From IMG/VR virus record IMGVR_UViG_3300048580_000268, positions 1 to 55,359 of that record: a stretch of DNA of 55,359 nucleotides. The stretch is one strand, 5' to 3'. The position numbers were made by a program, and so were the translations under genes. Numbering within the stretch: position 1 is the first letter of the stretch; every line of letters begins with the position of its first letter. The stretch is from a virus (lineage: Duplodnaviria; Caudoviricetes). The notes below the pieces were generated by a model. The model was not told the origin of the DNA, did not search any database, and saw nothing but the letters and a program-made list of their open reading frames with translations. Below are positions 1 to 55,359 of the stretch, piece by piece.

Positions 1-10
1 ATGAAGAGGG
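1..10. repeat. 10-nt terminal direct repeat ATGAAGAGGG (also 55350-55359); probably circular assembly overlap
   Basis: First 10 nt are identical to the last 10 nt. Confidence 0.8.
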
Positions 11-57
11 GGGGTAGGACTTGCGCACCCCCTCCCCCCCTCTTTATATTTTTATAT

Positions 58-315
58 TTATTCTTCTACTTCTTTTGTAACCTTTATAAACATACCAGAT
101 ATGTTTTCAGAAACTATCTCATCAACAATCAGTTCTATAGCTTGTCTCTGATCTACTTCTGAAAGTTCTTCTGAAGAGAAGGTAAGTCTACCCAACAAAG
201 CACATGTGTTGTAGCCATGTGTTGTGTCATAAGTAAACCAGTTCCGGAAGTCATCGAAAGGATCATAAGGATTGTCTTTAGTTGTTACCATAGTTCTGAT
301 TACTTTATTACCCAT
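58..315 (-). CDS. Hypothetical protein, last gene of genome
   Basis: 85-aa ORF with GGAGGTG RBS; TTKDNPYDPFDDF motif. Confidence 0.75.
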   Translation of the reverse strand: MGNKVIRTMVTTKDNPYDPFDDFRNWFTYDTTHGYNTCALLGRLTFSSEELSEVDQRQAIELIVDEIVSENISGMFIKVTKEVEE

Positions 316-400
316 CCTTAATCACCTCCAAGTAAAGTTTAAAGTTTTTGTTTAAGTTGTTTGTGTATACTTCTTTGAGTAGACTAAACCAAACCACTTA

Positions 401-3061
401 CTAACCACCTTGTAGTGATCTATCTAGTGTTGATGTTGAGACTCCAAGGCGAGCTGCTACCTCAGCTCTAGTATAGTCACCAGTACTAAGTAAGGCTTGA
501 GCTTGCTTAGTCTTGGCATCTGTCATTAATAGTTTAGCTCTTGGTGTGGCTAGCTCTCTGACTTTATCCATGTCTGAGTTGTCTAGTATTGACCTGAGTT
601 TAGTATCACTTACTGCTCCAGCTTGAATAGCTTCCCATTCTTTAGGCTCAATAACTATCTTCTCTTTCTTAGCGCCTACTCTATTGCGGGCCTCTGTTAA
701 TGCCTGGCCGTTTAACTTCTTTTCAGAAGCTCGATCCATATGTGGATTTGCTTGCTTCTTCTGCTCCATGATTTCATTAGCTAGAATCTGAGCCCGTCTT
801 TCACGAGGGGCGTTTTCTTTTGCTATGCGGAGTTTAACATCTAGAGAAGAAACTTCTTTCTCGTAAACTTTCTTTGCAGAGGGGGATGAGATAGCGCCTG
901 GGGTATTAATCATTTCAAGTCTTGCTTTGTTAGCCATAGCTTTTAGTCTGTTTGAATGATTAGCATACAGTCTTTCAACTGGTGTACCAGAAGAAAGATC
1001 ATGAGCATCTTTTGCTAATTCAAGTTCCTCAAACTTCCTTAAGCTTAACTCTCCCGTTTTACTATTTACCCTACCTGTTGGCTCCCAAACAAGCTCGCCA
1101 GTCTTTCGGTCTATTGGCCCACCGTTTCTTGCCCTACGTGGTATGACCTCAGGAACCCTTATGTCACGGCCAGCCCTAGAGATAATAGTAGAAGCTCCAC
1201 CGCTACCATCAGCTTTACGTTGATACTTTTCTTGCAGGGCCCTAATGCGGTTATCTTTCTCTGACTGCTTATAATTCAATCTGTGTTTTTCAGCGTCAAT
1301 AACAACCATTGAATGGCGAACTGCTGCAGCTAACTCAGTCTCAGAAGCCCCATGCAAAGTCATGTCTGTGATTAGGTTAGAGATAACACCCATCTGCTTT
1401 TGTGTGTCGCCCATAATTTTCATACCTGGGTATTCTCGGTATGTTTCTCTGGGGTTAAAGTTCTTTAAACCTTCTAAAGCAGGCGTTGATCTTATTCTAC
1501 CTTTATCATTTGGTATAACTAATACCGTGTCTCCATCAAAGTCCGCTCCAGACAAACGTTCCGCAACTTGTGCGTTTATTGCCACTGCATCTTTAGCGCC
1601 TTTAAGAAGTTTATTAGCTTCCCTGTTCTTGTTGTTAACAACGAGAAGTGGGATTTCGAAAGTTCCTCCATGCGGGTAGCGTATTAGAGATACTTTTGTG
1701 CCGTTATCATAATTAGGGGCGTAGACTTCTGTCGGTGATAATGAATTAATAGGTAGTATCGCATACCATGCTTGACCAGGAAGACTTGCTGCCTTTAGGT
1801 GAACGGACGCGGCATCAGTTCCATCTGCAAACTCTTGAAGAAGTTTAGATTTAACTGTTGGATTAGTTAACGCCATGATTTCATCAAGTTCAGCTTGCCG
1901 CTGTTTATAGGTGGTGTCTAAACGCTCTCTAATAAGTTTTGGTTCTTGTTTAGAAAGAACTTGCGAGGCTATGGATTTTGACCATGCTCCCCAATTACCC
2001 TCTTCATTGACAATGTTTACTGCTGACTTGTTAACTTCTAACCCAGTTTTTGGATCTTTCTCTGTTATTTGTCTACGAATTACAGCGCCAAAAGGATTAT
2101 CTGGATCATCGGTTAACTTCTTTAAAGCATCAAGTTTGTTGTTAGTTCTTTCTTTATTAGTATTAAATTGTATATCGACTCCTGCAGGCAGATCATCTTT
2201 ATACATAGCCATACCTTTTAGGTAGTGCTCTGGACCTACTTTAATACGGACTTGAGCGTAACGAGATCCTCCAAGATCTAAATCTTTAACTCCTGGACGG
2301 ATATACATTACTCCATCTAAAGCCGACCCTCCATCAGGCCCATAGACGACGTCAATTCTTTTTGGATTGATTGATATCGGTGGAAGAATCCCTAATGTAG
2401 ACTTTCCAGTATCGTCTAAACGCTCGTTAAGCATCCGTATTTTATTTCGGTTTTTAACGGCGTCGCCCCAACTTGTACCAGGTTTCGCAAGCACTCTAAG
2501 TTTTGTGTCATAAACTGTTCCAAGCTGAGGAACCGGAACGTTTGAGTGAACTTCGTAACCTTCTGCTTTCAACATAGACAAAGCGACTTTTAAACGCTCT
2601 TCACTCACATTCAAGTACATTTCTGTACCTATACCGACATCCAACCAATCAACTTTATTAACCTGATCTCTTAAAATATTAGTTACTGTTTCAATAACAT
2701 CATTTTTCATTTTAGCGGCTGGAGCAAGAAGAGTTCTAAATGTTGATTCTGGAATCCCCATTTGCTCGGATGCTGCTTTATCTGACATCTGCTTGGTGTA
2801 TTTAAGATATTCAGCAGTTTTTATTCGTTCTTGTTGTCTCTCATTTTTAGCAATAGTCTTAAACGCCCGAAGATCTGCTACAGACATTTCAAAACTTTTT
2901 GCAATTTCAGCTTCTGTAAATTTATCTTCTTTTCTCAGCTTTTCAACCATATCAAGAAAGGTTCGACTATTCTTGACATTTCCACCAGATCCCCAAGGGT
3001 ATCGACCAGATTTTCTGGGAGTACCATAATGTTCAAGATAAACGTCTTCATCAATGTACAT
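401..3061 (-). CDS. Single-subunit two-barrel (DPBB) RNA polymerase-like protein, RDR/YonO type, with HTH domains
   Basis: RLSGADFDGD catalytic motif, RYPH, DG...QVR...KG, G.I.N...HS..ID..K; C-terminal HTH RAEVAARLGVSTSTL. Confidence 0.8.
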   Translation of the reverse strand: MYIDEDVYLEHYGTPRKSGRYPWGSGGNVKNSRTFLDMVEKLRKEDKFTEAEIAKSFEMSVADLRAFKTIAKNERQQERIKTAEYLKYTKQMSDKAASEQMGIPESTFRTLLAPAAKMKNDVIETVTNILRDQVNKVDWLDVGIGTEMYLNVSEERLKVALSMLKAEGYEVHSNVPVPQLGTVYDTKLRVLAKPGTSWGDAVKNRNKIRMLNERLDDTGKSTLGILPPISINPKRIDVVYGPDGGSALDGVMYIRPGVKDLDLGGSRYAQVRIKVGPEHYLKGMAMYKDDLPAGVDIQFNTNKERTNNKLDALKKLTDDPDNPFGAVIRRQITEKDPKTGLEVNKSAVNIVNEEGNWGAWSKSIASQVLSKQEPKLIRERLDTTYKQRQAELDEIMALTNPTVKSKLLQEFADGTDAASVHLKAASLPGQAWYAILPINSLSPTEVYAPNYDNGTKVSLIRYPHGGTFEIPLLVVNNKNREANKLLKGAKDAVAINAQVAERLSGADFDGDTVLVIPNDKGRIRSTPALEGLKNFNPRETYREYPGMKIMGDTQKQMGVISNLITDMTLHGASETELAAAVRHSMVVIDAEKHRLNYKQSEKDNRIRALQEKYQRKADGSGGASTIISRAGRDIRVPEVIPRRARNGGPIDRKTGELVWEPTGRVNSKTGELSLRKFEELELAKDAHDLSSGTPVERLYANHSNRLKAMANKARLEMINTPGAISSPSAKKVYEKEVSSLDVKLRIAKENAPRERRAQILANEIMEQKKQANPHMDRASEKKLNGQALTEARNRVGAKKEKIVIEPKEWEAIQAGAVSDTKLRSILDNSDMDKVRELATPRAKLLMTDAKTKQAQALLSTGDYTRAEVAARLGVSTSTLDRSLQGG

Positions 3062-3076
3062 TATTTACCCCCTTTT

Positions 3077-3637
3077 CTAAGAATAGTTGATTCGACGAAT
3101 TTCTTCAATATAACTGACGTGTTCCACAATAGTCCTCATGATGTTATCAATTGCTTCTGGAAAAGGTTCAAAAATGCGAATTTCATCTCTTTGATAGATT
3201 CTAAGTTCTATAGAAATGTCGTAAGGGCTTATCTCATACTCTAAACAAAATAGAGCAGCGTATACCTCAAGTTGTTTTTCGCTAGTTTTTGTAATGCCAG
3301 TTTTTAAATCATGAATTCTTAATTTGTTCCTCCGAAAACAAATAGCGTCTGCCGTGCCAAAACAATGTTCAGAGTAAAAAAGAGTTTGCTCAGAAGTCAT
3401 TTTGTAATTTATAGCGTCATTGACATAAGTTGCGAGCGCCATATTGGATCTCGACAATTTAACGCCTAACATTATAGCATTGTGAGCTAGTTTGTGTAAA
3501 TCGTCGCCGCGCCTAGCTGCTTGCGCAGAGCTGTATCTAGCTTCTAGTTTTTGTTCGTCATAATTTATCCAATGATAATTACTTGGACTTAGAAAGGCGT
3601 GTTTATCTTTTAAGTCCAAATGCTGATTGAAGCGCAT
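3077..3637 (-). CDS. PD-(D/E)XK Cas4-like exonuclease
   Basis: H.FLSPS, G...H, FGTAD, IHDLKTG, QLEVYA motifs. Confidence 0.75.
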   Translation of the reverse strand: MRFNQHLDLKDKHAFLSPSNYHWINYDEQKLEARYSSAQAARRGDDLHKLAHNAIMLGVKLSRSNMALATYVNDAINYKMTSEQTLFYSEHCFGTADAICFRRNKLRIHDLKTGITKTSEKQLEVYAALFCLEYEISPYDISIELRIYQRDEIRIFEPFPEAIDNIMRTIVEHVSYIEEIRRINYS

Positions 3638-3899
3638 CTAATACCTCTTCTTCATTTTCTGGGTAAATAAACGCCGCAAAAGACATTTGGTTAAGCGTCT
3701 TGACATAATACTCTTGATTTGGTTGGGCGTCTTCATTGATAGAACGCTTAACTTCAAGCATAGCCCATCTATCTTCATATAAAACAAGTAAGTCTGGTAT
3801 ACCTTGAATCTTAGACGGATCATTCTTGATAATGAGACAGCCGGGCAAGCAGTCATAGATCTTTTTAATAAGATCATACTGATATTTAGACTCTCGCAT
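3603..3899 (-). CDS. VRR-NUC-type PD-(D/E)XK nuclease/resolvase (start revised to MRESKY)
   Basis: GIPDL, LEVK, PNQ motifs; GGAGG RBS before ATG at 3899. Confidence 0.8.
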   Translation of the reverse strand: MRESKYQYDLIKKIYDCLPGCLIIKNDPSKIQGIPDLLVLYEDRWAMLEVKRSINEDAQPNQEYYVKTLNQMSFAAFIYPENEEEVLDALQSAFGLKR

Positions 3900-3945
3900 C
3901 GATTGTCCTCCAAAAAATGAAATAAATGTTTCTAATATACCTCTT

Positions 3946-3970
3946 CTCTCTATTACAATCGTTGTAAATA
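3946..3970 (-). promoter_or_regulatory. Variant copy of conserved promoter motif (TTTACAACGATTGTAATAGAGAG)
   Basis: Matches the TTTACAACG-nn-TATAAT-GAGA consensus with mismatches; upstream of the nuclease-RNAP genes. Confidence 0.55.
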
Positions 3971-3985
3971 CTAATACTGTATACG

Positions 3986-4507
3986 TCATGTAAAACAGTA
4001 GACACTTCTTGTCGGGTAGATGGCTACCCCTTGTAGGGCGGAGGTTAAAAGATCGTCAAACAACACACCTTCTTTGATACCGGCTTCTATTATCGAAGAA
4101 TAGACCTCTCCTGTTTGTAGGTTGAGTATTTGTTTTGAGTAATACTCAGATGGGTACACCGGTTTGAATTGCCTTGAATACTTCTGAGCAAACCAAGCAG
4201 GCCGCCAAGCCAAGTTACGATAATAAAGATTACTCTTATCGTTGTCTAACACAATAACTGTGTCTGGAATCGCCGACTTGTGGAACCCTGGTGAGATTGC
4301 TGGCTTAGCCACAAAGTGTTCGGCTACCAAAACTCTTACGGACCTGGTAAGTCTTACACCTCCTTCAGACAATGTGACCTTATAGTCACCTTGCATAGTT
4401 CTACTTTCAGACATGAGACGTTCTAGCCTTCTATTGTATACAGAGCCATAGTTATTTATGAGGTAATTACCCATACCTTTGATGGGTACCCACTCTTCAT
4501 CGGACAA
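3986..4507 (-). CDS. NUMOD4/HNH-type (degenerate) endonuclease-like protein
   Basis: EEWVPI..Y.INNYG.V, V..LVAEHF, DNDKSNL...NLAW; catalytic His residues appear lost. Confidence 0.65.
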   Translation of the reverse strand: MSDEEWVPIKGMGNYLINNYGSVYNRRLERLMSESRTMQGDYKVTLSEGGVRLTRSVRVLVAEHFVAKPAISPGFHKSAIPDTVIVLDNDKSNLYYRNLAWRPAWFAQKYSRQFKPVYPSEYYSKQILNLQTGEVYSSIIEAGIKEGVLFDDLLTSALQGVAIYPTRSVYCFT

Positions 4508-4794
4508 TTTTTACTCCTGCCTTGTAGGGGGGCGTCGTTTTTGACGAATTTCGGGGTTAAAAAAGTATTAGGGAAAATGTCATCCTTATACTACATACTA
4601 CACCAAGATCAGTCGTATAAGGTATACTAAATCTATAGAACTTTTTGACAAAAATATATGACGCGAACGACGCCGCTCAAAATAGTGCCGTTTAAACGAC
4701 TTTCGTGTAGTTTCATACACTTTTCTACTTATTTTAACAGCTTTTTCGTCCTGAAAAGGCGTCATATTTGAACACGTTTTTTCAAAGTTTCTCA

Positions 4795-6027
4795 TCAACA
4801 CTGCTCAAGTTCGATAGAATCAATCAATTTATCATAGAATTTTCGCTCATTGAAGCTTTTTTTTGAGGCCAATGATTCCTTAATTCCTCGATCGATCACC
4901 GAATTCGACGCCAAGATATAGTAGTAAAGGACGTCAAATGGGGTATTCAGCCGGTCAATTCTACCCTGACATTGCTCAAAGTTCTTGTACGAATATGTCA
5001 TTGAGTACATGATCATAGCGTTCGTATCTACACAATTCCAACCTTCTGCTCCCGATGTGTACTGCACAAGATACACCCATTTATCAGTGTCTGGGATAGG
5101 CTGCTTACGATGCCCATTCCACTCCGCGACGGTGATGTCATCAGCAAGCGTCCTGAGAATCTCAAGCTCGAAGTTGAAGGTGTAGAAGATGATTAGTTTG
5201 TCATGACACGTCATCAGTTTGCGAACCATCTCAAGACGAGACGGGTGTTCGTTCACAACGCGTCTCATCAGTCTAAAGACTTCTGCGATGTCGCGGACGG
5301 GAGCATCATCGTAAGGATTCCACCGACGAACAAACACGGTGTTAAACAGATTATGGTTGTACTCAACATCGATGTAGTTGATCACCCGCGTGGTATGTCG
5401 CTCGTATGGCATCTCTACAAGAACATCGTTACGCAGTACTTCGAGCCTCTGCTCGTTGAGGTAACCTTTGATCTTTGGGTATTTTGAGAAGGCTTCGTAT
5501 ACTACGTGCTGCATTTTGAAGTCAGTGATGTTCTTGTAAAACCCGTTGGCTATAAAGACGGGGGCATAATCCAACCACGAGTCTCCTGGGGTAGCGCTGA
5601 GAAGAATCCATCTGTTGTTTCTGGAAATTTTGAGGAATGACTTAACCCAAGCTCCATTTCCAACCAATCTCTGCTCGTCAAAGATGAAGAACCGATCTTG
5701 TAGACCCTCAAACTTACTAATGTTGTTCCAGGACTCCACGATGAGAGCGCCGTCTGAAGTATACTCTTGAGCTGTTGAAATTCCAAACCTTGCTGCTTCT
5801 GTTTCCCAATCCATACTATCACGCTTCTTGGCGGTTGTGATGACGACGATGTCACGAGGTGACTCCTTTTCTTTGTAGTACGATAGTACTGTCCGGGTTT
5901 TACCGCTCCCAACACCGCCGTGTAAGATTTTACCGTTTCCTAGATTTTTTACTGCTTCTTCCTGATGCGGTTGTAACTCATGCATAGTCAGTACGTACTC
6001 ATCTACTTGTAGGGCTAAGTTATTCAT
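4795..6027 (-). CDS. Superfamily 2 (SNF2-like) DNA helicase
   Basis: GVGSGKT Walker A, FDEQ, LSATP, Q..GRIDR. Confidence 0.9.
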   Translation of the reverse strand: MNNLALQVDEYVLTMHELQPHQEEAVKNLGNGKILHGGVGSGKTRTVLSYYKEKESPRDIVVITTAKKRDSMDWETEAARFGISTAQEYTSDGALIVESWNNISKFEGLQDRFFIFDEQRLVGNGAWVKSFLKISRNNRWILLSATPGDSWLDYAPVFIANGFYKNITDFKMQHVVYEAFSKYPKIKGYLNEQRLEVLRNDVLVEMPYERHTTRVINYIDVEYNHNLFNTVFVRRWNPYDDAPVRDIAEVFRLMRRVVNEHPSRLEMVRKLMTCHDKLIIFYTFNFELEILRTLADDITVAEWNGHRKQPIPDTDKWVYLVQYTSGAEGWNCVDTNAMIMYSMTYSYKNFEQCQGRIDRLNTPFDVLYYYILASNSVIDRGIKESLASKKSFNERKFYDKLIDSIELEQC

Positions 6028-6069
6028 AATTACATCCTTATACGACTAAAAAATAAAACCGTTGTGGAC

Positions 6070-6105
6070 AAAAAGGAAAGGGGCTGTATCAGCCCCCAAC
6101 CTTTT
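6070..6105 (-). terminator. Intrinsic terminator
   Basis: GGGGCTGATACAGCCCC hairpin followed by T-tract on minus strand. Confidence 0.75.
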
Positions 6106-6119
6106 GAGTTCTCCTCAGG

Positions 6120-6344
6120 TCAGTCTTCAACCTTTTCGTAACCGAGCAGGGTTCCGGTCTCGTCCTCCACGAAGACGTAGTACCCGGGCTCCGTCAACGA
6201 TCCGTTCTTGATGTCTTGATCGATCCGCTCCGCGTATGGCGGGAACTTCTTGATCCAGGCTTCAGGAACGACCGAAATCGTTTCCAGGGACACGTGGTCC
6301 ACGCGGCACGAGCCGTCACTCCAGAATGAGGTTACTGCAAGCAT
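6120..6344 (-). CDS. Cassette gene 9, 74 aa soluble hypothetical (MLAVTSFW...)
   Basis: AAAGGAG RBS and promoter motif upstream; start revised. Confidence 0.8.
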   Translation of the reverse strand: MLAVTSFWSDGSCRVDHVSLETISVVPEAWIKKFPPYAERIDQDIKNGSLTEPGYYVFVEDETGTLLGYEKVED

Positions 6345-6364
6345 GTTAACTCCTTTGTAGGTTT

Positions 6365-6388
6365 CTCTCATTATAAGCGCTGTAAAAA
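6365..6388 (-). promoter_or_regulatory. Conserved promoter motif
   Basis: TTTTTACAGCGCTTATAATGAGAG. Confidence 0.85.
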
Positions 6389-6601
6389 CTACGGTTTCAC
6401 GATGACCCGAGTCATTACTGCGTCATAGTTACCATCGGCAAGAATGATCCCCACCATTACAGTCGGTACAATCTCGAATGGAATATCAACGCCGTGGTAG
6501 ATGAAGCTATGATGTGTTTCTGAGTCTACCTCAGGCTTCACGCCTCCGTTGATAGCCGCGATGAGCGGAATGGTGTTCTCTTCAATCGGGATGATAATCA
6601 T
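6389..6601 (-). CDS. Hypothetical protein
   Basis: 70-aa ORF coupled to the upstream gene. Confidence 0.65.
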   Translation of the reverse strand: MIIIPIEENTIPLIAAINGGVKPEVDSETHHSFIYHGVDIPFEIVPTVMVGIILADGNYDAVMTRVIVKP

Positions 6602-6807
6602 CAGTTCTTCTTTGCTTCGAAGTAGTTCTTCAGTATGTCTGAAACGGTAGTGTCAGTAATCTTGCTGGCGGTTTCGGCCTTCTTCTCCATGAACTTAGCG
6701 TGGGAGAGAATTCCTGCCGCGTAAGCAGAGCCAAAACCAAAGACGGTCAAAGCTCCTAAGACATAACCTGCTGCGAACTTCATTACTTTCCTCCTGTTGA
6801 TTGACAA
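6601..6807 (-). CDS. Small membrane protein
   Basis: 68-aa ORF with one hydrophobic segment. Confidence 0.65.
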   Translation of the reverse strand: MSINRRKVMKFAAGYVLGALTVFGFGSAYAAGILSHAKFMEKKAETASKITDTTVSDILKNYFEAKKN

Positions 6808-6810
6808 ATT

Positions 6811-6848
6811 AAAAAAGGAAAAGCACCGTGATTGGTGCTCGTCCTTTT
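6811..6848 (-). terminator. Intrinsic terminator (type A)
   Basis: AGCACC-loop-GGTGCT hairpin flanked by AAGG/CCTT and T-tract. Confidence 0.75.
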
Positions 6849-6870
6849 GAGGTTGTTACCTCGGGTCTTC

Positions 6871-7020
6871 TCAGATGTCAGCGGTCAGCAGCCGCCGCAC
6901 ACCCTTCCGCACCGACGCATCGTGGTACCCGGCGATCCCCGCGTTGACAGCGTTGATGGCACCGAGTCCGGCGAAGACGGTGACGATGGTGTACAGGACG
7001 ACCTTGATGGCCTTCTTCAT
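6871..7020 (-). CDS. Cassette gene 8, 49 aa membrane protein MKKAIKVVLYTIVTVFAGLG...
   Basis: Hand-translated (below ORF-track cutoff); AAAGGAG RBS, GC-rich third codon positions. Confidence 0.8.
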   Translation of the reverse strand: MKKAIKVVLYTIVTVFAGLGAINAVNAGIAGYHDASVRKGVRRLLTADI

Positions 7021-7044
7021 GGAAGTCTCCTTTGTAGGTGGTTA

Positions 7045-7077
7045 TCTCATTATAAGCGTTGTAATTTTTGTTGACAA
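7045..7077 (-). promoter_or_regulatory. Conserved promoter motif, TTGTCA-17-TATAAT
   Basis: TTGTCAACAAAAATTACAACGCTTATAATGAGA. Confidence 0.85.
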
Positions 7078-7110
7078 GAAGAAAGCCCTTGTCAGGGGCT
7101 CGCTTCTTTT
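7078..7110 (-). terminator. Intrinsic terminator (type B)
   Basis: AGCCCCTGACAAGGGCT hairpin plus pyrimidine tract. Confidence 0.7.
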
Positions 7111-7123
7111 GATTACCTTTCAG

Positions 7124-7300
7124 TCAGTTCTTCATCCGACGCTTGACCTCCTTCTCCCAGGTCCGGGAGTTGCGCTCGTTGGTCGCCACCTCCACCGTCT
7201 TCAGGATCGTTCCTGCGATCCCGGCGACGACGGTGATGACGATGTACGGCTGCTCCTCCCAGACCTGCTTGGTCTTGGTCTTGAGCTGGTGGATGTTCAT
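7124..7300 (-). CDS. Cassette gene 7, 58 aa membrane protein MNIHQLK...
   Basis: GGAGG RBS; start revised; one TM-like segment. Confidence 0.8.
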   Translation of the reverse strand: MNIHQLKTKTKQVWEEQPYIVITVVAGIAGTILKTVEVATNERNSRTWEKEVKRRMKN

Positions 7301-7317
7301 GATTCCTCCTGTTTGTT

Positions 7318-7351
7318 CTCTCATTATAAGAGCTGTAAATAATGCGGACAA
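7318..7351 (-). promoter_or_regulatory. Conserved promoter motif, TTGTCC-17-TATAAT
   Basis: TTGTCCGCATTATTTACAGCTCTTATAATGAGAG. Confidence 0.85.
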
Positions 7352-7397
7352 AAAAGAGAAATCCTTGTAGGTTTTACGCTACAAGGACTATCTCTTT
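7351..7397 (-). terminator. Intrinsic terminator (type C)
   Basis: TCCTTGTAG-loop-CTACAAGGA hairpin plus T-tract. Confidence 0.75.
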
Positions 7398-7407
7398 CGA
7401 GACTGCT

Positions 7408-7542
7408 CTAGCTGAACAGTCGTCCGATCACGTTGGCGGCCCCCCGGATCACCCTGCGCATGAACAGCCCGGTCATCGTGATGATGATCAGGCAGCCCAA
7501 CAGGATGGTGCCGAGGAACGCGTTGACGGTGGATGCGAACAT
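7408..7542 (-). CDS. Cassette gene 6, 44 aa membrane protein MFASTVNAFLGTILLG...
   Basis: Hand-translated; AAAGGAG RBS; hydrophobic. Confidence 0.8.
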   Translation of the reverse strand: MFASTVNAFLGTILLGCLIIITMTGLFMRRVIRGAANVIGRLFS

Positions 7543-7563
7543 GGTGCTCCTTTAGTAGGTTGT

Positions 7564-7592
7564 CTCTCATTATAGGAGCTGTAATTTTTGTG
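7564..7592 (-). promoter_or_regulatory. Conserved promoter motif (no -35 match)
   Basis: CACAAAAATTACAGCTCCTATAATGAGAG. Confidence 0.8.
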
Positions 7593-7784
7593 CTATCCTT
7601 CGTCTAAATCTTCTGTAAGAAAATTAAACATGTGGTCCACGCGTTCTTGATACAATCCATCTATCAATCCTTGAAGAACACCTTCTAGCTCGTCGAAATT
7701 TCTCTGTAGGATTCGTGCTCTGAATTCAACATAGGCGATTGCTGCTACACCAATACCTATAGGAAAGACAAATTTATTAAACAT
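7593..7784 (-). CDS. Small membrane protein
   Basis: 63-aa ORF, AAAGGAG RBS, N-terminal TM segment; no own promoter motif. Confidence 0.7.
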   Translation of the reverse strand: MFNKFVFPIGIGVAAIAYVEFRARILQRNFDELEGVLQGLIDGLYQERVDHMFNFLTEDLDEG

Positions 7785-7798
7785 AGTAACTCCTTTTC

Positions 7799-7836
7799 AA
7801 AAAGGAAAAGCACCGCAATAGTGATGCTAATCCTTT
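7799..7836 (-). terminator. Intrinsic terminator (type A)
   Basis: Related in sequence to 6811-6848. Confidence 0.65.
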
Positions 7837-7852
7837 AACCTGTTAAGGTCAG

Positions 7853-8020
7853 TTAGTTGAGGCTGTTGGCGTAGAACGTCCTCAGACCTTCGAGTTCTTC
7901 GTGCGCTTCGTCAAGCTCGTCCAACACCTGGATGTGCTCCTGGTAGAGGTGGTACAAGTTCCACGAAAGCACCGCGAGCGCGATGATCTGGATAAGTGCA
8001 ATCAACAGTACGAACAACAT
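7853..8020 (-). CDS. Cassette gene 5, 55 aa TM plus coiled-coil protein MLFVLLIALIQ...
   Basis: Hand-translated; AAGGAG RBS. Confidence 0.8.
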   Translation of the reverse strand: MLFVLLIALIQIIALAVLSWNLYHLYQEHIQVLDELDEAHEELEGLRTFYANSLN

Positions 8021-8041
8021 TTCTGTCTCCTTCTGTGGTTA

Positions 8042-8074
8042 TCTCATTATACGCGCTGTAAATAATGTGGACAA
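8042..8074 (-). promoter_or_regulatory. Conserved promoter motif, TTGTCC-17-TATAAT
   Basis: TTGTCCACATTATTTACAGCGCGTATAATGAGA. Confidence 0.85.
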
Positions 8075-8111
8075 AAATAAGAAGCCTTGTCAAGACTAGA
8101 CTTCTTATTTT
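8073..8111 (-). terminator. Intrinsic terminator
   Basis: AAAATAAGAAG...CTTCTTATTTT inverted repeat. Confidence 0.7.
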
Positions 8112-8141
8112 GAGGTTACTACCTCGTGGGGTGTTATGGGT

Positions 8142-8285
8142 TCACTTCTTCGCCTTGGTGGCGAGGAGAGCGGCCAGACCAGTGAGCAGCATGGTGACCG
8201 CCCGCGTACGGGCCTTCTCCTTGCGGCGCTGTTCTGATCGCTGTCGGTTCGCTTCGACCAAGTCGAAGAAACGTGTTCCAGCCAT
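8142..8285 (-). CDS. Cassette gene 4, 47 aa basic protein with C-terminal hydrophobic segment MAGTRFFDL...
   Basis: Hand-translated; AAGGAG RBS. Confidence 0.8.
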   Translation of the reverse strand: MAGTRFFDLVEANRQRSEQRRKEKARTRAVTMLLTGLAALLATKAKK

Positions 8286-8307
8286 GTCAACTCCTTGTTG
8301 TAGGTTT

Positions 8308-8341
8308 CTCTCATTATAAGCGTTGTAAATAATGCGGACAA
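8308..8341 (-). promoter_or_regulatory. Conserved promoter motif, TTGTCC-17-TATAAT
   Basis: TTGTCCGCATTATTTACAACGCTTATAATGAGAG. Confidence 0.85.
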
Positions 8342-8371
8342 GAAGAAAGCCCTTGTCGGGGGCTCCCTTCT
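8341..8371 (-). terminator. Intrinsic terminator (type B)
   Basis: Near-identical to 7078-7110. Confidence 0.7.
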
Positions 8372-8380
8372 ATTGATAAC

Positions 8381-8548
8381 TCAGGTGTTGATGTGTCGGT
8401 CGTTGCCGGCCAAACCAGTCTGCTCATCCTTCAAGGCCTCGATCGTGCGCGTCATCACCAACATCTTCTGATGCTGGCGATAGATCACATAAGCGAGGAC
8501 CATGACGATGGTTCCCATGGTGTAGCTGTAAAGCGTCCAAAACAACAT
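8381..8548 (-). CDS. Cassette gene 3, 55 aa TM plus coiled-coil protein MLFWTLYS...
   Basis: AAAGGAG RBS; start revised; leader GGAGACAGAAATGTTGTT shared with 7853-8020. Confidence 0.8.
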   Translation of the reverse strand: MLFWTLYSYTMGTIVMVLAYVIYRQHQKMLVMTRTIEALKDEQTGLAGNDRHINT

Positions 8549-8565
8549 TTCTGTCTCCTTTGTTT

Positions 8566-8599
8566 CTCTCATTATAGGAGCTGTAAAAAATGTGGACAA
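8566..8599 (-). promoter_or_regulatory. Conserved promoter motif, TTGTCC-17-TATAAT
   Basis: TTGTCCACATTTTTTACAGCTCCTATAATGAGAG. Confidence 0.85.
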
Positions 8600-8632
8600 A
8601 AAGGTTAGGGGTGTTGCCACCCCTTTCCTTTT
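8598..8632 (-). terminator. Intrinsic terminator
   Basis: AGGGGTGGCAACACCCCT hairpin (GCAA tetraloop) plus T-tract. Confidence 0.75.
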
Positions 8633-8838
8633 CAGTTGTTGAGCTCTTCCCAGTGCTCGGGGCTGTAGAACTCCATCGGGTCGATGTCACGCTCGCCCAA
8701 GAACTCGTAGAACTGCCTGATGTTGCGCTGCTGGATGGCGATCGCCGTCATAGCGATGGCCCCCCAGACGTACGCAGACTTCTTCTCTTCGTAGTGGTTC
8801 TTGAGCTTGGTAACACCAGCCTTGATCTTGTCCTTCAT
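8632..8838 (-). CDS. Cassette gene 2, 68 aa protein MKDKIKAG...
   Basis: GGAGG RBS; start revised; short hydrophobic segment. Confidence 0.8.
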   Translation of the reverse strand: MKDKIKAGVTKLKNHYEEKKSAYVWGAIAMTAIAIQQRNIRQFYEFLGERDIDPMEFYSPEHWEELNN

Positions 8839-8862
8839 GGTTCCTCCGTTGGTAGGTGGTTG

Positions 8863-8895
8863 TCTCATTATAAGCGTTGTAAATAATGTGGACAA
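8863..8895 (-). promoter_or_regulatory. Conserved promoter motif, TTGTCC-17-TATAAT
   Basis: TTGTCCACATTATTTACAACGCTTATAATGAGA. Confidence 0.85.
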
Positions 8896-8937
8896 AAAAG
8901 AGAAGCCCCGTAGTTTTTACGCTACGAGACTTCTCTC
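8894..8937 (-). terminator. Intrinsic terminator (type C)
   Basis: Related to 7351-7397 (similar GCGTAAAA-containing loop). Confidence 0.75.
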
Positions 8938-8943
8938 CGTGAG

Positions 8944-9183
8944 TTACTTCGCCTTCTTGGCGGCGTCGTCGAGGATCTTCTCGTTGATCTTCTCGATCTT
9001 CTTCTCCCGGCGGTCCGCGACGCGGTTGCCGATGGCGGTCTTCGCCTTGTCCCAGTTGCGCGCGGCGACGGTACCCAGCAGGGCACCAGCGCCGAACACG
9101 ACTGCGGTGGCGAGGAACGCACCGGTCTCCGTGTCTTCGGTCTCGTCGTTGAAGTCGATCTCGTCGTTCACGATCTCGTCCAT
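8944..9183 (-). CDS. Cassette gene 1, 79 aa acidic-TM-basic protein
   Basis: GGAGG RBS; strongly GC-rich third codon positions. Confidence 0.8.
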   Translation of the reverse strand: MDEIVNDEIDFNDETEDTETGAFLATAVVFGAGALLGTVAARNWDKAKTAIGNRVADRREKKIEKINEKILDDAAKKAK

Positions 9184-9211
9184 TTCAATTCCTCCGTTTG
9201 GTAGGGTGTTT

Positions 9212-9241
9212 CTCTCATTATAAGAGCTGTAATTTTTGCGG
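9212..9241 (-). promoter_or_regulatory. Conserved promoter motif (no -35 match)
   Basis: CCGCAAAAATTACAGCTCTTATAATGAGAG. Confidence 0.85.
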
Positions 9242-9245
9242 TTTA

Positions 9246-9422
9246 TTACTCTTCTAAGTATGGATAAACAATGAAACTTACAAGCCTTTGGTTTGGGCCA
9301 GCTTTGAACATGGGATTCATAACCAAAGCATAGGGATGCTTTTCGTATAAATTGAGCAGCTCATCTTCAAGATATACAAAACCGACAGTTTCACTATCAA
9401 TTAGTATTGGTACGCGTTTCAT
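9246..9422 (-). CDS. Hypothetical protein (MKRVPIL...), start overlaps tRNA CCA end
   Basis: ORF trimmed to the ATG at the tRNA-Leu 3' end. Confidence 0.5.
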   Translation of the reverse strand: MKRVPILIDSETVGFVYLEDELLNLYEKHPYALVMNPMFKAGPNQRLVSFIVYPYLEE

Positions 9423-9511
9423 GGTGCCCCCAGTGGGATTCGAACCCACACGACTTTTTAAAGTCCTTCGGGTTTAAGCCGAATGCGTCTGCCTGATTTC
9501 GCCATGGGGGC
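9422..9511 (-). tRNA. tRNA-Leu(TAA)
   Basis: GCCCCCA/TGGGGGC acceptor stem, anticodon loop CTTAAAC, long variable arm, GTTCGAATC, encoded CCA. Confidence 0.92.
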
Positions 9512-9517
9512 TGGTGG

Positions 9518-9868
9518 CTACACGTCTGTCAAGTCCTTCCAAGAAGTTGTCCTGAACAGTTCTCTACAGAGACCGTCGGACTCGTAGAAATCGACAAACC
9601 CAACCCAGTCATCAGGGAAAATCATCTCGTGTTCTTGATCGAGACTATCGCGGTCCTGGGCCCAGTTGACGTGCTCGTGAACGACGATCTCTGAATTGGT
9701 CATTGCTTCTACGACCCACAGGTCACCATGCTCGAACATGATCTCGAAGTAAATCGGGTACCAAGTACCATCGATGATCTTCGGGAAACCCTCAACTTGA
9801 ATATTGACTGCTGGAATAATCACACCATTAATCTTAACGCAATTATTGAGATCTTCCAAGACGTCCAT
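9518..9868 (-). CDS. Hypothetical acidic protein
   Basis: 116-aa ORF with AAGGAG RBS. Confidence 0.7.
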   Translation of the reverse strand: MDVLEDLNNCVKINGVIIPAVNIQVEGFPKIIDGTWYPIYFEIMFEHGDLWVVEAMTNSEIVVHEHVNWAQDRDSLDQEHEMIFPDDWVGFVDFYESDGLCRELFRTTSWKDLTDV

Positions 9869-9881
9869 TAATTACTCCTTA

Positions 9882-10118
9882 TTAATACGGATCGGCGTAC
9901 TTACCATGCCAAGGATCATTACACGGCTCTAGGTGTTTACCACCCAGATCATTATACATAATCAAGCGTCGAGTCTTTTGCCGGTCACTCTGGCAGGTTG
10001 GGCACGGATAAACTTCTTTATCCTTAGACTCCGCCCAAGACAACCAAACTAAAAGGCCTAAAACAAAAAGAAAGAGGCCCCAAAAATACCAAGTACCGAA
10101 CCACTCTAAAACTGTCAT
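9882..10118 (-). CDS. Membrane protein with CxxC...CxxxxH putative zinc site (start revised to MTVLEWF)
   Basis: The longer ORF overlaps a tRNA; TM helix, CPTC, CNDPWH. Confidence 0.65.
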   Translation of the reverse strand: MTVLEWFGTWYFWGLFLFVLGLLVWLSWAESKDKEVYPCPTCQSDRQKTRRLIMYNDLGGKHLEPCNDPWHGKYADPY

Positions 10119-10138
10119 TATCTGTCTTTTTCCTTTTG

Positions 10139-10211
10139 TGGGCTGGGAGGGAATTGAACCCCCGACCGAGTTATTATGAGTAACCTGCTCTAACCACTGA
10201 GCTACCAGCCC
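10139..10211 (-). tRNA. tRNA with CAT anticodon, probably Ile2 (lysidine type), alternatively elongator Met
   Basis: GGGCTGG/CCAGCCC acceptor stem, TAGCTCAGTGGTTAGAGCA D-arm, CTCATAA loop, GTTCAATTC. Confidence 0.9.
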
Positions 10212-10218
10212 TAGAGCT

Positions 10219-10437
10219 TTATTCAACTACAATCGTGATTCCAAGAATTTTGTTATTGGCGAGATCAACAGCAGCTTCAGGAGGAAGTTGCAGCAAATAT
10301 GGGTCTTCTGATATCTCCTCAAATTGCTGAGATGTGATTCGAATCGTTTCGTTTTGAGCGATAAAGGTTTCTCCGTCCAAAAGACTAGTTGTTTTCAGAT
10401 CATGAACTGCGTCTATAAGATCTTTGAAGTTGGTCAT
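10219..10437 (-). CDS. Hypothetical protein
   Basis: 72-aa ORF with AAGGA RBS. Confidence 0.6.
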   Translation of the reverse strand: MTNFKDLIDAVHDLKTTSLLDGETFIAQNETIRITSQQFEEISEDPYLLQLPPEAAVDLANNKILGITIVVE

Positions 10438-10627
10438 TTTTGTCCTTAGTTGTGTTAAATCGCCGAGGCTTTACGATGTTCGACCTCTTGACAGAAAATA
10501 CTGCCGCGTAGTCGTCTCGAAACCAAACATGAGTCTCGTCCTTGTCTATGACTTCAACAAGACCTTCGTCATGATCTCGGCCAAGATGCTCGTGGTAATA
10601 GGTCAACTCTACAAATTCTGGAACCAT
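10400..10627 (-). CDS. Hypothetical protein
   Basis: 75-aa ORF with GGAGG RBS. Confidence 0.6.
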   Translation of the reverse strand: MVPEFVELTYYHEHLGRDHDEGLVEVIDKDETHVWFRDDYAAVFSVKRSNIVKPRRFNTTKDKNDQLQRSYRRSS

Positions 10628-10659
10628 GTTTCCTCCTAATTAAAAATGGCTAATGAAAA

Positions 10660-10736
10660 TGCCGGACACTAAGAACTATGCACGCAGTCGTCAATGAGTG
10701 GATAGTTTGTGGTTGGATAACCCTTAGTGCCCAGCA
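10660..10736 (-). ncRNA. Putative structured RNA immediately 3' of tRNA-Lys
   Basis: 13-bp stem GCUGGGCACUAAG/CUUAGUGUCCGGC enclosing two hairpins. Confidence 0.5.
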
Positions 10737-10739
10737 CAG

Positions 10740-10813
10740 TGCACCCCCTGGGACTTGAACCCAGAACCAACGGATTAAAAGTCCGACGCTCTAACCAATT
10801 GAGCTAGAGGTGC
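10740..10813 (-). tRNA. tRNA-Lys(TTT)
   Basis: GCACCTC/GGGGTGC acceptor stem, CTTTTAA loop, GTTCAAGTC. Confidence 0.92.
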
Positions 10814-11550
10814 GTGTACCCAGCCGGATCGCCAAAAACGGCCTTACTGTTTTGACCCCCAGGATCTTATCAGTGCACTGTCTCTCACGTAAACCCTTAA
10901 TTTTCTAAGGGCGGCTCGATGACAGTCTCCTCCGGGTCAGAGGAGATGAGAAAAGGAGCAGTTTTGACCAGGATGCTCGGCCTGGGAGAGACGCCCTACA
11001 GAGGCGAAATTAAGGCAACCACGGACATATAGTGTCATCATCGCAACGAGAAACCAAGATTGCGAGGTACATGCACAGCGCTAAAGGAGAGGAAGGGACT
11101 GTGCTACGTGGTCTTTACCGACACAAGGCCTTAGCGAAATTGCTGTAGAGGCTCCTGACTAAGCCAGGAATTAAGCGTTATTGGCGCGCCTAATCTCAAA
11201 TGAGCACCTCTACAGCGTCCTTAGCCTGTTTGTGTTGTACCCAACCTATCTACCCATTTGGGCGACTCGGTCCACAAACAAAACGCGCACCTGGTACGGG
11301 TGGCGTCACACTAAGCGGTTTTTTGTTTACCTGAACCACTGATGATCAGTCAATGGCGTTCTGTGTCACCTTCACAGTGTACGGGCCTCTCGGCCCCGCG
11401 CTGAGCCTAAACTCTATTTAACGTCGCTCAGCCGACGATCTATTAATATAAACGAACTATCGCCTCAGGGCGGTCCGACCAGGATATGGGCGAGCCTGCG
11501 GACTGTACAACTCTCTGGCGAGGTGAGGTTGTAGCGCCCTGGACGAATTG
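10814..11550 (-). ncRNA. Putative large multi-domain structured ncRNA or ncRNA cluster
   Basis: No ORF of 60 aa or more; many nested stems, junctions and two H-type pseudoknots. Confidence 0.65.
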
Positions 11551-11559
11551 ATAAAAATA

Positions 11560-11672
11560 AAAAATGAGAAGCTGGGGCTAACTAGCCAACGAAACTAGTT
11601 ATTAGCGATCTTTCTTCATCGCGCCAGGTAGGTGGGGTTTGCTCCCACTCATTACGTGTCTTACCTTCTTCT
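11560..11672 (-). ncRNA. Putative ~105-nt small RNA (promoter to T-tract, no ORF)
   Basis: Directly follows the promoter motif; closing stem plus three internal stems; ends in TTTTTTATTTTT. Confidence 0.6.
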
Positions 11673-11697
11673 CATTATAAGCCCTGTAATTTTTGCG
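11670..11697 (-). promoter_or_regulatory. Conserved promoter motif driving the ncRNA region
   Basis: CCGCAAAAATTACAGGGCTTATAATGAGA. Confidence 0.85.
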
Positions 11698-11699
11698 GA

Positions 11700-11963
11700 T
11701 CACTCTGGCGGGACAAGTTCAAACTGCTCGGTAAAAATCTTTGCCGAGTAGCATCGAATGTTATCTCCCATGCGGGTCATGTAAAACCCAGGGTAAACCC
11801 GGTAGACGTTCGGGATCAACCGGCGGTCGACCTGAATGTAAGAGGTTCCATCTTCCTTCTTTCGGACGGTCCCAACAAACTCTGCGACTTCGTTAATGTT
11901 TTCTTCTGTGATTTCCACAGCTTCAACGACAAAGGGCTTTCGAATATAAGTATTGAAATACAT
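11700..11963 (-). CDS. Hypothetical protein
   Basis: 87 aa; RKPFVVEAV and VYPGFY motifs typical of small phage proteins. Confidence 0.75.
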   Translation of the reverse strand: MYFNTYIRKPFVVEAVEITEENINEVAEFVGTVRKKEDGTSYIQVDRRLIPNVYRVYPGFYMTRMGDNIRCYSAKIFTEQFELVPPE

Positions 11964-12077
11964 CTAATTTCCTTTTCAATTTAGGTAGTCTTTTGAATAA
12001 ATGGAAGGGCCCCCGCCTCTGGTAATATTGGGGGTTTATTACTTTCAGCGAGGACCCATCCTTTTTGATATATTAAA

Positions 12078-12548
12078 CTACAATATATCAGAAGGGTGCG
12101 CAGCGTACTTACGCTCTAACTCATCCTCACGAATGGTGATGTAGAGCGACTGAAGATACGCTTTGATGCCGGTCTTTCCGTTTACGGCCCACTCATACCC
12201 GCGAGCAATGAGATCTGCAGTTTGTACATCTGCCCAATCAAGAACAGCAACGCTGTCCTCAGTAAGCTGGGTTCGAGCCGTAGAGGTGATCATGATGACC
12301 TTTGGCGGGCGAATGTTAAAGTTCACAGTCACCTGAATATATGGCGTAGGTGTATCACCTTCGTCCCTCGGCTCAAGGTAACGAACATTCCATCCGTCGT
12401 TCAACAGATTTACTGCGGACTCGTCGTCCAAAATGACCGAAAAGTTTCGGTCTCCTTCACGATTGTACTGACCCTCCTTACCAGAAAAGTTCCGGAAAAT
12501 AAGAGTCGCGTCCTCCACGATAAATGTCTTTGCTTCTTTACTTGTCAT
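12078..12548 (-). CDS. Putative ssDNA-binding protein
   Basis: FRNFSG, RNFSV, W..NGKTGIKAYL motifs; adjacent to the polymerase. Confidence 0.7.
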   Translation of the reverse strand: MTSKEAKTFIVEDATLIFRNFSGKEGQYNREGDRNFSVILDDESAVNLLNDGWNVRYLEPRDEGDTPTPYIQVTVNFNIRPPKVIMITSTARTQLTEDSVAVLDWADVQTADLIARGYEWAVNGKTGIKAYLQSLYITIREDELERKYAAHPSDIL

Positions 12549-12558
12549 AAATATCTCC

Positions 12559-15500
12559 TTAAGATATAAAGTCTTCGAAGTTACCGAATTTATTGATGCT
12601 CTCTTTGGCTTTGTCTACGAGCGTTATGAAATATGAATCATCAAGCTGGTAGTTTTGGTTGTCTTTTGCCACAGAAGCCTCAACCCATGAGTAATCTTTT
12701 GTTCCTGTTACGGCATAATGTTTATTGTCCTTTATTCTATAAAGCCGTCCTCCTCCTTCGACAACTGGCACAAATCGACCAGTTCGGCCAACGTGCCTCA
12801 TTTGCTCTATGATCTCACTACCTTCAAAGTCCAAATACATTACTCCTTGAGTAACGGTTTTGGCTTCACAAATATCATCAAAAGTGATCTCTTCGCCGCT
12901 GAACAACGTCTTGTAAACGTAAGGATGTTGGAACTGCGCGCCTACCGCTTCCCACTTATCACCGCTCTTAGCAATATAAACAGCGTCATTTACTAAACAG
13001 AACTTTTCGTAAGTTCCTTCATGCTCAAAATCGTATCCGTAGTCAGAGCCAAAGTCCTTGACAAACTGAATGATTTCGGGCGTTGCATTAGGGATCTTTA
13101 TTGAATCTGTTTTGATATGGGCGACGACAAAACCTTCATCTTGAACAGCGTGCTTGAGATCAATCATGAACAAAGCACCGCGTTTGGCTACGATGTTGTC
13201 TTTGTTACGGTAGTCCTTGAACGGGTTGTCGAATCTTGCGCTTGTGAGACCATAGACGATGTTAATGACAATCTTAAGAGCGTAGGACAGAGCGTCAAGC
13301 TCATCTTCAGAGCCTGAAACAAACTGTTCGAGTTTACCGTCCAGCAGAGTTTTGGCTCGATTGTAGTCCTTATGCTTAATCGCCATACGTGCTGTCTTGA
13401 GCTCACTGAATCGGTTTGTGTAAGGTCCGAACAAGTCAAGGCATTCGATAGACGTCGGATGCATACTCGCAACGTCAAGAAGTGCCACATCCGTATAGAT
13501 ACCTGGTTCAGCATAGACGTATCCTCCTTCACCAGTAACTTCACCCTTATAAAAACTCTCTTTACCATTAAATATATAACCAGGAAACTCTTCGCTGAGA
13601 TCACTGTAGACAAAAGAACTCTGTGGCTTTTTGTCGTCACCAAATATGATCTTAGCGGTATGATTCTGAGTTGTGTGGTTTACGGATAATCCAGAAAGCT
13701 CAGCAAGGATTTTTCTGGCGACGAAGTCTTGTCTGCGAGAATTGAAAACTGCTTCAGTAGCAACGACGTCGTTAACGCAATACTCTTCAACTTTTTTCCA
13801 CAAAGACTCATCCACGGGTTCATCCCATGGAATATCCAGTTCCATATGAAGAATCCCAAGTTCAATCTGGAACTTCTTTAGCCCTTGCTTTTTTGAACTG
13901 AAGTCGTAAATATCCGCGTATGACAGATTGTATGCCTCGCCAAATAAGACGTTACGCTCGTTTCCTCCATTGATGATCCTGCTACTTAAATTGTAGAGCT
14001 CTTCGTTAGAGTACCCTAAATAACGCGCGTAAAGAATATGATTGTCATAACGTCTATTGTTGAACCCCACCAATTTGTTACCAAGAAGCTCTTCGACCTC
14101 TTGCGGAGTTGGGTTAATCATTCTTGAAACGCCATCTGAGTTTTCAGACTTCCAACAGACAATAAACAGATTAGGATATACCTCTACGTCAAAGAACACT
14201 ATAGGTTTATCTTGCTCGTCGATGACCTCTGGCATCTCAGACTTACCAACAAAATCCATTTTTTGGACTAAACTGACACAATATGAAGACTGATGTGAGC
14301 TTCCTGCCGCAAAGGTTAGGATGTTTGACCGTAAATCCCGAACGTCATACGAAAGTCCTTCGTCATACGCATCTTTAAGAATCTTATGAATGAAATCTAT
14401 AGAAGGCTTTGTCCCAGGATGGATTTCCTTTTTGAGATTTCGAATAATTAATTCTCTGAGAGAACGTTCGCTTTTAATACTCTGAACGTCTAGCAACTTC
14501 TTTTCCTTTGTTGGAAGCCCATCATATAAAGGCGTAACGTTTATCTTATTACACTTAGTTAATTTTCGTCGAAGTGAAGAATTCCCAAGGAGTGTTTTAA
14601 TTTCGACTCCAACAGAATGTAGATTTGCTAGGCTTTCGACATCCCCATAATAGTTGTAATGAAGATGTAAACCATGCCCACTCTTACTAAGTTCAGCGTA
14701 GGTGACGGGCCAAGCGTTTGCTTTTTCAAGACATGCCTCTATGTTTTTTACACCGTCTTCGTCAGTAAGATCAAAATCGATCACAATATGCTCACGAGGA
14801 ACCTGAACGTAATGAAGTTTTGATGTGTCAATATCCTTCAGCGTTGTCGTGACATTTTCCCAGCGCTTCTCTGGTGTCCCGTCGTCCTTAGCATACTGAG
14901 CAGGCTGATTAGCGAATAGCTCGTCGAAGACAGAAAGCCCTTCTTCAAGCTCGATAGAATATGGACCATCGGTTTTGATAGGCATATCAGCCTTTGGAGG
15001 AGACTGGGCAAGATGTTTGAAACCTTTGTAATAACTGCGCACATCGGCTCCATCAATCTTGATTCTGTCGTGGAAGTCTTCGAAGTAGTCCTTGAGATGC
15101 TCTCGTAACTTGTATTGAGGAAGCATCTTGTCGATACCCGTCTCGCTACAGAACTCTTTGTAGAGAGTCCAAGCCCGACGCAATGTAACCCCGTCTTCAG
15201 CCTTGAAAATATCAAAGTTGGCTTCCACGAAATTATAGAAGACGTCGGTTTGGAGCATCATTTCAGTTGGGCGATATGAGCTATAATGATTTTTCCCAAG
15301 CGCAAGGTACTTCTGTAAACAAGAATATGCGATTGAACCAAGCTCAAAATCAATCTTTTCCATAAGAAAATGGTACGTATCGTGGTCAATTGTCCGTTGA
15401 GTAGGAACAACATCAATAAGACGACGAATAATACCAGACTTGGCGTCCGTGATCTTGACCGGGAGGTTTGTCCCCATAAATAAGAACGCGTTTGACTTCG

Positions 15501-16293
15501 TCTCAAAAGGCATACGGTACTTCTCATTTACCGTCATAGTCTCGTGAGCAACAATCGAGTTCAGCTTTGTGTTGTCGTAGATTCTGGAGAGGTCCCCGTC
15601 GTGCTGAATAGCGACGAGAGGGTTTGACTTGAACGCAGCGGTAGCAAAGGCGTTATTGTTACCAGCCAGCTCTCTTGCGTCGAAGACCGCCGTATATCCA
15701 TGGAATAATTTCTGGATGATATTAAGGATAGTAGACTTACCGCTTCCAGGCGGTCCGTAGAAGACAAGGAACTTCTGAATATGTTTTGAATCTCCAGAAG
15801 CAATTGCGCCGATAGCCCATTCAATCTTCTCACGCTCCTCTTCAGAATATAGAGTTCCGACAATAGTATCCCAAGCAGAGCATTCTCCTGGGTGTAATGA
15901 ATATGGAAGGCGTTTACTTACATAATCGGTTCGCTTAACTTCAGTGTTTGCGAAGGTTAAAACCTCGTCAAGATTGTGGCTGTTGTTACCACTATTCCGG
16001 ACAAACCGCTGAAACTCGTCCCACAACTTTGTTGAGTTGGATTCAAGAGAAGCTACGGTATGAATAATACCGCTTCTTTCCTGCATCTCTTTTTGGTTTT
16101 TGAAAAGGTCAGCATCAACAAGACGCTGAACATCGTAAATATCAGTAGACCAAAGACCTTTGTCCTCGTCCCAAATGGCGTAGAACGCACCACCGCGAGT
16201 CATTAGGTCTTTGGATCTACCAACCTTGAAATCAGGGCGGATCTGCAGTGTACCATCTTTTTTCTCCTTAACAATAATATTATAGAAGTCCAC
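12559..16293 (-). CDS. SF3 helicase / AEP primase / family-B-like DNA polymerase fusion
   Basis: GPPGSGKS; IDFD and SKSGHGLHLHY; FDVE and GFNN..YD exonuclease motifs; DVASMHP, K...N..YG, KTDS. Confidence 0.88.
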   Translation of the reverse strand: MDFYNIIVKEKKDGTLQIRPDFKVGRSKDLMTRGGAFYAIWDEDKGLWSTDIYDVQRLVDADLFKNQKEMQERSGIIHTVASLESNSTKLWDEFQRFVRNSGNNSHNLDEVLTFANTEVKRTDYVSKRLPYSLHPGECSAWDTIVGTLYSEEEREKIEWAIGAIASGDSKHIQKFLVFYGPPGSGKSTILNIIQKLFHGYTAVFDARELAGNNNAFATAAFKSNPLVAIQHDGDLSRIYDNTKLNSIVAHETMTVNEKYRMPFETKSNAFLFMGTNLPVKITDAKSGIIRRLIDVVPTQRTIDHDTYHFLMEKIDFELGSIAYSCLQKYLALGKNHYSSYRPTEMMLQTDVFYNFVEANFDIFKAEDGVTLRRAWTLYKEFCSETGIDKMLPQYKLREHLKDYFEDFHDRIKIDGADVRSYYKGFKHLAQSPPKADMPIKTDGPYSIELEEGLSVFDELFANQPAQYAKDDGTPEKRWENVTTTLKDIDTSKLHYVQVPREHIVIDFDLTDEDGVKNIEACLEKANAWPVTYAELSKSGHGLHLHYNYYGDVESLANLHSVGVEIKTLLGNSSLRRKLTKCNKINVTPLYDGLPTKEKKLLDVQSIKSERSLRELIIRNLKKEIHPGTKPSIDFIHKILKDAYDEGLSYDVRDLRSNILTFAAGSSHQSSYCVSLVQKMDFVGKSEMPEVIDEQDKPIVFFDVEVYPNLFIVCWKSENSDGVSRMINPTPQEVEELLGNKLVGFNNRRYDNHILYARYLGYSNEELYNLSSRIINGGNERNVLFGEAYNLSYADIYDFSSKKQGLKKFQIELGILHMELDIPWDEPVDESLWKKVEEYCVNDVVATEAVFNSRRQDFVARKILAELSGLSVNHTTQNHTAKIIFGDDKKPQSSFVYSDLSEEFPGYIFNGKESFYKGEVTGEGGYVYAEPGIYTDVALLDVASMHPTSIECLDLFGPYTNRFSELKTARMAIKHKDYNRAKTLLDGKLEQFVSGSEDELDALSYALKIVINIVYGLTSARFDNPFKDYRNKDNIVAKRGALFMIDLKHAVQDEGFVVAHIKTDSIKIPNATPEIIQFVKDFGSDYGYDFEHEGTYEKFCLVNDAVYIAKSGDKWEAVGAQFQHPYVYKTLFSGEEITFDDICEAKTVTQGVMYLDFEGSEIIEQMRHVGRTGRFVPVVEGGGRLYRIKDNKHYAVTGTKDYSWVEASVAKDNQNYQLDDSYFITLVDKAKESINKFGNFEDFIS

Positions 16294-16305
16294 AGAACCC
16301 CCTTT

Positions 16306-16827
16306 CTAGAAAAACTGCTTTTCGACAAGATAAGCACAGAATTGATACCATATTTCGATATCTCTTTGATCTGTCTGTGCTCCATTCAGCGGGAACATAC
16401 CGCCTTCTCCGTTATAGCTGTAAGTCCTCCACACAAAATTACTAAGAATGTTGTCCACCTGCATTCTATTAAATCTTTCGTTGTAATATTGCGAAAGATT
16501 AAGCTCGCTCACGAACTCCCAAAACCATTCGTTAGCATTAATATCGGTTTGAAATTCCGCCCGTCTAGAAAAAGCAATCATCATTTCAAGAACGGAACAC
16601 CCCGACATAAAGCCAAAATCTGAAATTGAAATGCCTGTGTTCTGACAAAACTCACGTCTGAGCATGAGGCCGTCTTCGACCCGGTTGTCATCCCCCAAAA
16701 TTAACCAGATAAATTCTGTATCATACAACGTTTGAAGTAGATCAGAATATAACTCGGCTGGAGTATCGGACAACATCACTTTTGCGTAGAGCCAATCGAA
16801 ATATAGACTTTCTAATGGCTCGTTCAT
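16306..16827 (-). CDS. Conserved hypothetical protein
   Basis: YFDWL, DDNR..DG..LR, SVLEMMI, GGMFPL motifs. Confidence 0.75.
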   Translation of the reverse strand: MNEPLESLYFDWLYAKVMLSDTPAELYSDLLQTLYDTEFIWLILGDDNRVEDGLMLRREFCQNTGISISDFGFMSGCSVLEMMIAFSRRAEFQTDINANEWFWEFVSELNLSQYYNERFNRMQVDNILSNFVWRTYSYNGEGGMFPLNGAQTDQRDIEIWYQFCAYLVEKQFF

Positions 16828-16829
16828 AG

Positions 16830-17630
16830 TTAATCACCTGGTCTAAATTTAGTAATAGAGTGTTTAAGAGAAGCTCGCTCCTCTTCAGCCTCATACTCCA
16901 AACCAAGAACTTCGACTGAGTAGCTCCCTCGGTCTTTAAGAATTTCATACTCTGCTTTGAGTTTGTCGTTCCTAACATAAACCACGTTCTGATCCGATGA
17001 GCCATGGCCGAAGTTTAGAGTGCCAACTACTTCTTTGTAATTGTAAATTGGCACATCAGTCTGATCAACAAGAATATCATCACTGGCGTAGTATGTGAGC
17101 GTAGTCTGTTTGTAGTCTAACTCTTCGGCCCAGAATTCATCTTTGTTAAGAATATACGGAGAATCTTTAGTTCTCTTACTCTCTTCAGAATCCTGATCCC
17201 AATCGGCATTTACCTCGTTGAATACACTCACTACGTCTGATCCTTTATCCGATTCACTTTTAAAATACTCTTCGCGATAAAGGCGCATACCTTCTGTGAA
17301 TCCGTGCTCATTAATTAACATGTCTCGGCGTTCAATTGCATCAAAGTCTACTTTGATGTCTGCCGGGTCGTTGTTTGGCGGATCAATTACAATATCGGTT
17401 AAAGAGTCGAGTAAATCTTCTGTATGATCTTCCTCAGCAGAATCTTCGGCCCAAATAATATCTGGAAACTTAATGACGGTAGCTTCTTCATCAGGCTCAA
17501 TGATAATATCTGATCTTTTCATACGAACTAAGCCAAAACCGAGACCGAAGCCGCCGCAAAACACGGCGACCCCGATCCCGAAAGGCTTGGTGTTCGGATG
17601 ATGAATAAGTTTTTGTATTCTATCGATCAC
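16830..17630 (-). CDS. Hypothetical acidic protein with N-terminal membrane anchor
   Basis: 266-aa ORF. Confidence 0.75.
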   Translation of the reverse strand: MIDRIQKLIHHPNTKPFGIGVAVFCGGFGLGFGLVRMKRSDIIIEPDEEATVIKFPDIIWAEDSAEEDHTEDLLDSLTDIVIDPPNNDPADIKVDFDAIERRDMLINEHGFTEGMRLYREEYFKSESDKGSDVVSVFNEVNADWDQDSEESKRTKDSPYILNKDEFWAEELDYKQTTLTYYASDDILVDQTDVPIYNYKEVVGTLNFGHGSSDQNVVYVRNDKLKAEYEILKDRGSYSVEVLGLEYEAEEERASLKHSITKFRPGD

Positions 17631-18525
17631 CTCGCACCCCTATCTTGTCGTAAATGACTCCGTCGACGTTGAAGTCTAGAAGGATAGATCGCTCCCAACC
17701 GTTGACAAAATCTCGTTGATAAGCGTCAAATATCCCGAAGTCAATATAGTTGTCTCCTTCCGGGCCAAGAATCCAACCCACTACGGCGCCAGCACTAGAA
17801 TGCTCAATACCAAAATGGTCATAGATCTCATTCAAGAACACATGGCCTCTAATCTGAAGCTTGTTGTTGAAGAGGTTTTGAGCGGCTTGAACATACAGAC
17901 GATTTATCTCAGAATTCTTTTCCCAGTAAGGAGAAGCTTCGTCGAACCATCTAGCGTAAGGAGACCACCGATTAGGATCGGCAATCTTGATCACTTCTTT
18001 TGAGCCGTCTTCACGAGTGATTATTCGGTTTTCGATAGCATGATAAATATCAAGCTCTCTATCGGCACCAATTTCGCTTTTGACTCGAATGCGATACTCT
18101 TCGTACGCAGTTGAGACAGCAGCCACCGCCGCGGTAAGCGACGCATTACGACGTTTAAGAGTAACGTGCGACCCAGTAAGAGCTCCAATAGAGAGAGCTC
18201 CAACAATAATAGAGGGTCCGTACAGCTTAGCAATCTTTACCGTGTTCTTGCCGTACACATACCCTAGGTCTTTGTAGTACTCACGTTCGCTATAACTATC
18301 GTCGCTGCTGTTTAACCTACGCTCGCCCATAGCTTTAACGTCTTCGATTTCCTCCTGAAAATCGTCAACAGCATCGGGAAGACTTAGCGTTGCTCGACAA
18401 GCAAGAACAGTTCCTCCGAGAACACCGACTATACCGAAACCAAAGAACGTTTGAGGAGAGTTCTTCTTTGACTTGAGCGCTGACCTAACTATTGTTCTTG
18501 TTAATTTATTAGGAACAAACCGCAT
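17620..18525 (-). CDS. DUF6353-like protein (paralog 1)
   Basis: SP...FG.GIVG, Y..YR.RV, G.VFLNE.Y..., LDFNVDG. Confidence 0.7.
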   Translation of the reverse strand: MRFVPNKLTRTIVRSALKSKKNSPQTFFGFGIVGVLGGTVLACRATLSLPDAVDDFQEEIEDVKAMGERRLNSSDDSYSEREYYKDLGYVYGKNTVKIAKLYGPSIIVGALSIGALTGSHVTLKRRNASLTAAVAAVSTAYEEYRIRVKSEIGADRELDIYHAIENRIITREDGSKEVIKIADPNRWSPYARWFDEASPYWEKNSEINRLYVQAAQNLFNNKLQIRGHVFLNEIYDHFGIEHSSAGAVVGWILGPEGDNYIDFGIFDAYQRDFVNGWERSILLDFNVDGVIYDKIGVRGDR

Positions 18526-18543
18526 CTTTCTACCTAACTTTCT

Positions 18544-19158
18544 TTAAATGGCCTGAGCTGGCGGCAAGTTTAGTAAGAAGCCGTCACGAGTTTGCCTGAT
18601 TTCTGCAAACTGAAGATGCTCCCAACCCCATTTGTTGTCAATATAACTTCCGGGCAGCCCGACAATTGAGTTAAGATCCGCCATCGAAACAACCTGATAC
18701 AGGTCAATAATATCTTGAAGTCTCTCAAGCACAAGCTCGGCGTCACTCCGAGAATTGAAAATTATTTCCGTGTCGCTTTGCCTGGACCTGTTTGGTTGGT
18801 CTGGAAGATTTGCCCTAGGCGCGGAAGGCCGATTGATTGGGTTATTGTAGGTGACCCTCGGCCGGTACTCTGGCGTCCTAGTCCTCGAATGTGGGGAATC
18901 TCCATACACCATCTTTTCGATACCCTTTGTGGTCGCCTCGACCAACAGGTTACGAAATGCAGGAAGGAGCACCTCAGCACCAAGGTACTGCATTGCGGAA
19001 CTGAATTCCCCACCAAAGAAAACCATTTTTATGCGAGCACCAAGAGGCTTTTTACGAGAAATTACCTTACCGGATAGCTCAACTTTTTCGATTTTTTTGA
19101 CAGGCTCGATGCTTGTTTCGGCAGCTTTCTTCTTATTACTATTACCCTGATAATCCAT
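18544..19158 (-). CDS. Conserved hypothetical protein
   Basis: Y.GNS.K, R.DAE.VL, D.KWGW motifs. Confidence 0.75.
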   Translation of the reverse strand: MDYQGNSNKKKAAETSIEPVKKIEKVELSGKVISRKKPLGARIKMVFFGGEFSSAMQYLGAEVLLPAFRNLLVEATTKGIEKMVYGDSPHSRTRTPEYRPRVTYNNPINRPSAPRANLPDQPNRSRQSDTEIIFNSRSDAELVLERLQDIIDLYQVVSMADLNSIVGLPGSYIDNKWGWEHLQFAEIRQTRDGFLLNLPPAQAI

Positions 19159-19603
19159 TTGGGTCCTTGATAATGTTTTGAGGAATGAGGCTAGACGGAA
19201 TTGGCGGAGGCCCGGTAGGCTTGTCCTGATCAGCCTTTTCTACCAAATCAGAAGGGACAATACCGTTGATAAACGCTGCGGCAGAGTTGTCGTCTGTGGA
19301 CAACTCCATGTAAAGGGAAATATACGCGGCACTGTGAACAAACTCCTCACGAAGTTGATCACTCTTCATGAAAAACTTTCCATCTTCAGACTTAACACCA
19401 TAAGAAAGAAGAATAAGACGCTTAAATTCCTCGACAAGTCGCTTGTTGTCACCGGTCTCAATAATGCGCTGCATGGTAGCAGTGAAGCCGCCGTCCATGT
19501 TCACTTCCAACTCGACTAACTCAGGCTTGGAGAGGTTGAAGTAGAAAGTTTCAGTAATGGTATTACCATTAAAATCTTCGTAGGTAATTGGGCGCTTAAG
19601 CAT
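19142..19603 (-). CDS. Hypothetical protein, possibly tail-chaperone-like (start revised to MLKRPI)
   Basis: TYEDFNG, FYFNLSK.EL, YG.KSEDG motifs. Confidence 0.65.
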   Translation of the reverse strand: MLKRPITYEDFNGNTITETFYFNLSKPELVELEVNMDGGFTATMQRIIETGDNKRLVEEFKRLILLSYGVKSEDGKFFMKSDQLREEFVHSAAYISLYMELSTDDNSAAAFINGIVPSDLVEKADQDKPTGPPPIPSSLIPQNIIKDPNGLSG

Positions 19604-19787
19604 TGTTACTCTTATCCTTTTCTGGTTTATCGTCGAGATCGAAATGGGTGTTGTAGGCCACCTCAATCAGCTTGGCTGCGACCCAACCACCAAGACTCGT
19701 AAGCAAAAGCTTAGCTACCTGATGAAACATTGGGTCTGTATCTTCTTTGTAAATATCAAATTCTAGTAGCTTTTTTGACTTGCTCAT
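19596..19787 (-). CDS. Small membrane protein
   Basis: 63-aa ORF with GGAGG RBS. Confidence 0.6.
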   Translation of the reverse strand: MSKSKKLLEFDIYKEDTDPMFHQVAKLLLTSLGGWVAAKLIEVAYNTHFDLDDKPEKDKSNNA

Positions 19788-19805
19788 TATTCCTCCGTTT
19801 GTGTT

Positions 19806-20540
19806 TTAGATAGGCTTGACGTAATTGTAGTTAAAAGCCAGGCAAGGTCGTCCATCCTCCGAAAGGACTGTCGAAAAGTTTAGTTCCATGAGCTGATCAG
19901 AATCCCATCCCAATTCGCTCGAAAGCGAAGTGTTAGGAAGGTTAATAAGGTCATAGAACTCATCTAAAGTCACATACAGCTCGTTCATTACTTTTGAGTT
20001 TATGTCGTTCTGAGCTTTTCGTAGAGTTTCCATATCTGACATGAAATATCGACGCGTGTAAAGCTCACAGCACATTACTTCACCCCGACCAGAGAGTACG
20101 ACCATGTCTGGTGATTTGTTGGAAACCACGTCCCGAGCAATATCGTCTTTGATTATTTGCTCTTTGTGCTTTCCGATTTCTTCAACTACCTTTGTTCGGT
20201 ATTCAGAAAATGCTCTTTCCGTAACAGTGTATGCGCTAATCGCCGCAGCGGTTCTCTGAGCACCAAGCTTACTACCGTAGGCAATGGCCCCGATTGTAAC
20301 CGCGCATGTAGTTATCGGTGGAATATAGAATTTCCAAACAAGATTTGCGTTTTCTTTAAGTTTAGTCGTTTTGTCTTCGGCGGTGCTACCTACTTGATCA
20401 ATAGTGCGAGCCGCTTTGAACGAGGCAGTTGCTGTCAAATATGCAGTTGTTACAACGCCAAAAATACTTAATCCGGTCAGTATTGGGCCTGTGTTTTTGT
20501 TGAGGAGTTTTGATGTATGACGAATGTAATTTTGAATCAT
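19806..20540 (-). CDS. DUF6353-like protein (paralog 2; start revised to MIQNY)
   Basis: P.ILTGL...GVVTTA, Y..KV.E..G, R.F.SD, LGW; similar layout to 17620-18525. Confidence 0.7.
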   Translation of the reverse strand: MIQNYIRHTSKLLNKNTGPILTGLSIFGVVTTAYLTATASFKAARTIDQVGSTAEDKTTKLKENANLVWKFYIPPITTCAVTIGAIAYGSKLGAQRTAAAISAYTVTERAFSEYRTKVVEEIGKHKEQIIKDDIARDVVSNKSPDMVVLSGRGEVMCCELYTRRYFMSDMETLRKAQNDINSKVMNELYVTLDEFYDLINLPNTSLSSELGWDSDQLMELNFSTVLSEDGRPCLAFNYNYVKPI

Positions 20541-20698
20541 CGACGGCGCATCTCCCTGACAAAAATCCAGATGAGCCAAAGCCCTCCGGTAATTAGAGTC
20601 AGAAGGATATCCATCACAAAACTTAAACAACCGTAGTTGTTGTTATTACTCATGATGTATGCTTCTCCTATTGGTTGATAAATAGTTACGTGTTTCAT
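20537..20698 (-). CDS. Small membrane protein (...DILLTLITGGLWLIWIFVREMRRR); alternative start 20653
   Basis: Hand-translated; RBS at both starts; stop overlaps the next start. Confidence 0.7.
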   Translation of the reverse strand: MKHVTIYQPIGEAYIMSNNNNYGCLSFVMDILLTLITGGLWLIWIFVREMRRR

Positions 20699-20715
20699 TA
20701 CCCCTCCTCTAAATT

Positions 20716-20820
20716 AAAAAAATAAAAAAGAAGCATTTATGGAGGAGCTCGCCCTGGTTGGGAGAGCCCCTCCAACTGTTCCTTTTGGTAAGTTGTAATT
20801 TGGAAAAGCTTACGCTCTCC
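20716..20820 (-). ncRNA. Putative ~100-nt small RNA (promoter to T-tract)
   Basis: Follows the promoter motif; GUAAG/CUUAC stem, GGAGGGGCUC/GAGCUCCUCC hairpin, TTTTTTATTTTTT end. Confidence 0.55.
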
Positions 20821-20845
20821 ATTATAGGACCTGTAATTCTTGCGG
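20817..20845 (-). promoter_or_regulatory. Conserved promoter motif
   Basis: CCGCAAGAATTACAGGTCCTATAATGGAG. Confidence 0.8.
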
Positions 20846-20906
20846 ATGGCCAATTTGAAACCGTTTGCCCAAAAATCCCCCCCGGGGAAAAAATAAAAAT
20901 CGTTGT

Positions 20907-20967
20907 AAAAATGAGAAACACAGAAGCCGTGCAAGACTGTTAAGTCTCACACAGCTTCTGTGTTTTT
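20907..20967 (-). terminator. Long hairpin/terminator
   Basis: AAACACAGAAGC...GCTTCTGTGTTT inverted repeat. Confidence 0.7.
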
Positions 20968-20983
20968 ACCTCCGTAGTAGGGT

Positions 20984-21274
20984 CTAGTTCTTCGGTCGAA
21001 TGAACAGCGGCATGGCCTTGCTCGTGATCACGTGCTTCTCTTCGTATGCAACGATGATCAGGATGCCCAGAAGGTTACCCAGGACGACCATCACCGTATC
21101 CGGACTGATCCGTCGAGGCCGTGTATTGGCCTTCAACGCATTCAGTCTGTCAAGGTGGTTGATCAATCCCTGGTACTCTTCGGACTCCGGACCAAACATC
21201 TGCATGTCGTCGACAACACGTTCGATCAAGATGTCAAGGTACTTGGCGTCGTTTCGTTCGAAAACTCCGAACAT
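20984..21274 (-). CDS. Stand-alone cassette gene, 96 aa membrane protein (start revised to MFGVFER)
   Basis: Own promoter motif and terminator; C-terminal TM segment followed by YEEKHVITSKA. Confidence 0.8.
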   Translation of the reverse strand: MFGVFERNDAKYLDILIERVVDDMQMFGPESEEYQGLINHLDRLNALKANTRPRRISPDTVMVVLGNLLGILIIVAYEEKHVITSKAMPLFIRPKN

Positions 21275-21294
21275 AGTTTGCCTTTCTGTAGGTA

Positions 21295-21322
21295 TCTCAT
21301 TATAAGCGCTGTATTTACTGCG
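21295..21322 (-). promoter_or_regulatory. Conserved promoter motif
   Basis: CCGCAGTAAATACAGCGCTTATAATGAGA. Confidence 0.8.
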
Positions 21323-21527
21323 GGCTTTTAGAAATCTTGAAAAATATGTAACGTCGCTTAAGTAACGACTCAAGTTCTTCCTCTAACTCTAGCACGTATT
21401 TGACATCGCCTTCTTTGTTTTCCCGCACATACATAGTTCCAGCTCTACGGTTCAGAATTATGAACACGGCAGAGCTAGAAGCTAAGACTCCAAATATAAA
21501 CGCCAGAATAACTTGTACAGAAATCAT
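21315..21527 (-). CDS. Small membrane protein
   Basis: N-terminal TM segment; follows the holin. Confidence 0.7.
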   Translation of the reverse strand: MISVQVILAFIFGVLASSSAVFIILNRRAGTMYVRENKEGDVKYVLELEEELESLLKRRYIFFKISKSPQ

Positions 21528-21530
21528 GAA

Positions 21531-21947
21531 TTAAGTCCGTTCTTTGTCTAGGACCTCAATTTTTTCCTTAACTTTTATTACCTCACTTCGGATCTCTTGT
21601 AAAGTTTTTACAATAGAATCCTCAGCAACTTTAGTTTCTTTGTGGGTTATTTTGTGAAGTTGGTCCCAAAATAAACGGTGCTGTTTGATTTCGACAGTAA
21701 CATCGTTTAATATGTCTTTTACGTCTTCTAACTCGGAAACTAAATGTGAAACTTTATCGTAAAGGCGCTGTTCTCCGCTTTCTACGTGATTAACCGCCGT
21801 ATTGACTTGTGATACCTGATCGTTTGTATCCTTCACGAGCTTTCCATTTTTTATAACGAAAACTAAAGCACCAATAGATGTAGCAATAAGTGCTATTAAG
21901 GCTAAAATAATTTCGTTATTGGATGTGGTCACCGCTTGCCCAATCAT
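21531..21947 (-). CDS. Membrane-anchored coiled-coil protein (lysis-associated?)
   Basis: TM plus heptad pattern; coupled to the holin. Confidence 0.7.
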   Translation of the reverse strand: MIGQAVTTSNNEIILALIALIATSIGALVFVIKNGKLVKDTNDQVSQVNTAVNHVESGEQRLYDKVSHLVSELEDVKDILNDVTVEIKQHRLFWDQLHKITHKETKVAEDSIVKTLQEIRSEVIKVKEKIEVLDKERT

Positions 21948-22189
21948 ACTTCATCAAAAGATTCAGAAGAACTGAAAAGATTTTCAACCTCTTTGCTATA
22001 CTGCCTAGAGCTCAAGCCGATCAGCACGCCAATAAAAGTGGACACCGCTCCAAGAGTTATGATAACTTTGTCTGTGTTAGCCCACTCCCAGACCTGAGCT
22101 AAAGTCACATAGAGAGTGATAAACGCTGGAAGGGCTATGGATACCACCCATTTTAATGTATTGTAAACTTTATTTGACATGTGTAACAT
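21944..22189 (-). CDS. Holin (Dp-1-like)
   Basis: MSNKVYNTLKW....LPA...LY, two TM helices, G.LIG.SS.QY. Confidence 0.85.
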   Translation of the reverse strand: MLHMSNKVYNTLKWVVSIALPAFITLYVTLAQVWEWANTDKVIITLGAVSTFIGVLIGLSSRQYSKEVENLFSSSESFDEV

Positions 22190-22199
22190 CTTATACCCC

Positions 22200-23345
22200 T
22201 TAAGGTTCGGCCAGTGTTGGATACGCTGTGTATCCGTTTTCGTCTTCTATTTCTACGTGCTCGATCACTCGCATGACGCTTGACGAGTTGTAGTCACCAA
22301 TAATTCCGACCAGATCACCAAGGCGGTAATCCTCTCGGTATTTAAACCTAAACTGATCTTCTGATAATTTTGGGTCCGTTATCTCTACGAAAGACTTCTT
22401 TTTTAACATTATGTTTGCTCGTTGCCGCATACTTGCTCTAATTTTACTAGTTTGTGTGGTCGGCGGAGCATCATACTGCTCGTCAAGATCGGTTGCGTCA
22501 ATAATCGTAATTTTTCGGTTCACTCCAGTTTGTGACCCGTGAACCATTTCCATATAATAGTTACTAAAAACAAGGCACGATGTTTTTTCGTTCTTACTCG
22601 ACCAAAAATAGTTAGCAGTTTCTATTTCATCTAAAGAGTGATCAAACGCGACTGAACCAGACAAATCCACGCCTTGCGTAACGTAGAAACTAATACCTTC
22701 TGGGTCAAACTCAGCATTATTACCAAAGCCTTGAGCTGTGACTCGCCCAGTTGGTCGTATCGCGGAAAGTCCAAGATTATCTAATTGTAAGAGATCAATT
22801 ACAACATTATAGACAGGACCTTTTTCAAAAGTAGTATCCTCAGATTCCGTCATGCTCGTATCGTCAAAGGGAGAAATAAGAGCCACATTCACGTTCGTTA
22901 AAGCGTCAGCCGCTGTGTACTGAGCCTCTTCATAAATATGATGTCGAATCATATATAGGGCTTGAAGATACGAGTAAGCAAAATTAGATTCGTATGGAGT
23001 GTTTAACTGTGGGATTGCCGAAGCCCACTGTTTGTTGGCGCCAAGTATTCGGTGCTCAAGAAAAGAATCGAACCCGCGGCCGCTAACAGTAATTGTCCCA
23101 CCCTGATCATCTATTTCAATCTCGTGGTTTTCAACTATCATTACTTCGTCGGTGTCAATTCTTGAAACTAGAGTCCCAATGGGTAGCTTTTCTCTGAGCG
23201 CGGAGTCAAGTTCTCCAGATATTGAAAACTCAGAAATATCAGCAAACTTTTCAACCCATGTGCACCGGTCATATCCGTTGATTATTTCTCCAGAAGAAAG
23301 GTTAACGGAGGTTCCCGTGGGTAACGGGTATTTAAAAATATCCAT
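22200..23345 (-). CDS. Minor tail/baseplate hub protein (ReqiPepy6 gp37-like)
   Basis: W.E.....EF, V.GR...SFL..R, Y..DY.LGD.V; follows the Dit-like gene. Confidence 0.75.
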   Translation of the reverse strand: MDIFKYPLPTGTSVNLSSGEIINGYDRCTWVEKFADISEFSISGELDSALREKLPIGTLVSRIDTDEVMIVENHEIEIDDQGGTITVSGRGFDSFLEHRILGANKQWASAIPQLNTPYESNFAYSYLQALYMIRHHIYEEAQYTAADALTNVNVALISPFDDTSMTESEDTTFEKGPVYNVVIDLLQLDNLGLSAIRPTGRVTAQGFGNNAEFDPEGISFYVTQGVDLSGSVAFDHSLDEIETANYFWSSKNEKTSCLVFSNYYMEMVHGSQTGVNRKITIIDATDLDEQYDAPPTTQTSKIRASMRQRANIMLKKKSFVEITDPKLSEDQFRFKYREDYRLGDLVGIIGDYNSSSVMRVIEHVEIEDENGYTAYPTLAEP

Positions 23346-24199
23346 TAGAGCCCCCAGTAAGCAGACTTAAACTTTATTTGTGTGTAAGAAAACCCCTCTT
23401 TAATTCTAAAAGTTGTCAGCCCTGGAAACATGTAAGGCCAAACCGACCCTGCGTGAACTTTATGTGCTAAATGAATTACTTGTCCACTTCTTTCAACAGT
23501 TATGTACCGGTTATGATCTTCACTTGACAGACCTATAATGTCTCCAGAAATAAACCCAGTTACTCCACTTATAGTCCCAGGAGTAACATCAAAAGACCAA
23601 ATATGCGGGTCAGTGTCTGCAATTGTAAAAGTGTTTGTCGCTGATTGGCAAAACGCTATAATCTGTAATCCGTGTGGAGCGGTAGATAACGGATCGTCTA
23701 ACTCAGCATCTCTTGCGCTTGCAAACGAACCAATATCCACAATAGTTTCTTCGTAAGCTCGGATCAAAGGATCTCTTGAGCAATCAAGAGTTATTTGAAT
23801 TTCTGGAGTCTCAGAAAATAAACCAGCTTCAACTTTTTTGACAAATCCGTGAATTTCTCCTACTACAGCCTTATCAGATTTAAATCGAAGAGACATAGCT
23901 CCAGTTCTATTAGCTGTTATCGCTTTATAAACGTTTGATCGTAAAGACTCGGCTGTTTCCCCAAGCTGATAGTTTGGGTTCAGAGCTACTCGTAAAACGA
24001 CCTCACGTTTACCAAGACTCATTTTGTAGAACCTTGTGCCTACGGAATTGCTTTTTTGGTACTTAGTAACGATCTCGTCCAAGTCAAGTCCCAAGATGGC
24101 TCTTACAACATAAGACTTTCTTAGCCAAGGGTCTCGGAAACTCATACGTATAACTTCGTCAGAACACGCGCACATCAGATCAATTTCGTCAAAGTTCAT
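23345..24199 (-). CDS. Distal tail (Dit)-like protein
   Basis: Directly after the tape measure gene; size and motifs. Confidence 0.7.
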   Translation of the reverse strand: MNFDEIDLMCACSDEVIRMSFRDPWLRKSYVVRAILGLDLDEIVTKYQKSNSVGTRFYKMSLGKREVVLRVALNPNYQLGETAESLRSNVYKAITANRTGAMSLRFKSDKAVVGEIHGFVKKVEAGLFSETPEIQITLDCSRDPLIRAYEETIVDIGSFASARDAELDDPLSTAPHGLQIIAFCQSATNTFTIADTDPHIWSFDVTPGTISGVTGFISGDIIGLSSEDHNRYITVERSGQVIHLAHKVHAGSVWPYMFPGLTTFRIKEGFSYTQIKFKSAYWGL

Positions 24200-27100
24200 A
24201 ATATACCTAATTCCTCCTTTGCCAAAGTGATCTGGCTTCGCGTGTTCCTGTAAATATCTTCTGTAGATAGAGCAACTGGAGAATTGATGATCTGCTCAAA
24301 CTTTATCTCTGTTGGGCCAGACGCGACGGAAGCTTCTTGAGAAGTTCTTGAGTTTGCCTGAGCCAGAGAAAGAGACCTAGCTTGGCCTGCGGACAGAGTT
24401 GCCGAAACAGAAGAAGAACCAAACGCTGTAGATATCCCTTGTGCGTCTTTATTCAAACGCGTTAGGTCAAGCACTGGGGTAATCGTCGGATTAAATTCTT
24501 CCATACTAGACAGGTCGTAACTGAGACCACTCATGGCCTCACCAAAAGCTTTAACTGTGGAACTAGCCAACCCTTTACTAGCCTTTACTGCTGAAGACCC
24601 GTCAGATAGACCAATAGAAAGACCTTCAACAGCGGACTCACCAAGAGAAATAAAAACTTTTGATGGAGAATTGACGTTGAAGAGTCCAAACGCTCGTTCA
24701 ATGACGCCCCCAGCAATTTCTGAAATTTTGTCATACGCTTCTTGCGCTTTGCTAGCCAGGCCTAAAGTCATACCATCGATAATAGCAAATCCAAGACGTT
24801 TAGCAGCGTTTCGAATAAGCGGACTGTATTTTTCAACCGCATCTGCTAAGCCATTGAGCAGAGTTACTAAAAGCTTTCCAAGATAAAAGGCGAATCTAAT
24901 AGCTCTGTTAGTCATATTAGTTAGGAACGTCTGTACAAATTCAATGGCGGCATCGACAATCCCTTGTTTTTCTTTACCATCACCGAAGAGTAGTTCGTTA
25001 AGAGAGTCAATAATTTGAACAACCATTATTCTAACTTGCTCTAACACATACTTAGTATTACCTGTGATCCCCTTAAGGAATGCCACAAGCGTGTTATAAC
25101 CAGTAAGCGCTATAAGTAAGGCGTTTTTTCCGACCTCTTCAATAAATGTTGTTATGACGTCTGTTACAGCCTTGGCTATGTCGGGAATCGCATCAGCTAT
25201 TCCGTCAAGAATGGACGTTAATACAAACACACCAGCGGCAATTAACAACCGAACATTCTTGACAAACTCTTCAACAATGACAACAATAAGGTTTCGAATA
25301 GACTCGCCTAGTTTAGGAATTCCTTCGACAAGGCCGTTTATGAAGTTAGTAAGAATTTCAAGACCAAGCGTAACAATCTGTTCAATATTGTCTCGAATCC
25401 CTGTGAGGAACGCAGTCAATATAGTTAAGCCAACCTCGATAAACCTGGGAACCTTTTCTTCTATAAGAGTTAAGAGGGTCTCAAGAAGTACCCCAATTAC
25501 TTCTCCTATAACCGGTATAATCTCCTGTAGCTTTTCCAATAGTTTAATTGCTAGGTCACCAATTGCGTCAGCAATTTCTCCAGCAGATTTAGCAATGACC
25601 TTAACAAACTCAACAAGGCCCTCAGCAAGAGCCGCGGCAAGTTTTGGAATGAGTTTGATTATTTCAAGAAAGACTTTGGCCAAGTTTTTTATTGCTTTTG
25701 GTCCGACCTTACCTAATAGCTGTAAACCATAAGCAGTAGCGAGAAGCCCAACGCCAAATAAAAGGAAGCCCGCACCTGTTACCACCATTGCGGTACCAAA
25801 AGCGTAAAGAATAGGAATAATTGGCTGCAGCAGTAACATAGAAACGCCAATAACAAGGAAAAGCCCAGCAATAGCGCCAAGAGCAAGAAGCACTTGTCCG
25901 ACGTCTAATTGCCCAAGTAGAGCAATGGCTGCGGCAAATATAACAACTGCTCCAGCAATAGCAAGCATCATAGTAACGCCATTGCCGCCAAATTTATCCA
26001 AGAGAATTGCGGCGCCGACAAGGAGCCCAAGCAACACAACTAGAGAAAGCACCCCCTGAAGCGCTCCAGCAAGACCCATCTTCCCAATTGTTTCGATTGC
26101 TTTTGCCATTATAAACAAAGCAGCAGACATTCCTAGAAGCGCAACTGTACTCGCTTTGGATTTGTCTTTGTCCGGCATAAGCAGCATAGTGCCGATAAGA
26201 ACACCGAGAACGACAACCATTGCGCCAAGGCCATTTCGAAGTTCTTCGAAAGGCATCTTACCAAACGTTGCAACAACTTTAGCAAGTGCGTTCAATGAAA
26301 ATGCCGCGAGCCCTAAGCCAACGCTAAACTTAACAATCGCAGTTCCATCCATAATATTACTGATTACGGCAAAAACGCCTAATATAGCAGCAACGGTAAA
26401 GCTCCCCTTCAATATCTCATCAAATGGAATTTTAGAATAGTATTTAATAGTTTGCGCAAACAAAATCAAAGACCCGGCAAATATACCAAGGCCAATAGCA
26501 GCTCGGATGAAACTTCCTTGCGCCTGACTTAGGGCCACAGCTAAAACAGCTAGAGTACCCAGTACAATACCAACCCGGATCATTCCTGTAGTAAATGTAT
26601 CTGGGTCCATCTTACTAAATACAAAGATTGCAGCCGCAAGAACAAGAACTGCTGCAGCGACTAGGTTTATAGCAATACCAATACCAATGACTTTTGCTGA
26701 AGTGGCATCCAGTTTTAGAAGAATAGCCATAGCTGCGACAATCGTACCAATTCCAGCCGCAACCGCGCCGAGAGAGACGGCAATGCGATCCGCATCAATA
26801 AAAGACAAAGCGATTATAGAAAGAGTAAGGACCCCCATCGCAACAGCGACTTTCATAAGGGTGTCAGCCCGCAAGTTGTTCTGGAAAGATTTAATTGCCC
26901 CGCCAACGTTATTTAAAATATCCTTAAAGTTTTGTATAATCCCACCGAAGTTGTCCAGCACATCAGTAATTGAGTCAACTAATCCACCTATACCAAAATC
27001 AAACTTTAACCCACCGAAAGCTATTCTGGCAAACGACGCAGTAATTATAGAAATAAGAACCGTTCCAATGTTTTTTGCGGTTAATTGGTCTTTGATTTTT

Positions 27101-29595
27101 TCTATGAAGTTATCTATCGCCTTGGATATGCCGTCGCCAACATTACCCAGTCCATCTAAAATAGACGAAAACGCATTTTTAAATACCTGTCCAATTGAGG
27201 AAAACCCACTAGCAAAAGCGGAGCCAATATTTCCAACAAATTTTCCTATTGACTCGCCAACGTTTTCTAGAGAAGACGTAATCCCCGGCCCTGCGCTCTT
27301 CGTGGTGTTAAAAATCGAAGAGAAAAAGCCACTAATAGAATTCTTTATTCCATCAAGAGCTTGCGACAAAGCGCCTAACCCAGAGACTCTAGCCCACAGA
27401 GAATCAAAGAACCCATTGATCTCAGCCAAAGCGCCCGAGGCAGCGCCACCAACGTCTACACCAGTAATAGTATTGTAGAGCGAAACGAAGAAGTTCTTTA
27501 TTGTGTTGAAAGTGTTTTCTACAGTGGCGCCAATATCAGTCCCCATAAATCCTTTATAAAGGGACGTAAAGAACCCACTAATACTATCTCCAACTTTACT
27601 TAAAACGCCAAAGAGCCCTCCGGCATTAGTAATTGCAGAATTGAGTTTGTAAAAGAATAGGCCAATGTTTTCAGAAACGTTTAGAAGAAATGGTATTGCC
27701 TTAGAGCCTATCTTAGAAATTATAGAAGTTATAAACGTGGTGAAAGAAAGAAGTGCGTCGGCAATACCACTAAAGACGGTAATGATCCCACCGCCCGCGG
27801 CGCCACCTGCGGCGCCACCAGCCCTGGTAATGATGCTAAAGAATTTACCAATCGCTGCACCGGCAGGTTTTAGCGCTTGTACAATTCCACCAAGAGACTG
27901 TCTAAGTACATCGAAAACTCCACCGAGTTGCTCAAAGACCTGCCCAAATTTTTCGCCGACGACTCCACCGGTGAAGAACTGAGTAAGATCACTTAATCGA
28001 TCTCTGATCCAAAGAATTCCATCGCCCAACTTTAAAAGCACCGAATTGACAAACCCAAACACTTTGGCTATCAATCCGCCGCCAACAAGTATGTCTGTGA
28101 TCTTTGAGATGAAGTCCCCAGAAGTTCCAGCCGCCCCAGCAAAAGCGCCGACCAAACTAAAGAACACTTTGACTAGAGTCGATGCAACACTGAACAGCCC
28201 TTTTAGGATTTCTACTCCTATTTTGAATATTGAAAATAACCCTTTAAAGACTTGTTTTACAGTCTTTGCTGTGGATTCTGATATGATCAAATTCCTTGTG
28301 AAATTAGAGAAATTGTGAGTCAACTGAGCTAAATCAAGGGCTGTTGTCCGAGGAAAGACTTCTCTGAACGCTTTTGCTATGGGTGACAGCGCTGCTTTAA
28401 GTGCAGCCAAAGCTTGGATAAACCCTATTAGAAGGACATCCCGGCCACCAATAAACTTCCACTCAGTAAGAAGTTTATTTCGAGCGTCTGCTGCCCCGCC
28501 AATAAAAGTCCCAAAGAAATCATTTAAACCAGTAAACAAAGTTTTTGCTTCTTTGAAGTCGCCAACAATCAGACGGAAGGTTTGAGACCAACCGGAAGCG
28601 ATTGACTCGTTTACCGTCGATGCCAACTGTGTAAGCGTTTTGACCTCGGTAGCGGCTGCAACGGCATTTTTACCAAGCGCGATCATGTCAACAACTTGAT
28701 CGTCAGTAAACCCCATCTTTGAAAGTTCAATGGCGTCGAGATCCCCAGATATAGCGCCAAGAGTGGTTGTCAGAACTTCAGCCGTAACCCAGCCGTCTTG
28801 AAGACTCTCTCTAAACGAGCCATTGGCAGCTTCCCACTCTTTGAACGACTGCCCAACCGGTTGTTTGGCGATAGTTCCTAGTGCTTGTCCTGTCTGGACC
28901 AGAGCATTTTTGAATACCTCGCCACCCATTCCGGCGTTGACAACTGAGTTCCAGTCCATGAGCTTAACGCTGCCCGCAGCAATAGCCTGAGAGAGCTGAT
29001 ACATGGCTGTAGAAGCCTGTTCAGAACTTGACCCAGAAACCGCGGCAAGGTTGGCAATACCTTTAATTGAATTAACTGAGGTTTCTAGATCAACGCCAGC
29101 AGCCGTGAAGGTACCAACGTTTCTAGCCATCTGACCGAAGTTATAAATGGTCTTGTCGGAGTACTCGTTCATCTGATCAAGTGCGCCATTTACTTGCTCA
29201 AGACTGGTACCTTTACTTGCCGTGTTGGCAAGAATAGTCTGAATCGAATTCATGTTGGTTTCGTATTCCTGGAAACCAGCCACAACAGGTTTAATAGTCA
29301 AAGCATTAGCCATCTGCAAACCAGCGTTAACCACTCGGTTTGTAAGGTTAAAGATTGCCGCCGTGGCTATTGCAGTAGACGCGACCACCCCCTGGTTGAC
29401 TTTGTCAATTGAGGTGGATACCGGCCTAAGATCAATTTTGCTGATGGCCGAAGTTAAATTCTTTACGCCATCGATACCTTTATTGAAATTAAGGCTGTTT
29501 TTAAGCTTTTCTAATGACGACATAGTCTCTGCCGTCTTCTTCTGGAAAGATGCGTTGTCAAACGTCATCTTAACTATTCGGTTATCAACACTCAT
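24196..29595 (-). CDS. Tape measure protein
   Basis: 1799 aa; tape-measure core domain, Ala/Gly/Ile-rich repeats, NSPSKVF. Confidence 0.95.
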   Translation of the reverse strand: MSVDNRIVKMTFDNASFQKKTAETMSSLEKLKNSLNFNKGIDGVKNLTSAISKIDLRPVSTSIDKVNQGVVASTAIATAAIFNLTNRVVNAGLQMANALTIKPVVAGFQEYETNMNSIQTILANTASKGTSLEQVNGALDQMNEYSDKTIYNFGQMARNVGTFTAAGVDLETSVNSIKGIANLAAVSGSSSEQASTAMYQLSQAIAAGSVKLMDWNSVVNAGMGGEVFKNALVQTGQALGTIAKQPVGQSFKEWEAANGSFRESLQDGWVTAEVLTTTLGAISGDLDAIELSKMGFTDDQVVDMIALGKNAVAAATEVKTLTQLASTVNESIASGWSQTFRLIVGDFKEAKTLFTGLNDFFGTFIGGAADARNKLLTEWKFIGGRDVLLIGFIQALAALKAALSPIAKAFREVFPRTTALDLAQLTHNFSNFTRNLIISESTAKTVKQVFKGLFSIFKIGVEILKGLFSVASTLVKVFFSLVGAFAGAAGTSGDFISKITDILVGGGLIAKVFGFVNSVLLKLGDGILWIRDRLSDLTQFFTGGVVGEKFGQVFEQLGGVFDVLRQSLGGIVQALKPAGAAIGKFFSIITRAGGAAGGAAGGGIITVFSGIADALLSFTTFITSIISKIGSKAIPFLLNVSENIGLFFYKLNSAITNAGGLFGVLSKVGDSISGFFTSLYKGFMGTDIGATVENTFNTIKNFFVSLYNTITGVDVGGAASGALAEINGFFDSLWARVSGLGALSQALDGIKNSISGFFSSIFNTTKSAGPGITSSLENVGESIGKFVGNIGSAFASGFSSIGQVFKNAFSSILDGLGNVGDGISKAIDNFIEKIKDQLTAKNIGTVLISIITASFARIAFGGLKFDFGIGGLVDSITDVLDNFGGIIQNFKDILNNVGGAIKSFQNNLRADTLMKVAVAMGVLTLSIIALSFIDADRIAVSLGAVAAGIGTIVAAMAILLKLDATSAKVIGIGIAINLVAAAVLVLAAAIFVFSKMDPDTFTTGMIRVGIVLGTLAVLAVALSQAQGSFIRAAIGLGIFAGSLILFAQTIKYYSKIPFDEILKGSFTVAAILGVFAVISNIMDGTAIVKFSVGLGLAAFSLNALAKVVATFGKMPFEELRNGLGAMVVVLGVLIGTMLLMPDKDKSKASTVALLGMSAALFIMAKAIETIGKMGLAGALQGVLSLVVLLGLLVGAAILLDKFGGNGVTMMLAIAGAVVIFAAAIALLGQLDVGQVLLALGAIAGLFLVIGVSMLLLQPIIPILYAFGTAMVVTGAGFLLFGVGLLATAYGLQLLGKVGPKAIKNLAKVFLEIIKLIPKLAAALAEGLVEFVKVIAKSAGEIADAIGDLAIKLLEKLQEIIPVIGEVIGVLLETLLTLIEEKVPRFIEVGLTILTAFLTGIRDNIEQIVTLGLEILTNFINGLVEGIPKLGESIRNLIVVIVEEFVKNVRLLIAAGVFVLTSILDGIADAIPDIAKAVTDVITTFIEEVGKNALLIALTGYNTLVAFLKGITGNTKYVLEQVRIMVVQIIDSLNELLFGDGKEKQGIVDAAIEFVQTFLTNMTNRAIRFAFYLGKLLVTLLNGLADAVEKYSPLIRNAAKRLGFAIIDGMTLGLASKAQEAYDKISEIAGGVIERAFGLFNVNSPSKVFISLGESAVEGLSIGLSDGSSAVKASKGLASSTVKAFGEAMSGLSYDLSSMEEFNPTITPVLDLTRLNKDAQGISTAFGSSSVSATLSAGQARSLSLAQANSRTSQEASVASGPTEIKFEQIINSPVALSTEDIYRNTRSQITLAKEELGIL

Positions 29596-29969
29596 GATTT
29601 CACCTCTTCCCAGATGTCTTGTGAAAGCTTATCAAATATAGGTTTAATTGCAGGATTGATATAATCTTTTCCTTGCACGTAACCACCAGTACCAGTTCCG
29701 TGACCGTACTGAATTAATATAGCAACGTTTACTCCATCTTCAACATTATCATTATACCACTCTATTCCAGGATTAATTCGACTTTTTATAATTCGATATC
29801 CCCAAGAGTCCGCGGTTTTTCCACTATCTCTTGGCGTGGCTTTGGATAGAGCGTCTACTCCAATCTTACCATATCGATCGAGCCTACTAAATAGGTCTCC
29901 TCGTGACATTTTCAACAGAAATGTTTCTGTTTGTTTGAAGTCACCTGACGATGAAAATGAAATTGCCAC
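29592..29969 (-). CDS. HK97 gp10-like tail component
   Basis: TPRDSG.TA.SW, QYGHGT..GGYV.G.DYINPA. Confidence 0.75.
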   Translation of the reverse strand: MAISFSSSGDFKQTETFLLKMSRGDLFSRLDRYGKIGVDALSKATPRDSGKTADSWGYRIIKSRINPGIEWYNDNVEDGVNVAILIQYGHGTGTGGYVQGKDYINPAIKPIFDKLSQDIWEEVKS

Positions 29970-29994
29970 GAGGAGACCTTTCTAAACGATATGG

Positions 29995-30600
29995 TTACCA
30001 GCCAAATGCCATGTAGTTAATCCGAACATTACAACCACCAAGGGCAGCATCTTGATATGGCTGACCAAAACTGACTTGATCTCGCCCACCACTAATATAC
30101 GTCCGAACCTTAAAGTTATTCAATTGAAAATCATACGCGACCAAATTGACGTTGCCAATCCCCGTTGTACTATTAGGATAGTCGGCTCCATCCACGTGCG
30201 TGTATGAAACATCTACAGGTAATGATGTGTTATTAGCCACCTGAGCTACGACCGAGCTGAGACCACCACTAAAAGCCTGAGGAAACGTGATAGTTGCATC
30301 TCCAGCGGTGTTTGTAGTCACGACGGTTGATGAAGCGACCAGACGAAGAGGTTGAGCGTCCCCGCCTCCAGTAGCCGCGGTGCCAACTAACTGAGCCCCG
30401 GTTTTCCAAATAAGCTCGTTTACGGCGTCTACACCAGGTAGTCCGCGTGGACCTTGCTCGCCTCGAATATTACCGACGTTGATCTCTTCAAGGTTGTGCC
30501 GAACCAAAACCAGATTGTATGAAGTCAACCGAGCATCTACAATCGCCTGATCTTCAATTTCTTTCATTCGCGCTGCGGTATAACCAGTTACTGTAGGCAT
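29995..30600 (-). CDS. Minor tail protein with short collagen-like stretch
   Basis: RGEQGPRGLPG; ITFPQAF motif. Confidence 0.65.
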   Translation of the reverse strand: MPTVTGYTAARMKEIEDQAIVDARLTSYNLVLVRHNLEEINVGNIRGEQGPRGLPGVDAVNELIWKTGAQLVGTAATGGGDAQPLRLVASSTVVTTNTAGDATITFPQAFSGGLSSVVAQVANNTSLPVDVSYTHVDGADYPNSTTGIGNVNLVAYDFQLNNFKVRTYISGGRDQVSFGQPYQDAALGGCNVRINYMAFGW

Positions 30601-30611
30601 AAGCCCTCCTG

Positions 30612-32543
30612 TTAAGTGTCAGAAATAGTATAAGTTTCGCCGTCAAGATATGTGGCATTAACATTTGCCAGAGTAAACTGGTCAATTCCTGGCGTATTTA
30701 AGTAAATATAATTAGGATCTTCTGTTGTCGCCGTCCAAGTACCATCTCCGTTGTCAATAATCTGGAACGAGAACCAGGTTTTGATGTAAGCGATTAGGTC
30801 TCTCATCGCCGGAAGCGATGGTTTTATAGTTGGGGTTCCATATAAGATTCGTTCAATCTGAACCAACAGAAGCGGGTTTATGTTTATTGTTCCTATGATC
30901 AACTTTGCCGCGGGCCGGTAGCCATCAATAAATGCTGGTAAAGCGGTCAAATCCCACTGGAACTCTGTGGCAGACGCCGTATCGCTGAGAGTTTCATACC
31001 CGACACTTGATGGCGTAGCAACAACATTATAAACAATATGAATTTTATAACCGACCGGTTCTCCAGTAAGATCATTTAAAATCCGTGTCCTGTAAGACAA
31101 ACCAAACGGCTTAGGCGGCTGCTCAGTAATAGAAAACCCGGGGGTCATTTGAGGAAGGCCCTGAAGGTCGTTGAGTTCATCAGGATACGTTATTGCTGTG
31201 AGAGATGCGTTGTAGTTACCCATAGTGACTACCTGAGATATTTTAGCTCCATCATAGCGAACCGGTTCTACCGAAACATTCGGGTTCTCTTTGACAGAGA
31301 CAAGACCGTTCCATGGAACAACTCGCCCATCCGGTAAATATAAAACACCACGATCTAAACCGTTCTGGTATTCTCGATCACCAACACCATCCCAAACAAG
31401 AGCAGTGGGCTCTGGCGCAGGCGGCGGAGGAGGCGGAGGAGGTGGTTCAGAAGAGCAACTAACGTCAATGGTGACAGATAGTTGATCAACCGCCCATGAT
31501 CTTTGGCCGACGTTTTCTATTTGACCAGTTGGGAGCCCGATTAGTATTTGCCAATCTGTTATATCAAGATCGTCACCACTAAGAGTCCGCGTGAAGGAAA
31601 GAGTTTTTGGACCGGCTTCGTCGCCGTCCATGAGCTGTAAGACATCAAACGTGTTGAACGGGTCAGATTTAGAAAGGCTTGTAAATACGGCGTAATCCTG
31701 AGTAGTGAACTGGTTTCCAAGATTTACCCCACTGCGACTGATCCTAACACTGGCCGTAAGCTCAATTTCCGCAGCATTAACAGGAAATGACAGAGGCACT
31801 GCCGCGTAACGTCCTCCAGTTGAATCGTTAAGCGACCCGTTTTCTAGCCAACCTGTAGTCCATGCTGCTGAGATGTTTCCAAGAGCCCCAGATCCAGGTG
31901 CTGAATTCGTGCCAAGAGCAAACGTTGTGTTATCTGGCTCTATAGTCCCAACGCCTGCTGGGTATGGGCCTTCAACGCATGGCGGAATGACTTCACCCTC
32001 GGTTAACACCCAAGCTATGTAGTTAGTGTTGTCGAGGTATAGATTACCAACAAAAGAGTCTGAGCCAGTAGGAGCCAATGGGTCATTCAAAATTATTGCA
32101 AAAAATAACAGGTCACAATTAACTTCACTTACAAATTCTACAGTAAATGAATACGAGCCTAACGGTGGAACTGGTAAATCTGGGAAAAAGAATGAAGTTG
32201 AACTTGAGTTTGGAAACGAAGTAAATGTCGGGGCAGCGCCAATTGGAGTAAAAGTGACATGATCAATATTAGAAGGTGACGTTCCTGTTGTAAAAATGCC
32301 GTCGTTATAACAAGTAGTCTCTTCTCCAATAGTAAAGTTGTCGTTAATAGATCCAAGTCCACAATACCAAAAAGAATCTAGACCATCTATAAAAGTAATT
32401 GTCCCAGAAAGAACTGGGTTGTTTCCTGTCCTATCTATTGGGTCAAGTTCAACTTCAACAAATCCGGTTTCTATTTCTTCGCCAAGGAAATCAAAATATG
32501 CTCCTTGCGCTTCCTCAGTTCCATTTAAAGTTAAGCTCGGCAT
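30612..32543 (-). CDS. Tail protein: N-terminal beta-rich domains, Pro linker, C-terminal major-tail-like domain
   Basis: C-terminal WDGVGDREYQNGLDRGVLY...WNGLVSV...YPDE resembles 35464-36354. Confidence 0.75.
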   Translation of the reverse strand: MPSLTLNGTEEAQGAYFDFLGEEIETGFVEVELDPIDRTGNNPVLSGTITFIDGLDSFWYCGLGSINDNFTIGEETTCYNDGIFTTGTSPSNIDHVTFTPIGAAPTFTSFPNSSSTSFFFPDLPVPPLGSYSFTVEFVSEVNCDLLFFAIILNDPLAPTGSDSFVGNLYLDNTNYIAWVLTEGEVIPPCVEGPYPAGVGTIEPDNTTFALGTNSAPGSGALGNISAAWTTGWLENGSLNDSTGGRYAAVPLSFPVNAAEIELTASVRISRSGVNLGNQFTTQDYAVFTSLSKSDPFNTFDVLQLMDGDEAGPKTLSFTRTLSGDDLDITDWQILIGLPTGQIENVGQRSWAVDQLSVTIDVSCSSEPPPPPPPPPAPEPTALVWDGVGDREYQNGLDRGVLYLPDGRVVPWNGLVSVKENPNVSVEPVRYDGAKISQVVTMGNYNASLTAITYPDELNDLQGLPQMTPGFSITEQPPKPFGLSYRTRILNDLTGEPVGYKIHIVYNVVATPSSVGYETLSDTASATEFQWDLTALPAFIDGYRPAAKLIIGTININPLLLVQIERILYGTPTIKPSLPAMRDLIAYIKTWFSFQIIDNGDGTWTATTEDPNYIYLNTPGIDQFTLANVNATYLDGETYTISDT

Positions 32544-32554
32544 GATGGCTCCTT

Positions 32555-34879
32555 TTATGTATCAGAAATAATATAGGTTTCGTCATCAAGAAATGTGGCA
32601 TTTACATCAACAATCATAAACTGATCTTCTTGAGGAACGTCGACAAATATGTATCCATCATTATCTGATGTTGCTGTCCAGGTTCCGTCACCATTATCAA
32701 TTATTTGAATTGTGTACCAGGTCCTGATGTATTCTAGAAGCTCTTGCATCGTCGGTAATGCTGGCTGAACAGTTGATGTTCCATAAAGAAGCTTTTCAAG
32801 TTCTATAAGTAAATCTGGGTTTATCTTTGTCGTGTCAACGACAAATTTTGCCGTTGGTCTAAAACCATCAATGAAGCCCGACAACGCAACTAAATCCCAT
32901 TGGAACTCCATTGCTGACGGATCATCGCTCAGAGTTTCGTATCCAATATCAGTTGGAACAGCTATAACGTTATAAACAATATGAATTTTGTAACCAATCG
33001 GTTCTTGTGAAATATCGTCCAAAATTCTAGTCCTGTAGGACAACCCAAAAGTTTTAAGAGGCTGATCAGTTAGGTAAACGTCTTCAACAAGCTGAGCAAC
33101 CCCTTGAAGATCGTCTAACTCGTCTGGATATGTTATGGCGGAAAGCTTTGCCGAGTAATCGCCCATGTTAACAATCTCAGAAATTTTTACACCGTCATAA
33201 AACACGCCCTGGGTTGAGGAGCCAGAATCTTCTTCAACCGACAATAGACCGTTCCAAACTACTGCGCGCCCATCTGGTAAATATAAAACGCCACGATCAA
33301 CTCCGTTTTCGTAAACTCGTTCTCCTATGACATCCCAAAAAAGTCTTTGATCTTTTTGTGGCGTTGGTGCGCACGTATCAATCGAAAAAGAAAAATCTGA
33401 GACGTTGATTCCTACCGCCGGAGTATTGCTGTTTGTAAGCTTAAGAACTCTAAAATAAACATAGAGCGTTTCCCCTAAGTAATCCGAAAGATCCGCCGTT
33501 GCTGTATTAAATCCCTCAATAGAGTTAAAATTACTTCCAATACTAAGTATTGCGTGCACTGACGGATTGTTTACCATATCATTTAATGTAGCAGTAGATG
33601 TATCTTTAAGTATATAAACGCTCAAATAAGCTTGATTTCCTTGGCGAAGAAAAAGAGACATATTAGCTCTTGCCGGGCCATCTGACGGAACACTAAAAGG
33701 GGCAATCGCGTGATGAATTTGATTTCCAGTACCAAAAGAACTTTTAGTCCATCCGTCTGGGTACGGCTCGGTGAGTTGATCTAAATCGGTTGCTTGAGAA
33801 TTACCATTTATCCCGGCAAGAGTAACAGGAGGCGCAGGCCCCCAATTTAAAGCAATTTCATTAGGGGTGTATCCTTCATTAGAACAAACGCCGCTAACAA
33901 CCGATGAAACTTCAAATTCTAGACCCCAAAACCGCCATTGTCCATTAAGAAGTATATATCCTGTAAATCCATTACTGAGGGGGTTTGTACGGCTTCGTTC
34001 CAGCTCAAAAAATTGCGGCTCAGTAGTATTTTGGTTGAATTGAAACTGTGATTCAAGACCACCGCCACCATCACCGTTTATTCCAATTTGTGCCTGAGCA
34101 ATGCCGGAGAGAGGACCTGATATTTTTTGTGCCCACCCTGAAAATTTTCCAATAGAAATAAAAGTATAGGCCGGAGTTCTACACGGCGCCATCTGTAGAG
34201 CTGCATAATTTGAGTTTGGTAAAGGATTAACGTCGCTATCTAAGAGAATACCTGGAGGTTCTTTAGATACTTCTTCATACTGAATAGCCGGATTATAAAA
34301 GGTCGTGCCAAGAATAGCAAGAGACGTTTTTTTTACAAGAGTATCTGAAGAACTAGGAAACCCAAAACAACTTGATTGATTAGATAAGGTGTAAGCAACC
34401 TCCTCTCTTACTGGTTGGCCAGTAAATATTTGATTTGGCTGATAAAAACCAAAAGCAAGGTATGTACCTAAAGAATCAAGGCTATGTCCATACCCTAGTT
34501 TAAAATTGTATGTGGACCCAGCAGGAATGTTTTGAGTGGAGTAGTAAGGTCCGTACCCGCCACCAAAACCTAGAGGACTTGCAGTTATTGCTGGTCCGCC
34601 ATTTGTTGGTTGCATAGGAACAAATGGAGTGCCCCCAATAACTTCATCATTTTGTGATACCGGTGGGATTAAATTAGCTGGACCTCCAGCGAGAAGCACT
34701 GTAAATAAACTGGTAAAAGCAGTTCTAGTTTCTGGAAAAGTTATACTTCCAGATACTTCTACTCTGCTATCAAGTATCTTTTTACCGGTAAACGTAACTA
34801 AAGAAATGGGAGACGGATTCCCATCGAGATCATAAGAAGCTGTTTTTAATTCACAAGTTGCTATCAACGGATCTGGCAT
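32555..34879 (-). CDS. Tail protein: N-terminal beta-rich domains plus C-terminal major-tail-like domain
   Basis: C-terminal WDVIGERVYENGVDRGVLY...FGLSYRT...GYKIHIVY. Confidence 0.75.
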   Translation of the reverse strand: MPDPLIATCELKTASYDLDGNPSPISLVTFTGKKILDSRVEVSGSITFPETRTAFTSLFTVLLAGGPANLIPPVSQNDEVIGGTPFVPMQPTNGGPAITASPLGFGGGYGPYYSTQNIPAGSTYNFKLGYGHSLDSLGTYLAFGFYQPNQIFTGQPVREEVAYTLSNQSSCFGFPSSSDTLVKKTSLAILGTTFYNPAIQYEEVSKEPPGILLDSDVNPLPNSNYAALQMAPCRTPAYTFISIGKFSGWAQKISGPLSGIAQAQIGINGDGGGGLESQFQFNQNTTEPQFFELERSRTNPLSNGFTGYILLNGQWRFWGLEFEVSSVVSGVCSNEGYTPNEIALNWGPAPPVTLAGINGNSQATDLDQLTEPYPDGWTKSSFGTGNQIHHAIAPFSVPSDGPARANMSLFLRQGNQAYLSVYILKDTSTATLNDMVNNPSVHAILSIGSNFNSIEGFNTATADLSDYLGETLYVYFRVLKLTNSNTPAVGINVSDFSFSIDTCAPTPQKDQRLFWDVIGERVYENGVDRGVLYLPDGRAVVWNGLLSVEEDSGSSTQGVFYDGVKISEIVNMGDYSAKLSAITYPDELDDLQGVAQLVEDVYLTDQPLKTFGLSYRTRILDDISQEPIGYKIHIVYNVIAVPTDIGYETLSDDPSAMEFQWDLVALSGFIDGFRPTAKFVVDTTKINPDLLIELEKLLYGTSTVQPALPTMQELLEYIRTWYTIQIIDNGDGTWTATSDNDGYIFVDVPQEDQFMIVDVNATFLDDETYIISDT

Positions 34880-34890
34880 AATCTCCCCTT

Positions 34891-35439
34891 TTACCCTTTA
34901 GTCCCGAGTTCGGCTTTTCGCTTGGCATTAAGTTCTCTGTTTCGACTCGCCGCCTCGTGTCTGGACACCTTTTTCGGTGAAGAGTTTTTAATGTTACAAA
35001 TTCTGATTAATGAAAACAGTCGATTTAAATGCCATGACTCACATTCGAATGGGATGTTAAAAGCAACTAACCAATAATAAATTAACTCGGCAGTTATTAC
35101 TTCGTTACCGCGATAGCTTTTTTGACTTGGAAGTTCTCCAAAAGTTGTAGCCGACTGTGGCGATTCAACATAGGCGTTTATCTCTTCTAAGTTTTCCTGA
35201 GATAGTTGATTAATCTGTTCAAATCCAACAGAGTCATCCAGAGACATAAATTTTACATACGACAATATTTCTTCTGGAGATTTGTCGCTAGAGGAGAGAA
35301 ACGGTTTTTGGAATTTTGACTCCCATTTTGACAATGAGACTAAAGAGTGCTCAAGTTTTAATTCGAATCCACCAACAATAGTAAACTCGTTGGTTTCTTC
35401 ATTATAAAATTCATCACCATCAACATTAATACTAAGCAT
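34891..35439 (-). CDS. Tail assembly chaperone-like protein
   Basis: Follows the major tail gene; LEHSLVSLSKWESK, WHLNRL. Confidence 0.65.
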   Translation of the reverse strand: MLSINVDGDEFYNEETNEFTIVGGFELKLEHSLVSLSKWESKFQKPFLSSSDKSPEEILSYVKFMSLDDSVGFEQINQLSQENLEEINAYVESPQSATTFGELPSQKSYRGNEVITAELIYYWLVAFNIPFECESWHLNRLFSLIRICNIKNSSPKKVSRHEAASRNRELNAKRKAELGTKG

Positions 35440-35463
35440 TCTTTAATCTCCGTTTCTAAACTA

Positions 35464-36354
35464 TTACGGATTCCGAGTGAACGACCAAGAGTCGTCGCTG
35501 TCCGGGTGGAGCAGGTAGGCCGTGCTCGAAGGCTCGGCCCTAATGATCCAAGTGGCTCCAGCAGTAGGAATCGTAACGGTACCGGTAACAGTTGCGTTGG
35601 TATCGGCGCGGAAGTAACGAACGCCAGTAACAACCGGGATAACGATGGCGCCAGTGGCCGCGGTAAACGTCGGGTTCTGTGCCATGACAGGAGTCTGAGG
35701 AGTCCCTGAGAAGATAGCAATCACTGCTTCGGGCAGAGGCAGGCTAGGGTCCTGCCCAGGAGTGCCCCAGAGGAGGTTCTCAAGCTCAAGAAGGTCTGCT
35801 GCCTGGACGGCTGTAGAGTCGATCGTGATGACCGAAGAGGGCCGCATACCCGGAACTGCCACGGGGATCGTAGTAAGCTCCCAGCTAAAGGTAATCGCTT
35901 CAGGCGAATCATTGATCGTAGTGTAAGCTTTCTCCGACGGGCTGGCGGAGCAGCCGTAAATCAAATGGAGCTTGTAGCCGTAATCGTCACCCTCAACGTC
36001 GTTACCGAGCTTCGTCCGGTAAGAAAGCCCAAAAGATTTACGCGCCTGCTGGCCGATAGCAACGCCGGGAGTGTCGACGTTGAGGCCATCAAAAGGAGCG
36101 AATTCATCGGGATACGTGAACGCTTCAATAGTTGCCCCAAACTCTTCTGCTGAGAAGAGATTCAGGTACTTAACGTTATCCGCGTACTGAGCATTTGCCT
36201 CAGCGCCAGTAGGAGCCTCTGAAACAGACACAAGTCCATTCCAAGCGACGCCATTATTGTAAACTCCGAACTGATTCGGAATGTAAAGGACACCACGGTC
36301 GACGCCGGTTTCATACTTCCGATCGCCAACTCCGTCCCATTCAAGAACTGCCAT
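35464..36354 (-). CDS. Major tail protein
   Basis: YETGVDRGVLY, YADN.KY, GYKLHLIY; GC-rich third codon positions. Confidence 0.9.
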   Translation of the reverse strand: MAVLEWDGVGDRKYETGVDRGVLYIPNQFGVYNNGVAWNGLVSVSEAPTGAEANAQYADNVKYLNLFSAEEFGATIEAFTYPDEFAPFDGLNVDTPGVAIGQQARKSFGLSYRTKLGNDVEGDDYGYKLHLIYGCSASPSEKAYTTINDSPEAITFSWELTTIPVAVPGMRPSSVITIDSTAVQAADLLELENLLWGTPGQDPSLPLPEAVIAIFSGTPQTPVMAQNPTFTAATGAIVIPVVTGVRYFRADTNATVTGTVTIPTAGATWIIRAEPSSTAYLLHPDSDDSWSFTRNP

Positions 36355-36366
36355 TGCTATCTCCTT

Positions 36367-36672
36367 CTAGAAGAAAAGTTTGTATACGTCATGATTAAGT
36401 TTTTCGGCTGTGTAAAATCGATCATAGACACATAAAGGAAGTTCTGAAACTTTATCCGGAATTTCGCTGTCAGGATCACTATCGATTACGGTTATCTGAT
36501 ACCGTTTTTTTTTACTATAAGGCCGATTGTCTGCAAAATCTGTGTTTTCATCATCTCTTTTGTAGATGATACACGGATACTTCAGTTGCACCGTTGGCGG
36601 TGGCTGAAAATATACATTTTTACTGTCCAAGATTTCAACCAAGACTTCTTGGAGATCAAGGCGTTGGGCCAT
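36367..36672 (-). CDS. Tail terminator (start revised to MAQRL)
   Basis: VYFQPP...YPCIIY; position. Confidence 0.75.
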   Translation of the reverse strand: MAQRLDLQEVLVEILDSKNVYFQPPPTVQLKYPCIIYKRDDENTDFADNRPYSKKKRYQITVIDSDPDSEIPDKVSELPLCVYDRFYTAEKLNHDVYKLFF

Positions 36673-36985
36673 TATAGACACTCCCAAGACTAAGGATTAG
36701 GCGGGGGCTCTTGACTTCGACATCTGTCACAGTCCACAGAACCCCCGCCCATCGCACATACTTGATTTTCATGAAGTGTTCGACGGCGTATTCATTAGCT
36801 ATAATGCTAATGGAGTTTCCAACGGAAATATCATCATTAAGAGACTCTCCAGATTCTATTCGCCTTGTGTTTCGAATAACGTCTCCATAGTAAGAATATT
36901 CTATGATTCGATCCACATAAATGCCAGAATCTGGAGGATATTCTACGGAATTACCGTAGCCAATCTCTCCGTAAAACCTAGCCAT
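36656..36985 (-). CDS. Head-to-tail stopper/adaptor
   Basis: Follows the capsid gene; YYGDV.R, N.ISIIA, PRLIL. Confidence 0.75.
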   Translation of the reverse strand: MARFYGEIGYGNSVEYPPDSGIYVDRIIEYSYYGDVIRNTRRIESGESLNDDISVGNSISIIANEYAVEHFMKIKYVRWAGVLWTVTDVEVKSPRLILSLGSVYNGPTP

Positions 36986-37000
36986 CTTGACTCCTTAGAT

Positions 37001-39031
37001 TCAGTCGCGAGTGAACGTCCAGCTATCGTCTTCGCTCGTGGAGAAGTAGTAACCGGCCGCCGGGGTGGCGTCGATGGTGATCGAGGCACCCGAGGCGATT
37101 GCCGCGTACGGCGAACCTGCTGCGTTGACAACGGTAGCGCCGTTCTTGTAGACGACACCAGTCTGGTTGACAATGGTCAGAACGCCGGTCGTAGTATTGA
37201 AGGAAGGCTCGTTAGGAATAACCAGAATATCGGTTCCAGCAACCTTACGGACGACCATCGCGGCCTTCAGCTTGGTCAGCGCTCCAGAGAGGCGGGTCTC
37301 AATCAAGTACTTCTGACGGTTGTAGTCGATGTCGAAGTCGTCAAACATGCTGACCTCTCCACCTCGCGTGGAGCCAACCGTGTAATCGGTCGGGTTCACA
37401 AGGACGGCAACCAGCTCGGGCTCGTCTTCCATGACCTCAACCGAAACAACCTCAGTGACGCGCAGCTCAGCCGCAAGCTCCTCAAGGTTCTTGTAAATGC
37501 GACGACCAAGAGTGTCCTTCAGAAGAAGGAATTTAGCAATGTAGGTCTCGGTGGTGTACATGGTCGGGAGACCAGTGCCGCGAAGGTGACGACGATTCAT
37601 CACAATAGCGTCGACAATCTCCTGAACAGAGGAGTTGTTATCGTCGATGTTGACGTTGACCTGAGTAGTGTAAAGCTCGTGATCCGAAGCAATCGGGCGA
37701 ATACACTGGTCGTTGATCTTCTCTTCCGACGCGGGGTCGCGGCCATCGCCGATCAGAATTGCTCGCGCAATTTCTTCATCGAGCATCAGACGCATCTCAC
37801 CCTTGAGCCAGGCGACAACATCGAAGTCAGTGATGTCGATCATGTCGTCACGATCAAGCTGCTGCTTCTTGTAAATGGTGGTCGGGCTGGTGACTCGCCG
37901 AGCAACCGAGAAGAACTCGGTTTTCTTCAAATTGCCTTTGATGTAACCCTTGGCCCGAGCCTCTTCCTCGGTAATGTCAGCCATGAGGGTCTTGATCCGG
38001 CTGAACGGGCGCTTGCGAACACCCATCATCACCTTGTCAACCCAATCGGTCCGACGACCAAACCACTCGGGCGTGTCGGTTGCCGCCACTGCATCCGGGA
38101 ACAGGAGATCGATGTTGGTGATGCCGTGCTGGAGAGCGTAGCTTTCGACCGCGGTCCTCAGCGAGCCGCGAGCCGTGGCGTCAGCAACAATAGCTTCCAT
38201 ATCTGCGTGAGAGAGGATAAGCTCCTCTTTCGTGTCTTTCTTGTCTTCAAAAACATTCGTACGACTCATTTGATCGTCGCCTTTCTGATCTATGTTATCC
38301 TGGGCAAGGGTTTTGTCGGTATTAGTATTGTCTTCGGCTTCGGCAGTACTAAGCGCTTCGCCAATCATATAATGAAGAACATCTTTTTGCTTATCAGTCA
38401 TAGACTCATAAACATCAGCGATGGTTTCTTCTGAGTCGTCTGCCATCTTTTCTGCGTGAGAAATATTGTCTATAACTTCATCAGAATCTTCGGTAGACTC
38501 TTCAACATCATCTTCGTCATCATCTTCGTCATCATCTTCGTCACCATCTGACTCATTATCTTCAGTAGACGGAACGTCTACCTCTAGTCCAGTGTAAATA
38601 ATAGCTTCTTCGTCTAAGACCTCATCTTCAAAATCTGAGTGACGAATTGTAACGTTCTCAATGACAGCTCCTGGATTAGCTCCGCTGAGAACTAAACTGA
38701 CCTCACGAATTGCGCCATGAAGAACTCGACCCGAGCGCTCAATGAGCTCATTCGCCCAGATTGAAAGGCGGTTTATGTCTCCATGCTCTAAAAGTTCTCG
38801 CGTGTGAATAGCTTTTGGTGAGGAATTAAAGAATCCATATGCATAAACCCCGTCAGACCTTGCCTCTAAAAGGGCGTGACCAAGAACGTTTTCGGGATCG
38901 CTATGACCGTGCTGCCAAACCAAAGGAACCTTAACTTGATCCTGGTGTTTGAAGGCGTCCGGCATGATTGTTCTGCCATCAGAACATTTAAGCCCTGATT
39001 TAGTGGCATAACCGCTAAAATCTGCTTCCAT
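37001..39031 (-). CDS. Prohead protease-major capsid protein fusion
   Basis: HK97-type protease N-terminus (VPLVWQHGH, LSI, EVSLV..GANP), acidic linker, capsid domain. Confidence 0.92.
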   Translation of the reverse strand: MEADFSGYATKSGLKCSDGRTIMPDAFKHQDQVKVPLVWQHGHSDPENVLGHALLEARSDGVYAYGFFNSSPKAIHTRELLEHGDINRLSIWANELIERSGRVLHGAIREVSLVLSGANPGAVIENVTIRHSDFEDEVLDEEAIIYTGLEVDVPSTEDNESDGDEDDDEDDDEDDVEESTEDSDEVIDNISHAEKMADDSEETIADVYESMTDKQKDVLHYMIGEALSTAEAEDNTNTDKTLAQDNIDQKGDDQMSRTNVFEDKKDTKEELILSHADMEAIVADATARGSLRTAVESYALQHGITNIDLLFPDAVAATDTPEWFGRRTDWVDKVMMGVRKRPFSRIKTLMADITEEEARAKGYIKGNLKKTEFFSVARRVTSPTTIYKKQQLDRDDMIDITDFDVVAWLKGEMRLMLDEEIARAILIGDGRDPASEEKINDQCIRPIASDHELYTTQVNVNIDDNNSSVQEIVDAIVMNRRHLRGTGLPTMYTTETYIAKFLLLKDTLGRRIYKNLEELAAELRVTEVVSVEVMEDEPELVAVLVNPTDYTVGSTRGGEVSMFDDFDIDYNRQKYLIETRLSGALTKLKAAMVVRKVAGTDILVIPNEPSFNTTTGVLTIVNQTGVVYKNGATVVNAAGSPYAAIASGASITIDATPAAGYYFSTSEDDSWTFTRD

Positions 39032-39134
39032 TTTGATTTCCTTTCAAATCAACTTGCCGTCTAGAGAAATTTTGGTTTTTGGCTTCATGTTTTGACCAAA
39101 GGCTCTTTCTAAGAGTTTCATAATCGTTTTTAAA

Positions 39135-40361
39135 TTACTCAACGGAGTCTGCCTCATTTAGATTATTGCTAGATTTCTCTAAAGGCATGTTGCTGTTATT
39201 AAGCTTATCAGCCTTCTCATCAGGAAACGGCTCAATTCCCATAAACCCACGGATTTCATTTGAGGTGAGAATTTCGTTTCTTGTAAACTTGTCGGCAATC
39301 TCAGCAATTTCGCTAACTGGAACAAGCTTGAACGGGTCTTTAAAGTAATAGACCCGCTCTCCTTTAGCTGTACCCATTGGGCCTAAGAATGAGCGTTGCA
39401 TGGCTTCTGTAATAGCCTGAAGGATTGGGTCTATAGACCGGTTATAATAGTTCAGCATAGTCTTTTCATCGGCAGTGCCATTCATTATGTCTTCAGTAAT
39501 ACCCAATTGACCATACAACATCTTAGTCAAATACTCAATTTGCTGTAAAAGATTATTCTCAGCAGGCCTATTTAGCTGAGTAATCTTTTCAGTTGAATCC
39601 GTGTAAGCAATTCCATACTGACTGTCTTTTAACTGCAGTTCAATAGATTCACGTCGAGCTTCTGCTTGCTTTTGTCTTGCCTCGGATTTAATAACATAAG
39701 GAAGTTGTATAATAAGGTCAAGTTTTCCAGAACCAGATTGTTCATCAACCGCATCTAAAAGAGTAAGTTTTCTAATAAGCCTTTGAAGCGTCCCGTTTTG
39801 CTGATTCATTACTGCATATAAAGGATTTTCGACAATAGCCACATAACGCTTTTCTAGGGTTATGTCTTCTCGAAGTCCGGTTGCTTCGTTGTAGAGATTG
39901 ACCTTTACGTGTTTTGGATACCAATCAATAATTTCGCCTACTCGAAGAGTATGAATATCAAATTGCTCATTTGTTGTTGGATCTTGCGTAGTATCGACTG
40001 GCACAATGGCTGCCGCGCCTTTATCAAACAACGTCATGGCAATATCTTGCCGAAATGCTCGTGGACCCTGATCTAGGTTAGGCTCTAAAGTCAGAGCTTT
40101 ACTCAAGCCGCTTTCTTTATCTTCTAAATAACGTTCTTCTTTATCTAGCTGAACGTGTTTGAACCCAACACCAGAAACATCTATACTCATTCTTGTATAA
40201 ATGGAAGTGACGATAGATCGTTCGTTGTAATAGCCTCGGAACCTACTTTGATCTGAGCGAGAAGAATATGACATCCCTCTTGGGGCGCCTACTGTTGACC
40301 ATACACGATCAGTATCTCGAAAAGCATTCCAAGCACTTCTAAGTTTTTCTAGCACTGCCAC
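39135..40361 (-). CDS. Portal protein
   Basis: 408 aa; EPN, T.NE.R..G; between terminase and capsid. Confidence 0.9.
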   Translation of the reverse strand: MAVLEKLRSAWNAFRDTDRVWSTVGAPRGMSYSSRSDQSRFRGYYNERSIVTSIYTRMSIDVSGVGFKHVQLDKEERYLEDKESGLSKALTLEPNLDQGPRAFRQDIAMTLFDKGAAAIVPVDTTQDPTTNEQFDIHTLRVGEIIDWYPKHVKVNLYNEATGLREDITLEKRYVAIVENPLYAVMNQQNGTLQRLIRKLTLLDAVDEQSGSGKLDLIIQLPYVIKSEARQKQAEARRESIELQLKDSQYGIAYTDSTEKITQLNRPAENNLLQQIEYLTKMLYGQLGITEDIMNGTADEKTMLNYYNRSIDPILQAITEAMQRSFLGPMGTAKGERVYYFKDPFKLVPVSEIAEIADKFTRNEILTSNEIRGFMGIEPFPDEKADKLNNSNMPLEKSSNNLNEADSVE

Positions 40362-40403
40362 TTAGCATCACCTCCTTTTTAAGTAAGTTTAGATGGTTTA
40401 TGA

Positions 40404-40802
40404 TCAGGAGTAAACTCCGAGCTGGTGAAGGATGGTTCCATCAAACCAAAACATAGCAACGCCGTTTGCCGCGAGAGTAATTTCGGCACCAGTCGGCGTG
40501 CTTCCACCAAGGTTGACCGCGCGAGCTGTTCCACCGTTAAACGAAACCGTCGGAGCAGCCGCAGTGTTTCCACTAGTAAACCTAATCGGGACCATAGTAT
40601 TCGCTGATGGTTCGGCTTCTGCAACGGTCTTAGCCGCAGTTCCAATTGCTCCGGCCGCGGTGTAAGCGCCAATCTTTGAATTTCGACCAGTAACAGGAGT
40701 TCCATCCGGATTGAACAGAGCAAAGCGTTCAATAGTCTGATGCTCTTTAAATGCGGCCTGAGTTGAAAGAATTGCCTGAGTAGTTTTCTGATGCTCTGAC
40801 AT
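40404..40802 (-). CDS. Putative head decoration/fibre protein
   Basis: Ala/Thr/Gly-rich; LFNPDGTP, FT.GNTA. Confidence 0.55.
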   Translation of the reverse strand: MSEHQKTTQAILSTQAAFKEHQTIERFALFNPDGTPVTGRNSKIGAYTAAGAIGTAAKTVAEAEPSANTMVPIRFTSGNTAAAPTVSFNGGTARAVNLGGSTPTGAEITLAANGVAMFWFDGTILHQLGVYS

Positions 40803-40825
40803 TGAGCACTCCTTTTTTTGTGGTT

Positions 40826-41323
40826 TTATAGTCTAATATCGTCAAATAAAACTGGGCCTTGTTTAAGAGAAGCTTTAACAAACTTTTTCCCTTTAATAGC
40901 TGCAGTTTGTCCATCTTTGGTTACGTAAATGGTTTTTCTTGGTTTGGCCAGAGCATATTGAAAAGCGGCGTCTAGTTTTTTTTGATCTATTGTTGCTTGT
41001 TTTTTTCGACCACGACGAGTATTTAAGTTTCCGCTTTTTCCTTCAAGTTTACGAAGTGTTTTTTTTGCTGATCTGGCTCGTTGTCGCTTTGAGGCCCCCG
41101 CAGAAGCGTAATCTAAAGCTGCGTTTCTTACTGAATTCTTTTTCGGCTTTGACAGCATAGGAGTTCTGTTAGAAATATTAGTTTGTCTTTGAACTGGGTT
41201 TGCAAATCTTGGGTTTGCTGCTTTAGCATTTGCTATTGCGCTCCTATTTTGATTTTTGCGAACCCCCCACTTCATTCCTTTGACACCAAAGTGTTCAAGA
41301 AAGTCTTCTACTTCTTTATCCAT
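40826..41323 (-). CDS. Basic protein with LEHFGVKGMKWGVR motif
   Basis: Motif at N-terminus; K/R-rich. Confidence 0.75.
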   Translation of the reverse strand: MDKEVEDFLEHFGVKGMKWGVRKNQNRSAIANAKAANPRFANPVQRQTNISNRTPMLSKPKKNSVRNAALDYASAGASKRQRARSAKKTLRKLEGKSGNLNTRRGRKKQATIDQKKLDAAFQYALAKPRKTIYVTKDGQTAAIKGKKFVKASLKQGPVLFDDIRL

Positions 41324-41370
41324 TTTAAAGCCTCAAGTCTTTAACTTTTACTCCTTGTTTTAAAAGCGCG

Positions 41371-41667
41371 TTAACTACTTAAAAGATACTCAGCAAATTT
41401 TTTTCCGGCGACTATTGCGGTAACCATAACCGCGTCTTCTAGTTTAATCTTTCGGTCCGATAGTCCCCATAGGTTTTTTTCTGAACCGGCAAGCTCGTTT
41501 TTGTATCTTTCACGAAAACTTTTATTAACGGCCGTTTGTTTGTTATTTGCCTTCGAATTTGTTCGAACGTTTTTATTAGAAACTGCAGCGCCTCGGTTTT
41601 GGCGAACTCCCCACTTCATTCCTTTGACACCAAAGTGTTCAAGGAAGTTTTCTGCATCTTCACTCAT
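41371..41667 (-). CDS. Basic protein with LEHFGVKGMKWGVR motif
   Basis: Motif at N-terminus. Confidence 0.75.
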   Translation of the reverse strand: MSEDAENFLEHFGVKGMKWGVRQNRGAAVSNKNVRTNSKANNKQTAVNKSFRERYKNELAGSEKNLWGLSDRKIKLEDAVMVTAIVAGKKFAEYLLSS

Positions 41668-43409
41668 TCAAAAGCCTCCTTGTTCAGCTTATAGGCAATG
41701 TAGGCGTCCATTAGAGCAGAGACATTATCAATCTTTTCTTCAGCTCGCTTTTTTAGAAGCTTGCGGTTTCCATTGGTGTCTTCCAAAGTTATTGCGTTAC
41801 CCATAGCAAAAGACATAAGTGACTGATCAAAGAGTAGAACTCGCTGCTCAGCTAGAATTTTCAATTCGCCAAGAGGAACAGATTCCGTCTTTGCTCCCTG
41901 AATAACCTTTTCGATTCCATACGGACCATTCTCAGTTTCCCAACGCTCAACAAACTCTTTAGCATTGTACGGGTCGAAACCAAAAGCCCGGACGTCGTAC
42001 TCATTCTGCTCGATGAAGGCTTCTAAGTCATCATAAACTTCTGTCATGTCAAGGACGTTTCCGTCAAGAACTTGCAATGAGCCTTCATCCATAAACTCTT
42101 GATACTTTATGCGCATTGCTCCAGGCAGTTTCATCAGAGTCAGTGTCGTGATGTAACTTCGAGTCTTAACGCCAAAAGAACCATTTTGTAACGGAAAAAG
42201 GAAAGTGAACGCACAGAAGTCGTCGCCCTGTGAAAGGTCCGCGCCGAGAGCACATGGAACACTCCAGAACTCTCTAGTGCGATGAGGGATGGTTTCTTCG
42301 TATGTGAAGAAGTATGTGTATCCCTCCATAGGAATGCCAAACCGCTTAGCTAAAATATCGTTTCTAGATGCAGGAGCTTTCTCAGCTCTCTCAACATCTA
42401 GATGATACACGTCATAAGTTACGGTTTTACCAAGATTTGGTTGCGCTTTTAGCCACATAGATGGATCATTAACTTCTTCAAGATCATCTAATCGGTAATG
42501 CCAGATTGAAATATGAGGAGCTTGATACTCGCCTTTTAAGATGTTTGCCAACTCCATCTTGATGGTATCGCCAGAGCCATTTCGGACAGTTCCTTCAGAG
42601 CTAATAGCTACAATAAGAAAATCGTCCAGTTTGGATGCGCCCTGCTCGATGGCACCGACAACATCTTCTCGAATATCTCCAGATAACCACTCATCAACTG
42701 TAGAAATTTTAGGTCGAAGACCCTGAAGTTTATTGATCGCCATTGGACGAACTTCAAGCAAAGATCCAGTCAAGAAATTTTCTACACCTTTTTTAGTTGA
42801 TGCGAGCTTAACTCGCTCAACGGCAGATCCAGATGTATTTCGAATAGAGCCTTCGGTTAAAAATTTGAACAAAGGACCACGAGCTCTAGTAATTGCTGTA
42901 CGAAAAGGTGACATTACTTCGTCGGCCTGTTTCATTGTTGGAGCAGTTGTTATCTGATGCGTTGTGGCTGTATCAACATTCAAGAAATATGCTTGTATGC
43001 AAGCTGCATACATTGACTTGGCCGCGCCTCGGGCAACGATCAAATATTGCTTTGTAGTGAGGCGTTTCTTGATTAGTTTCTTAACATATTTACCAGCTTC
43101 GCCGTTAACCCCTGGTTGATACACGCTTCTTTCAACAAAGAAGTACCAGCCAAAGATTTGTTCGGCCCAAACCTTAAATGTTTCTAGTAAATATAAATCT
43201 CCACCATCAGTTAATGTAAGTTCCATCTCACAATATCTAATAAACCCTTCCACCGCATCATCGTCATAATATATGTTAGGGTTCGCTATAAGATCGTCAA
43301 TCCGATTCATTTCTAAAGAGACTTCCCTATTTACAGGTATGTCTCCTCTGAGAACAGAGTCTCGAAATTCCCCGTAATATCTAGGAACAGCGGTGTTCGA
43401 TAAAGCCAA
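41664..43409 (-). CDS. Terminase large subunit
   Basis: VARGAAKS Walker A, STVDE Walker B, GADLS..DD, FDPYNA, KID...A. Confidence 0.93.
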   Translation of the reverse strand: MALSNTAVPRYYGEFRDSVLRGDIPVNREVSLEMNRIDDLIANPNIYYDDDAVEGFIRYCEMELTLTDGGDLYLLETFKVWAEQIFGWYFFVERSVYQPGVNGEAGKYVKKLIKKRLTTKQYLIVARGAAKSMYAACIQAYFLNVDTATTHQITTAPTMKQADEVMSPFRTAITRARGPLFKFLTEGSIRNTSGSAVERVKLASTKKGVENFLTGSLLEVRPMAINKLQGLRPKISTVDEWLSGDIREDVVGAIEQGASKLDDFLIVAISSEGTVRNGSGDTIKMELANILKGEYQAPHISIWHYRLDDLEEVNDPSMWLKAQPNLGKTVTYDVYHLDVERAEKAPASRNDILAKRFGIPMEGYTYFFTYEETIPHRTREFWSVPCALGADLSQGDDFCAFTFLFPLQNGSFGVKTRSYITTLTLMKLPGAMRIKYQEFMDEGSLQVLDGNVLDMTEVYDDLEAFIEQNEYDVRAFGFDPYNAKEFVERWETENGPYGIEKVIQGAKTESVPLGELKILAEQRVLLFDQSLMSFAMGNAITLEDTNGNRKLLKKRAEEKIDNVSALMDAYIAYKLNKEAFE

Positions 43410-43432
43410 ATCAACCGCCTCCTTTTATAGCT

Positions 43433-44335
43433 TTACTTCTTAGGTTTTATTGACTTAGATAGTTTTTCTATTCTTTGTCGGTCTTTGTTTACTTTTATAA
43501 TATCTTCTCTTGAAATTTCTGATTTTGCTTTTTTGGCCTCTTTTTTAGCGTCTTTAACGGCTTTTTTAGTCTCATTAACCACATTTTTGGCAGATTCTTT
43601 ACCACTATTACCGACAGGTATATTGAGCATCTTTTGAACTTCATTTTTGATTACTGCTTTTGTTGCTTCTTTAGCAACTTCTTTTGTTGCCTGAACAAAA
43701 ATATCTTTTGAGGCCCTAGTAAACGCTTCGCCTTTTGTGAGTGGCACCGTTTCTCGGACAAGCTGCGAATACTGCTTTTCTAACTGCATTCTTGCAATCG
43801 CCGACTTGAGCTCATCATCAGTCATTTTTTTAGCTGAGGGTTTTGAGCTCGACGATTTAGTTTTTTCTTTAGCTTCCCGTTCTTTGTCTTTACGGGCTTT
43901 CCAATTTGAGGCCGACCTAGATTTATCTGGAGCTTTTCGAACGCCCCACTTCATTCCTTTGACGCCGAAGTGTTCAATAATATCTTCGGTAACGCCAGCC
44001 GCAAAAACTTCTCCTTGAGCCATAGAACGATTAAGCTCTTCTTGTCTTTTTTTAGCTTTAGCTGCAATGGCACGACCATCAGCTTCTTTTTTTGGAACCG
44101 GCTCTCCCCAAGCGGCAGCCGTTAAAGCAAACCGGGTCGGTTCACCTTTTTCGTCGACAAGTGGTGGATAGTCTTTCTGTCCATAAAATCGAAGTGCCCA
44201 GCTAATCCACCTTTTTTTATCGGCGGTACTAGCCTTAGTGTAATCTTTAACGCCCGGTTTTAAGTTTCCACCAAATTCTTTTCTTCCGGCTGCAGTTAAA
44301 CCACCTTTTGGGTCTTTAAGCGGTGGATTACTCAT
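43433..44335 (-). CDS. Two-module basic protein: KDPKGGLTAAGR domain plus internal EHFGVKGMKWGVR motif
   Basis: Both motifs visible; MTDDELK..I.R..LEKQY. Confidence 0.7.
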   Translation of the reverse strand: MSNPPLKDPKGGLTAAGRKEFGGNLKPGVKDYTKASTADKKRWISWALRFYGQKDYPPLVDEKGEPTRFALTAAAWGEPVPKKEADGRAIAAKAKKRQEELNRSMAQGEVFAAGVTEDIIEHFGVKGMKWGVRKAPDKSRSASNWKARKDKEREAKEKTKSSSSKPSAKKMTDDELKSAIARMQLEKQYSQLVRETVPLTKGEAFTRASKDIFVQATKEVAKEATKAVIKNEVQKMLNIPVGNSGKESAKNVVNETKKAVKDAKKEAKKAKSEISREDIIKVNKDRQRIEKLSKSIKPKK

Positions 44336-44676
44336 GTCAACTCCGTTTCTTTAAAAGTTCTTAAACGCCATTCATACTCTGAAATTTGTTCATCCATTGC
44401 GTTCATCAAAAATGACGTGGTTGGCGGGTCAAATAGTTTTCGAACTTTTAAGAAAATATAAGTCTTGACCAGACTCAACTCTGTATCTGGTAACTCTAAA
44501 TCTTCCCATATAGTTTCTTCATCTTCAACCAAAACTAAAGGTGTTGGGCCGATTCCTATCTGATTCAAAGTAGCTAAGGCTGAGTTGATGTGAGTTATGA
44601 TGTCTAAATCAAACGCTTCATAGCCTTCGCTAAGTCCTAGAATTTTTTTCGTGCTAACAAGTATACTAGAATCCAT
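44332..44676 (-). CDS. Head-tail connector-like protein (start revised to MDSSIL)
   Basis: SIL.STKK.LG, FD.DI..HIN, L.QIG.GP, FDPP, E.EWRL. Confidence 0.7.
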   Translation of the reverse strand: MDSSILVSTKKILGLSEGYEAFDLDIITHINSALATLNQIGIGPTPLVLVEDEETIWEDLELPDTELSLVKTYIFLKVRKLFDPPTTSFLMNAMDEQISEYEWRLRTFKETELT

Positions 44677-44695
44677 TTGACAACCTCCTTTCGAG

Positions 44696-45106
44696 TTACC
44701 AGAGTTTTGTGTCACCGGGGCTTCTGTTTAAAACAACTGCAGCCAATAAGTTTTTATCCCCATAGTGAATCGCGTTATGCGTTTTGTGGGTCGTCGTTAT
44801 TAAAAATTCAGGGTCTGTTATCCATGATTCGTCATGAATTATGTCTTCTGTTGTCATTGGGTTAAGATGGTGAATTAAAAGATTACTGTGAATTTCATAA
44901 CCATCTATTCCAAGATCACATCCATTGTCCCTTAAAATTACATAATTTCGGACTTGTTTCCAGGCATTTGATTTATAAAAACTTTGATTTAGATAACGGT
45001 CAAACCCAAAAGTAGAGTGGCCAACACTTCCCTCAAGTTTAAGATACTCAAAACGATCTTCAAATGTTTTAAACGACTTAAGCTCAGAATATGTTTTAGT
45101 TTTCAT
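44696..45106 (-). CDS. HNH endonuclease (packaging-associated)
   Basis: RDNGCDLG, IHH.NP, THNAIH; near the terminase. Confidence 0.85.
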   Translation of the reverse strand: MKTKTYSELKSFKTFEDRFEYLKLEGSVGHSTFGFDRYLNQSFYKSNAWKQVRNYVILRDNGCDLGIDGYEIHSNLLIHHLNPMTTEDIIHDESWITDPEFLITTTHKTHNAIHYGDKNLLAAVVLNRSPGDTKLW

Positions 45107-45125
45107 AAGATTATTATTTTATAAA

Positions 45126-45287
45126 TTAAATTGCGTTAAGTTGCGATATGGTAAGTTGAGTATCAATTATTTCCGACTCAATACTAAGTATTGACTCAAT
45201 ATCGCCTACTGATTCTGCAGCAATAAGTTGATTTTGAAGAAATATGAGTCTGGCCGATAGTAAGGTAACCAGTTTTGAAATATTCAT
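45126..45287 (-). CDS. 53-aa helical protein MNISKLVTLLSARL... (possible fibre chaperone)
   Basis: Hand-translated ORF directly after the large fibre gene. Confidence 0.55.
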   Translation of the reverse strand: MNISKLVTLLSARLIFLQNQLIAAESVGDIESILSIESEIIDTQLTISQLNAI

Positions 45288-45299
45288 TTTGTTTTCCAA

Positions 45300-47954
45300 T
45301 CACCAGTAGAGGAGGCAGCGGAAGCACTCGGCGAACGACGCCCTGTTGAGCCACAGGTACTTGAGGCCGTCTTTGGTGGTGACGATCTCCATGCGGTTGC
45401 CGATGATCGCTGTCGGTGCGACGTAGGGGTACATCGACCCGCCGTTGACGTTCGCTGTCACCACGTTGAGCGACATGACTCTCTGTGTGGCGTCCTTGTG
45501 GAAGTAGATCCGGTCCACGCCGTCGTAGGCCGTCATCGTGCCGGTCGTCAGTGTCTCGGTCGTGGGCGAAGTCGCGATCGGTGACATGCGGTCGGTGGTC
45601 AGGTCGAGCCGGTCGAAGCCCGCCAAGCCGCCGCCTCTGGTGGCGAACATGTACCGGCCACGAATGTTGACGTTCGTGGTGCCGAACGCCCAGTTGGCGT
45701 TGCAGCCCACAGCCTTCGCCACGCCCTCAAGGATCTGGAACCCGGTGACGTTGGTGGTCGGATTAGCGATCGTTGCGACAGTGAGCGTGTCGGCAGTGTT
45801 GCTGGAGATGGAGACTTCGATGGGTGTGGTGCCGGTCGTGAAGATACGGACACGTTTACCTGAGTAGATATTGACCGGCCAGTTTGCACCCGTCTGTGCG
45901 AGTGTGGTGGTGCTACCGCCAGAGGTAACACCAGCGTGAAGCACCCCCGGTCCACCAGCGGTGCAGATGCTGTAGCGGCTGACACCGTTGGTGGGGGCCG
46001 TGCCGAGACCAGAACCGACGATGGTTAGGGTGGTGGCGGTGTTAGCGGTAATGCGCCCGATCAGCGTCGTTGCGCCACCCGTCGTTCCGCCCGTCGCAGC
46101 AGTCTGAACGTACAGGAAGCGTCCTGCGTGCTCGTCGGTCTGCCACGCCTTCGTGGCGTCAACCAACGTTGTGACCGACTGGGCGGTACCGATTGCGGGC
46201 GAGCCAGAGCCAGCGAGGGAGTAGGTGAACGTCGTAGCCGAGGGCACCGTCGCGATGTTGAAGGTGCCGTTCAGCGCCGTGGTGGTCGTAATGCCAGCAA
46301 CGGTCACCGAGTTACCGACACGGAACTGGTGCGGATGAGAGGTAGTGACCGTTGCTACGTTTGTCGCCCATGTAGCCGAAGCGATCGACACCGGCTGATG
46401 CCCCGCCACGGTAGCGGAGGAACTGCGGGCGATACCCCAATCGACCTGCCGACCCAACGTGGTGACGGTCGACTCCAGATTCATGATCGGCAGGGCGGCG
46501 TTGCCGCCGTTCCACATGAACATCTTGTCGGGGTCACCCTGAATGACATACACGCTGTCGGTGCTTGGAGTAACATCCCATCTCCCGTAGATGCTCAGTA
46601 CTGTCGCCGTGTTGGAAGCGATCGTGCGAACCTGACCGGCACCCGTTCCGTGGAGGATACGAACGGCGTAGTTCTTCCAGCGGTTCTCCGCCCACGTCTT
46701 AGCCGCGTCGGTGAGCGACCCAAGCGTTAGTGGACCTGTCGACGGCTGAGCAGCGGCGGTTGCCGTCCCGGCGTCGAAACCGAGGATCATGTAACGGCTC
46801 GTAGCGTCCGGGTGGGTGGTCCACACCGGGTCGACCGTCAGGTCGGTGGCGGTGTTGGAGGCGATCTTGCGGATCTGGCCGACACCCGTGCCCGAGAAGA
46901 TGTACACCCAGTAGTTCTGCCACTGGTTGACTTGCCACGCCGGGTTGTCCACGCCGCGTGTGGCGTCGACCAGTGTGTGGTTCGTGCCGCCGGTCGCCCT
47001 GCCCCGCTCCCAGATCGAAGCGTTCTCCGACATGCGCTCAAGGCTCATGTCGGTCGCTGCGGCCAGCAGAACGTTCGTGCTGGCGGGCATGATGTACCAC
47101 GTGTCGGTGAGGATGTCGTACATTTGATGCACGAAGAACGGCGCAGCAGCCGTCGAGGTGACCATCGAGATCATGCCCGACTGGATGCGAAACACCGAAG
47201 CGTCGGTGGGCTGCACTCCCCACGCCGAGTCGACGGTGAGCACCTGTGACTCGATCGTGAACGACGCCTGCAAACCGTTGGTGATGACCGGAACGGGGGC
47301 GAAAATGCCGGGGTTGTTGTAGGGCTTGTTCTGCTGGGTCGTGTCACCGAAGGTCAGCACCGTCGCGGTGTTGGAAAGGATGCGGCGGTACTGGCCGACG
47401 CCGGTGCCCGACACGATGCGGGCGGTGTACCCGGCGTACTGGTTGACGCCCCACGCCCGCGCCGTGTCAGTGAACGACAGCGAACCTTGCGTGTTCGTGA
47501 CGGTCGTGACGACGCCAGTGTCATGCACGGTCGGCTCAGCCACACCCGTGATCGTGCGACGCTGACCGGCACCGGGACCGCTGACGATCACCACGTCGTA
47601 GCCGAGCATCGCTTGAGCGGACACTGCCGGGACCGTGAGCGTGTTCGCTCCTGCGGTAATCACATTGCCTTCCGGCCCCATACCACCCATCAGCTTCATC
47701 GATGAGTAGGTCGTCAAGGCAACCGGAGGCGAGGTCAACTGCTGGTACACGTCGGTGAAGGTGTCATAACGCCAGAAGTTCGTCGAGTTGAGCAGGTAGT
47801 AGATGTACCTGCCGTGCTCGGTGCTGAGGAAGTTGGGGTTGTCTGCCGAACAGGTGGACGAGATCGCCGACGACACTGCGGGGGCGAAGCGGGTCCACTC
47901 CCATGTCGGGAGGTCGACCTGTCGGGTAAGGGTGTTGGAGGTCAGGGTGGGCAT
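45300..47954 (-). CDS. Large Thr/Gly-rich repeat protein, likely receptor-binding/fibre protein (high GC)
   Basis: Repeats of W..N.W....V.I..GTG.GQ.R.I.SNTA..LT; beta-propeller-like termini. Confidence 0.7.
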   Translation of the reverse strand: MPTLTSNTLTRQVDLPTWEWTRFAPAVSSAISSTCSADNPNFLSTEHGRYIYYLLNSTNFWRYDTFTDVYQQLTSPPVALTTYSSMKLMGGMGPEGNVITAGANTLTVPAVSAQAMLGYDVVIVSGPGAGQRRTITGVAEPTVHDTGVVTTVTNTQGSLSFTDTARAWGVNQYAGYTARIVSGTGVGQYRRILSNTATVLTFGDTTQQNKPYNNPGIFAPVPVITNGLQASFTIESQVLTVDSAWGVQPTDASVFRIQSGMISMVTSTAAAPFFVHQMYDILTDTWYIMPASTNVLLAAATDMSLERMSENASIWERGRATGGTNHTLVDATRGVDNPAWQVNQWQNYWVYIFSGTGVGQIRKIASNTATDLTVDPVWTTHPDATSRYMILGFDAGTATAAAQPSTGPLTLGSLTDAAKTWAENRWKNYAVRILHGTGAGQVRTIASNTATVLSIYGRWDVTPSTDSVYVIQGDPDKMFMWNGGNAALPIMNLESTVTTLGRQVDWGIARSSSATVAGHQPVSIASATWATNVATVTTSHPHQFRVGNSVTVAGITTTTALNGTFNIATVPSATTFTYSLAGSGSPAIGTAQSVTTLVDATKAWQTDEHAGRFLYVQTAATGGTTGGATTLIGRITANTATTLTIVGSGLGTAPTNGVSRYSICTAGGPGVLHAGVTSGGSTTTLAQTGANWPVNIYSGKRVRIFTTGTTPIEVSISSNTADTLTVATIANPTTNVTGFQILEGVAKAVGCNANWAFGTTNVNIRGRYMFATRGGGLAGFDRLDLTTDRMSPIATSPTTETLTTGTMTAYDGVDRIYFHKDATQRVMSLNVVTANVNGGSMYPYVAPTAIIGNRMEIVTTKDGLKYLWLNRASFAECFRCLLYW

Positions 47955-47964
47955 GATATGTTCC

Positions 47965-48393
47965 TCAGGTAAATTCTAAACGTGGGCGGATAGACATGGC
48001 GTAGGTCTGCTTGGCGACGTTGATGTACATCTCACGATCCATGCCAGCGAGAGCGGTCTGTGCGGCCACGTTCGTGACGCTGCTGACGGTGCTGACGGTG
48101 CTGACGGTGCTGATGGTGCCGAGCGTCAAGGAGGCGCTGATGGCGTCGAGCGTGACACGCTGGCGCTGCTGCCCGTCGACCACGGCGTTCGACTCCAATA
48201 ATTTTACAACCCTACTTAATAAAACAATAAGATTATCAGTACGATCCGCTTCGACTGGGATCTGACCTGACTCAAAGAAAATATCATTACCTGCCGCATC
48301 CACAAGCATGTGTTTGGGAGTATGCACATTATTACTCAGAACTGTAGCAACAGAAGTGTCTGCTCCAGTTCCGTCTTTGATTGATAAGGGCAT
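47965..48393 (-). CDS. Hypothetical structural protein with STV repeats
   Basis: 142 aa; 9-nt tandem repeat GTGCTGACG. Confidence 0.7.
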   Translation of the reverse strand: MPLSIKDGTGADTSVATVLSNNVHTPKHMLVDAAGNDIFFESGQIPVEADRTDNLIVLLSRVVKLLESNAVVDGQQRQRVTLDAISASLTLGTISTVSTVSTVSSVTNVAAQTALAGMDREMYINVAKQTYAMSIRPRLEFT

Positions 48394-48405
48394 GTTTTCA
48401 TCTCC

Positions 48406-50364
48406 TTAGAAAACGATAGGAATATACTGTGAATTGCGAGAATCACTGAAGTCAAGTGTTGGAATATAAACTGGTGGTGGAGGCTCTTCATCTCCAGTTA
48501 GACTAATATATAGTGTTACTATACTGTCTGTATTCAAAGATTTGAACCAGGGATTCGCCTCCTGCGCTGAGCTTCCATCACTATAATTTAGGTTTAGTAA
48601 TGTTTCTGATTTTTTTGGGTAAGCTAGAGCATTAAACCAGGATAATTGTTGTTGAATGTCATAAACACTATTTGCCAAATCGTGCGTGTTTGGCGTGACG
48701 AACTCAGAGTAGTTAACGCCTTTTGCAGTTAAAGCTGTTTTAAGCGCTGCTTCATGTTCCCAGTGAACTAAGTAATCTGCTGTTCCACGTTCATAAGCAA
48801 CTGGACACAGATTTGATAAAGAATTAAGATTTATATGATCGGCAATACTTTGTGTAGGGAACGTTGGTGAAGTTAAAGTACCGTTGGCATGTAGACCTTG
48901 AAACCAGCGATAAGCAAGACGGTTTATAACTGAACCAGCATCTGGGTGTGACGGGTCCCAAGACCTAGCTAAATCAAGATCAACTGGAGCGCAAAACACA
49001 TAAGCTCCAATAAAGTCTGGATCTTCTCCATTATAGCCGCTTCCCCAAGGTAGCTCGGCTAGAGTAGCCCCAAGTATTGTCATCTTGTTTCCAGCAGAGT
49101 CTGTCTCTAGGTTTTTTGTCATTGCCGCGGCTAAAGCTATATACCCGCCAGCAGAATAACCAGTGGCAAACATTTTATCTGGGTTAATTTTTAGACTCTC
49201 CGCGTTATCTCTCATATATGCTGCGGCTAATTTATAGTCTATAATAAAACTTGGGTATCTACCCCCGACATTGCCTGTTCCATAAGCTGTGTAAGGAGCA
49301 ACCACGCTATTTGAGTCTGTTTTCACATATTGAATAGATGCAATAGCATACCCAGCGTTAAGCATGTCTGTTTTCCAATTTTCTGGAAGAACACTTTTAT
49401 CTTTTTCAGAGAAGAATCCTGGGTGAGCCCAACAGACAACCGGCCATCCTCCAACCGGAGGGGTTGGCCCAGGTAGGTAAAGATCAAATTTTCTATTGTA
49501 GTTTAATGGACTAGACGCGTAAGATATGTTGAGAGTTTCTTGTGGGGTTCCAAATGGACTAGAGACGGTAGAACTAGTAGAAAAAGTTGCAGGATTTACG
49601 TTATAAGAACCTTTTGGTGATTCATCCCATGACGGCGCCCCAACAGCGGTTGTCGATGCTGGTGTTACCCCGTTTTGTGGATTAGAACGGAACTTACCGC
49701 CTAAATTATAGTCATTATGAATTTCCATTTGGGCAAAGTGAAATTGAACAGGCCAATAGCCAGCATTGAGATAACCAAACAGCATGTTATCCCAAGAAAC
49801 AGAAGAAACCGTTTCAGATACCCCGTTAATCGGAGTAAGATTGTCTTCTAAATATACTCTCCAAACAAGGTTATTTGTTCTGTTTGGGTCAGCTTGAATT
49901 TCAATTCTATAAGCCGATGTTGCATTTGGTAAAGAGACGCTACTTCCCGAAGCCGTTCTAATTATTCTATCCGGGCTGGCCGCTCTGGCATAACCTATGT
50001 TTGTTGTAGAGCCAGTTCTAAATGCCAAAAATGTAACCGCTGACGCTGGTGTTTGTGTCTTTATGTAGAATCGAGCAGACCATGGTCCGGTTACTGCGCT
50101 TGGAGTCGGAATGGGTTTGTCGCTTGGAAAGACTCTCCAGTAAAAGAGATCGCCACCGACGGCAGAGTCTAGCGCGTGAAGCGATTTTAAAACTCGACCA
50201 TTTGACATTGTAAAGGACGATGTTTCCAACCGAGGAACTGACGCTAAAGTACCTAAAGTAGAACCAGTAACTCCGGTACCAACATCATCAAACCCATTTG
50301 CCGTTGGGCCTGCGATTTGATTGTTGACTAATCCGTTTCCTTGCCACCTAAATATGCAAGCCAT
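48406..50364 (-). CDS. Lectin-like domain plus alpha/beta-hydrolase (esterase) protein
   Basis: DLYLP, P...W.HPG, GYSAGG nucleophile elbow, GTAD.LV, H. Confidence 0.75.
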   Translation of the reverse strand: MACIFRWQGNGLVNNQIAGPTANGFDDVGTGVTGSTLGTLASVPRLETSSFTMSNGRVLKSLHALDSAVGGDLFYWRVFPSDKPIPTPSAVTGPWSARFYIKTQTPASAVTFLAFRTGSTTNIGYARAASPDRIIRTASGSSVSLPNATSAYRIEIQADPNRTNNLVWRVYLEDNLTPINGVSETVSSVSWDNMLFGYLNAGYWPVQFHFAQMEIHNDYNLGGKFRSNPQNGVTPASTTAVGAPSWDESPKGSYNVNPATFSTSSTVSSPFGTPQETLNISYASSPLNYNRKFDLYLPGPTPPVGGWPVVCWAHPGFFSEKDKSVLPENWKTDMLNAGYAIASIQYVKTDSNSVVAPYTAYGTGNVGGRYPSFIIDYKLAAAYMRDNAESLKINPDKMFATGYSAGGYIALAAAMTKNLETDSAGNKMTILGATLAELPWGSGYNGEDPDFIGAYVFCAPVDLDLARSWDPSHPDAGSVINRLAYRWFQGLHANGTLTSPTFPTQSIADHINLNSLSNLCPVAYERGTADYLVHWEHEAALKTALTAKGVNYSEFVTPNTHDLANSVYDIQQQLSWFNALAYPKKSETLLNLNYSDGSSAQEANPWFKSLNTDSIVTLYISLTGDEEPPPPVYIPTLDFSDSRNSQYIPIVF

Positions 50365-51215
50365 TACGTCACCGCAATGTATCGAACCATAGACCCAGCT
50401 TTTGATGTGATAGCTGAGTTGGCAACCTCAGAAGCAAACTGTGCGGTTAACGTTCCATCTGCAGTTGGACGGACAAACCCCTCAATTGTCGCAATGTTGC
50501 CAGCGACGTTGGCTGGAGTGGCGTTGGCTGATCCCGGTCCTTGATACGTACTAGCGAGTTCGTTAACGGTTCTCGTCGATCCTGTAAGTGAATAATCAGA
50601 GCGGTACGCCAACTCATCCTGAGTAGGACCGTTAATGGTAAAACGAGCGCCAGTGGTGGAAGCAGCGGATGTCCAGAAGATAAAGAACTCAAACCAATAA
50701 CGAGTTCCACTGACGACGGGAAAACTAAGACCAGTAATATCAGCAAGTGTGTTGAGTGTTGGGTTACTATTTACTACGTCGGAGCCAAGAACAACTGTCG
50801 ACCATCCTACAGCTTTTACATTTTGAGTCGCTGTAACTAGGGTTTTTAGAGATCCAGCAGCGTTATACGTTTGAAAACCATACCCCTCGCCGTACTCAAT
50901 GCGCTCTGCCGGGCCAAGGACAACCGAAATAATGTCAAAGTTTGTCGTCCCATCAAAAATATAAACTGTAACTGTATGAGTTATAGTATCAGTATTTAAG
51001 ATAGACGCAAAATCAATCACTCTTTGGCTGCTTGCTGCTGGGGCTGAGGCAATTTCAACACCAGTTGTACCGTTAGTGCTCGCGAGCGTAGTCCCAGGAG
51101 TAAACTCGGTAGTAGTTGTAGTTCTCCAACTAGTAACGCACCGCAAAGCAGTTGTTGTGTGCGCGGAAGATAACCGGACCCTTAAAGACTCATTGGTTGA
51201 ATCTAAAATTAACAT
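50364..51215 (-). CDS. Minor tail/fibre protein
   Basis: LADITGLSFPV.SG..Y.F, GTL..QFA beta-sandwich motifs. Confidence 0.65.
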   Translation of the reverse strand: MLILDSTNESLRVRLSSAHTTTALRCVTSWRTTTTTEFTPGTTLASTNGTTGVEIASAPAASSQRVIDFASILNTDTITHTVTVYIFDGTTNFDIISVVLGPAERIEYGEGYGFQTYNAAGSLKTLVTATQNVKAVGWSTVVLGSDVVNSNPTLNTLADITGLSFPVVSGTRYWFEFFIFWTSAASTTGARFTINGPTQDELAYRSDYSLTGSTRTVNELASTYQGPGSANATPANVAGNIATIEGFVRPTADGTLTAQFASEVANSAITSKAGSMVRYIAVT

Positions 51216-51652
51216 CTTAAAAAGCTCCTTGTTCTTGCTTGAGCATCTGAAATACGAATACCATCTCCAACTCGGGTATAGTGCCCAATATAACCAGTTG
51301 GGACTGGCGCAACTGCGCTCAAGTTTAAAACACCATCAAAGAAATATGTAGATGATGTTACCGCGGTTGCAACTAAGTTAAGATCGGTGATTCTATAGCT
51401 TTGATTCGCTACTAATCCACTAGAAGTCGCCGAAGATATAATCGATGCCAGTGTGTGAGTTGGTAATAAAGAACTACCCCCTCCGCCGCCTGTGGCTTTT
51501 ACTTCATTAATTGCCGCGACGACAGAAGTTTTATCAGTCGTAGTTAAACCAGAAAGTGTTCCAGTGCCAGAGCCCGTTATCAATGTGCGAATAGTTTTAA
51601 ATTCTGTAGCAACGCGAGTGGCTAAACTTGAGACCCCTGTTGCCAAACTCAT
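51209..51652 (-). CDS. Fibre-like protein, N-terminus duplicated from the neighbouring gene
   Basis: LATRVATEFKTIRT...LTTTDKTSVVAAINEVK. Confidence 0.7.
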   Translation of the reverse strand: MSLATGVSSLATRVATEFKTIRTLITGSGTGTLSGLTTTDKTSVVAAINEVKATGGGGGSSLLPTHTLASIISSATSSGLVANQSYRITDLNLVATAVTSSTYFFDGVLNLSAVAPVPTGYIGHYTRVGDGIRISDAQARTRSFLRC

Positions 51653-52479
51653 TACGCAAGACCTGTTTCAAAGACTGTAACAAAGTTTGTGGTGTGATCG
51701 CCTAAAGCTGTCGTGGTTGCCGTAGAGAGAGGTTTGTTAGCATCAGAAGTATTGTCAACGTTACCAAGCCCGACATCAGACTTGGTCAAAGTGACGGCGC
51801 CTGTCCTGCCCGCGACTGAAGTAACGTCTCCACCAGAACTCAACTGAACCCAGTTTGCTAATATAGTCGGATCGTCCACCGAAAGAACAAAGGTACGGTT
51901 GATGTCTGAGCGAACCGCAATATCACCTCGCTGAGCAGTCAAGGCCAACATAGCAGACTGACTGGCAACCACAAAAGTGTCGTTTATAGCTAGTGGAGGA
52001 AAGACCGAAGTAGGAAGAGTCCCTGTCGTTATGTCAGAAGCTGACCCACTTGTGGCGACAGCAGCGAGACCCAAAGAAGTTCTAGCCGCAGTAGCATCCG
52101 CAGAACCAAGAAGGGTTCGACCAAACACCCCCGAGGTGACGCCAGCTAATGTAGTTAAGTTTGCACTTAAAGGCTGCGCCCAAGCGGTAAGCCTCTGTGT
52201 TAACTTAAGAGGAGTAATTATTCGAGCGTCGTCCGTGCCTGTGGTTGTTTCGGCTTGCGTCGCAATCTCCGCAATACCTTTAACAGATTCTGACGCGTCT
52301 GCTGGAGAGCCCGAGTTGCCCGCTTTAACTTCATTGATCGCAGCTACAACTGAAGTTTTGTCAGTCGTAGTCAGACCGGATAGAGTCCCAGTTCCAGAAC
52401 CTGTAATTATGGTTCTGATGGTTTTGAATTCGGTAGCGACCCTAGTCGCTAAGTTACTAACGTTTGTTGCTAAAGACAT
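51652..52479 (-). CDS. Tail fibre-like protein
   Basis: ASE..KGIAEIATQAE, VTSVAGRTGAVTL, DVGLGNVDNTSD fibre motifs. Confidence 0.8.
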   Translation of the reverse strand: MSLATNVSNLATRVATEFKTIRTIITGSGTGTLSGLTTTDKTSVVAAINEVKAGNSGSPADASESVKGIAEIATQAETTTGTDDARIITPLKLTQRLTAWAQPLSANLTTLAGVTSGVFGRTLLGSADATAARTSLGLAAVATSGSASDITTGTLPTSVFPPLAINDTFVVASQSAMLALTAQRGDIAVRSDINRTFVLSVDDPTILANWVQLSSGGDVTSVAGRTGAVTLTKSDVGLGNVDNTSDANKPLSTATTTALGDHTTNFVTVFETGLA

Positions 52480-52712
52480 CAGATCAATCCATTCTCAAAC
52501 AGTAAAGACAAACTGGCTATATCATCATAGGCTGGGTGTGGAGTTGCCGAAGACAAATGATTTTGAAAGTCAGTTGCTAAAGAATAATCACCAGGTAATC
52601 CTACTGGCCCAACTGGACCCGCGTTTACAAGACTGACTACACCAGCTTTACTAACGAAAATCTTTTGCGTCGCGACTACGACTTGGATTTCGTTTTGAAA
52701 TGGATTGCTCAT
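52479..52712 (-). CDS. Small collagen-like structural protein
   Basis: GPVGPVGLPG; PHPAYDD. Confidence 0.65.
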   Translation of the reverse strand: MSNPFQNEIQVVVATQKIFVSKAGVVSLVNAGPVGPVGLPGDYSLATDFQNHLSSATPHPAYDDIASLSLLFENGLI

Positions 52713-53029
52713 GAAGTAACCACCTTCTTAAACGCCACCTTGAGTGGCTCTTTAAAGACAGGTAGAAAAGCTCCAGAGCTTTCTCGCTTGAGATCCATAT
52801 AGCCGTACTTTTTTTGTACGTCTTCGATTTCAGACTCCGGTAAAATCAAAGTGAGCTCACCATCAACACCGTTTGTTGTAAAATTTACTGTCCAAGTAGA
52901 AAGTAAAGGTGAGGTGTGATCAATTTCTTCTCGTATCTCACTGGTTATTGTATCTTGAGAAACATCGAACCCAAGTCCAATAGAGACAATGTTTGTTCTA
53001 TTCTTGTAGATTATAAGTTCATTCTCCAT
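52709..53029 (-). CDS. Hypothetical (adaptor-like) protein (start revised to MENELI)
   Basis: GGAGGAG RBS; SEIR, G.LTL.L, GYMDL. Confidence 0.65.
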   Translation of the reverse strand: MENELIIYKNRTNIVSIGLGFDVSQDTITSEIREEIDHTSPLLSTWTVNFTTNGVDGELTLILPESEIEDVQKKYGYMDLKRESSGAFLPVFKEPLKVAFKKVVTS

Positions 53030-53354
53030 AGGACTCCTCCTCAAACATCTCTTGCCCAGCATAAGATTTCATAGCCATAAGCGCCTGAGAATATAGCTCT
53101 TCAATCCGTTTAGCCGATGCCATCTGTTCCATCTTAGCCTCAAGAAGTCTGTTTTCTCCAGACAAACGCTCTTGTTCAAGTTTTTCTCTAGAAGATCCAA
53201 GCTTTAAGTAGTGCGTTATTACCTGAGAAGAAGCTGTTCCGTCAACTAATTGCTTTTCTGCCAAGTCCACAGCCAGAGAGATAAGCTGATTCTCTCGCCC
53301 TTTTTCTGTGTCTGCTGGGCGTTTTTTACGTCGTTCTTGTTTTTTTAACGCCAT
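53019..53354 (-). CDS. Putative terminase small subunit
   Basis: Helical; ENQLISLA..LAEKQL..GTASSQVI.HYLKLGS; near the genome end. Confidence 0.5.
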   Translation of the reverse strand: MALKKQERRKKRPADTEKGRENQLISLAVDLAEKQLVDGTASSQVITHYLKLGSSREKLEQERLSGENRLLEAKMEQMASAKRIEELYSQALMAMKSYAGQEMFEEESYGE

Positions 53355-53377
53355 ATATCTCTCCTCTCTGTAAACAT

Positions 53378-53436
53378 GTGACCCCGACTGAGGTTCAAGC
53401 GCCGGAGGACACGCGATCCAAATCAGTCGGGGTCAC
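53378..53436. promoter_or_regulatory. 14-bp perfect inverted repeat / RNA hairpin
   Basis: GTGACCCCGACTGA...TCAGTCGGGGTCAC. Confidence 0.7.
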
Positions 53437-53441
53437 GAATT

Positions 53442-54341
53442 TTAATAAACTAATCGTAAGTCGTTTAGGTTTATGGTGAATTCTTTAATGTTAGTGTTCT
53501 TTGCCCAGGTTCCTGCTTGCGTTAGTATAGCAGTACTATTACCGCGGTCAATGTGACGAACACCGTAAGTAACAAGAGCTTTTGCCCTAGCTTCACACTC
53601 TCCTCCTTTAGAAACCATAGACAAATAAGATTTAGAGTTCGGGTCTAATGAGTACCAGGCTCCACAATATGGAAGATTTAAAACGTCTTTAAAGTTTTGA
53701 GCAAATTCTTTTGACCCGTCTCCACCAATATAGTCTTTAGTTGTCAGTGCTTGAACATGTGGATTCTTATCTGAGTTTACTCCCCAAATATAGGCTGAGC
53801 CAGGAAGACCAGCAGCAGTAACTGCGACGCCATCTATAAGTCTTCCATTAAACCAGGCTCCGCGATTAAGTGCTTGTTGTGGAAATCCTGCTGGTAAGAT
53901 GCCCAGGTCTTGATCAAACTGTATCAACTCGTGTACGACTTTGTCCGGACTCATGATAATGCACCGTTTGTCGTATTGCGGCGTTGGATACGCAGTGATC
54001 CAATAGCGAGAACCAGCCAGAGGTAGCGGCAAATTTGATTTCCATTGATTATGCCGCCCATAACCACTACCCCAAGTGACTAACCGTGTCTGTTCTTTAC
54101 CTAGTTGCATGGGGGTTCCTGATCCAACCCCTTCGTGATTGACTCGCCCCGGGTCGGACTTAATAGTTTCTACCGAGTTTGTTCCCCAATTTATTGAAGT
54201 TCCTTGATTTAAAAGAACCTCTTCAACTTTTGATCGGTCTTTGTAACAATCTACAAACTCGCCAATTGGTTGTGAAAAGTTTTTCCACGCAGTGATGTTG
54301 TTAAAGAGTCTTTCTACCGAACTGATTCTTTTAACTGACAC
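53442..54341 (-). CDS. Hypothetical protein
   Basis: 299-aa ORF. Confidence 0.7.
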   Translation of the reverse strand: MSVKRISSVERLFNNITAWKNFSQPIGEFVDCYKDRSKVEEVLLNQGTSINWGTNSVETIKSDPGRVNHEGVGSGTPMQLGKEQTRLVTWGSGYGRHNQWKSNLPLPLAGSRYWITAYPTPQYDKRCIIMSPDKVVHELIQFDQDLGILPAGFPQQALNRGAWFNGRLIDGVAVTAAGLPGSAYIWGVNSDKNPHVQALTTKDYIGGDGSKEFAQNFKDVLNLPYCGAWYSLDPNSKSYLSMVSKGGECEARAKALVTYGVRHIDRGNSTAILTQAGTWAKNTNIKEFTINLNDLRLVY

Positions 54342-54355
54342 GACGTATCTTCTTT

Positions 54356-55138
54356 CTAGGCTTCTCCATCACGAATTTTAGCTAGAGCAATACAGGTCCA
54401 CCACTTCGTTGAATCCCCAAAAATGCCTGCGGCGTCATTCACAGGAAGTTTCATCAACCGACATTTGTTCTGCCACTGAGAAACCGCTTTTGTTGTAGAA
54501 GGACCGTACGACCCGTCAGTAACTAGTTTGGAGTTTGTGATGAGGTTGAGCGCTTCCTGAATAGATTTAACATCTTCTTTGTTTGTGTTGTCTAACGGCA
54601 CTCTGGTTTTTACAGTAGAGATTTTGTTAAACACTAAACCTGCCATGTACCTACGAAAAGCGACCCAGTCAAACTTGGGCTTTGTTTCGATGTAGCCTAA
54701 AATACCAGACCGACGATAAAGTTCCCAAACTCCACCTCCAGTTCTTGAGCCACCAGAATTAGTGTTACCCTCGATGGTCCAGATACGCCCATCGTTTAAC
54801 TTGGCCTTGACAATACCAATGTGGTCCGGCCGATTAGTAAACTGAAAAATGATCATGTCCCCAGGCTTTGGGTTGTATGACCCCCTTGGCCGCCACTGAC
54901 CAGTCTTCTTAGCATGAGCAACCATGGTTGGAACGTAAGCGCATCCCTTAGAAGTCTGTAGAGGAGGAAAAGGACTTCCAGCTTTCCAGAATAACCATGA
55001 CATAAAGATGCAGCACCAAGCAACACCATTCCAACCGAACCAAACGCCATACTTTTGGCGGTTACTATTCCTTGGGTGTTCGACCGTGCCGACTTCTCTT
55101 TGCGCAATATCAAGAATTCCGTTTCCTACTTCAAACAT
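54356..55138 (-). CDS. Endolysin: CHAP amidase plus peptidoglycan-binding domain
   Basis: WCCIFMSW, PGD.IIF, HIGIV, TIEGNT; IQ.ALN, DG.YGP.T..AV..WQ. Confidence 0.88.
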   Translation of the reverse strand: MFEVGNGILDIAQREVGTVEHPRNSNRQKYGVWFGWNGVAWCCIFMSWLFWKAGSPFPPLQTSKGCAYVPTMVAHAKKTGQWRPRGSYNPKPGDMIIFQFTNRPDHIGIVKAKLNDGRIWTIEGNTNSGGSRTGGGVWELYRRSGILGYIETKPKFDWVAFRRYMAGLVFNKISTVKTRVPLDNTNKEDVKSIQEALNLITNSKLVTDGSYGPSTTKAVSQWQNKCRLMKLPVNDAAGIFGDSTKWWTCIALAKIRDGEA

Positions 55139-55283
55139 TGATGTCCTCCGTTACGTTCTGCACTGGTTGATCACCATCATCTTCCGTTGGGGACTTGTCG
55201 ATGTCGCTTGGAATCTCGTTTAGGATCTCCGCGGCAGCAAAAGTCTCTTCCGAGTCTTCATCAATAAACTCTATCTCGGTCAT
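55131..55283 (-). CDS. 50-aa acidic protein MTEIEFIDEDSEE..., first gene
   Basis: Hand-translated; GGAGG RBS; stop overlaps the endolysin start. Confidence 0.6.
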   Translation of the reverse strand: MTEIEFIDEDSEETFAAAEILNEIPSDIDKSPTEDDGDQPVQNVTEDINV

Positions 55284-55359
55284 AAGTTCCTCCTGGTCTA
55301 AAAACATTGTGGGAAAAGTCCCCGCGGGGCAAAATATGAGGGGCGGGCGATGAAGAGGG

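Follow-up and report, generated by a model that had tools for sequence, protein, structure and literature searches.

The window analyzed in this study (the whole 55-kb stretch of DNA, 45% GC) belongs to a freshwater (lake-water) siphovirus with a dsDNA genome, in which everything is coded on one strand. Region 401-3061 contains an ORF of 886 aa with an ATG start, for which an earlier note on this DNA had proposed a single-subunit two-barrel RNA polymerase, and which is embedded in a replication/recombination module, being the last conserved gene ahead of the late block on the circular map (Table 1). Among 80 related loci, the upstream part of this module is largely retained (exonuclease in 78, endonuclease in 77). 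A complex prediction for the polymerase and the small PHROG 4303 protein encoded directly downstream (score 0.01, mark 0.32) speaks neither for nor against their contact. In 13 of the 18 related contigs that continue for > 2.5 kb beyond the polymerase gene, terminase (usually together with portal and capsid) comes next on the same strand, and in the window itself the genes of the lysis/structural block (55.3 to 22.2 kb, i.e., 33 kb) are densely arranged, no gap exceeding 103 nt. [quoted passage not shown] For an 884-aa GC-rich ORF, searches of PHROG, Pfam and PDB sequences were negative, and the only repeat that TRF detected in its vicinity was one of 9 nt.

Table 1. Features of the polymerase gene, its neighbors and the repeated promoter-like motif (window coordinates)
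Feature	Position (nt)	Strand	Residues	Basis or remark
85-aa ORF, PHROG 4303	58..315	-		directly downstream of polymerase; in 76/80 related loci
Single-subunit two-barrel RNA polymerase homologue, whole gene	401..3061	-	886 aa	PHROG 4291
N-terminal peptide HYG..R.SGRYPWGSG	2984..3031	-	11-26	invariant; modelled disordered
N-terminal helical/HTH region	2651..2959	-	35-137	Pfam, helices in model
First beta-barrel (beta-subunit-like DPBB)	2003..2356	-	~236-353	model strands, invariants, Foldseek
LDGVMY	2303-2320	-	248-253	single occurrence
AQVR		-	269-272	single occurrence
LKGMA		-	281-285	single occurrence
Second beta-barrel (beta-prime-like DPBB)	1511..1771	-	~431-517	invariants, PHROG 8308, Pfam RdRP
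IRYPH	1670-1684	-	460-464	single occurrence
RLSGADFDGD	1529-1558	-	502-511	single occurrence
Helix pair past catalytic loop	1283..1405	-	553-593	invariant G558, N562, D589, K592
MGVISN		-	557-562	single occurrence
HSMVVIDAEK		-	583-592	single occurrence
C-terminal HTH region	410..646	-	806-884	Pfam, PDB profile matches, helices in model
SNF2-type helicase, HNH endonuclease, small endonuclease, Cas4-like exonuclease	3077..6027	-		conserved upstream block
Promoter-like motif, TTGTCC-N17-TATAATGAGA type	6366..21312	-		12 copies; 12 matches vs 0.29 expected

The motifs from which the polymerase had been recognized in the earlier note all occur in the ORF in the order given there, far beyond chance, and their key residues are conserved across the family. 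In a first alignment of 69 sequences (42-72% identical to the query), the beta-like barrel contains invariant G250, Q270, R272, K282 and G283 next to D249, which is conserved in at least 90% of sequences; the beta-prime-like barrel contains invariant R461, P463, H464 and G505-A506-D507-F508-D509-G510-D511, the latter forming the metal-binding loop GADFDGD (its aspartates D507, D509 and D511 at nt 1529-1543). Four more invariants (G558, N562, D589, K592) follow the catalytic loop. A second, independent alignment of the core (73 sequences, built from IMG/VR loci) returned the same set of invariants, except that K592 is conserved at the level of at least 90%, and the DxDGD loop proper (D507-F-D509-G-D511) is unchanged in 69/69 and 73/73 sequences. 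The superfamily pattern includes R-x-P before the metal loop as well as one acidic and two basic residues in the beta-like barrel, and has been quoted as "eight invariant amino acids" (Ruprich-Robert & Thuriaux 2010, PMC2919709); invariant R461, P463, R272 and K282 and the nearly invariant D249 are, by alignment alone, in line with this pattern. The family is under strong selection, and since the metal- and substrate-binding residues are invariant in sequences sharing only 42-72% identity with the query, the active site is expected to be working. We consider it very probable that this HTH-flanked two-barrel protein is a catalytically competent polymerase.

Structure modelling extends the two-barrel RNA polymerase reading, which holds at the levels of sequence, conservation and structure. 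AlphaFold yielded confident models of the full-length protein (pLDDT 87.8, pTM 0.79) and of the core (pLDDT 85.1), which comprises ~500 residues and has HTH domains on either side; in these models, two beta-barrel domains form a catalytic core folded like known members of the superfamily, as supported by Foldseek. The comparison of a predicted model with known structures, suggested in the earlier note, was performed with Foldseek and retrieved QDE-1, RDR2 and crAss gp66. For the full-length model, 6 of 102 PDB matches reached E <= 0.001, all of them QDE-1, P74-26 gp62 or RDR2; for the core model, 24 of 650 did so, and among the matches listed all were QDE-1, P23-45 gp64, P74-26 gp62 or RDR2. 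The best core match was QDE-1 (E = 7.5e-12, TMq up to 0.47), with P23-45 gp64 at 2.0e-9 and P74-26 gp62 at 2.9e-9, and weaker matches to Rpb1, crAss gp66 (6VR4; E = 2.1e-3, probability 0.84, TMq 0.26), AR9 nvRNAP and beta-prime came next. A search of BFVD produced 8 matches at E <= 0.001, with all four informative names reading RNA-dependent RNA polymerase. From its position in the model, the helix pair past the catalytic loop may be inferred to be bridge-helix-like.

The HTH-like segments at both ends, as proposed earlier, are real. A sigma-70 region-4-like HTH (residues 86-113, nt 2723-2806) matches Sigma70_r4_2 (PF08281) with 27.9 bits, above the cut-off of 25.7, and HTH_23 (PF13384) at residues 856-881 scores 24.3 bits, 0.3 bits below its cut-off of 24.6, with PDB profile matches to HTH proteins at residues 838-880. 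The N-terminal peptide combines invariance (G13, S18, G19, R20 and G24 in 69/69 sequences) with pLDDT values < 50 across residues 1-31. A six-frame search covering the window plus the 80 loci revealed no further copies (one spurious match spanned stop codons); being confined to the polymerase N-terminus, this peptide does not represent a shared targeting signal.

Over its full length, the query matches the profile of PHROG 4291 ("RNA-dependent RNA polymerase"; residues 4-884 vs. profile positions 7-906 of 909, 1203 bits, E = 0), and it has the HTH-flanked core of this family. The proposed likeness to RNAi RdRPs and YonO was supported: QDE-1 and RDR2 are matched by structure and the YonO profile (PHROG 8308) locally, over residues 440-519 in the catalytic barrel (25.5 bits, E = 8.6e-6), whereas membership in the YonO family proper is ruled out, as there is no full-length PHROG 8308 match of the kind seen for YonO itself (whole length, E = 0). 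An hhalign comparison of the family alignment with the single YonO sequence also gave no signal (probability 2.6%). Judged by sequence, the protein belongs to a separate family, much larger than that of YonO, which comprises 1,993 clusters at 50% identity (E <= 1e-3). Homologues are carried by 250 phage records with hosts including Arthrobacter, Gordonia, Streptomyces, Lactococcus and Faecalibacterium; 39 of the 40 phage records listed, which include gut siphoviruses, show 40-54% identity at an alignment coverage of at least 91%, the closest isolated phage being 54.3% identical and the nearest metagenomic protein 72%. A near-identity DNA search of phage records returned no match.

The relation to the Pfam RdRP family (PF05183; 12.7 bits vs. 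a threshold of 23.8, E = 0.05, residues 498-536, on the DFDGD loop) is one of remote homology and not of membership. PDB sequence searches, run with the protein by itself as well as with the family profile, retrieved nothing beyond HTH proteins, designed repeat proteins and chance matches, among them a non-significant one to 8H2N (P23-45 TMP-RNAP) at the catalytic loop (E = 0.45). The expectation that simple searches would label the protein as HTH was borne out: the Pfam domains above threshold in the query are HTH only, the best 120 database relatives have either HTH-type Pfam domains only (107) or none (13), and most listed phage records read "helix-turn-helix DNA-binding domain protein". 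Both public labels, "HTH DNA-binding protein" and "RNA-dependent RNA polymerase", are probably misleading.

The polymerase idea itself is not new. The same inference was made by Koert et al. 2021 (bioRxiv 10.1101/842583), who describe a family with HTH at both ends, a DxDGD motif and a putative RNA polymerase function and report an HHpred match of the family alignment to PF05183 (95.68%, 286 columns), and Ruprich-Robert & Thuriaux 2010 (PMC2919709) include a YonO-like "phage 1706" family in their list. The window carries a divergent freshwater member of this family (PHROG 4291), known from 1706-like phages, an actinophage supercluster and Lactococcus and Faecalibacterium phages, which share with it the HTH-core-HTH layout, the location at the genome end and the companion primase-polymerase. 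In the literature searched, no biochemical or activity test of any family member was found; the family has been predicted in print and apparently never bench-tested.

Functional clues come from better characterized relatives. YonO of the Bacillus prophage SPbeta is, like the query, a phage-encoded single-chain two-barrel enzyme with DxDGD and of similar length (839 vs. 886 aa), albeit from a different family, and offers a functional model of a late-gene RNA polymerase, being described as transcribing SPbeta late genes in a DNA-dependent manner (PMC5467207). QDE-1 and RDR2 (PDB 2J7N, 7Y7P, 7W82, 7EU1), the best structural matches (core model: TMq 0.35-0.47, with ~500 aligned columns), share the barrels and motif order with the query at a sequence identity of 11-16%. 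They are cellular proteins, unlike the phage-encoded query, and we know of no terminal HTH domains in these eukaryotic enzymes. QDE-1 has been crystallized on DNA templates, as stated in the titles of PDB entries 7y7r and 7y7t. The second-best structural matches, P23-45 gp64 and P74-26 gp62 of Thermus phages (PDB 8F72, 8F5M; TMt 0.34-0.35), are described as phage-encoded, single-chain, promoter-specific, DNA-dependent non-virion RNA polymerases; they differ from the query in size (~590 aa), in the lack of HTH ends in the solved chains and in their reported role in early and middle gene expression alongside a virion RNA polymerase fused to the tape-measure protein, and the only match at the sequence level is the non-significant one to 8H2N. 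Transcription of phage genes by P23-45 gp64 and gp96 is reported to be DNA-dependent (PMC10770324).

The distribution of promoter-like sequences in the window provides a further line of evidence. The repeated motif (TTGTCC-N17-TATAAT) is a near-perfect sigma-70/sigma-A consensus, with 10-11 of 12 positions matched in six copies. All 12 strong host-type copies (at 6383, 7062, 7336, 7582, 8059, 8326, 8584, 8880, 9230, 11687, 20834 and 21312) fall within the 6.4-21.3 kb early region and none within the 33-kb lysis/structural block, and sigma-70-like sites in the 40-55 kb interval occur at chance level (18 vs. 17.6 expected). The polymerase gene itself lacks a strong host-type promoter and is preceded by a terminator-like hairpin (6097-6079). 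No phage-specific promoter motif was found in the window; a candidate upstream of the helicase and HNH gene (TAGTNNTATAAGGATG) was rejected, as it gave 6 matches vs. 4.45 expected, with two good copies only. Among the related loci compared (37, each 12 kb or longer), some contain words of the TATAATG(G)AGA or TTGnnCCAnTTTT type, which resemble the universal sigma-A consensus, so that this comparison cannot separate host promoters from those of a phage RNA polymerase.

From the observed fold, invariant catalytic residues, HTH domains, family membership, synteny and promoter distribution, we infer the template, the targets and the part played by the HTH domains: the whole is best explained by a DNA-dependent RNA polymerase for phage middle/late genes (a probability of roughly 0.6), the enzyme as such being most likely, with somewhat better than even odds, of the non-virion, DNA-dependent type. 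The host RNA polymerase would make the phage polymerase after infection; the latter would then transcribe phage genes devoid of host-type promoters, i.e., chiefly those of the 33-kb lysis/structural block but also those of the replication block, with the terminal HTH domains providing template/promoter binding instead of a separate sigma factor. A DNA template is suggested by these HTH domains in a dsDNA siphovirus, by the DNA dependence of characterized phage homologues and by QDE-1 crystals on DNA; the late block as a target is suggested by the absence of host-type promoters there, the chance-level frequency of sigma-70-like sites, and the terminase and other late genes following the polymerase. 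Several points weigh against this reading: global TM-scores are < 0.5 throughout, the top structural matches (QDE-1, RDR2) are RNA-dependent enzymes, the Pfam RdRP score is below threshold and the hhalign comparison with YonO negative, a phage-specific promoter motif was not found, the polymerase gene lies behind a terminator-like hairpin and, within the replication/recombination module, is not beside known transcription factors, and the late block could be read by the host RNA polymerase via weak promoters or read-through.

Virion-packaged RNA polymerases injected into the host are known (N4 vRNAP, crAss gp66, P23-45 gp96), and the query could be such an enzyme, delivered for early gene expression, with the 12 repeated motifs being its own promoters and not those of the host. 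In its favor, motif conservation extends beyond the hexamers (TACA-N2-C-N-TATAATG is invariant in 12/12 copies, with a TTGTCC/TTGTCA -35-like hexamer in only 6/12), and the invariant yet disordered N-terminal peptide might serve in packaging or docking. However, a near-perfect sigma-70/sigma-A motif with 17-nt spacing is typical of strong early host promoters, its extra conservation can stem from whole promoter-terminator cassettes having been duplicated (repeat families D13 and D14), and the gene is located in the replication module, far from structural genes. One long relative (P0176, 1789 aa) does carry a portal domain (PF04860, 2.9e-29) ahead of the core and has neither HTH end, but such fused forms amount to 5 singleton clusters, compared with at least 7,999 homologues of standard length, and differ in their extra parts; they are too rare and varied to be accepted as support for a virion role. 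Overall, we regard injection as unlikely.

About as improbable is a role in replication/recombination, e.g., in the synthesis of RNA primers or of origin-activating R-loop transcripts. The tight synteny with helicase, HNH endonuclease, endonuclease and Cas4-like exonuclease genes points in this direction, as does co-inheritance with the primase-polymerase, which has an identical host distribution in phage records. Nevertheless, the phage already possesses a dedicated AEP primase fused to a DNA polymerase, which argues that the enzyme considered here is not a primase; those phage members of the fold with a known function are described as transcription enzymes, and the two HTH sets would suggest sequence-specific binding of duplex DNA.

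Less likely still is genuine RNA-dependent RNA polymerase activity on transcripts of the phage or the host, despite the top rank of QDE-1 and RDR2 in structural searches, the weak Pfam RdRP match, the HHpred match reported by Koert et al. and the name used by PHROG 4291 and several GenBank records. This name was transferred by homology, the dsDNA genome of the virus offers no obvious RNA template, the protein has DNA-binding HTH domains, characterized phage relatives are described as DNA-dependent, and QDE-1, by the above PDB titles, uses DNA templates too. Finally, a DNA-binding regulator with an inactive relic of a polymerase core, as might be read from the HTH names of most public records and the HTH-only Pfam matches, is highly improbable given the invariance of metal- and substrate-binding residues at 42-72% identity to the query.

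Within the preferred reading of a middle/late-gene RNA polymerase, a bolder version, which we put forward only tentatively and consider rather doubtful, is that of a self-sufficient one-chain (100-kDa) machine, where the core together with the sigma-region-4-like and other HTH domains would find phage promoters directly, requiring no separate initiation factor, and alone drive the 33-kb late block. If true, no simpler promoter-specific relative of cellular RNA polymerases would be known than this family (~2,000 clusters at 50% identity), which would also provide a natural example of polymerase and "sigma" fused in cis. Among living enzymes, single-chain two-barrel RNA polymerases come closest to modelling the ancestor of all cellular RNA polymerases; to our knowledge, few have been assayed (YonO, crAss gp66, P23-45 gp64 and gp96, and QDE-1/RDR). 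The PHROG 4291-type family, with its 1,993 clusters and 250 sequenced phages, is far more abundant than the assayed ones and is the only one among those considered with built-in HTH domains at both ends. The window sharpens the hypothesis by its early-only host-type promoters, separate primase and polymerase gene just before the late block, and many members of the family come from easily grown SEA-PHAGES hosts, making template, promoter and timing directly testable.

As for RNA data, in contigs from freshwater RNA libraries some stretches of the first 20 kb are uncovered, and depth is highest at 7.7-8.8 kb (depths cannot rank genes). Pieces of the polymerase gene are present in contigs from all three libraries, which, with DNA carry-over being possible, is a weak hint of its expression.

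The protein encoded at window positions 401–3061 adds a new, divergent member to a large, HTH-flanked family of single-chain two-barrel RNA polymerases that had already been predicted in print. Every motif string that the earlier note had picked out from sequence alone occurs once in this protein and in the order it gave (see the table). An alignment of 69 sequences (42–72% identity to the query) has among its invariant positions G250, Q270, R272, K282, G283, R461, P463, H464, G505–D511, G558, N562, D589 and K592, and a second alignment, restricted to the polymerase core of 72 IMG/VR loci plus the window, agrees on these invariants, with K592 conserved in at least 90% of sequences. Invariance in two alignments marks the motifs as a conserved active-site signature rather than a chance resemblance.

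Positions of the features discussed (nucleotides of the window, or residues of the polymerase where marked aa)
Feature	Position	Strand	Details
Polymerase ORF	401–3061	-	886 aa, ATG start
Motif LDGVMY	248–253 aa
Motif AQVR	269–272 aa
Motif LKGMA	281–285 aa
Motif IRYPH	460–464 aa
Motif RLSGADFDGD	502–511 aa
Motif MGVISN	557–562 aa
Motif HSMVVIDAEK	583–592 aa
Model, N terminus	1–31 aa		disordered
Model, HTH region	35–137 aa		helical
Model, small domain	139–203 aa		alpha/beta
Model, first strand block	236–353 aa		six strands
Model, connector	366–420 aa		long, helical
Model, second strand block	431–517 aa		six strands, DFDGD loop at its end
Model, helix pair	553–593 aa
Model, beta-hairpin domain	633–678 aa
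Model, long helices	694–795 aa
Model, C-terminal HTH region	806–884 aa
85-aa ORF	58–315	-	PHROG 4303 (unknown function); directly downstream of polymerase in 76/80 loci
Promoter-like repeat	6366–11687; 20817–21312	-	~40 nt, 12 copies, all on coding strand
tRNA-Leu (TAA)	9422–9511	-	early small-gene region
tRNA-Met (CAT)	10138–10211	-	early small-gene region
tRNA-Lys (TTT)	10739–10813	-	early small-gene region
Pistol self-cleaving ribozyme	11377–11437	-	Rfam RF02679; 46.6 bits vs. gathering score 34.5, E=2.1e-5
Fused primase-helicase-DNA polymerase	12559–16293	-	1244 aa; PHROG 4210 full length, E=0
Major tail protein gene	30612–32543	-	643 aa; adjacent paralogue
Major tail protein gene	32555–34879	-	774 aa; adjacent paralogue
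884-aa ORF	45300–47954	-	62% GC island (genome 45% GC)
BD-FAE/alpha-beta-hydrolase protein	48406–50364	-
CHAP + PG_binding_1 endolysin	54356–55138	-

Structural comparison points to the same enzyme class. The full-length AlphaFold2 model built from the 69-row alignment (pLDDT 87.8, pTM 0.79) yielded six Foldseek matches at E≤0.001 among 350,542 PDB chains, every one a single-chain two-barrel RNA polymerase: QDE-1 three times (best 3.8e-9), P74-26 gp62 (9.8e-8) and the RDR2 enzymes of maize and Arabidopsis, with beta-prime and Rpb1 subunits ranking next, under significance. Full-length global TM-scores were low (~0.3), so the core (residues 205–700) was folded separately (pLDDT 85.1), which gave 24 matches at E≤0.001; among the matches listed, only QDE-1, P23-45 gp64 (2.0e-9), P74-26 gp62 (2.9e-9) and RDR2 appear, the best being QDE-1 of two fungi (down to 7.5e-12, TMq up to 0.47), followed by Rpb1, crAss gp66 (2.1e-3), AR9 nvRNAP and beta-prime. 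Together with the invariant DFDGD and an end-to-end match to PHROG 4291 ('RNA-dependent RNA polymerase'; E=0, 1203 bits), these fold matches uphold the two-barrel reading of the earlier note, and the protein is very probably an active polymerase.

The claimed HTH-like segments at both ends are likewise borne out: both are helical in the model, Pfam Sigma70_r4_2 (residues 86–113; 27.9 bits vs. cut-off 25.7) is the sole Pfam model passing, and HTH_23 (residues 856–881) falls 0.3 bits under its cut-off. Pfam RdRP (PF05183) reaches 12.7 bits against a cut-off of 23.8 and covers the DFDGD loop only. Simple domain searches would therefore label the protein as HTH, as had been anticipated, and homologues in phage records are named either HTH DNA-binding protein or RNA-dependent RNA polymerase. 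The suggested kinship to YonO holds in part: YonO (yonO of the SPBc2 record) belongs to PHROG 8308 (E=0), to which the polymerase has a local match (residues 440–519, E=8.6e-6), and this provides a profile-level tie over the catalytic barrel only; membership of the YonO family was rejected. An hhalign comparison with the lone YonO sequence was blind and gave no signal.

The family is abundant, with at least 7,999 homologues in a search of 5.8 billion proteins (top identity 72%). When 1.84 billion cluster representatives were searched by HMMER with its filters off, 1,993 clusters reached E≤1e-3, and 856 of them also E≤1e-30. Ruprich-Robert & Thuriaux (NAR 2010, PMC2919709) place proteins of SPbeta, 0305phi8-36 and 1706 in three of five YonO-like families, only distantly related, which have eight invariant residues in common with all two-barrel RNA polymerases. 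Koert et al. (bioRxiv 10.1101/842583) treat the gene of the present family as the signature of an actinophage supercluster together with Lactococcus and Faecalibacterium phages, note HTH at both ends, a DxDGD loop and an HHpred probability of 95.68% to PF05183, and infer for it that it 'could potentially have RNA polymerase activity'. Our tblastn search reproduced this spread: of the 250 phage records hit, none reached 60% identity, and they comprised phages of Arthrobacter (95), Gordonia (55), Streptomyces (54) and Lactococcus (13) as well as gut siphoviruses and others. In the literature searched, supplements apart, no report turned up of a family member assayed biochemically or genetically. 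While the homology itself is no surprise to a specialist, the family's abundance, its built-in HTH domains and the ease with which it can be studied experimentally recommend it as a target.

As to the template, those phage homologues whose function is known all transcribe from DNA: YonO reads the late genes of SPbeta (PMC5467207), and the P23-45 enzymes gp96 and gp64 serve pre-early and early/middle genes (PMC10770324). PDB entry titles record crystal structures of QDE-1 with DNA templates. The analogy with these enzymes, together with the DNA-binding HTH domains, makes DNA-dependent RNA synthesis the likeliest activity; 'RNA-dependent', as PHROGs and GenBank have it, would then be a name transferred by homology. 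A primase role is unnecessary, because the phage has its own 1244-aa primase-polymerase, which also matches primase PHROGs, carries DUF5906 at residues 178–290 and has relatives annotated 'DNA primase/polymerase' with the same host distribution as the two-barrel enzyme; its counterpart in phage 1706, gp55, is described in PMC4889955 as SF3 helicase + AEP primase + PolB.

The distribution of promoter-like repeats bears on which genes the enzyme might serve. The pattern ACAGSKCYTATAATGAGA has 12 matches vs. 0.29 expected, 10 at 6.4–11.7 kb and two at 20.8–21.3 kb. The repeat is of the type TTGTCC-N17-TATAATGAGA, with a -35-like TTGTCC/TTGTCA at a 17-nt spacing in half of the copies (6/12), a perfect TATAAT in all 12, and invariance beyond the two hexamers (TACA-N2-C-N-TATAATG). 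A ribosome-binding site and start codon follow within ~30 nt in 10/12 copies and are absent after copies 11687 and 20834. Ten copies each precede a small gene, and many come after a terminator-like hairpin belonging to the small gene before, as modular promoter-gene-terminator cassettes; another such hairpin (6097–6079) stands between the last cassette and the helicase-to-polymerase block. No copy occurs between 55.3 and 22.2 kb, a tightly packed block of 33 kb, and generic sigma-70-like sites at 40–55 kb are at chance level (18 vs. 17.6 expected). The simplest reading is that host RNA polymerase would serve the early cassettes and another enzyme, plausibly the two-barrel polymerase, the genes outside them. 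We favor, at a probability of roughly 60%, a non-virion DNA-dependent RNA polymerase for genes without host-type promoters, its HTH ends providing DNA/promoter binding. A second, phage-specific promoter motif was sought in the window and not found, and repeated words in relatives do not discriminate between readings because they also resemble the universal sigma-A consensus.

A virion-associated or partner-dependent polymerase has a low probability. It is kept alive by the N-terminal peptide HYG..R.SGRYPWGSG, invariant among relatives yet disordered in the model (with no second occurrence in the window or the loci), and by rare long forms. Five such database relatives (P0176, P0169, P0271, P0272 and P0273; 1655–2020 aa), all singleton clusters, contain the polymerase core and could be true fusions or assembly/gene-calling artefacts; P0176 has a phage portal domain N-terminal to the core and neither HTH end, and P0272 carries a DUF5906 piece.

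Gene neighborhood is strongly conserved. Across 80 related IMG/VR loci, the polymerase is accompanied by the exonuclease (78/80), the endonuclease (77/80) and the 85-aa ORF (invariant residues T12, D14, N15, P16, P19, W26, D30 and R43), and 13 of the 18 contigs reaching >2.5 kb beyond it have a terminase (usually portal and capsid too) on the same strand after 2–8 kb of variable genes; this leaves the polymerase as the final conserved gene before the late module. The record itself (55,359 bp), classed linear, is complete or nearly complete (CheckV estimate 92%). Its ends (1–10 and 55350–55359) have a 10-nt direct overlap in common, which a G/C-rich hairpin-like stretch (12–45) adjoins. The overlap allows the map to be drawn as a circle and points to a complete genome, cos-type or circularisable.

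Lake-water metagenomes contain the phage: 10 runs hold half or more of the words sampled from its first 10 kb, and four of these runs are possibly the source sample. In 3/3 freshwater metatranscriptome libraries, contigs from a 90–99% similar strain include parts of the polymerase gene, and the RNA-library contigs of greatest depth (138, 69.4 and 41.8) fall in the promoter-cassette region, where depth in a DNA run stays flat; genes cannot be ranked by contig depth and RNA libraries may contain DNA, so this signal is only a hint of expression. A related strain, represented by contigs of two RNA libraries and by a matching loose end in a third, has 22 other letters in place of the 269-nt stretch 8356–8626; this stretch is one cassette, and cassette presence therefore varies between strains.

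All genes share the minus strand and run, along transcription, from the endolysin, the hydrolase and unknown genes to terminase, portal, protease-capsid fusion, the two major tail genes, tape measure and minor tail genes, then through a block of unknown genes, the primase-polymerase, ~6 kb of small genes including three tRNAs, helicase, HNH, small endonuclease and Cas4-like exonuclease to the polymerase and the 85-aa ORF. The endolysin and BD-FAE hydrolase genes are placed upstream of the terminase, not past the tail genes. Within 1.07 kb devoid of ORFs, the Pistol ribozyme follows promoter copy 11687 and precedes tRNA-Lys. Internal repeats recur at a spacing of 243 nt in the 884-aa ORF, which matched nothing among PHROG, Pfam or PDB sequences and may encode a fibre or receptor-binding protein gained from elsewhere. 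The C-terminal parts of the two tail paralogues match PHROG 2645, and their DNA repeats lie 1943 nt apart at 71–74% identity.

Follow-up and report, generated by a model that had tools for sequence, protein, structure and literature searches.

The Thermus phage P23-45 encodes two two-barrel phage polymerases, each with its own multi-copy motif, and the available part of that study uses as evidence the finding that motif and polymerase go together in related phages (PMC10770324). YonO, the enzyme of the Bacillus prophage SPbeta, is described in the accessible portion of its report as starting at one site only, with an undefined promoter, and as serving a single late operon and not early genes (PMC5467207). 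In the section of their work available here, Ruprich-Robert and Thuriaux placed a protein of phage 1706 within the YonO-like family, as a '1706 family' (PMC2919709).

Here we describe a promoter-like signal of about 30 bases that occurs 13 times in a phage genome of 55,359 nucleotides, called the window below. Given that the motif always stands alongside an unusual phage polymerase in distant relatives, whose bacterial hosts are unrelated, it is probably that enzyme's own promoter, and a promoter that has probably not been described so far.

Results

Throughout the record the coding strand is the minus strand, on which every gene and every motif copy lies. The census comprises 12 strong copies of CCRCA-N5-TACA-N5-TATAAT-GAGA, which in full degenerate form read [C/G][C/A]RCA-N5-TACA-N5-TATAAT-G(A/G)(G/A)(A/G), and one degenerate copy, so that the motif is present at all 13 places named by the first-pass annotation. 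The copies and neighbouring elements are listed below, with the first base of each strong copy's hexamer in brackets.

21295..21323, minus strand: motif copy CCGCA-GTAAA-TACA-GCGCT-TATAAT-GAGA (21304), the first candidate promoter past the tail genes, with a 96-aa ORF, 21274-20984, behind it
20817..20845, minus strand: motif copy with TATAAT-GGAG (20826); heads the replication block, 20630-12078, itself without an internal copy
11670..11698, minus strand: motif copy (11679); heads a stretch from about 11650 to 9246 in which small ORFs accompany three tRNA genes
9213..9241, minus strand: motif copy (9222); heads a 79-aa ORF, 9183-8944
8863..8891, minus strand: motif copy with TTGTCC 17 nt 5' of the hexamer (8872); heads a 68-aa ORF, 8838-8632
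8567..8595, minus strand: motif copy with TTGTCC (8576); heads a 55-aa ORF, 8548-8381
8309..8337, minus strand: motif copy with TTGTCC (8318); heads a 47-aa ORF, 8285-8142
8042..8070, minus strand: motif copy with TTGTCC (8051); heads a 55-aa ORF, 8020-7853
7565..7593, minus strand: motif copy (7574); heads a 44-aa ORF, 7542-7408
7319..7347, minus strand: motif copy with TTGTCC (7328); heads a 58-aa ORF, 7300-7124
7045..7073, minus strand: motif copy with TTGTCA (7054); heads a 49-aa ORF, 7020-6871
6366..6394, minus strand: motif copy (6375); heads a 74-aa ORF, 6344-6120
3948..3976, minus strand: variant copy TACA-ACGAT-TGTAAT-AGAGAGAAGAGG, without box 1; 926 nt upstream of the polymerase HYG motif
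3077..3637, minus strand: exonuclease (DUF2800, phrog_3953), directly upstream of the polymerase gene in the same orientation
401..3061, minus strand: two-barrel RNA polymerase, 886 aa, SGADFDGD; candidate reader of the motif
7360..7389, minus strand: terminator-like hairpin with T-run, an example that directly precedes a motif copy
7083-7101, 8607-8624, 8337-8357, 20918-20963, 6821-6840, 6079-6097 and 7809-7828: further such hairpins

Start codons lie 22-33 nt past the hexamer, the short leader in front of them carrying a Shine-Dalgarno site, and classical intrinsic terminators stand at the cassette edges. The cassette of the copy at 8567..8595 is missing in a strain variant.

When up to 3 mismatches are allowed, the pattern TACAGCNCTTATAATGAGAGA is found 11 times, on the minus strand in every case, and never in 100 shuffles. 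A weight matrix built from the 12 sites recovers those same 12 alone at 12 bits or more (12 minus, 0 plus); no copy therefore falls within or before the structural genes on either strand, in agreement with the first-pass annotation, which noticed none in the structural operon. Box 1, which is CCRCA in the window phage and TCGCA in most relatives, is followed by 5 nt ending in T. The hexamer is perfect in 12/12 strong copies and at most sites in relatives, with A at its position 2 (-11) in all 12. The boxes are asymmetric, without a dyad, and fixed in position relative to the hexamer and GAGA; their centres lie 9.5-10 bp apart, which places all three on one side of the helix.

Mean pairwise identity between copies is 0.81 at -19..+10 versus 0.24-0.32 across flanking and coding sequence, and the 10 downstream proteins compared yield a single weak BLAST pair. 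Recent duplication hence does not account for the conservation, since the motif stays alike amid unrelated flanks, and the spacer positions TACA and upstream RCA, whose conservation the first-pass annotation had singled out, are by this contrast under selection.

The sigma-A holoenzyme reads TATAAT followed by G, actinobacterial sigma-A promoters often need the -10 element alone, and sigma-70-family factors require A at hexamer position 2, through sigma region 2. In the window, 6/12 copies match the -35 consensus at 4-5 of 6 positions, and TTGTC(C/A)-17-TATAAT was located in six copies, exactly as had been claimed (hexamers at 7054, 7328, 8051, 8318, 8576 and 8872). Among relatives, a match of at least 4/6 to TTGACA occurs at 12/147 sites versus an 11% background, one of at least 5/6 at 1/147 sites, and the TGn extension at 2/159. 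The 'textbook SigA' -35 layout thus cannot be retained as part of the signal. The window phage has such a box because the T-run of the preceding terminator abuts box 1, and the comparison with relatives indicates that this sigma-70-like element is peculiar to the window phage and outside the conserved signal.

The motif architecture is found in 20/20 genomes that encode a homologue of the 886-aa protein (37-70% identity), from phages of Lactococcus, Faecalibacterium, Arthrobacter, Streptomyces, Gordonia, Rhodococcus, Curtobacterium and Microbacterium. Across these polymerase-encoding genomes (931 kb), the coding strand holds 162 sites and the opposite strand 2; a hexamer-blind scan gives 204 and 5, respectively, and a Shine-Dalgarno site with an ORF follows 138/159 sites at a median of 27 nt. 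Information content per genome, 32-42 bits over 29 positions, is inflated by site selection, but reaches far past the 12 positions on which that selection was based. In named phages of 7 host genera, CA-N5-TACA-N5-TATAAT with at most one mismatch occurs 90 times forward and once in reverse, the backward-pattern control giving 3+3 matches. As a negative control, seven phages that lack the polymerase and infect the same host species or genus (L. lactis, R. equi and Streptomyces) gave 1 match in 325 kb; the polymerase-bearing ReqiPepy6 gave 15. As presence or absence, motif and RNA polymerase go together, all the positives belonging to one lineage.

IMG/VR records tell the same story. The polymerase is encoded in 28/49 records with the window-type 19-mer (14/14 of those at least 90% complete) and in 33/50 examined with the family-type pattern (11/11 of those at least 90% complete), hence in 25/25 near-complete motif-bearing records over the two patterns; in 18 of the motif-bearing records, all 38 additional matches share the strand of the polymerase gene. 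Exact spacing in every polymerase-encoding relative across two host phyla, together with near-absence from other phages of the same hosts, points to a phage-encoded reader. The first-pass annotation's proposal of a phage protein reading these positions stands to that extent, and its SigA -35 box falls away. All phages with the polymerase belong to a single lineage, however, and any other protein specific to that lineage would show the same co-occurrence.

The boxes themselves drift. FP_oengus carries five copies of a variant, ACGCG-N5-WACA-N5-YTTTAT, whose hexamers (CTTTAT or TTTTAT) lack A at position 2 in 5/5; the hexamer is TTTAAT at 5/8 Eevee sites, and position 2 is mostly T or G, with A absent from 6/11 hexamers, in a genome (G024) whose polymerase is sister to that of FP_oengus (SH-aLRT 99). 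The L. lactis phages 1706 (TATAGT in 9/9, with YCRCA) and P118 (TATAAT, with TTTTA) differ, as does box 1 between two phages of one Arthrobacter strain; variation therefore tracks phage lineage and not host. The near-invariant Arg109, in the second HTH of the polymerase, is replaced in G022 and P118, where the CG of box 1 is lost, and also in Bing, where TCGCA is kept.

The 886-aa protein matches phrog_4291 (E 0), and its catalytic motif SGADFDGD (DFDGD) is invariant in 24 homologues. With tblastn it matches the phage 1706 region encoding orf75 and 12 other Lactococcus phage records; the homologues in phage 1706 and ReqiPoco6 bear the GenBank label 'structural protein'. An AlphaFold model (pLDDT 81) retrieved with Foldseek QDE-1 (E 1.3e-9), the Thermus phage gp64 RNA polymerase (8f72, E 8.7e-8), P23-45 gp96 (E 2e-4) and, weakly, the crAss-like virion polymerase gp66 (6vr4, E 1.3e-2), and by these matches the protein folds as a two-barrel RNA polymerase. 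Pfam places Sigma70_r4_2 at residues 86-113, among the N-terminal HTHs, and HTH_23 at residues 856-881, a C-terminal HTH, which bears out its description as an HTH-bearing RNA polymerase; the N-terminal domain has no significant structural match in Foldseek (best E 0.23). The 886-aa protein gives the sole HTH or sigma match among 26 proteins scanned against Pfam at E <=0.01 (25 right-arm proteins and one encoded immediately upstream of that arm), with no MotA, AsiA, sigma or other HTH besides it.

The thirteenth copy was rightly called degenerate: its hexamer, at 3957, is TGTAAT, the TACA-N5-hexamer arrangement is kept and box 1 is absent. Its score of 12.3 bits, versus 11.2 for the best other-strand match, is by itself not above chance, and we accept the copy as real because of synteny rather than score. 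The best-scoring site ahead of the polymerase gene lies 891-1057 nt before the enzyme's conserved HYG motif in 16/20 genomes, so the position upstream of the nuclease-polymerase genes, pointed out at first pass, is itself conserved; a purine-rich tail of the AGAAGGGATAGAA kind follows most of these sites. By position and sequence the copy is a member of a syntenic subclass present in relatives. Behind it come a small ORF, the exonuclease and polymerase genes and then an 85-aa ORF, an operon that in the closed genome adjoins the lysis and structural genes, the polymerase gene being the last of the right arm.

Discussion

On balance we favour the reading in which the copies are promoters of a type peculiar to this phage lineage and the HTH-bearing polymerase of the phage recognises them. 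This single-polypeptide two-barrel enzyme would recognise the motif as duplex DNA through its built-in HTH modules and initiate at or just past GAGA. The 12 full copies would drive nine single-gene cassettes, each of promoter, small ORF and terminator, along with the tRNA and small-ORF block, the replication block and one ORF more, and the box-1-less thirteenth would drive the nuclease-polymerase operon. Weighing against this reading are the lack of any copy before the structural genes, the fit of TATAAT-G to sigma-A, the classical terminators, the late role of YonO and the N-terminal domain's want of a significant structural match. The first polymerase molecules might be delivered in the virion, as hinted by the 'structural protein' labels of two homologues, or might arise from weak use of the TATAAT hexamer by host sigma-A. 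A bolder version, possible though doubtful, makes the enzyme a self-contained 'holoenzyme' whose two-barrel core and sigma-region-4-like HTHs read TCGCA, TACA and TATAAT as a tripartite duplex promoter without a host factor. It would be made late, at the same time as the virion proteins, from the variant promoter that lacks box 1; packaging and injection of the enzyme would then free early transcription from the host; if true, this would explain how promoter and low G+C were kept across moves of one lineage between Firmicutes and Actinobacteria.

The alternatives differ chiefly in the part they give to the host enzyme. Sigma-A might use the hexamer as its -10 element while a phage factor at box 1 and TACA, either some small early protein that has escaped recognition or the 886-aa protein itself, acting as an activator through its HTH domains, replaces the -35 contact in the style of T4 middle promoters. 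The perfect TATAAT of the window copies and most relatives suits this scheme, as do the flanking intrinsic terminators, which are signals obeyed by host polymerase, and the late-gene role of YonO, the one characterised relative, so far as the available account describes it. The T4 MotA box is centred near -29, and a start about 7 nt past the hexamer would centre box 1 there too. Yet such a factor would have to engage host enzymes from two phyla while box 1 and TACA stay the same, several lineages have all or most hexamers without the position-2 A (TTTAAT, CTTTAT, TGTAAT), and the Pfam scan offers no candidate outside the polymerase, leaving small proteins of unknown fold; we therefore consider it unlikely.

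A purely host-driven account, in which these are ordinary strong sigma-A promoters conserved from a common ancestor or by cassette duplication, with no phage factor, draws on the six -35-bearing copies and on cassette gain and loss between strains. We give it very little probability: copies 81% identical lie amid unrelated flanks and downstream proteins, the spacing of box 1 and TACA is exact at 37-70% polymerase identity in two host phyla, the -35 match of relatives is at background, and polymerase-less phages of the same hosts all but lack the motif. There is little probability, too, that box 1 and TACA act chiefly as an operator at which a conserved phage protein, possibly through the polymerase HTHs, shuts off or times host-driven early transcription, the polymerase itself initiating elsewhere, for instance at a late promoter near the genome ends. 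The place of the polymerase gene beside lysis and structural genes resembles that of yonO beside its late operon, in the part of the record available, and the polymerase-operon copy, having no box 1, would escape such a repressor. Asymmetric boxes, fixed against the hexamer and GAGA, nevertheless suggest the footprint of a polymerase more than an operator of the usual kind, and no conserved alternative promoter was found at the left end, only a palindrome beside the genome end.

Comparison with known systems

T4 middle promoters combine a TATAAT-like -10 with a phage-specific box in the -35 place, through MotA/AsiA sigma appropriation in which the MotA box replaces the -35. The present signal shares this layout and differs in its second box (TACA) within the spacer, in hexamers that depart from the sigma-70 consensus in some lineages and in the lack of a MotA or AsiA relative among the 26 scanned proteins. 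T7-type promoters, of which each lineage has its own variant, are likewise asymmetric, high-information signals of about 30 bp that extend into the first transcribed bases (GGGAGA in T7, putatively GAGA here). The window motif, however, is tripartite with two variable 5-nt gaps, and its candidate reader is two-barrel and not Pol I-like; a T7-type single-subunit polymerase promoter was rejected on this fold and on the lack of a T7-family Pfam match. N4 promoters are hairpins, unlike the dyad-less window motif, while the 'structural protein' labels raise the possibility of delivery with the DNA, as for the N4 vRNAP and the crAss-like phi14:2 gp66.

The candidate polymerase is, like YonO, a single-polypeptide two-barrel enzyme with a DxDGD loop. 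Unlike the single late operon in the available account of YonO, the window phage has 13 sites, all before non-structural genes. The nearest parallel is P23-45, for which the available text reports measured start sites, ChIP and rifampicin resistance, the window phage being known from sequence alone (PMC10770324). The window enzyme carries HTH modules and its candidate promoter a sigma-70-like TATAAT. Helix-turn-helix is not a term used in the available part of the P23-45 account, and the motifs there are described only as AT-rich and GC-rich, so that the likeness is one of description and not base by base (PMC10770324). In both cases a sigma-less two-barrel phage polymerase (gp96, the virion enzyme, and gp64, the non-virion enzyme, in P23-45) goes with a multi-copy motif upstream of non-structural genes, and in both, as far as the excerpted study goes, relatives with the enzyme carry the motif and relatives without it lack the motif (PMC10770324).

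A conserved promoter motif on the minus strand

The 13 places at which the first-pass annotation had seen a promoter motif with a conserved spacer align without gaps when read on the minus strand. Twelve of the 13 copies, each named here by the first base of its hexamer, conform to [C/G][C/A]RCA-N5-TACA-N5-TATAAT-G(A/G)(G/A)(A/G), the first element being referred to as box 1. A purine-rich ribosome-binding site lies 3' of the motif, and in 10 of the 12 copies a start codon follows 22-33 nt past the hexamer. Allowing up to 3 mismatches, a 21-nt core finds 11 copies in the window versus 0 in 100 shuffles, and a matrix of the 12 sites scanned across both strands recovers the 12 copies and nothing else. 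A candidate spacing of TACA-N8-TATAAT gave matches not beyond chance; the copies themselves show TACA-N5-TATAAT. As noticed previously, the structural genes have no motif copy before them.

Mere recent duplication had been named as the circumstance that would rob this conservation of meaning. Mean pairwise identity among the 12 copies is 0.81 from -19 to +10 versus 0.24-0.32 in every flanking segment, and the 10 proteins encoded downstream of copies contain a single weak BLAST pair; recent duplication is therefore not what keeps the motif alike. A search for near-identical DNA in named phages found none. The leader past the hexamer is conserved too, reading GAGACCCCTA(C/T)GAAAGGA in many actinophages (e.g., Hoshi, Bing, the relative G032, ReqiPoco6 and Duffington) and ..ACCTAC..AAGGAG in several window copies (e.g., 7020-7048), and may be a 5' UTR or translation signal that these genomes have in common.

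The host-like layout first described, TTGTC(C/A) 17 nt upstream of the hexamer, is present in six copies, but beyond the window the -35-like box occurs at background frequency (12 of 147 sites versus 11%). Terminator-like hairpins and T-runs sit directly upstream of many motif copies, and the TTG of the apparent -35 box is the end of a terminator T-run abutting box 1.

Putative transcription units and a weak hint of expression

Between 9.2 and 6.1 kb, the copies, small ORFs and hairpin/T-run terminators together define a row of nine cassettes, each consisting of a promoter, a small ORF (44-79 aa) and a terminator. Three further copies head other units.

Motif copies heading other units
21304, minus strand: heads a 96-aa ORF
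20826, minus strand: heads the replication block (primase-polymerase, ssDNA-binding/annealing protein, two DUF6353 paralogues)
11679, minus strand: heads a block with three tRNA genes (10813, 10211, 9511)

The DUF6353 paralogues (phrog_2152) of the replication block lie at 19806-20630 and 17620-18525 and flank a protein with a match to Pfam Phage_TAC_17 ('tail assembly chaperone'), which is unusual among replication genes.

Contigs from three metatranscriptome runs cover the cassette region. Of the 12 upper contig ends at five cassettes, 11 lie 12-125 nt downstream of the hexamer and the remaining one extends beyond it; at copy 7054, two RNA runs end at 7025 and 7029, whereas a DNA run continues. 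Copy 8318 is crossed outright by three RNA-library contigs. Given that RNA libraries may contain DNA and that contig ends cannot show transcription starts, these contigs offer at most a weak hint that the cassette units are expressed, and they are silent on which polymerase acts. In two RNA-library runs, contigs connect 8356 with 8626 via 22 other letters, and a third run has the same loose end. Exactly one promoter-ORF-terminator cassette (window 8357-8625) is therefore missing from a related strain, which makes cassettes units of gain and loss. Elsewhere, in ReqiPoco6 (42687) and the relative G024 (33785), a putative tRNA 5' part, recognized by eye, starts ~8 nt past a motif hexamer; if the tRNA begins there, transcription must start within those 8 nt.

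The motif travels with a phage RNA polymerase

An exact 19-mer of the window type is found in 49 IMG/VR records, 28 of which encode a homologue (45-70% identity) of the window's 886-aa two-barrel RNA polymerase, as do all 14 of those at least 90% complete. Further motif matches in 18 of the 19-mer records fall on the polymerase-gene strand in 38 of 38 cases. A family-type pattern, TCGCA-N5-TACA-N5-TATAATGAGA, matched at least 115 IMG/VR stretches; 50 records among the matches listed were examined, longer contigs first, and the polymerase is encoded in 33, among them all 11 that are near-complete.

Relatives scored on a 12-position core (19 genomes, 13 of them named; 931 kb) yield 162 coding-strand sites versus 2 on the other strand, and a scan blind to the hexamer yields 204 versus 5. 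A Shine-Dalgarno site and an ORF lie 3' of 138 of 159 sites (median gap 27 nt, median ORF 77 aa). FP_oengus scores 0 on the 12-position core, yet bears five copies of its own variant, ACGCG-N5-WACA-N5-YTTTAT. Its genome (MG711463.1) also repeats the word TGATATTT 35 times on the coding strand, often right before start codons. Seven polymerase-less phages of the same hosts (L. lactis sk1, c2, Tuc2009 and P087; R. equi ReqiDocB7 and ReqiPine5; Streptomyces phiC31) give 1 match in 325 kb, compared to 15 in the polymerase-bearing ReqiPepy6. Motif and polymerase therefore occur together across relatives, in positive genomes that all belong to one lineage.

Across relatives TACA and the frame of the hexamer hardly vary. 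Lineage-specific drift affects box 1, the hexamer and the bases downstream of it, and all copies within a genome change together.

Lineage variants of the motif
Window: box 1 CCRCA; hexamer TATAAT
G022 (nearest relative, 69% identity): box 1 TAACA; hexamer TATAAT
Circum: box 1 TCGCG-TAAAT; hexamer TATAAT
P118: box 1 TTTTA; hexamer TATAAT
1706: box 1 YCRCA; hexamer and downstream bases TATAGT + AGAAAG
Eevee: box 1 TCGCA; hexamer and downstream bases TTTAAT + AGACCCC
FP_oengus: box 1 ACGCG; hexamer and downstream bases CTTTAT + GGAA

The motif differs between two L. lactis phages and likewise between two phages that share a single Arthrobacter strain as host. In a comparison of HTH recognition helices with box 1, the near-invariant Arg109 of the second HTH is replaced in G022 and P118, whose box 1 has lost CG, and likewise in Bing, where TCGCA is retained. 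G024 and FP_oengus, whose polymerases are sisters in a quick IQ-TREE tree (SH-aLRT 99), both have T-rich hexamers followed by GGAA. TGn is found at 2 of 159 sites, and A at hexamer position 2 is lost in whole lineages; hexamers lacking this A are hard to square with sigma-70-family recognition.

The degenerate copy reported upstream of the nuclease-polymerase genes (hexamer TGTAAT at 3957, minus strand) is indeed degenerate and alone does not exceed chance. In 16 of 20 genomes, nevertheless, the top-scoring site within 1.6 kb upstream of the polymerase gene is located 891-1057 nt ahead of the HYG motif of the polymerase; box 1 of these sites is usually weak, and most bear a distinctive purine-rich tail, AGAAGGGATAGAA. 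This predicted second promoter class heads the nuclease-polymerase operon.

The polymerase and its family

The polymerase ORF (401-3061, minus strand) contains SGADFDGD and aligns over its full length with phrog_4291 ('RNA-dependent RNA polymerase'). Pfam recognizes only Sigma70_r4_2 (residues 86-113, above cut-off) and HTH_23 (residues 856-881, just below cut-off), and among 26 proteins scanned none besides the polymerase has an HTH or sigma domain. The AlphaFold model, for which 24 homologues were used (pLDDT 81.3, pTM 0.64), matches QDE-1 (Foldseek E 1.3e-9), Thermus phage gp64-type RNA polymerases (8f72; 8.7e-8), plant RDR2, P23-45 gp96 (2e-4) and, weakly, a crAss-like virion polymerase; a sequence search of solved structures returned chance matches only (E ~0.05). 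A fold search with the N-terminal 215 residues yielded no match with an E-value of 0.001 or lower; its weak matches are small HTH domains (e.g., DeoR, sigma region 4, AraC-type). Pfam and the model together indicate at least two, perhaps three, HTH units, which Koert et al. report as well (available text of preprint 10.1101/842583). A search of the window for a second copy of the N- or C-terminal part gave chance matches only, inside a hydrolase-like frame.

Within the collection searched, tblastn detected homologues in 250 named phage records, many of which come from teaching collections, with Arthrobacter, Gordonia, Streptomyces, Lactococcus, Curtobacterium, Rhodococcus, Microbacterium and Faecalibacterium as hosts. 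They are usually annotated 'HTH DNA-binding protein' or 'RNA-dependent RNA polymerase'; in GenBank, those of 1706 (orf75) and ReqiPoco6 (gp106) are labeled 'structural protein'. In the portions of the sources available, the polymerase belongs to the '1706 family' of YonO-like proteins (PMC2919709) and is the 'signature' HTH protein of an Actinobacteria/Firmicutes phage supercluster (Koert et al., preprint 10.1101/842583). One in-frame stop interrupts the homologue in ReqiPepy6 (GU580941.1, 73546-76260; TAA) and in the IMG/VR record G051 (TAG); sequencing error, gene splitting or read-through could each account for these stops. Two further short frames of the IMG/VR record G060 (55284-55541 and 57613-57858) weakly match residues 8-97, which comprise the invariant HYG..R.SGRYPWGSG segment and the first HTH, and may be stand-alone copies of this N-terminal module.

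Genome ends and layout

The window is a complete IMG/VR record with nearly all credible genes on the minus strand. Its ends overlap by 10 nt, and because both (1-60, 55300-55359) share CCCTCTTCAT, the record closes on itself as a circle or a full unit. In the closed genome, the nuclease-polymerase operon is followed 3' by a G-rich hairpin, a putative end site, the endolysin gene and the structural genes. The hairpin (GAGGGGGGGAGGGGG...CCCCCCCTC) lies just inside the window ends, and a like element follows the polymerase region in the relative G025.

At the left genome end, a search for late promoters yielded only a conserved palindrome and 0 motif copies. The palindrome (window ~55280-55330, minus strand) comprises an A/T run, CCCCGNGGGG and then ATATTT or ACTTTT; it recurs in the first 30-40 nt of Bilo, Hoshi, Bing, Circum, Teacup, Shiba, Eevee, Camille, Duffington, P118 and 1706, and is thus common to phages of Actinobacteria and of Lactococcus. 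Possible interpretations are a site beside a cohesive end and a bidirectional terminator. Positions 46001-48000, within an 884-aa ORF (45300-47954), reach 62.5% G+C versus ~44% elsewhere. A 673-codon stop-to-stop frame (48406-50427, minus strand) carries GYSAGG (GxSxG), which suggests a hydrolase or esterase.

Which protein reads the motif

On balance, the motif is probably read directly by the phage polymerase. This reading is favored because the boxes, with centers 9.5-10 bp apart, share one face of the helix, because the polymerase bears HTH units, and because no other HTH or sigma protein was found among the 26. Counted against it are the motif's absence before structural genes, the classical terminators flanking the cassettes, the lack of a significant structural match for the polymerase N-terminal domain, the single lineage of all positive genomes and the three RNA-library contigs that cross one promoter; YonO, moreover, is a late-gene enzyme (available text of PMC5467207). 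Under direct recognition, the first enzyme molecules might be delivered in the virion, at which the 'structural protein' labels hint, or might arise from weak firing of host sigma-A at TATAAT, akin to the dual host/phage promoters envisaged by the first-pass annotation.

Such a conserved, easily recognized promoter provides an annotation rule that marks transcription units in all these genomes, and a 30-bp template with purified enzyme would allow one to ask how a two-barrel polymerase of minimal size locates and melts a promoter. Polymerase-promoter pairs are possible orthogonal expression parts for Gram-positive hosts, with natural specificity variants in the hexamer (TATAAT, TATAGT, TTTAAT, CTTTAT) and box 1 (TCGCA, TAACA, TTTTA). 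If the enzyme is host-independent, this would bear on the cross-phylum spread of the lineage noted by Koert et al. (available text of preprint 10.1101/842583).

Our literature search found no description of the motif and no promoter definition for any YonO-like enzyme in the text available, although subscription papers and supplements might still list putative promoters; the available text of the Koert et al. preprint (10.1101/842583) uses the word 'promoter' 0 times, and that of the 2017 YonO study leaves the enzyme's own promoter open (PMC5467207). Promoters of this kind are known, and Thermus phage P23-45 offers a precedent for direct recognition by a phage polymerase (available text of PMC10770324); what is new here is a candidate cognate promoter of a phage-encoded polymerase in a family without a defined one.

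Follow-up and report, generated by a model that had tools for sequence, protein, structure and literature searches.

A predicted pistol ribozyme in a modular, structured non-coding region upstream of tRNA-Lys in an actinophage-like virus

Introduction

The pistol class of self-cleaving ribozymes is said to go back to Weinberg et al. and Harris et al. in 2015. GOLLD and ROOL are long, ORF-free, structured non-coding RNAs carried by phages beside tRNA genes, and the early RNA of phage T7 contains RNase III processing hairpins between genes. Pistol RNAs have been reported near phage genes and as prevalent in Firmicutes and environmental DNA (PMC4604425), and one account describes the biological roles of pistol and other bioinformatically found ribozymes as still largely unknown (PMC6765202). 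Theta ribozymes, which are HDV-like, adjoin phage tRNAs and have been proposed as substitutes for host RNases in processing (PMC10879173). The 6C sRNA of high-GC Gram-positive bacteria (RF01066) binds mRNA targets through C-rich hairpin loops (PMC6486639). In rrn operons, boxB-boxA-boxC elements placed just after the promoter protect untranslated RNA (PMC10250234).

Here we describe an ORF-free region of 737 nt (positions 10814-11550) in a viral genome record of 55,359 nt (IMGVR_UViG_3300048580_000268; the whole record is called the window). All features given below lie on the minus strand. The region contains a predicted pistol ribozyme with the same elements as family RF02679: P1, a 6-bp pseudoknot, P2, P3 and a G-U cleavage dinucleotide. 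Unlike the reported pistols, it sits in a unit of non-coding RNA and tRNA headed by a putative promoter in an actinophage-like siphovirus. A conserved motif, T, always follows the ribozyme here, and in sister phages P3 carries domains of 60-125 nt. Our literature search, exclusive of the supplements of the discovery papers, returned no description of the T tail, of the P3 domains or of such a setting for a pistol ribozyme.

As described for theta ribozymes (PMC10879173), a small self-cleaving ribozyme and a tRNA would share one phage transcript, here by prediction. The ribozyme class is a different one, and the theta cut is placed at the tRNA 3' end (PMC10879173), whereas in the window 568 nt separate the predicted cut from the downstream tRNA 5' end, and most relatives have no tRNA near the ribozyme. 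Rfam models for an HDV-like fold matched neither the whole window nor the locus, so the pistol, 568 nt 5' of tRNA-Lys, is the sole ribozyme found.

The region is also long, ORF-free, structured, phage-borne and tRNA-adjacent like GOLLD and ROOL; unlike them, it splits into separable modules, with genes interposed in relatives. The GOLLD and ROOL models gave no match at the gathering threshold (whole window) or at E up to 5 (10600-11800), in keeping with a first-pass annotation of the same DNA that could not match the sequence to either. Its A-type hairpins share C-rich apical loops (50.8% C) with 6C sRNA, whereas module A is a three-way junction with invariant junction nucleotides of its own. 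Since RF01066 gave no match in the region at E up to 5, this resemblance is functional only. The T7 hairpins and the rrn leader, which direct processing or antitermination, are analogies only: like parts of this region, they are conserved and structured and lie between cistrons or open a long transcript.

Results

Layout of the locus

The largest stretch of the window without a minus-strand ORF extends from 10628 to 11699 (1072 nt), with ORF cut-offs of at least 35, 45 or 60 aa alike. The runner-up measures 114 nt at 35 and 45 aa and 316 nt at 60 aa. The first-pass annotation had called the region the largest non-coding stretch of the genome and placed it between a promoter and tRNA-Lys; both statements held, with a putative promoter. 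The sole minus-strand ORF within the region encodes 34 aa (10937-11041). We rejected a coding reading of it, as it spans modules D and E, and a gene lies between these two in the related locus L089 (relatives are given by such numbers throughout).

The region lies directly downstream of primase/polymerase and SSB-like genes. The primase/polymerase is ~59% identical to its counterparts in Gordonia, Rhodococcus and Streptomyces phages. Among 30 ORFs scanned near the locus none is an RNA-end repair gene, and an RNA-polymerase-like ORF had no sequence match among solved structures.

A motif upstream of the region, TTACAGGGCTTATAATGAGA (11670-11689), is one of 11 copies of TTACARNNCNTATAATGAGA in the genome; all are on the minus strand and 0.03 would be expected. 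After each of the other ten, a Shine-Dalgarno sequence and an ATG come within ~15-30 nt; only at 11670-11689 does non-coding sequence take the place of a gene. Judged by its repetition, the motif is a putative promoter. No other element of the region has a copy elsewhere in the genome. A TTACARNNCNTATAATGAGA-type motif occurs within 700 nt upstream in only 11 of 38 distinct pistol cores.

Downstream of this motif the order is leader, A, pistol, T, B, C, D, E, F and tRNA-Lys, which amounts to eight or nine separable modules. The tRNA-Lys (anticodon UUU, 10739-10813) was identified by ARAGORN and scored 70.4 bits with the Rfam tRNA model. On its 3' side a long imperfect hairpin with a U-rich run (10660-10736; inverted repeat with 23-nt arms, 74% complementary) is a possible end of the transcription unit, in which case it would act as a terminator.

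Pistol and tRNA are the only matches in the window that pass Rfam 15. The first-pass annotation had considered the region undescribed, a claim that is refuted in part by the annotation's own criterion of a hit to a known Rfam family, because 61 of the 737 nt match Pistol above its gathering score; for the remaining ~90% there is no match, even with the limit relaxed to E up to 5. The additional hits at E up to 5 (S4-Clostridia, CLRN1-AS1, KCNQ1OT1 and Plastid-ycf2, the last antisense to the tRNA) were judged to be noise. In relatives L128 and L129, Rfam at E up to 1 likewise returned Pistol only.

The pistol ribozyme

The segment 11377-11437 matches RF02679 over the full model (1-68) with 46.6 bits (gathering score 34.5, E = 4.5e-07). 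By membership in this family it is a predicted ribozyme, and its cut is predicted between G11382 and U11381. P3 is minimal in the window (GGGCC-GAGA-GGCCC, 5 bp). P2 (GAGU/ACAC) forms three of four pairs, with one mismatch flagged by cmscan, and the pseudoknot GCUGAG/CUCAGC forms all six.

These features recur in the related phages. P1 has 5 of 5 pairs in all 31 distinct units of pistol plus T, and the pseudoknot retains five to six of six pairs in all of them, with 10 different combinations of loop and partner. The GU dinucleotide is found at the fixed position in 18 of the 31; in the remainder the spacing departs from the rigid segmentation that we used. In an alignment of 24 pistol cores, paired cells amount to 98.1%, and compensatory changes occur at 5 of 11 pairs; for the pseudoknot the count is 4 of 6, with none of 500 shuffles equal. 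Relatives scored 35.3-50.4 bits with RF02679 in 17 of 18 loci, which had been preselected for similarity. When 80 related IMG/VR loci were searched with a model of the ribozyme's 5' half, 26 had a match downstream of the SSB-like gene (24/33 of the closest, 2/47 of the more distant ones).

The domains carried by P3 in sister phages are of several recurring types, A-like and D-like ones among them. A few of the inserts bear GGUUCGAUUCC-like strings. A tRNA-like reading of them was rejected: ARAGORN called 0/31 (default and -ps) and one marginal candidate at -ps80.

Tail motif T and modules B and C

Motif T (11315-11381) lies directly 3' of the predicted cut site. It consists of an invariant hairpin CUGUG-AAGGnnA-CACAG that starts 4 nt past this site, a covarying hairpin with the loop UGAUCA and an invariant stretch UAAACAAAAAACCG. 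An invariant single-stranded A-rich box, TAAACAAAAAACCG, comes after the first hairpin. We found 22 distinct copies of T. In an alignment of 21 of them, which comprises 12 pairs in all, hairpin 1 is invariant and hairpin 2 shows compensatory changes at 7 of 7 pairs. Paired cells amount to 93.6%, compared with 78.6% in shuffles (0/500 equal). The T pattern matched cellular genome contigs three times, once truly (a 5.3-kb MAG contig) and twice by chance.

Module B (11217-11314) comprises a terminator-like hairpin with a U-tract (11276-11298), the helix UGUUUGUG/CACAAACA (11227-11280) and then AAGGAC. In L120, L129 and L089 the sequence differs yet the helix is kept. Module C (11142-11216) is a long hairpin GCUGUAGAGG/CCUCUACAGC around three small hairpins, its arms being an exact 10-nt inverted repeat (11142-11151/11207-11216). 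It folds with z = -5.27 (0/200 shuffles equal). Stems of the GCUGGAAGGGG/CCCCUUCCGGC type occupy its place in L120 and L129 by manual reading; the automatic alignment left the outer stem unpaired.

Leader and module A

The leader (11542-11668) contains hairpins closed by GAGAAG/CUUCUC, followed by a U-rich tract; the part 11551-11668 folds with z = -2.1. Similar leaders were found by nhmmer in L088, L034, L122 and L016.

Module A (11466-11541) is a three-way junction. Its closing stem CAGGGCG/CGCCCUG holds arm a (UACAAC/GUUGUA) and arm b (GUCCG/CGGAC), both with C-rich apical loops. Related phage contigs contain 32-34 distinct instances, which vary in closing stem (21 types), arm a (8 types) and arm b (4 types). 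In an alignment of 14 instances, 12 of 22 pairs show compensatory changes, and 92.5% of the cells are paired versus 81.9% in shuffles (0/500 equal). Apical loops contain 50.8% C compared with 31.1% overall (34 instances), and CCC or CCNCC occurs in an apical loop of 25/34. Module A had no match in Rfam 15 at E up to 5, and ARAGORN did not report it as a tRNA. A strict A-type pattern matched 14 viral contigs and no cellular genome contig.

Modules D, E and F

Module D (11011-11133) is built from the stems UAAGGC/GCCUUA and GACCACG/CGUGGUU around hairpins; UCCCUUCCUCUCCUUU is the CU-rich loop of one of these. Two of its strings, UUGUGUCGGUAAAGA and GAUGACACUA, are invariant. It was found in L089/L128 and L002/L093, and within the P3 stem of the pistol in L024/L088. 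A pattern for D gave 19 matches in viral contigs, of which those in only 3 contigs are true. The strings GAUGA and GUAAAGA invited a hammerhead reading, which we rejected: no model matched at E up to 5 and, on our own reading, the order of the strings does not fit the covarying stems. We also discarded a kissing interaction of GAAGG in the T loop with CCUUC in the D loop; it is not conserved, because the D loop of L089 lacks CCUUC.

Module E (10950-11010) has two short hairpins and then the invariant stretch CAAAACUGCUC. It is 91% identical to L089 and present in all five close relatives, and a metagenome scan returned two loci only. A gene comes after it in L089, L120, L129 and L002. Module F (10814-10949) abuts the tRNA and comprises the hairpin UCUCCUC/GAGGAGA (10926-10946), a helix CUGUC/GACAG with an inner hairpin, a helix ACUG/CAGU and a hairpin GGCCG/CGGCU. 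It lies upstream of tRNA-Lys in L002 and L024 and upstream of a gene in L120 and L129.

Compensatory changes were found at 7 of 23 pairs in B and C together, 15 of 31 in D (4 sequences), 1 of 10 in E and 11 of 28 in F (5 sequences), counts which shared ancestry inflates because modules B to F rest on four to five related sequences each.

Module arrangement in relatives

The module order is the same in the five close relatives (L089/L128, L120, L129, L002 and L024), which have small protein genes interposed. Modules are present or absent independently: L120 has no D, and L002 has no pistol, T, B or C. As L002 retains A, D, E and F, these modules do not require the ribozyme. Most relatives have a Shine-Dalgarno sequence and then a gene after the unit pistol-T-B-C, ~150-230 nt past T-B-C. 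The A and D domains occur free-standing, in tandem or within P3, and their position relative to genes varies. Compared with L089 the modules are 81-91% identical and the flanking genes 65-73%.

Folding energy and strand

The complete 737 nt fold with -261.8 kcal/mol (z = -3.65, 0/20 shuffles equal). The opposite strand reaches -245.2 kcal/mol (z = -2.04), so that the minus strand is better by 16.6 kcal/mol. Frequent G-U pairs in the helices fit the minus strand only, as the plus strand would have A-C mismatches in their place. Individual modules gave mixed results: z is -5.3 for C, -3.5 for the pistol, -3.0 for F, -2.2 for A, -2.1 for the leader and -1.0 for D, and T (-0.5), E (-0.3) and B (-0.25) fold no better than shuffles. 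Covariation in relatives is stronger evidence for structure than these energies. All six helices named in the first-pass annotation were recovered in place and are kept by compensatory changes in related phages (the outer stem of C by manual reading only), and its proposed comparison with shuffled controls came out in favor of structure for the region as a whole. Identity, covariation, G-U pairs and the strand bias of the fold support selection on the modules as RNA.

Proposed mechanism and alternatives

Based on these results we consider it reasonably probable that the region is a precursor RNA which would cut itself at G11382/U11381, be cut by RNase P at the tRNA and release structured small RNAs or cis-acting elements. 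The locus would form a dedicated phage transcription unit, made up of the promoter motif at 11670-11689, an untranslated body and tRNA-Lys; the body would consist of the eight or nine RNA modules, each folding and conserved independently. In the first step the primary transcript would self-cleave. The 5' piece of ~280 nt would contain the leader, A and the ribozyme body and end in a 2',3'-cyclic phosphate. The 3' piece of 568 nt would start with a 5'-hydroxyl and T and carry B, C, D, E and F. In the second step RNase P would free tRNA-Lys from the end of the 3' piece. Finally, the pieces could serve as stable small RNAs, as cis-acting elements for processing or stability, or as both. Candidate seeds are the C-rich loops in A and the CU-rich one in D, which may pair with purine-rich stretches resembling Shine-Dalgarno sequences, in the manner of the actinobacterial 6C sRNA.

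A more specific version, which we put forward tentatively, takes the A-type junction and the D domain as new classes of phage trans-acting RNA, released or carried by the pistol. Through their C-rich or CU-rich loops, these RNAs would either bind Shine-Dalgarno-like sequences or imitate the 3' end of 16S rRNA. A and D stand free next to the ribozyme in the window, and sister phages have such domains within P3. Placed there, the domain could control cleavage through its folding or binding, and the pistol would then be a natural allosteric or cargo-bearing ribozyme.

A purely cis-acting structured leader, in which the modules set stability, processing or read-through of the downstream tRNA or genes and no trans-acting sRNA is made, seems to us unlikely as the whole explanation. 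Two variants can be envisaged: a hairpin-capped 5'-hydroxyl end could resist 5' exonuclease, or T could be an antitermination site resembling boxB/boxA that heads a long untranslated transcript. The layout of T, with its invariant hairpin 4 nt past the cut and its single-stranded A-rich box, would suit a cis-acting leader, and the rrn boxB-boxA-boxC elements described as protecting untranslated RNA after the promoter (PMC10250234) offer a precedent; the possible likeness of T to boxA is weak. In relatives T-B-C precedes a Shine-Dalgarno sequence and varied genes, e.g. a helicase in L028 and L125, and E precedes a gene in the four loci given above. Because pistol-T-B-C stands before a gene in most relatives, a cis-acting leader fits that arrangement as well as a small-RNA precursor does. 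In the window itself, however, no gene follows until past the tRNA, and the varying places of A and D relative to genes (free-standing, in tandem or within P3) are unusual for a leader element.

The precursor RNA proposed here also has to be weighed against one large non-coding RNA with a global architecture like that of GOLLD or ROOL, the modules being its domains. The length of ~740 nt, the absence of ORFs, the adjacent tRNA, the phage origin and a fold of z = -3.65 whose minimum-free-energy structure includes long-range helices would all suit such an RNA. We regard it as improbable, since Rfam gave no GOLLD, ROOL or other large-RNA match, a self-cleaving ribozyme is predicted in the middle of the region, and in the five close relatives genes lie between modules that come and go independently. 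The single long-range pairing tested, a leader-trailer helix (11452-11467/10695-10710), was rejected: 64.7% of shuffles were as good in the window and 95.3% in L024. A different leader-trailer pairing in L002 is borderline (5.0% of shuffles as good). The first-pass annotation had left the choice between a large non-coding RNA and a polycistron of small RNAs; the first option is not supported and the polycistron fits better.

A DNA-level element, i.e. a replication origin or protein-binding array whose hairpins and A-tract act in DNA, is very improbable. Its position directly downstream of the primase/polymerase and SSB-like genes and the invariant box TAAACAAAAAACCG would suit it, but a bona fide member of a ribozyme family lies inside, many G-U pairs would be A-C mismatches on the other strand, the minus-strand fold is the stronger one, and there are no iterons, the direct repeats being short and at chance level. 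Least credible of all is that the region consists of decayed small genes whose hairpins arose by chance: the small genes that relatives carry between modules do indicate gene loss in the lineage of the window, but the modules are better conserved than the neighbouring genes (81-91% versus 65-73%), their stems show compensatory change and the 34-aa ORF spans D and E, which are gene-separated in L089.

Pistol cores in cultured phages

At this locus the predicted pistol ribozyme has a defined setting, namely a non-coding, tRNA-bearing unit with a putative promoter at its head, and fixed neighbours, T and then B and C; the partner domains A and D recur beside the ribozyme or in P3. Setting and neighbours together lead to testable hypotheses on the purpose of cleavage. 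If the trans-acting reading were true, the pistol class would have a defined biological role for the first time. The A-type junction (32-34 examples), T (22), D, E and F are candidate motifs new to Rfam 15. A blastn search of cultured phages with a 1151-nt query returned tRNA matches only. With a 143-nt query of pistol plus T, the 5' half of the pistol was found in nine records, without T. Unannotated pistol cores are present in cultured Gordonia and Curtobacterium phages, which makes experiments on the role of the ribozyme feasible.

Architecture of the gene-free region

The 55,359-bp IMG/VR viral record has an estimated completeness of 92% and encodes a siphovirus-like phage with tape-measure, major tail, portal, terminase and head protease genes. 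The genes are located on the minus strand. The DNA primase/polymerase (1244 aa) shares ~59% identity with counterparts from Gordonia, Rhodococcus and Streptomyces phages, and the SSB-like protein belongs to family PF24083. The structured region is located just downstream of these replication genes.

A first-pass annotation had described the region as ORF-free, densely structured and flanked by a promoter and a tRNA-Lys. The segment 10628–11699 is indeed the largest minus-strand gap (1072 nt at minimum ORF lengths of 35, 45 and 60 aa), the next-largest gaps measuring 114 or 316 nt. A tRNA-Lys(UUU) was located at 10739–10813, and all six helices named in that annotation were found in place. Folding of the 737 nt yielded −261.8 kcal/mol, better than shuffled controls (z = −3.65, 20 shuffles); the opposite strand gave −245.2 kcal/mol (z = −2.04). 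The thermodynamic support is uneven, with z-scores of −5.3 for module C, −3.5 for the pistol, −3.0 for F, −2.2 for A, −2.1 for the leader, −1.0 for D, −0.5 for the tail T, −0.3 for E and −0.25 for B. It is thus mainly the comparison with relatives that speaks for structure. The structured non-coding feature is genuine. One part of it, the pistol ribozyme, is known; most of it (A, T, D, E and F) is undescribed.

The pistol ribozyme

A pistol ribozyme (RF02679, Rfam 15) was detected at 11377–11437 (minus strand) with 46.6 bits at a gathering score of 34.5, covering the full model. P1 is formed by CGUCG/CGACG, P2 by GAGU/ACAC with one mismatch and P3 by a minimal hairpin, GGGCC-GAGA-GGCCC. The pseudoknot results from pairing between the P1 loop GCUGAG and CUCAGC. 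The predicted G-U cleavage dinucleotide is G11382/U11381. The pseudoknot-type hammerhead has the same connectivity as pistol (PMC11300833); the core in the window contains neither its CUGANGA nor its GAAA string.

Among 80 related loci retrieved via the SSB-like protein, pistol scored above threshold in 17 of 18 loci that had been pre-chosen for having shown similarity. When all 80 loci were searched without pre-selection, using a model (R1) built on the 5' half of pistol, 26 had the ribozyme downstream of the SSB-like gene, namely 24 among the 33 closest loci and 2 among the 47 more distant ones; because several loci are incomplete, absence is uncertain. All five P1 pairs are formed in each of 31 distinct pistol+T units, as are 5–6 of the 6 pseudoknot pairs, for which 10 different combinations of loop and partner occur. 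An alignment of 24 cores has 98.1% of its cells paired, compared to 92.0% after shuffling and 24–45% when the partners were slid by 1–3 columns.

A blastn search revealed pistol cores in nine records of cultured phages, located in intergenic gaps that carry no annotation. Those of Curtobacterium phage JoyLin (50.1 bits, L131 4000–4066) and Gordonia phage GTE7 (48.1 bits, L132 3001–3069) exceed the Rfam threshold. T is absent beside the cultured-phage pistols. In the literature searched we found no account of actinophage pistols or of a conserved pistol-associated tail; the supplementary lists of the ribozyme discovery papers may already include window-type pistols or P3 inserts. The JoyLin gap also contains a CUGAUGAG...GAAA string, for which Rfam reported no hammerhead at the gathering threshold. 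One related contig, L122, carries two pistol cores ~2 kb apart (at 7203 and 9175).

P3 is extended by inserts of 60–125 nt in 25 of the 31 pistol+T units (L003–L031, L105–L129). At least four types recur: A-type, D-type, GUUGUGGGAGAU...GGGAGCCCACAG and GUAGUGG.../...CCACUAC. A few inserts contain T-loop-like GGUUCGAUUCC strings; ARAGORN called no tRNA among the inserts. In L125 and L014 a free copy of the locus's own insert type is also found upstream of the ribozyme.

The tail T

The tail T (11315–11381) begins at the predicted pistol cleavage site. We found 22 distinct copies, 21 of which were aligned (alignment A2). Throughout this alignment the hairpin CUGUG-AAGGnnA-CACAG is invariant and the stretch UAAACAAAAAACCG nearly so. 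The middle hairpin, with a loop that is often UGAUCA, covaries: all 7 pairs show compensatory change, and 0 of 500 shuffles reached the observed score. The T pattern occurs in 27 IMG/VR stretches and has one true match among species genomes, a 5.3-kb MAG contig with a full pistol(A)-T-B-C unit.

Module A

Module A (11466–11541) is a three-way junction closed by a stem with the 5' strand CAGGGCG and the 3' strand CGCCCUG. An invariant C follows the 5' strand of this stem, and C(A/U) separates arms a and b. Arm a starts and ends with UA. Arm b has the 5' strand GUCYG and an invariant GU just ahead of its 3' strand CRGRC, which adjoins the 3' strand of the closing stem.

A pattern search yielded 32 distinct instances in the loci examined and 34 once more loci were added, at an estimated chance expectation of ~0.002; they comprise 21 closing-stem, 8 arm-a and 4 arm-b types. 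Across 14 aligned instances 92.5% of the cells are paired (81.9% shuffled, 31–46% with slid partners), and compensatory changes were seen in 12 of the 22 pairs. In one pair the most frequent state is U-G, which fits the minus strand only. The module is free-standing in the window, in tandem in L004 or inserted into pistol P3; L003, L007 and L109 each contain one free and one P3 copy. The apical loops are rich in C (50.8% vs 31.1% overall), with CCC or CCNCC in a loop of 25 of the 34 instances. The strict pattern matched 14 IMG/VR contigs and had no match in 185,579 prokaryote species (one genome each).

Modules B to F and modular order

Module B consists of a terminator-like hairpin and U-tract followed by the helix UGUUUGUG/CACAAACA, which is kept in L089 with changed sequence. 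In place of the C stem, manual reading of L120 and L129 revealed GCUGGAAGGGG/CCCCUUCCGGC-type stems, the outer stem being left unpaired by the automatic alignment. More distant relatives have hairpins after GGAC at this position, with a G-rich 5' and a CU-rich 3' side. Module D is marked by invariant strings together with a loop rich in C and U, which reads UCCCUUCCUCUCCUUU in the window and has similar counterparts in L089, L002 and L024; in L024 the domain serves as pistol P3 insert. Compensatory changes were counted in 15 of 31 pairs of D (4 sequences), 11 of 28 of F (5 sequences) and 1 of 10 of E, where conservation is mostly at the sequence level. The counts for B to F are based on 4–5 related sequences and are therefore phylogenetically inflated.

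Close relatives found with DNA patterns (L089/L128, L120, L129, L002/L093 and L024/L088) share the order promoter motif, leader, A, pistol, T, B, C, D, E, F, tRNA-Lys. Identity between the window and L089 is 81–91% in the modules and 65–73% in the flanking genes. No second copy of any module was found elsewhere in the window. In the close relatives small genes with Shine-Dalgarno sequences are located between the modules: after A and D in L089, after E in L089, L120, L129 and L002, and after F in L120 and L129. Gain and loss also affect the modules independently of one another: in L002, A, D, E and F occur without pistol, T, B and C, and L120 lacks D. Both observations argue against a single large non-coding RNA with a global fold and favour a series of elements that are independent of each other, the lineage of the window simply lacking the genes in between.

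At ~2480–2880 of L129 an insertion with an HNH-like ORF apparently splits the tRNA-Lys gene within its anticodon loop; neither Rfam nor manual reading recovered an intact tRNA there. A possible explanation is an intron that encodes a homing endonuclease.

Promoter motif

The motif TTACARNNCNTATAATGAGA occurs in 11 copies (10 exact, one with one mismatch), all on the minus strand, where 0.03 are expected. Behind ten of them, a Shine-Dalgarno sequence and the start codon (ATG) of a small gene come within ~15–30 nt. Only the copy at 11670–11689 precedes a non-coding stretch of ~850 nt and tRNA-Lys, which suggests that it heads a dedicated non-coding transcription unit. It is this repetition of the motif that speaks for the promoter annotated upstream of the region. 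The motif is lineage-specific. Of the 38 distinct pistol cores in the retrieved loci, just 11 have it within 700 nt upstream.

The ten other copies are located at 6366–9232 (minus strand), 21295–21314 and about 20820–20847, most with TTTTGTCCACATTAT in front. Several of the genes behind them look membrane-like, and the motif-headed single-gene units form a cassette array between the tRNAs and the helicase gene. An 886-aa ORF (401–3061, minus strand) matches PHROG 4291, labelled 'RNA-dependent RNA polymerase', end to end (E = 0); it lacks a Pfam polymerase domain, and no solved structure matched its sequence. One possibility is that the phage encodes here a non-canonical RNA polymerase that transcribes from the repeated motif.

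Proposed processing of the region

On balance, we lean towards the region encoding a precursor RNA. Transcription would start from the motif at 11670–11689, and the pistol would cleave itself at G11382/U11381. This would release a 5' piece of ~280 nt (leader, A and ribozyme body) with a 2',3'-cyclic phosphate end and a 3' piece of 568 nt with T at its head and a 5'-hydroxyl, the latter bounded by an RNase P cut at the 5' end of the tRNA. Whether free upstream or in P3, the A domain would stay with the ribozyme on the 5' product, and T would head the 3' product in every case.

That a gene comes after T-B-C in most relatives suits the main alternative reading, in which all elements act in cis on stability, processing or antitermination of the downstream tRNA and genes; we consider this unlikely. 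For the precursor RNA we envisage two possible functions. The cut could uncouple the fate of the promoter-proximal structured RNA from that of the downstream RNA. Moreover, the C-rich loops of A and the CU-rich loop of D might pair with purine-rich sequences, by analogy with the 6C sRNA (PMC6486639).

Other genes

Two adjacent large ORFs at 30612–32543 and 32555–34879 (minus strand; 643 and 774 aa) are paralogues. Each matches PHROG 2645, a family of major tail proteins, over only its final ~260 residues, the long N-terminal parts having no match. Downstream of tRNA-Lys, tRNA-Met (10138–10211) and tRNA-Leu (9422–9511) are located amid small genes. A mechanically called 114-aa ORF (9882–10226, minus strand) overlaps the tRNA-Met and is probably not a gene.
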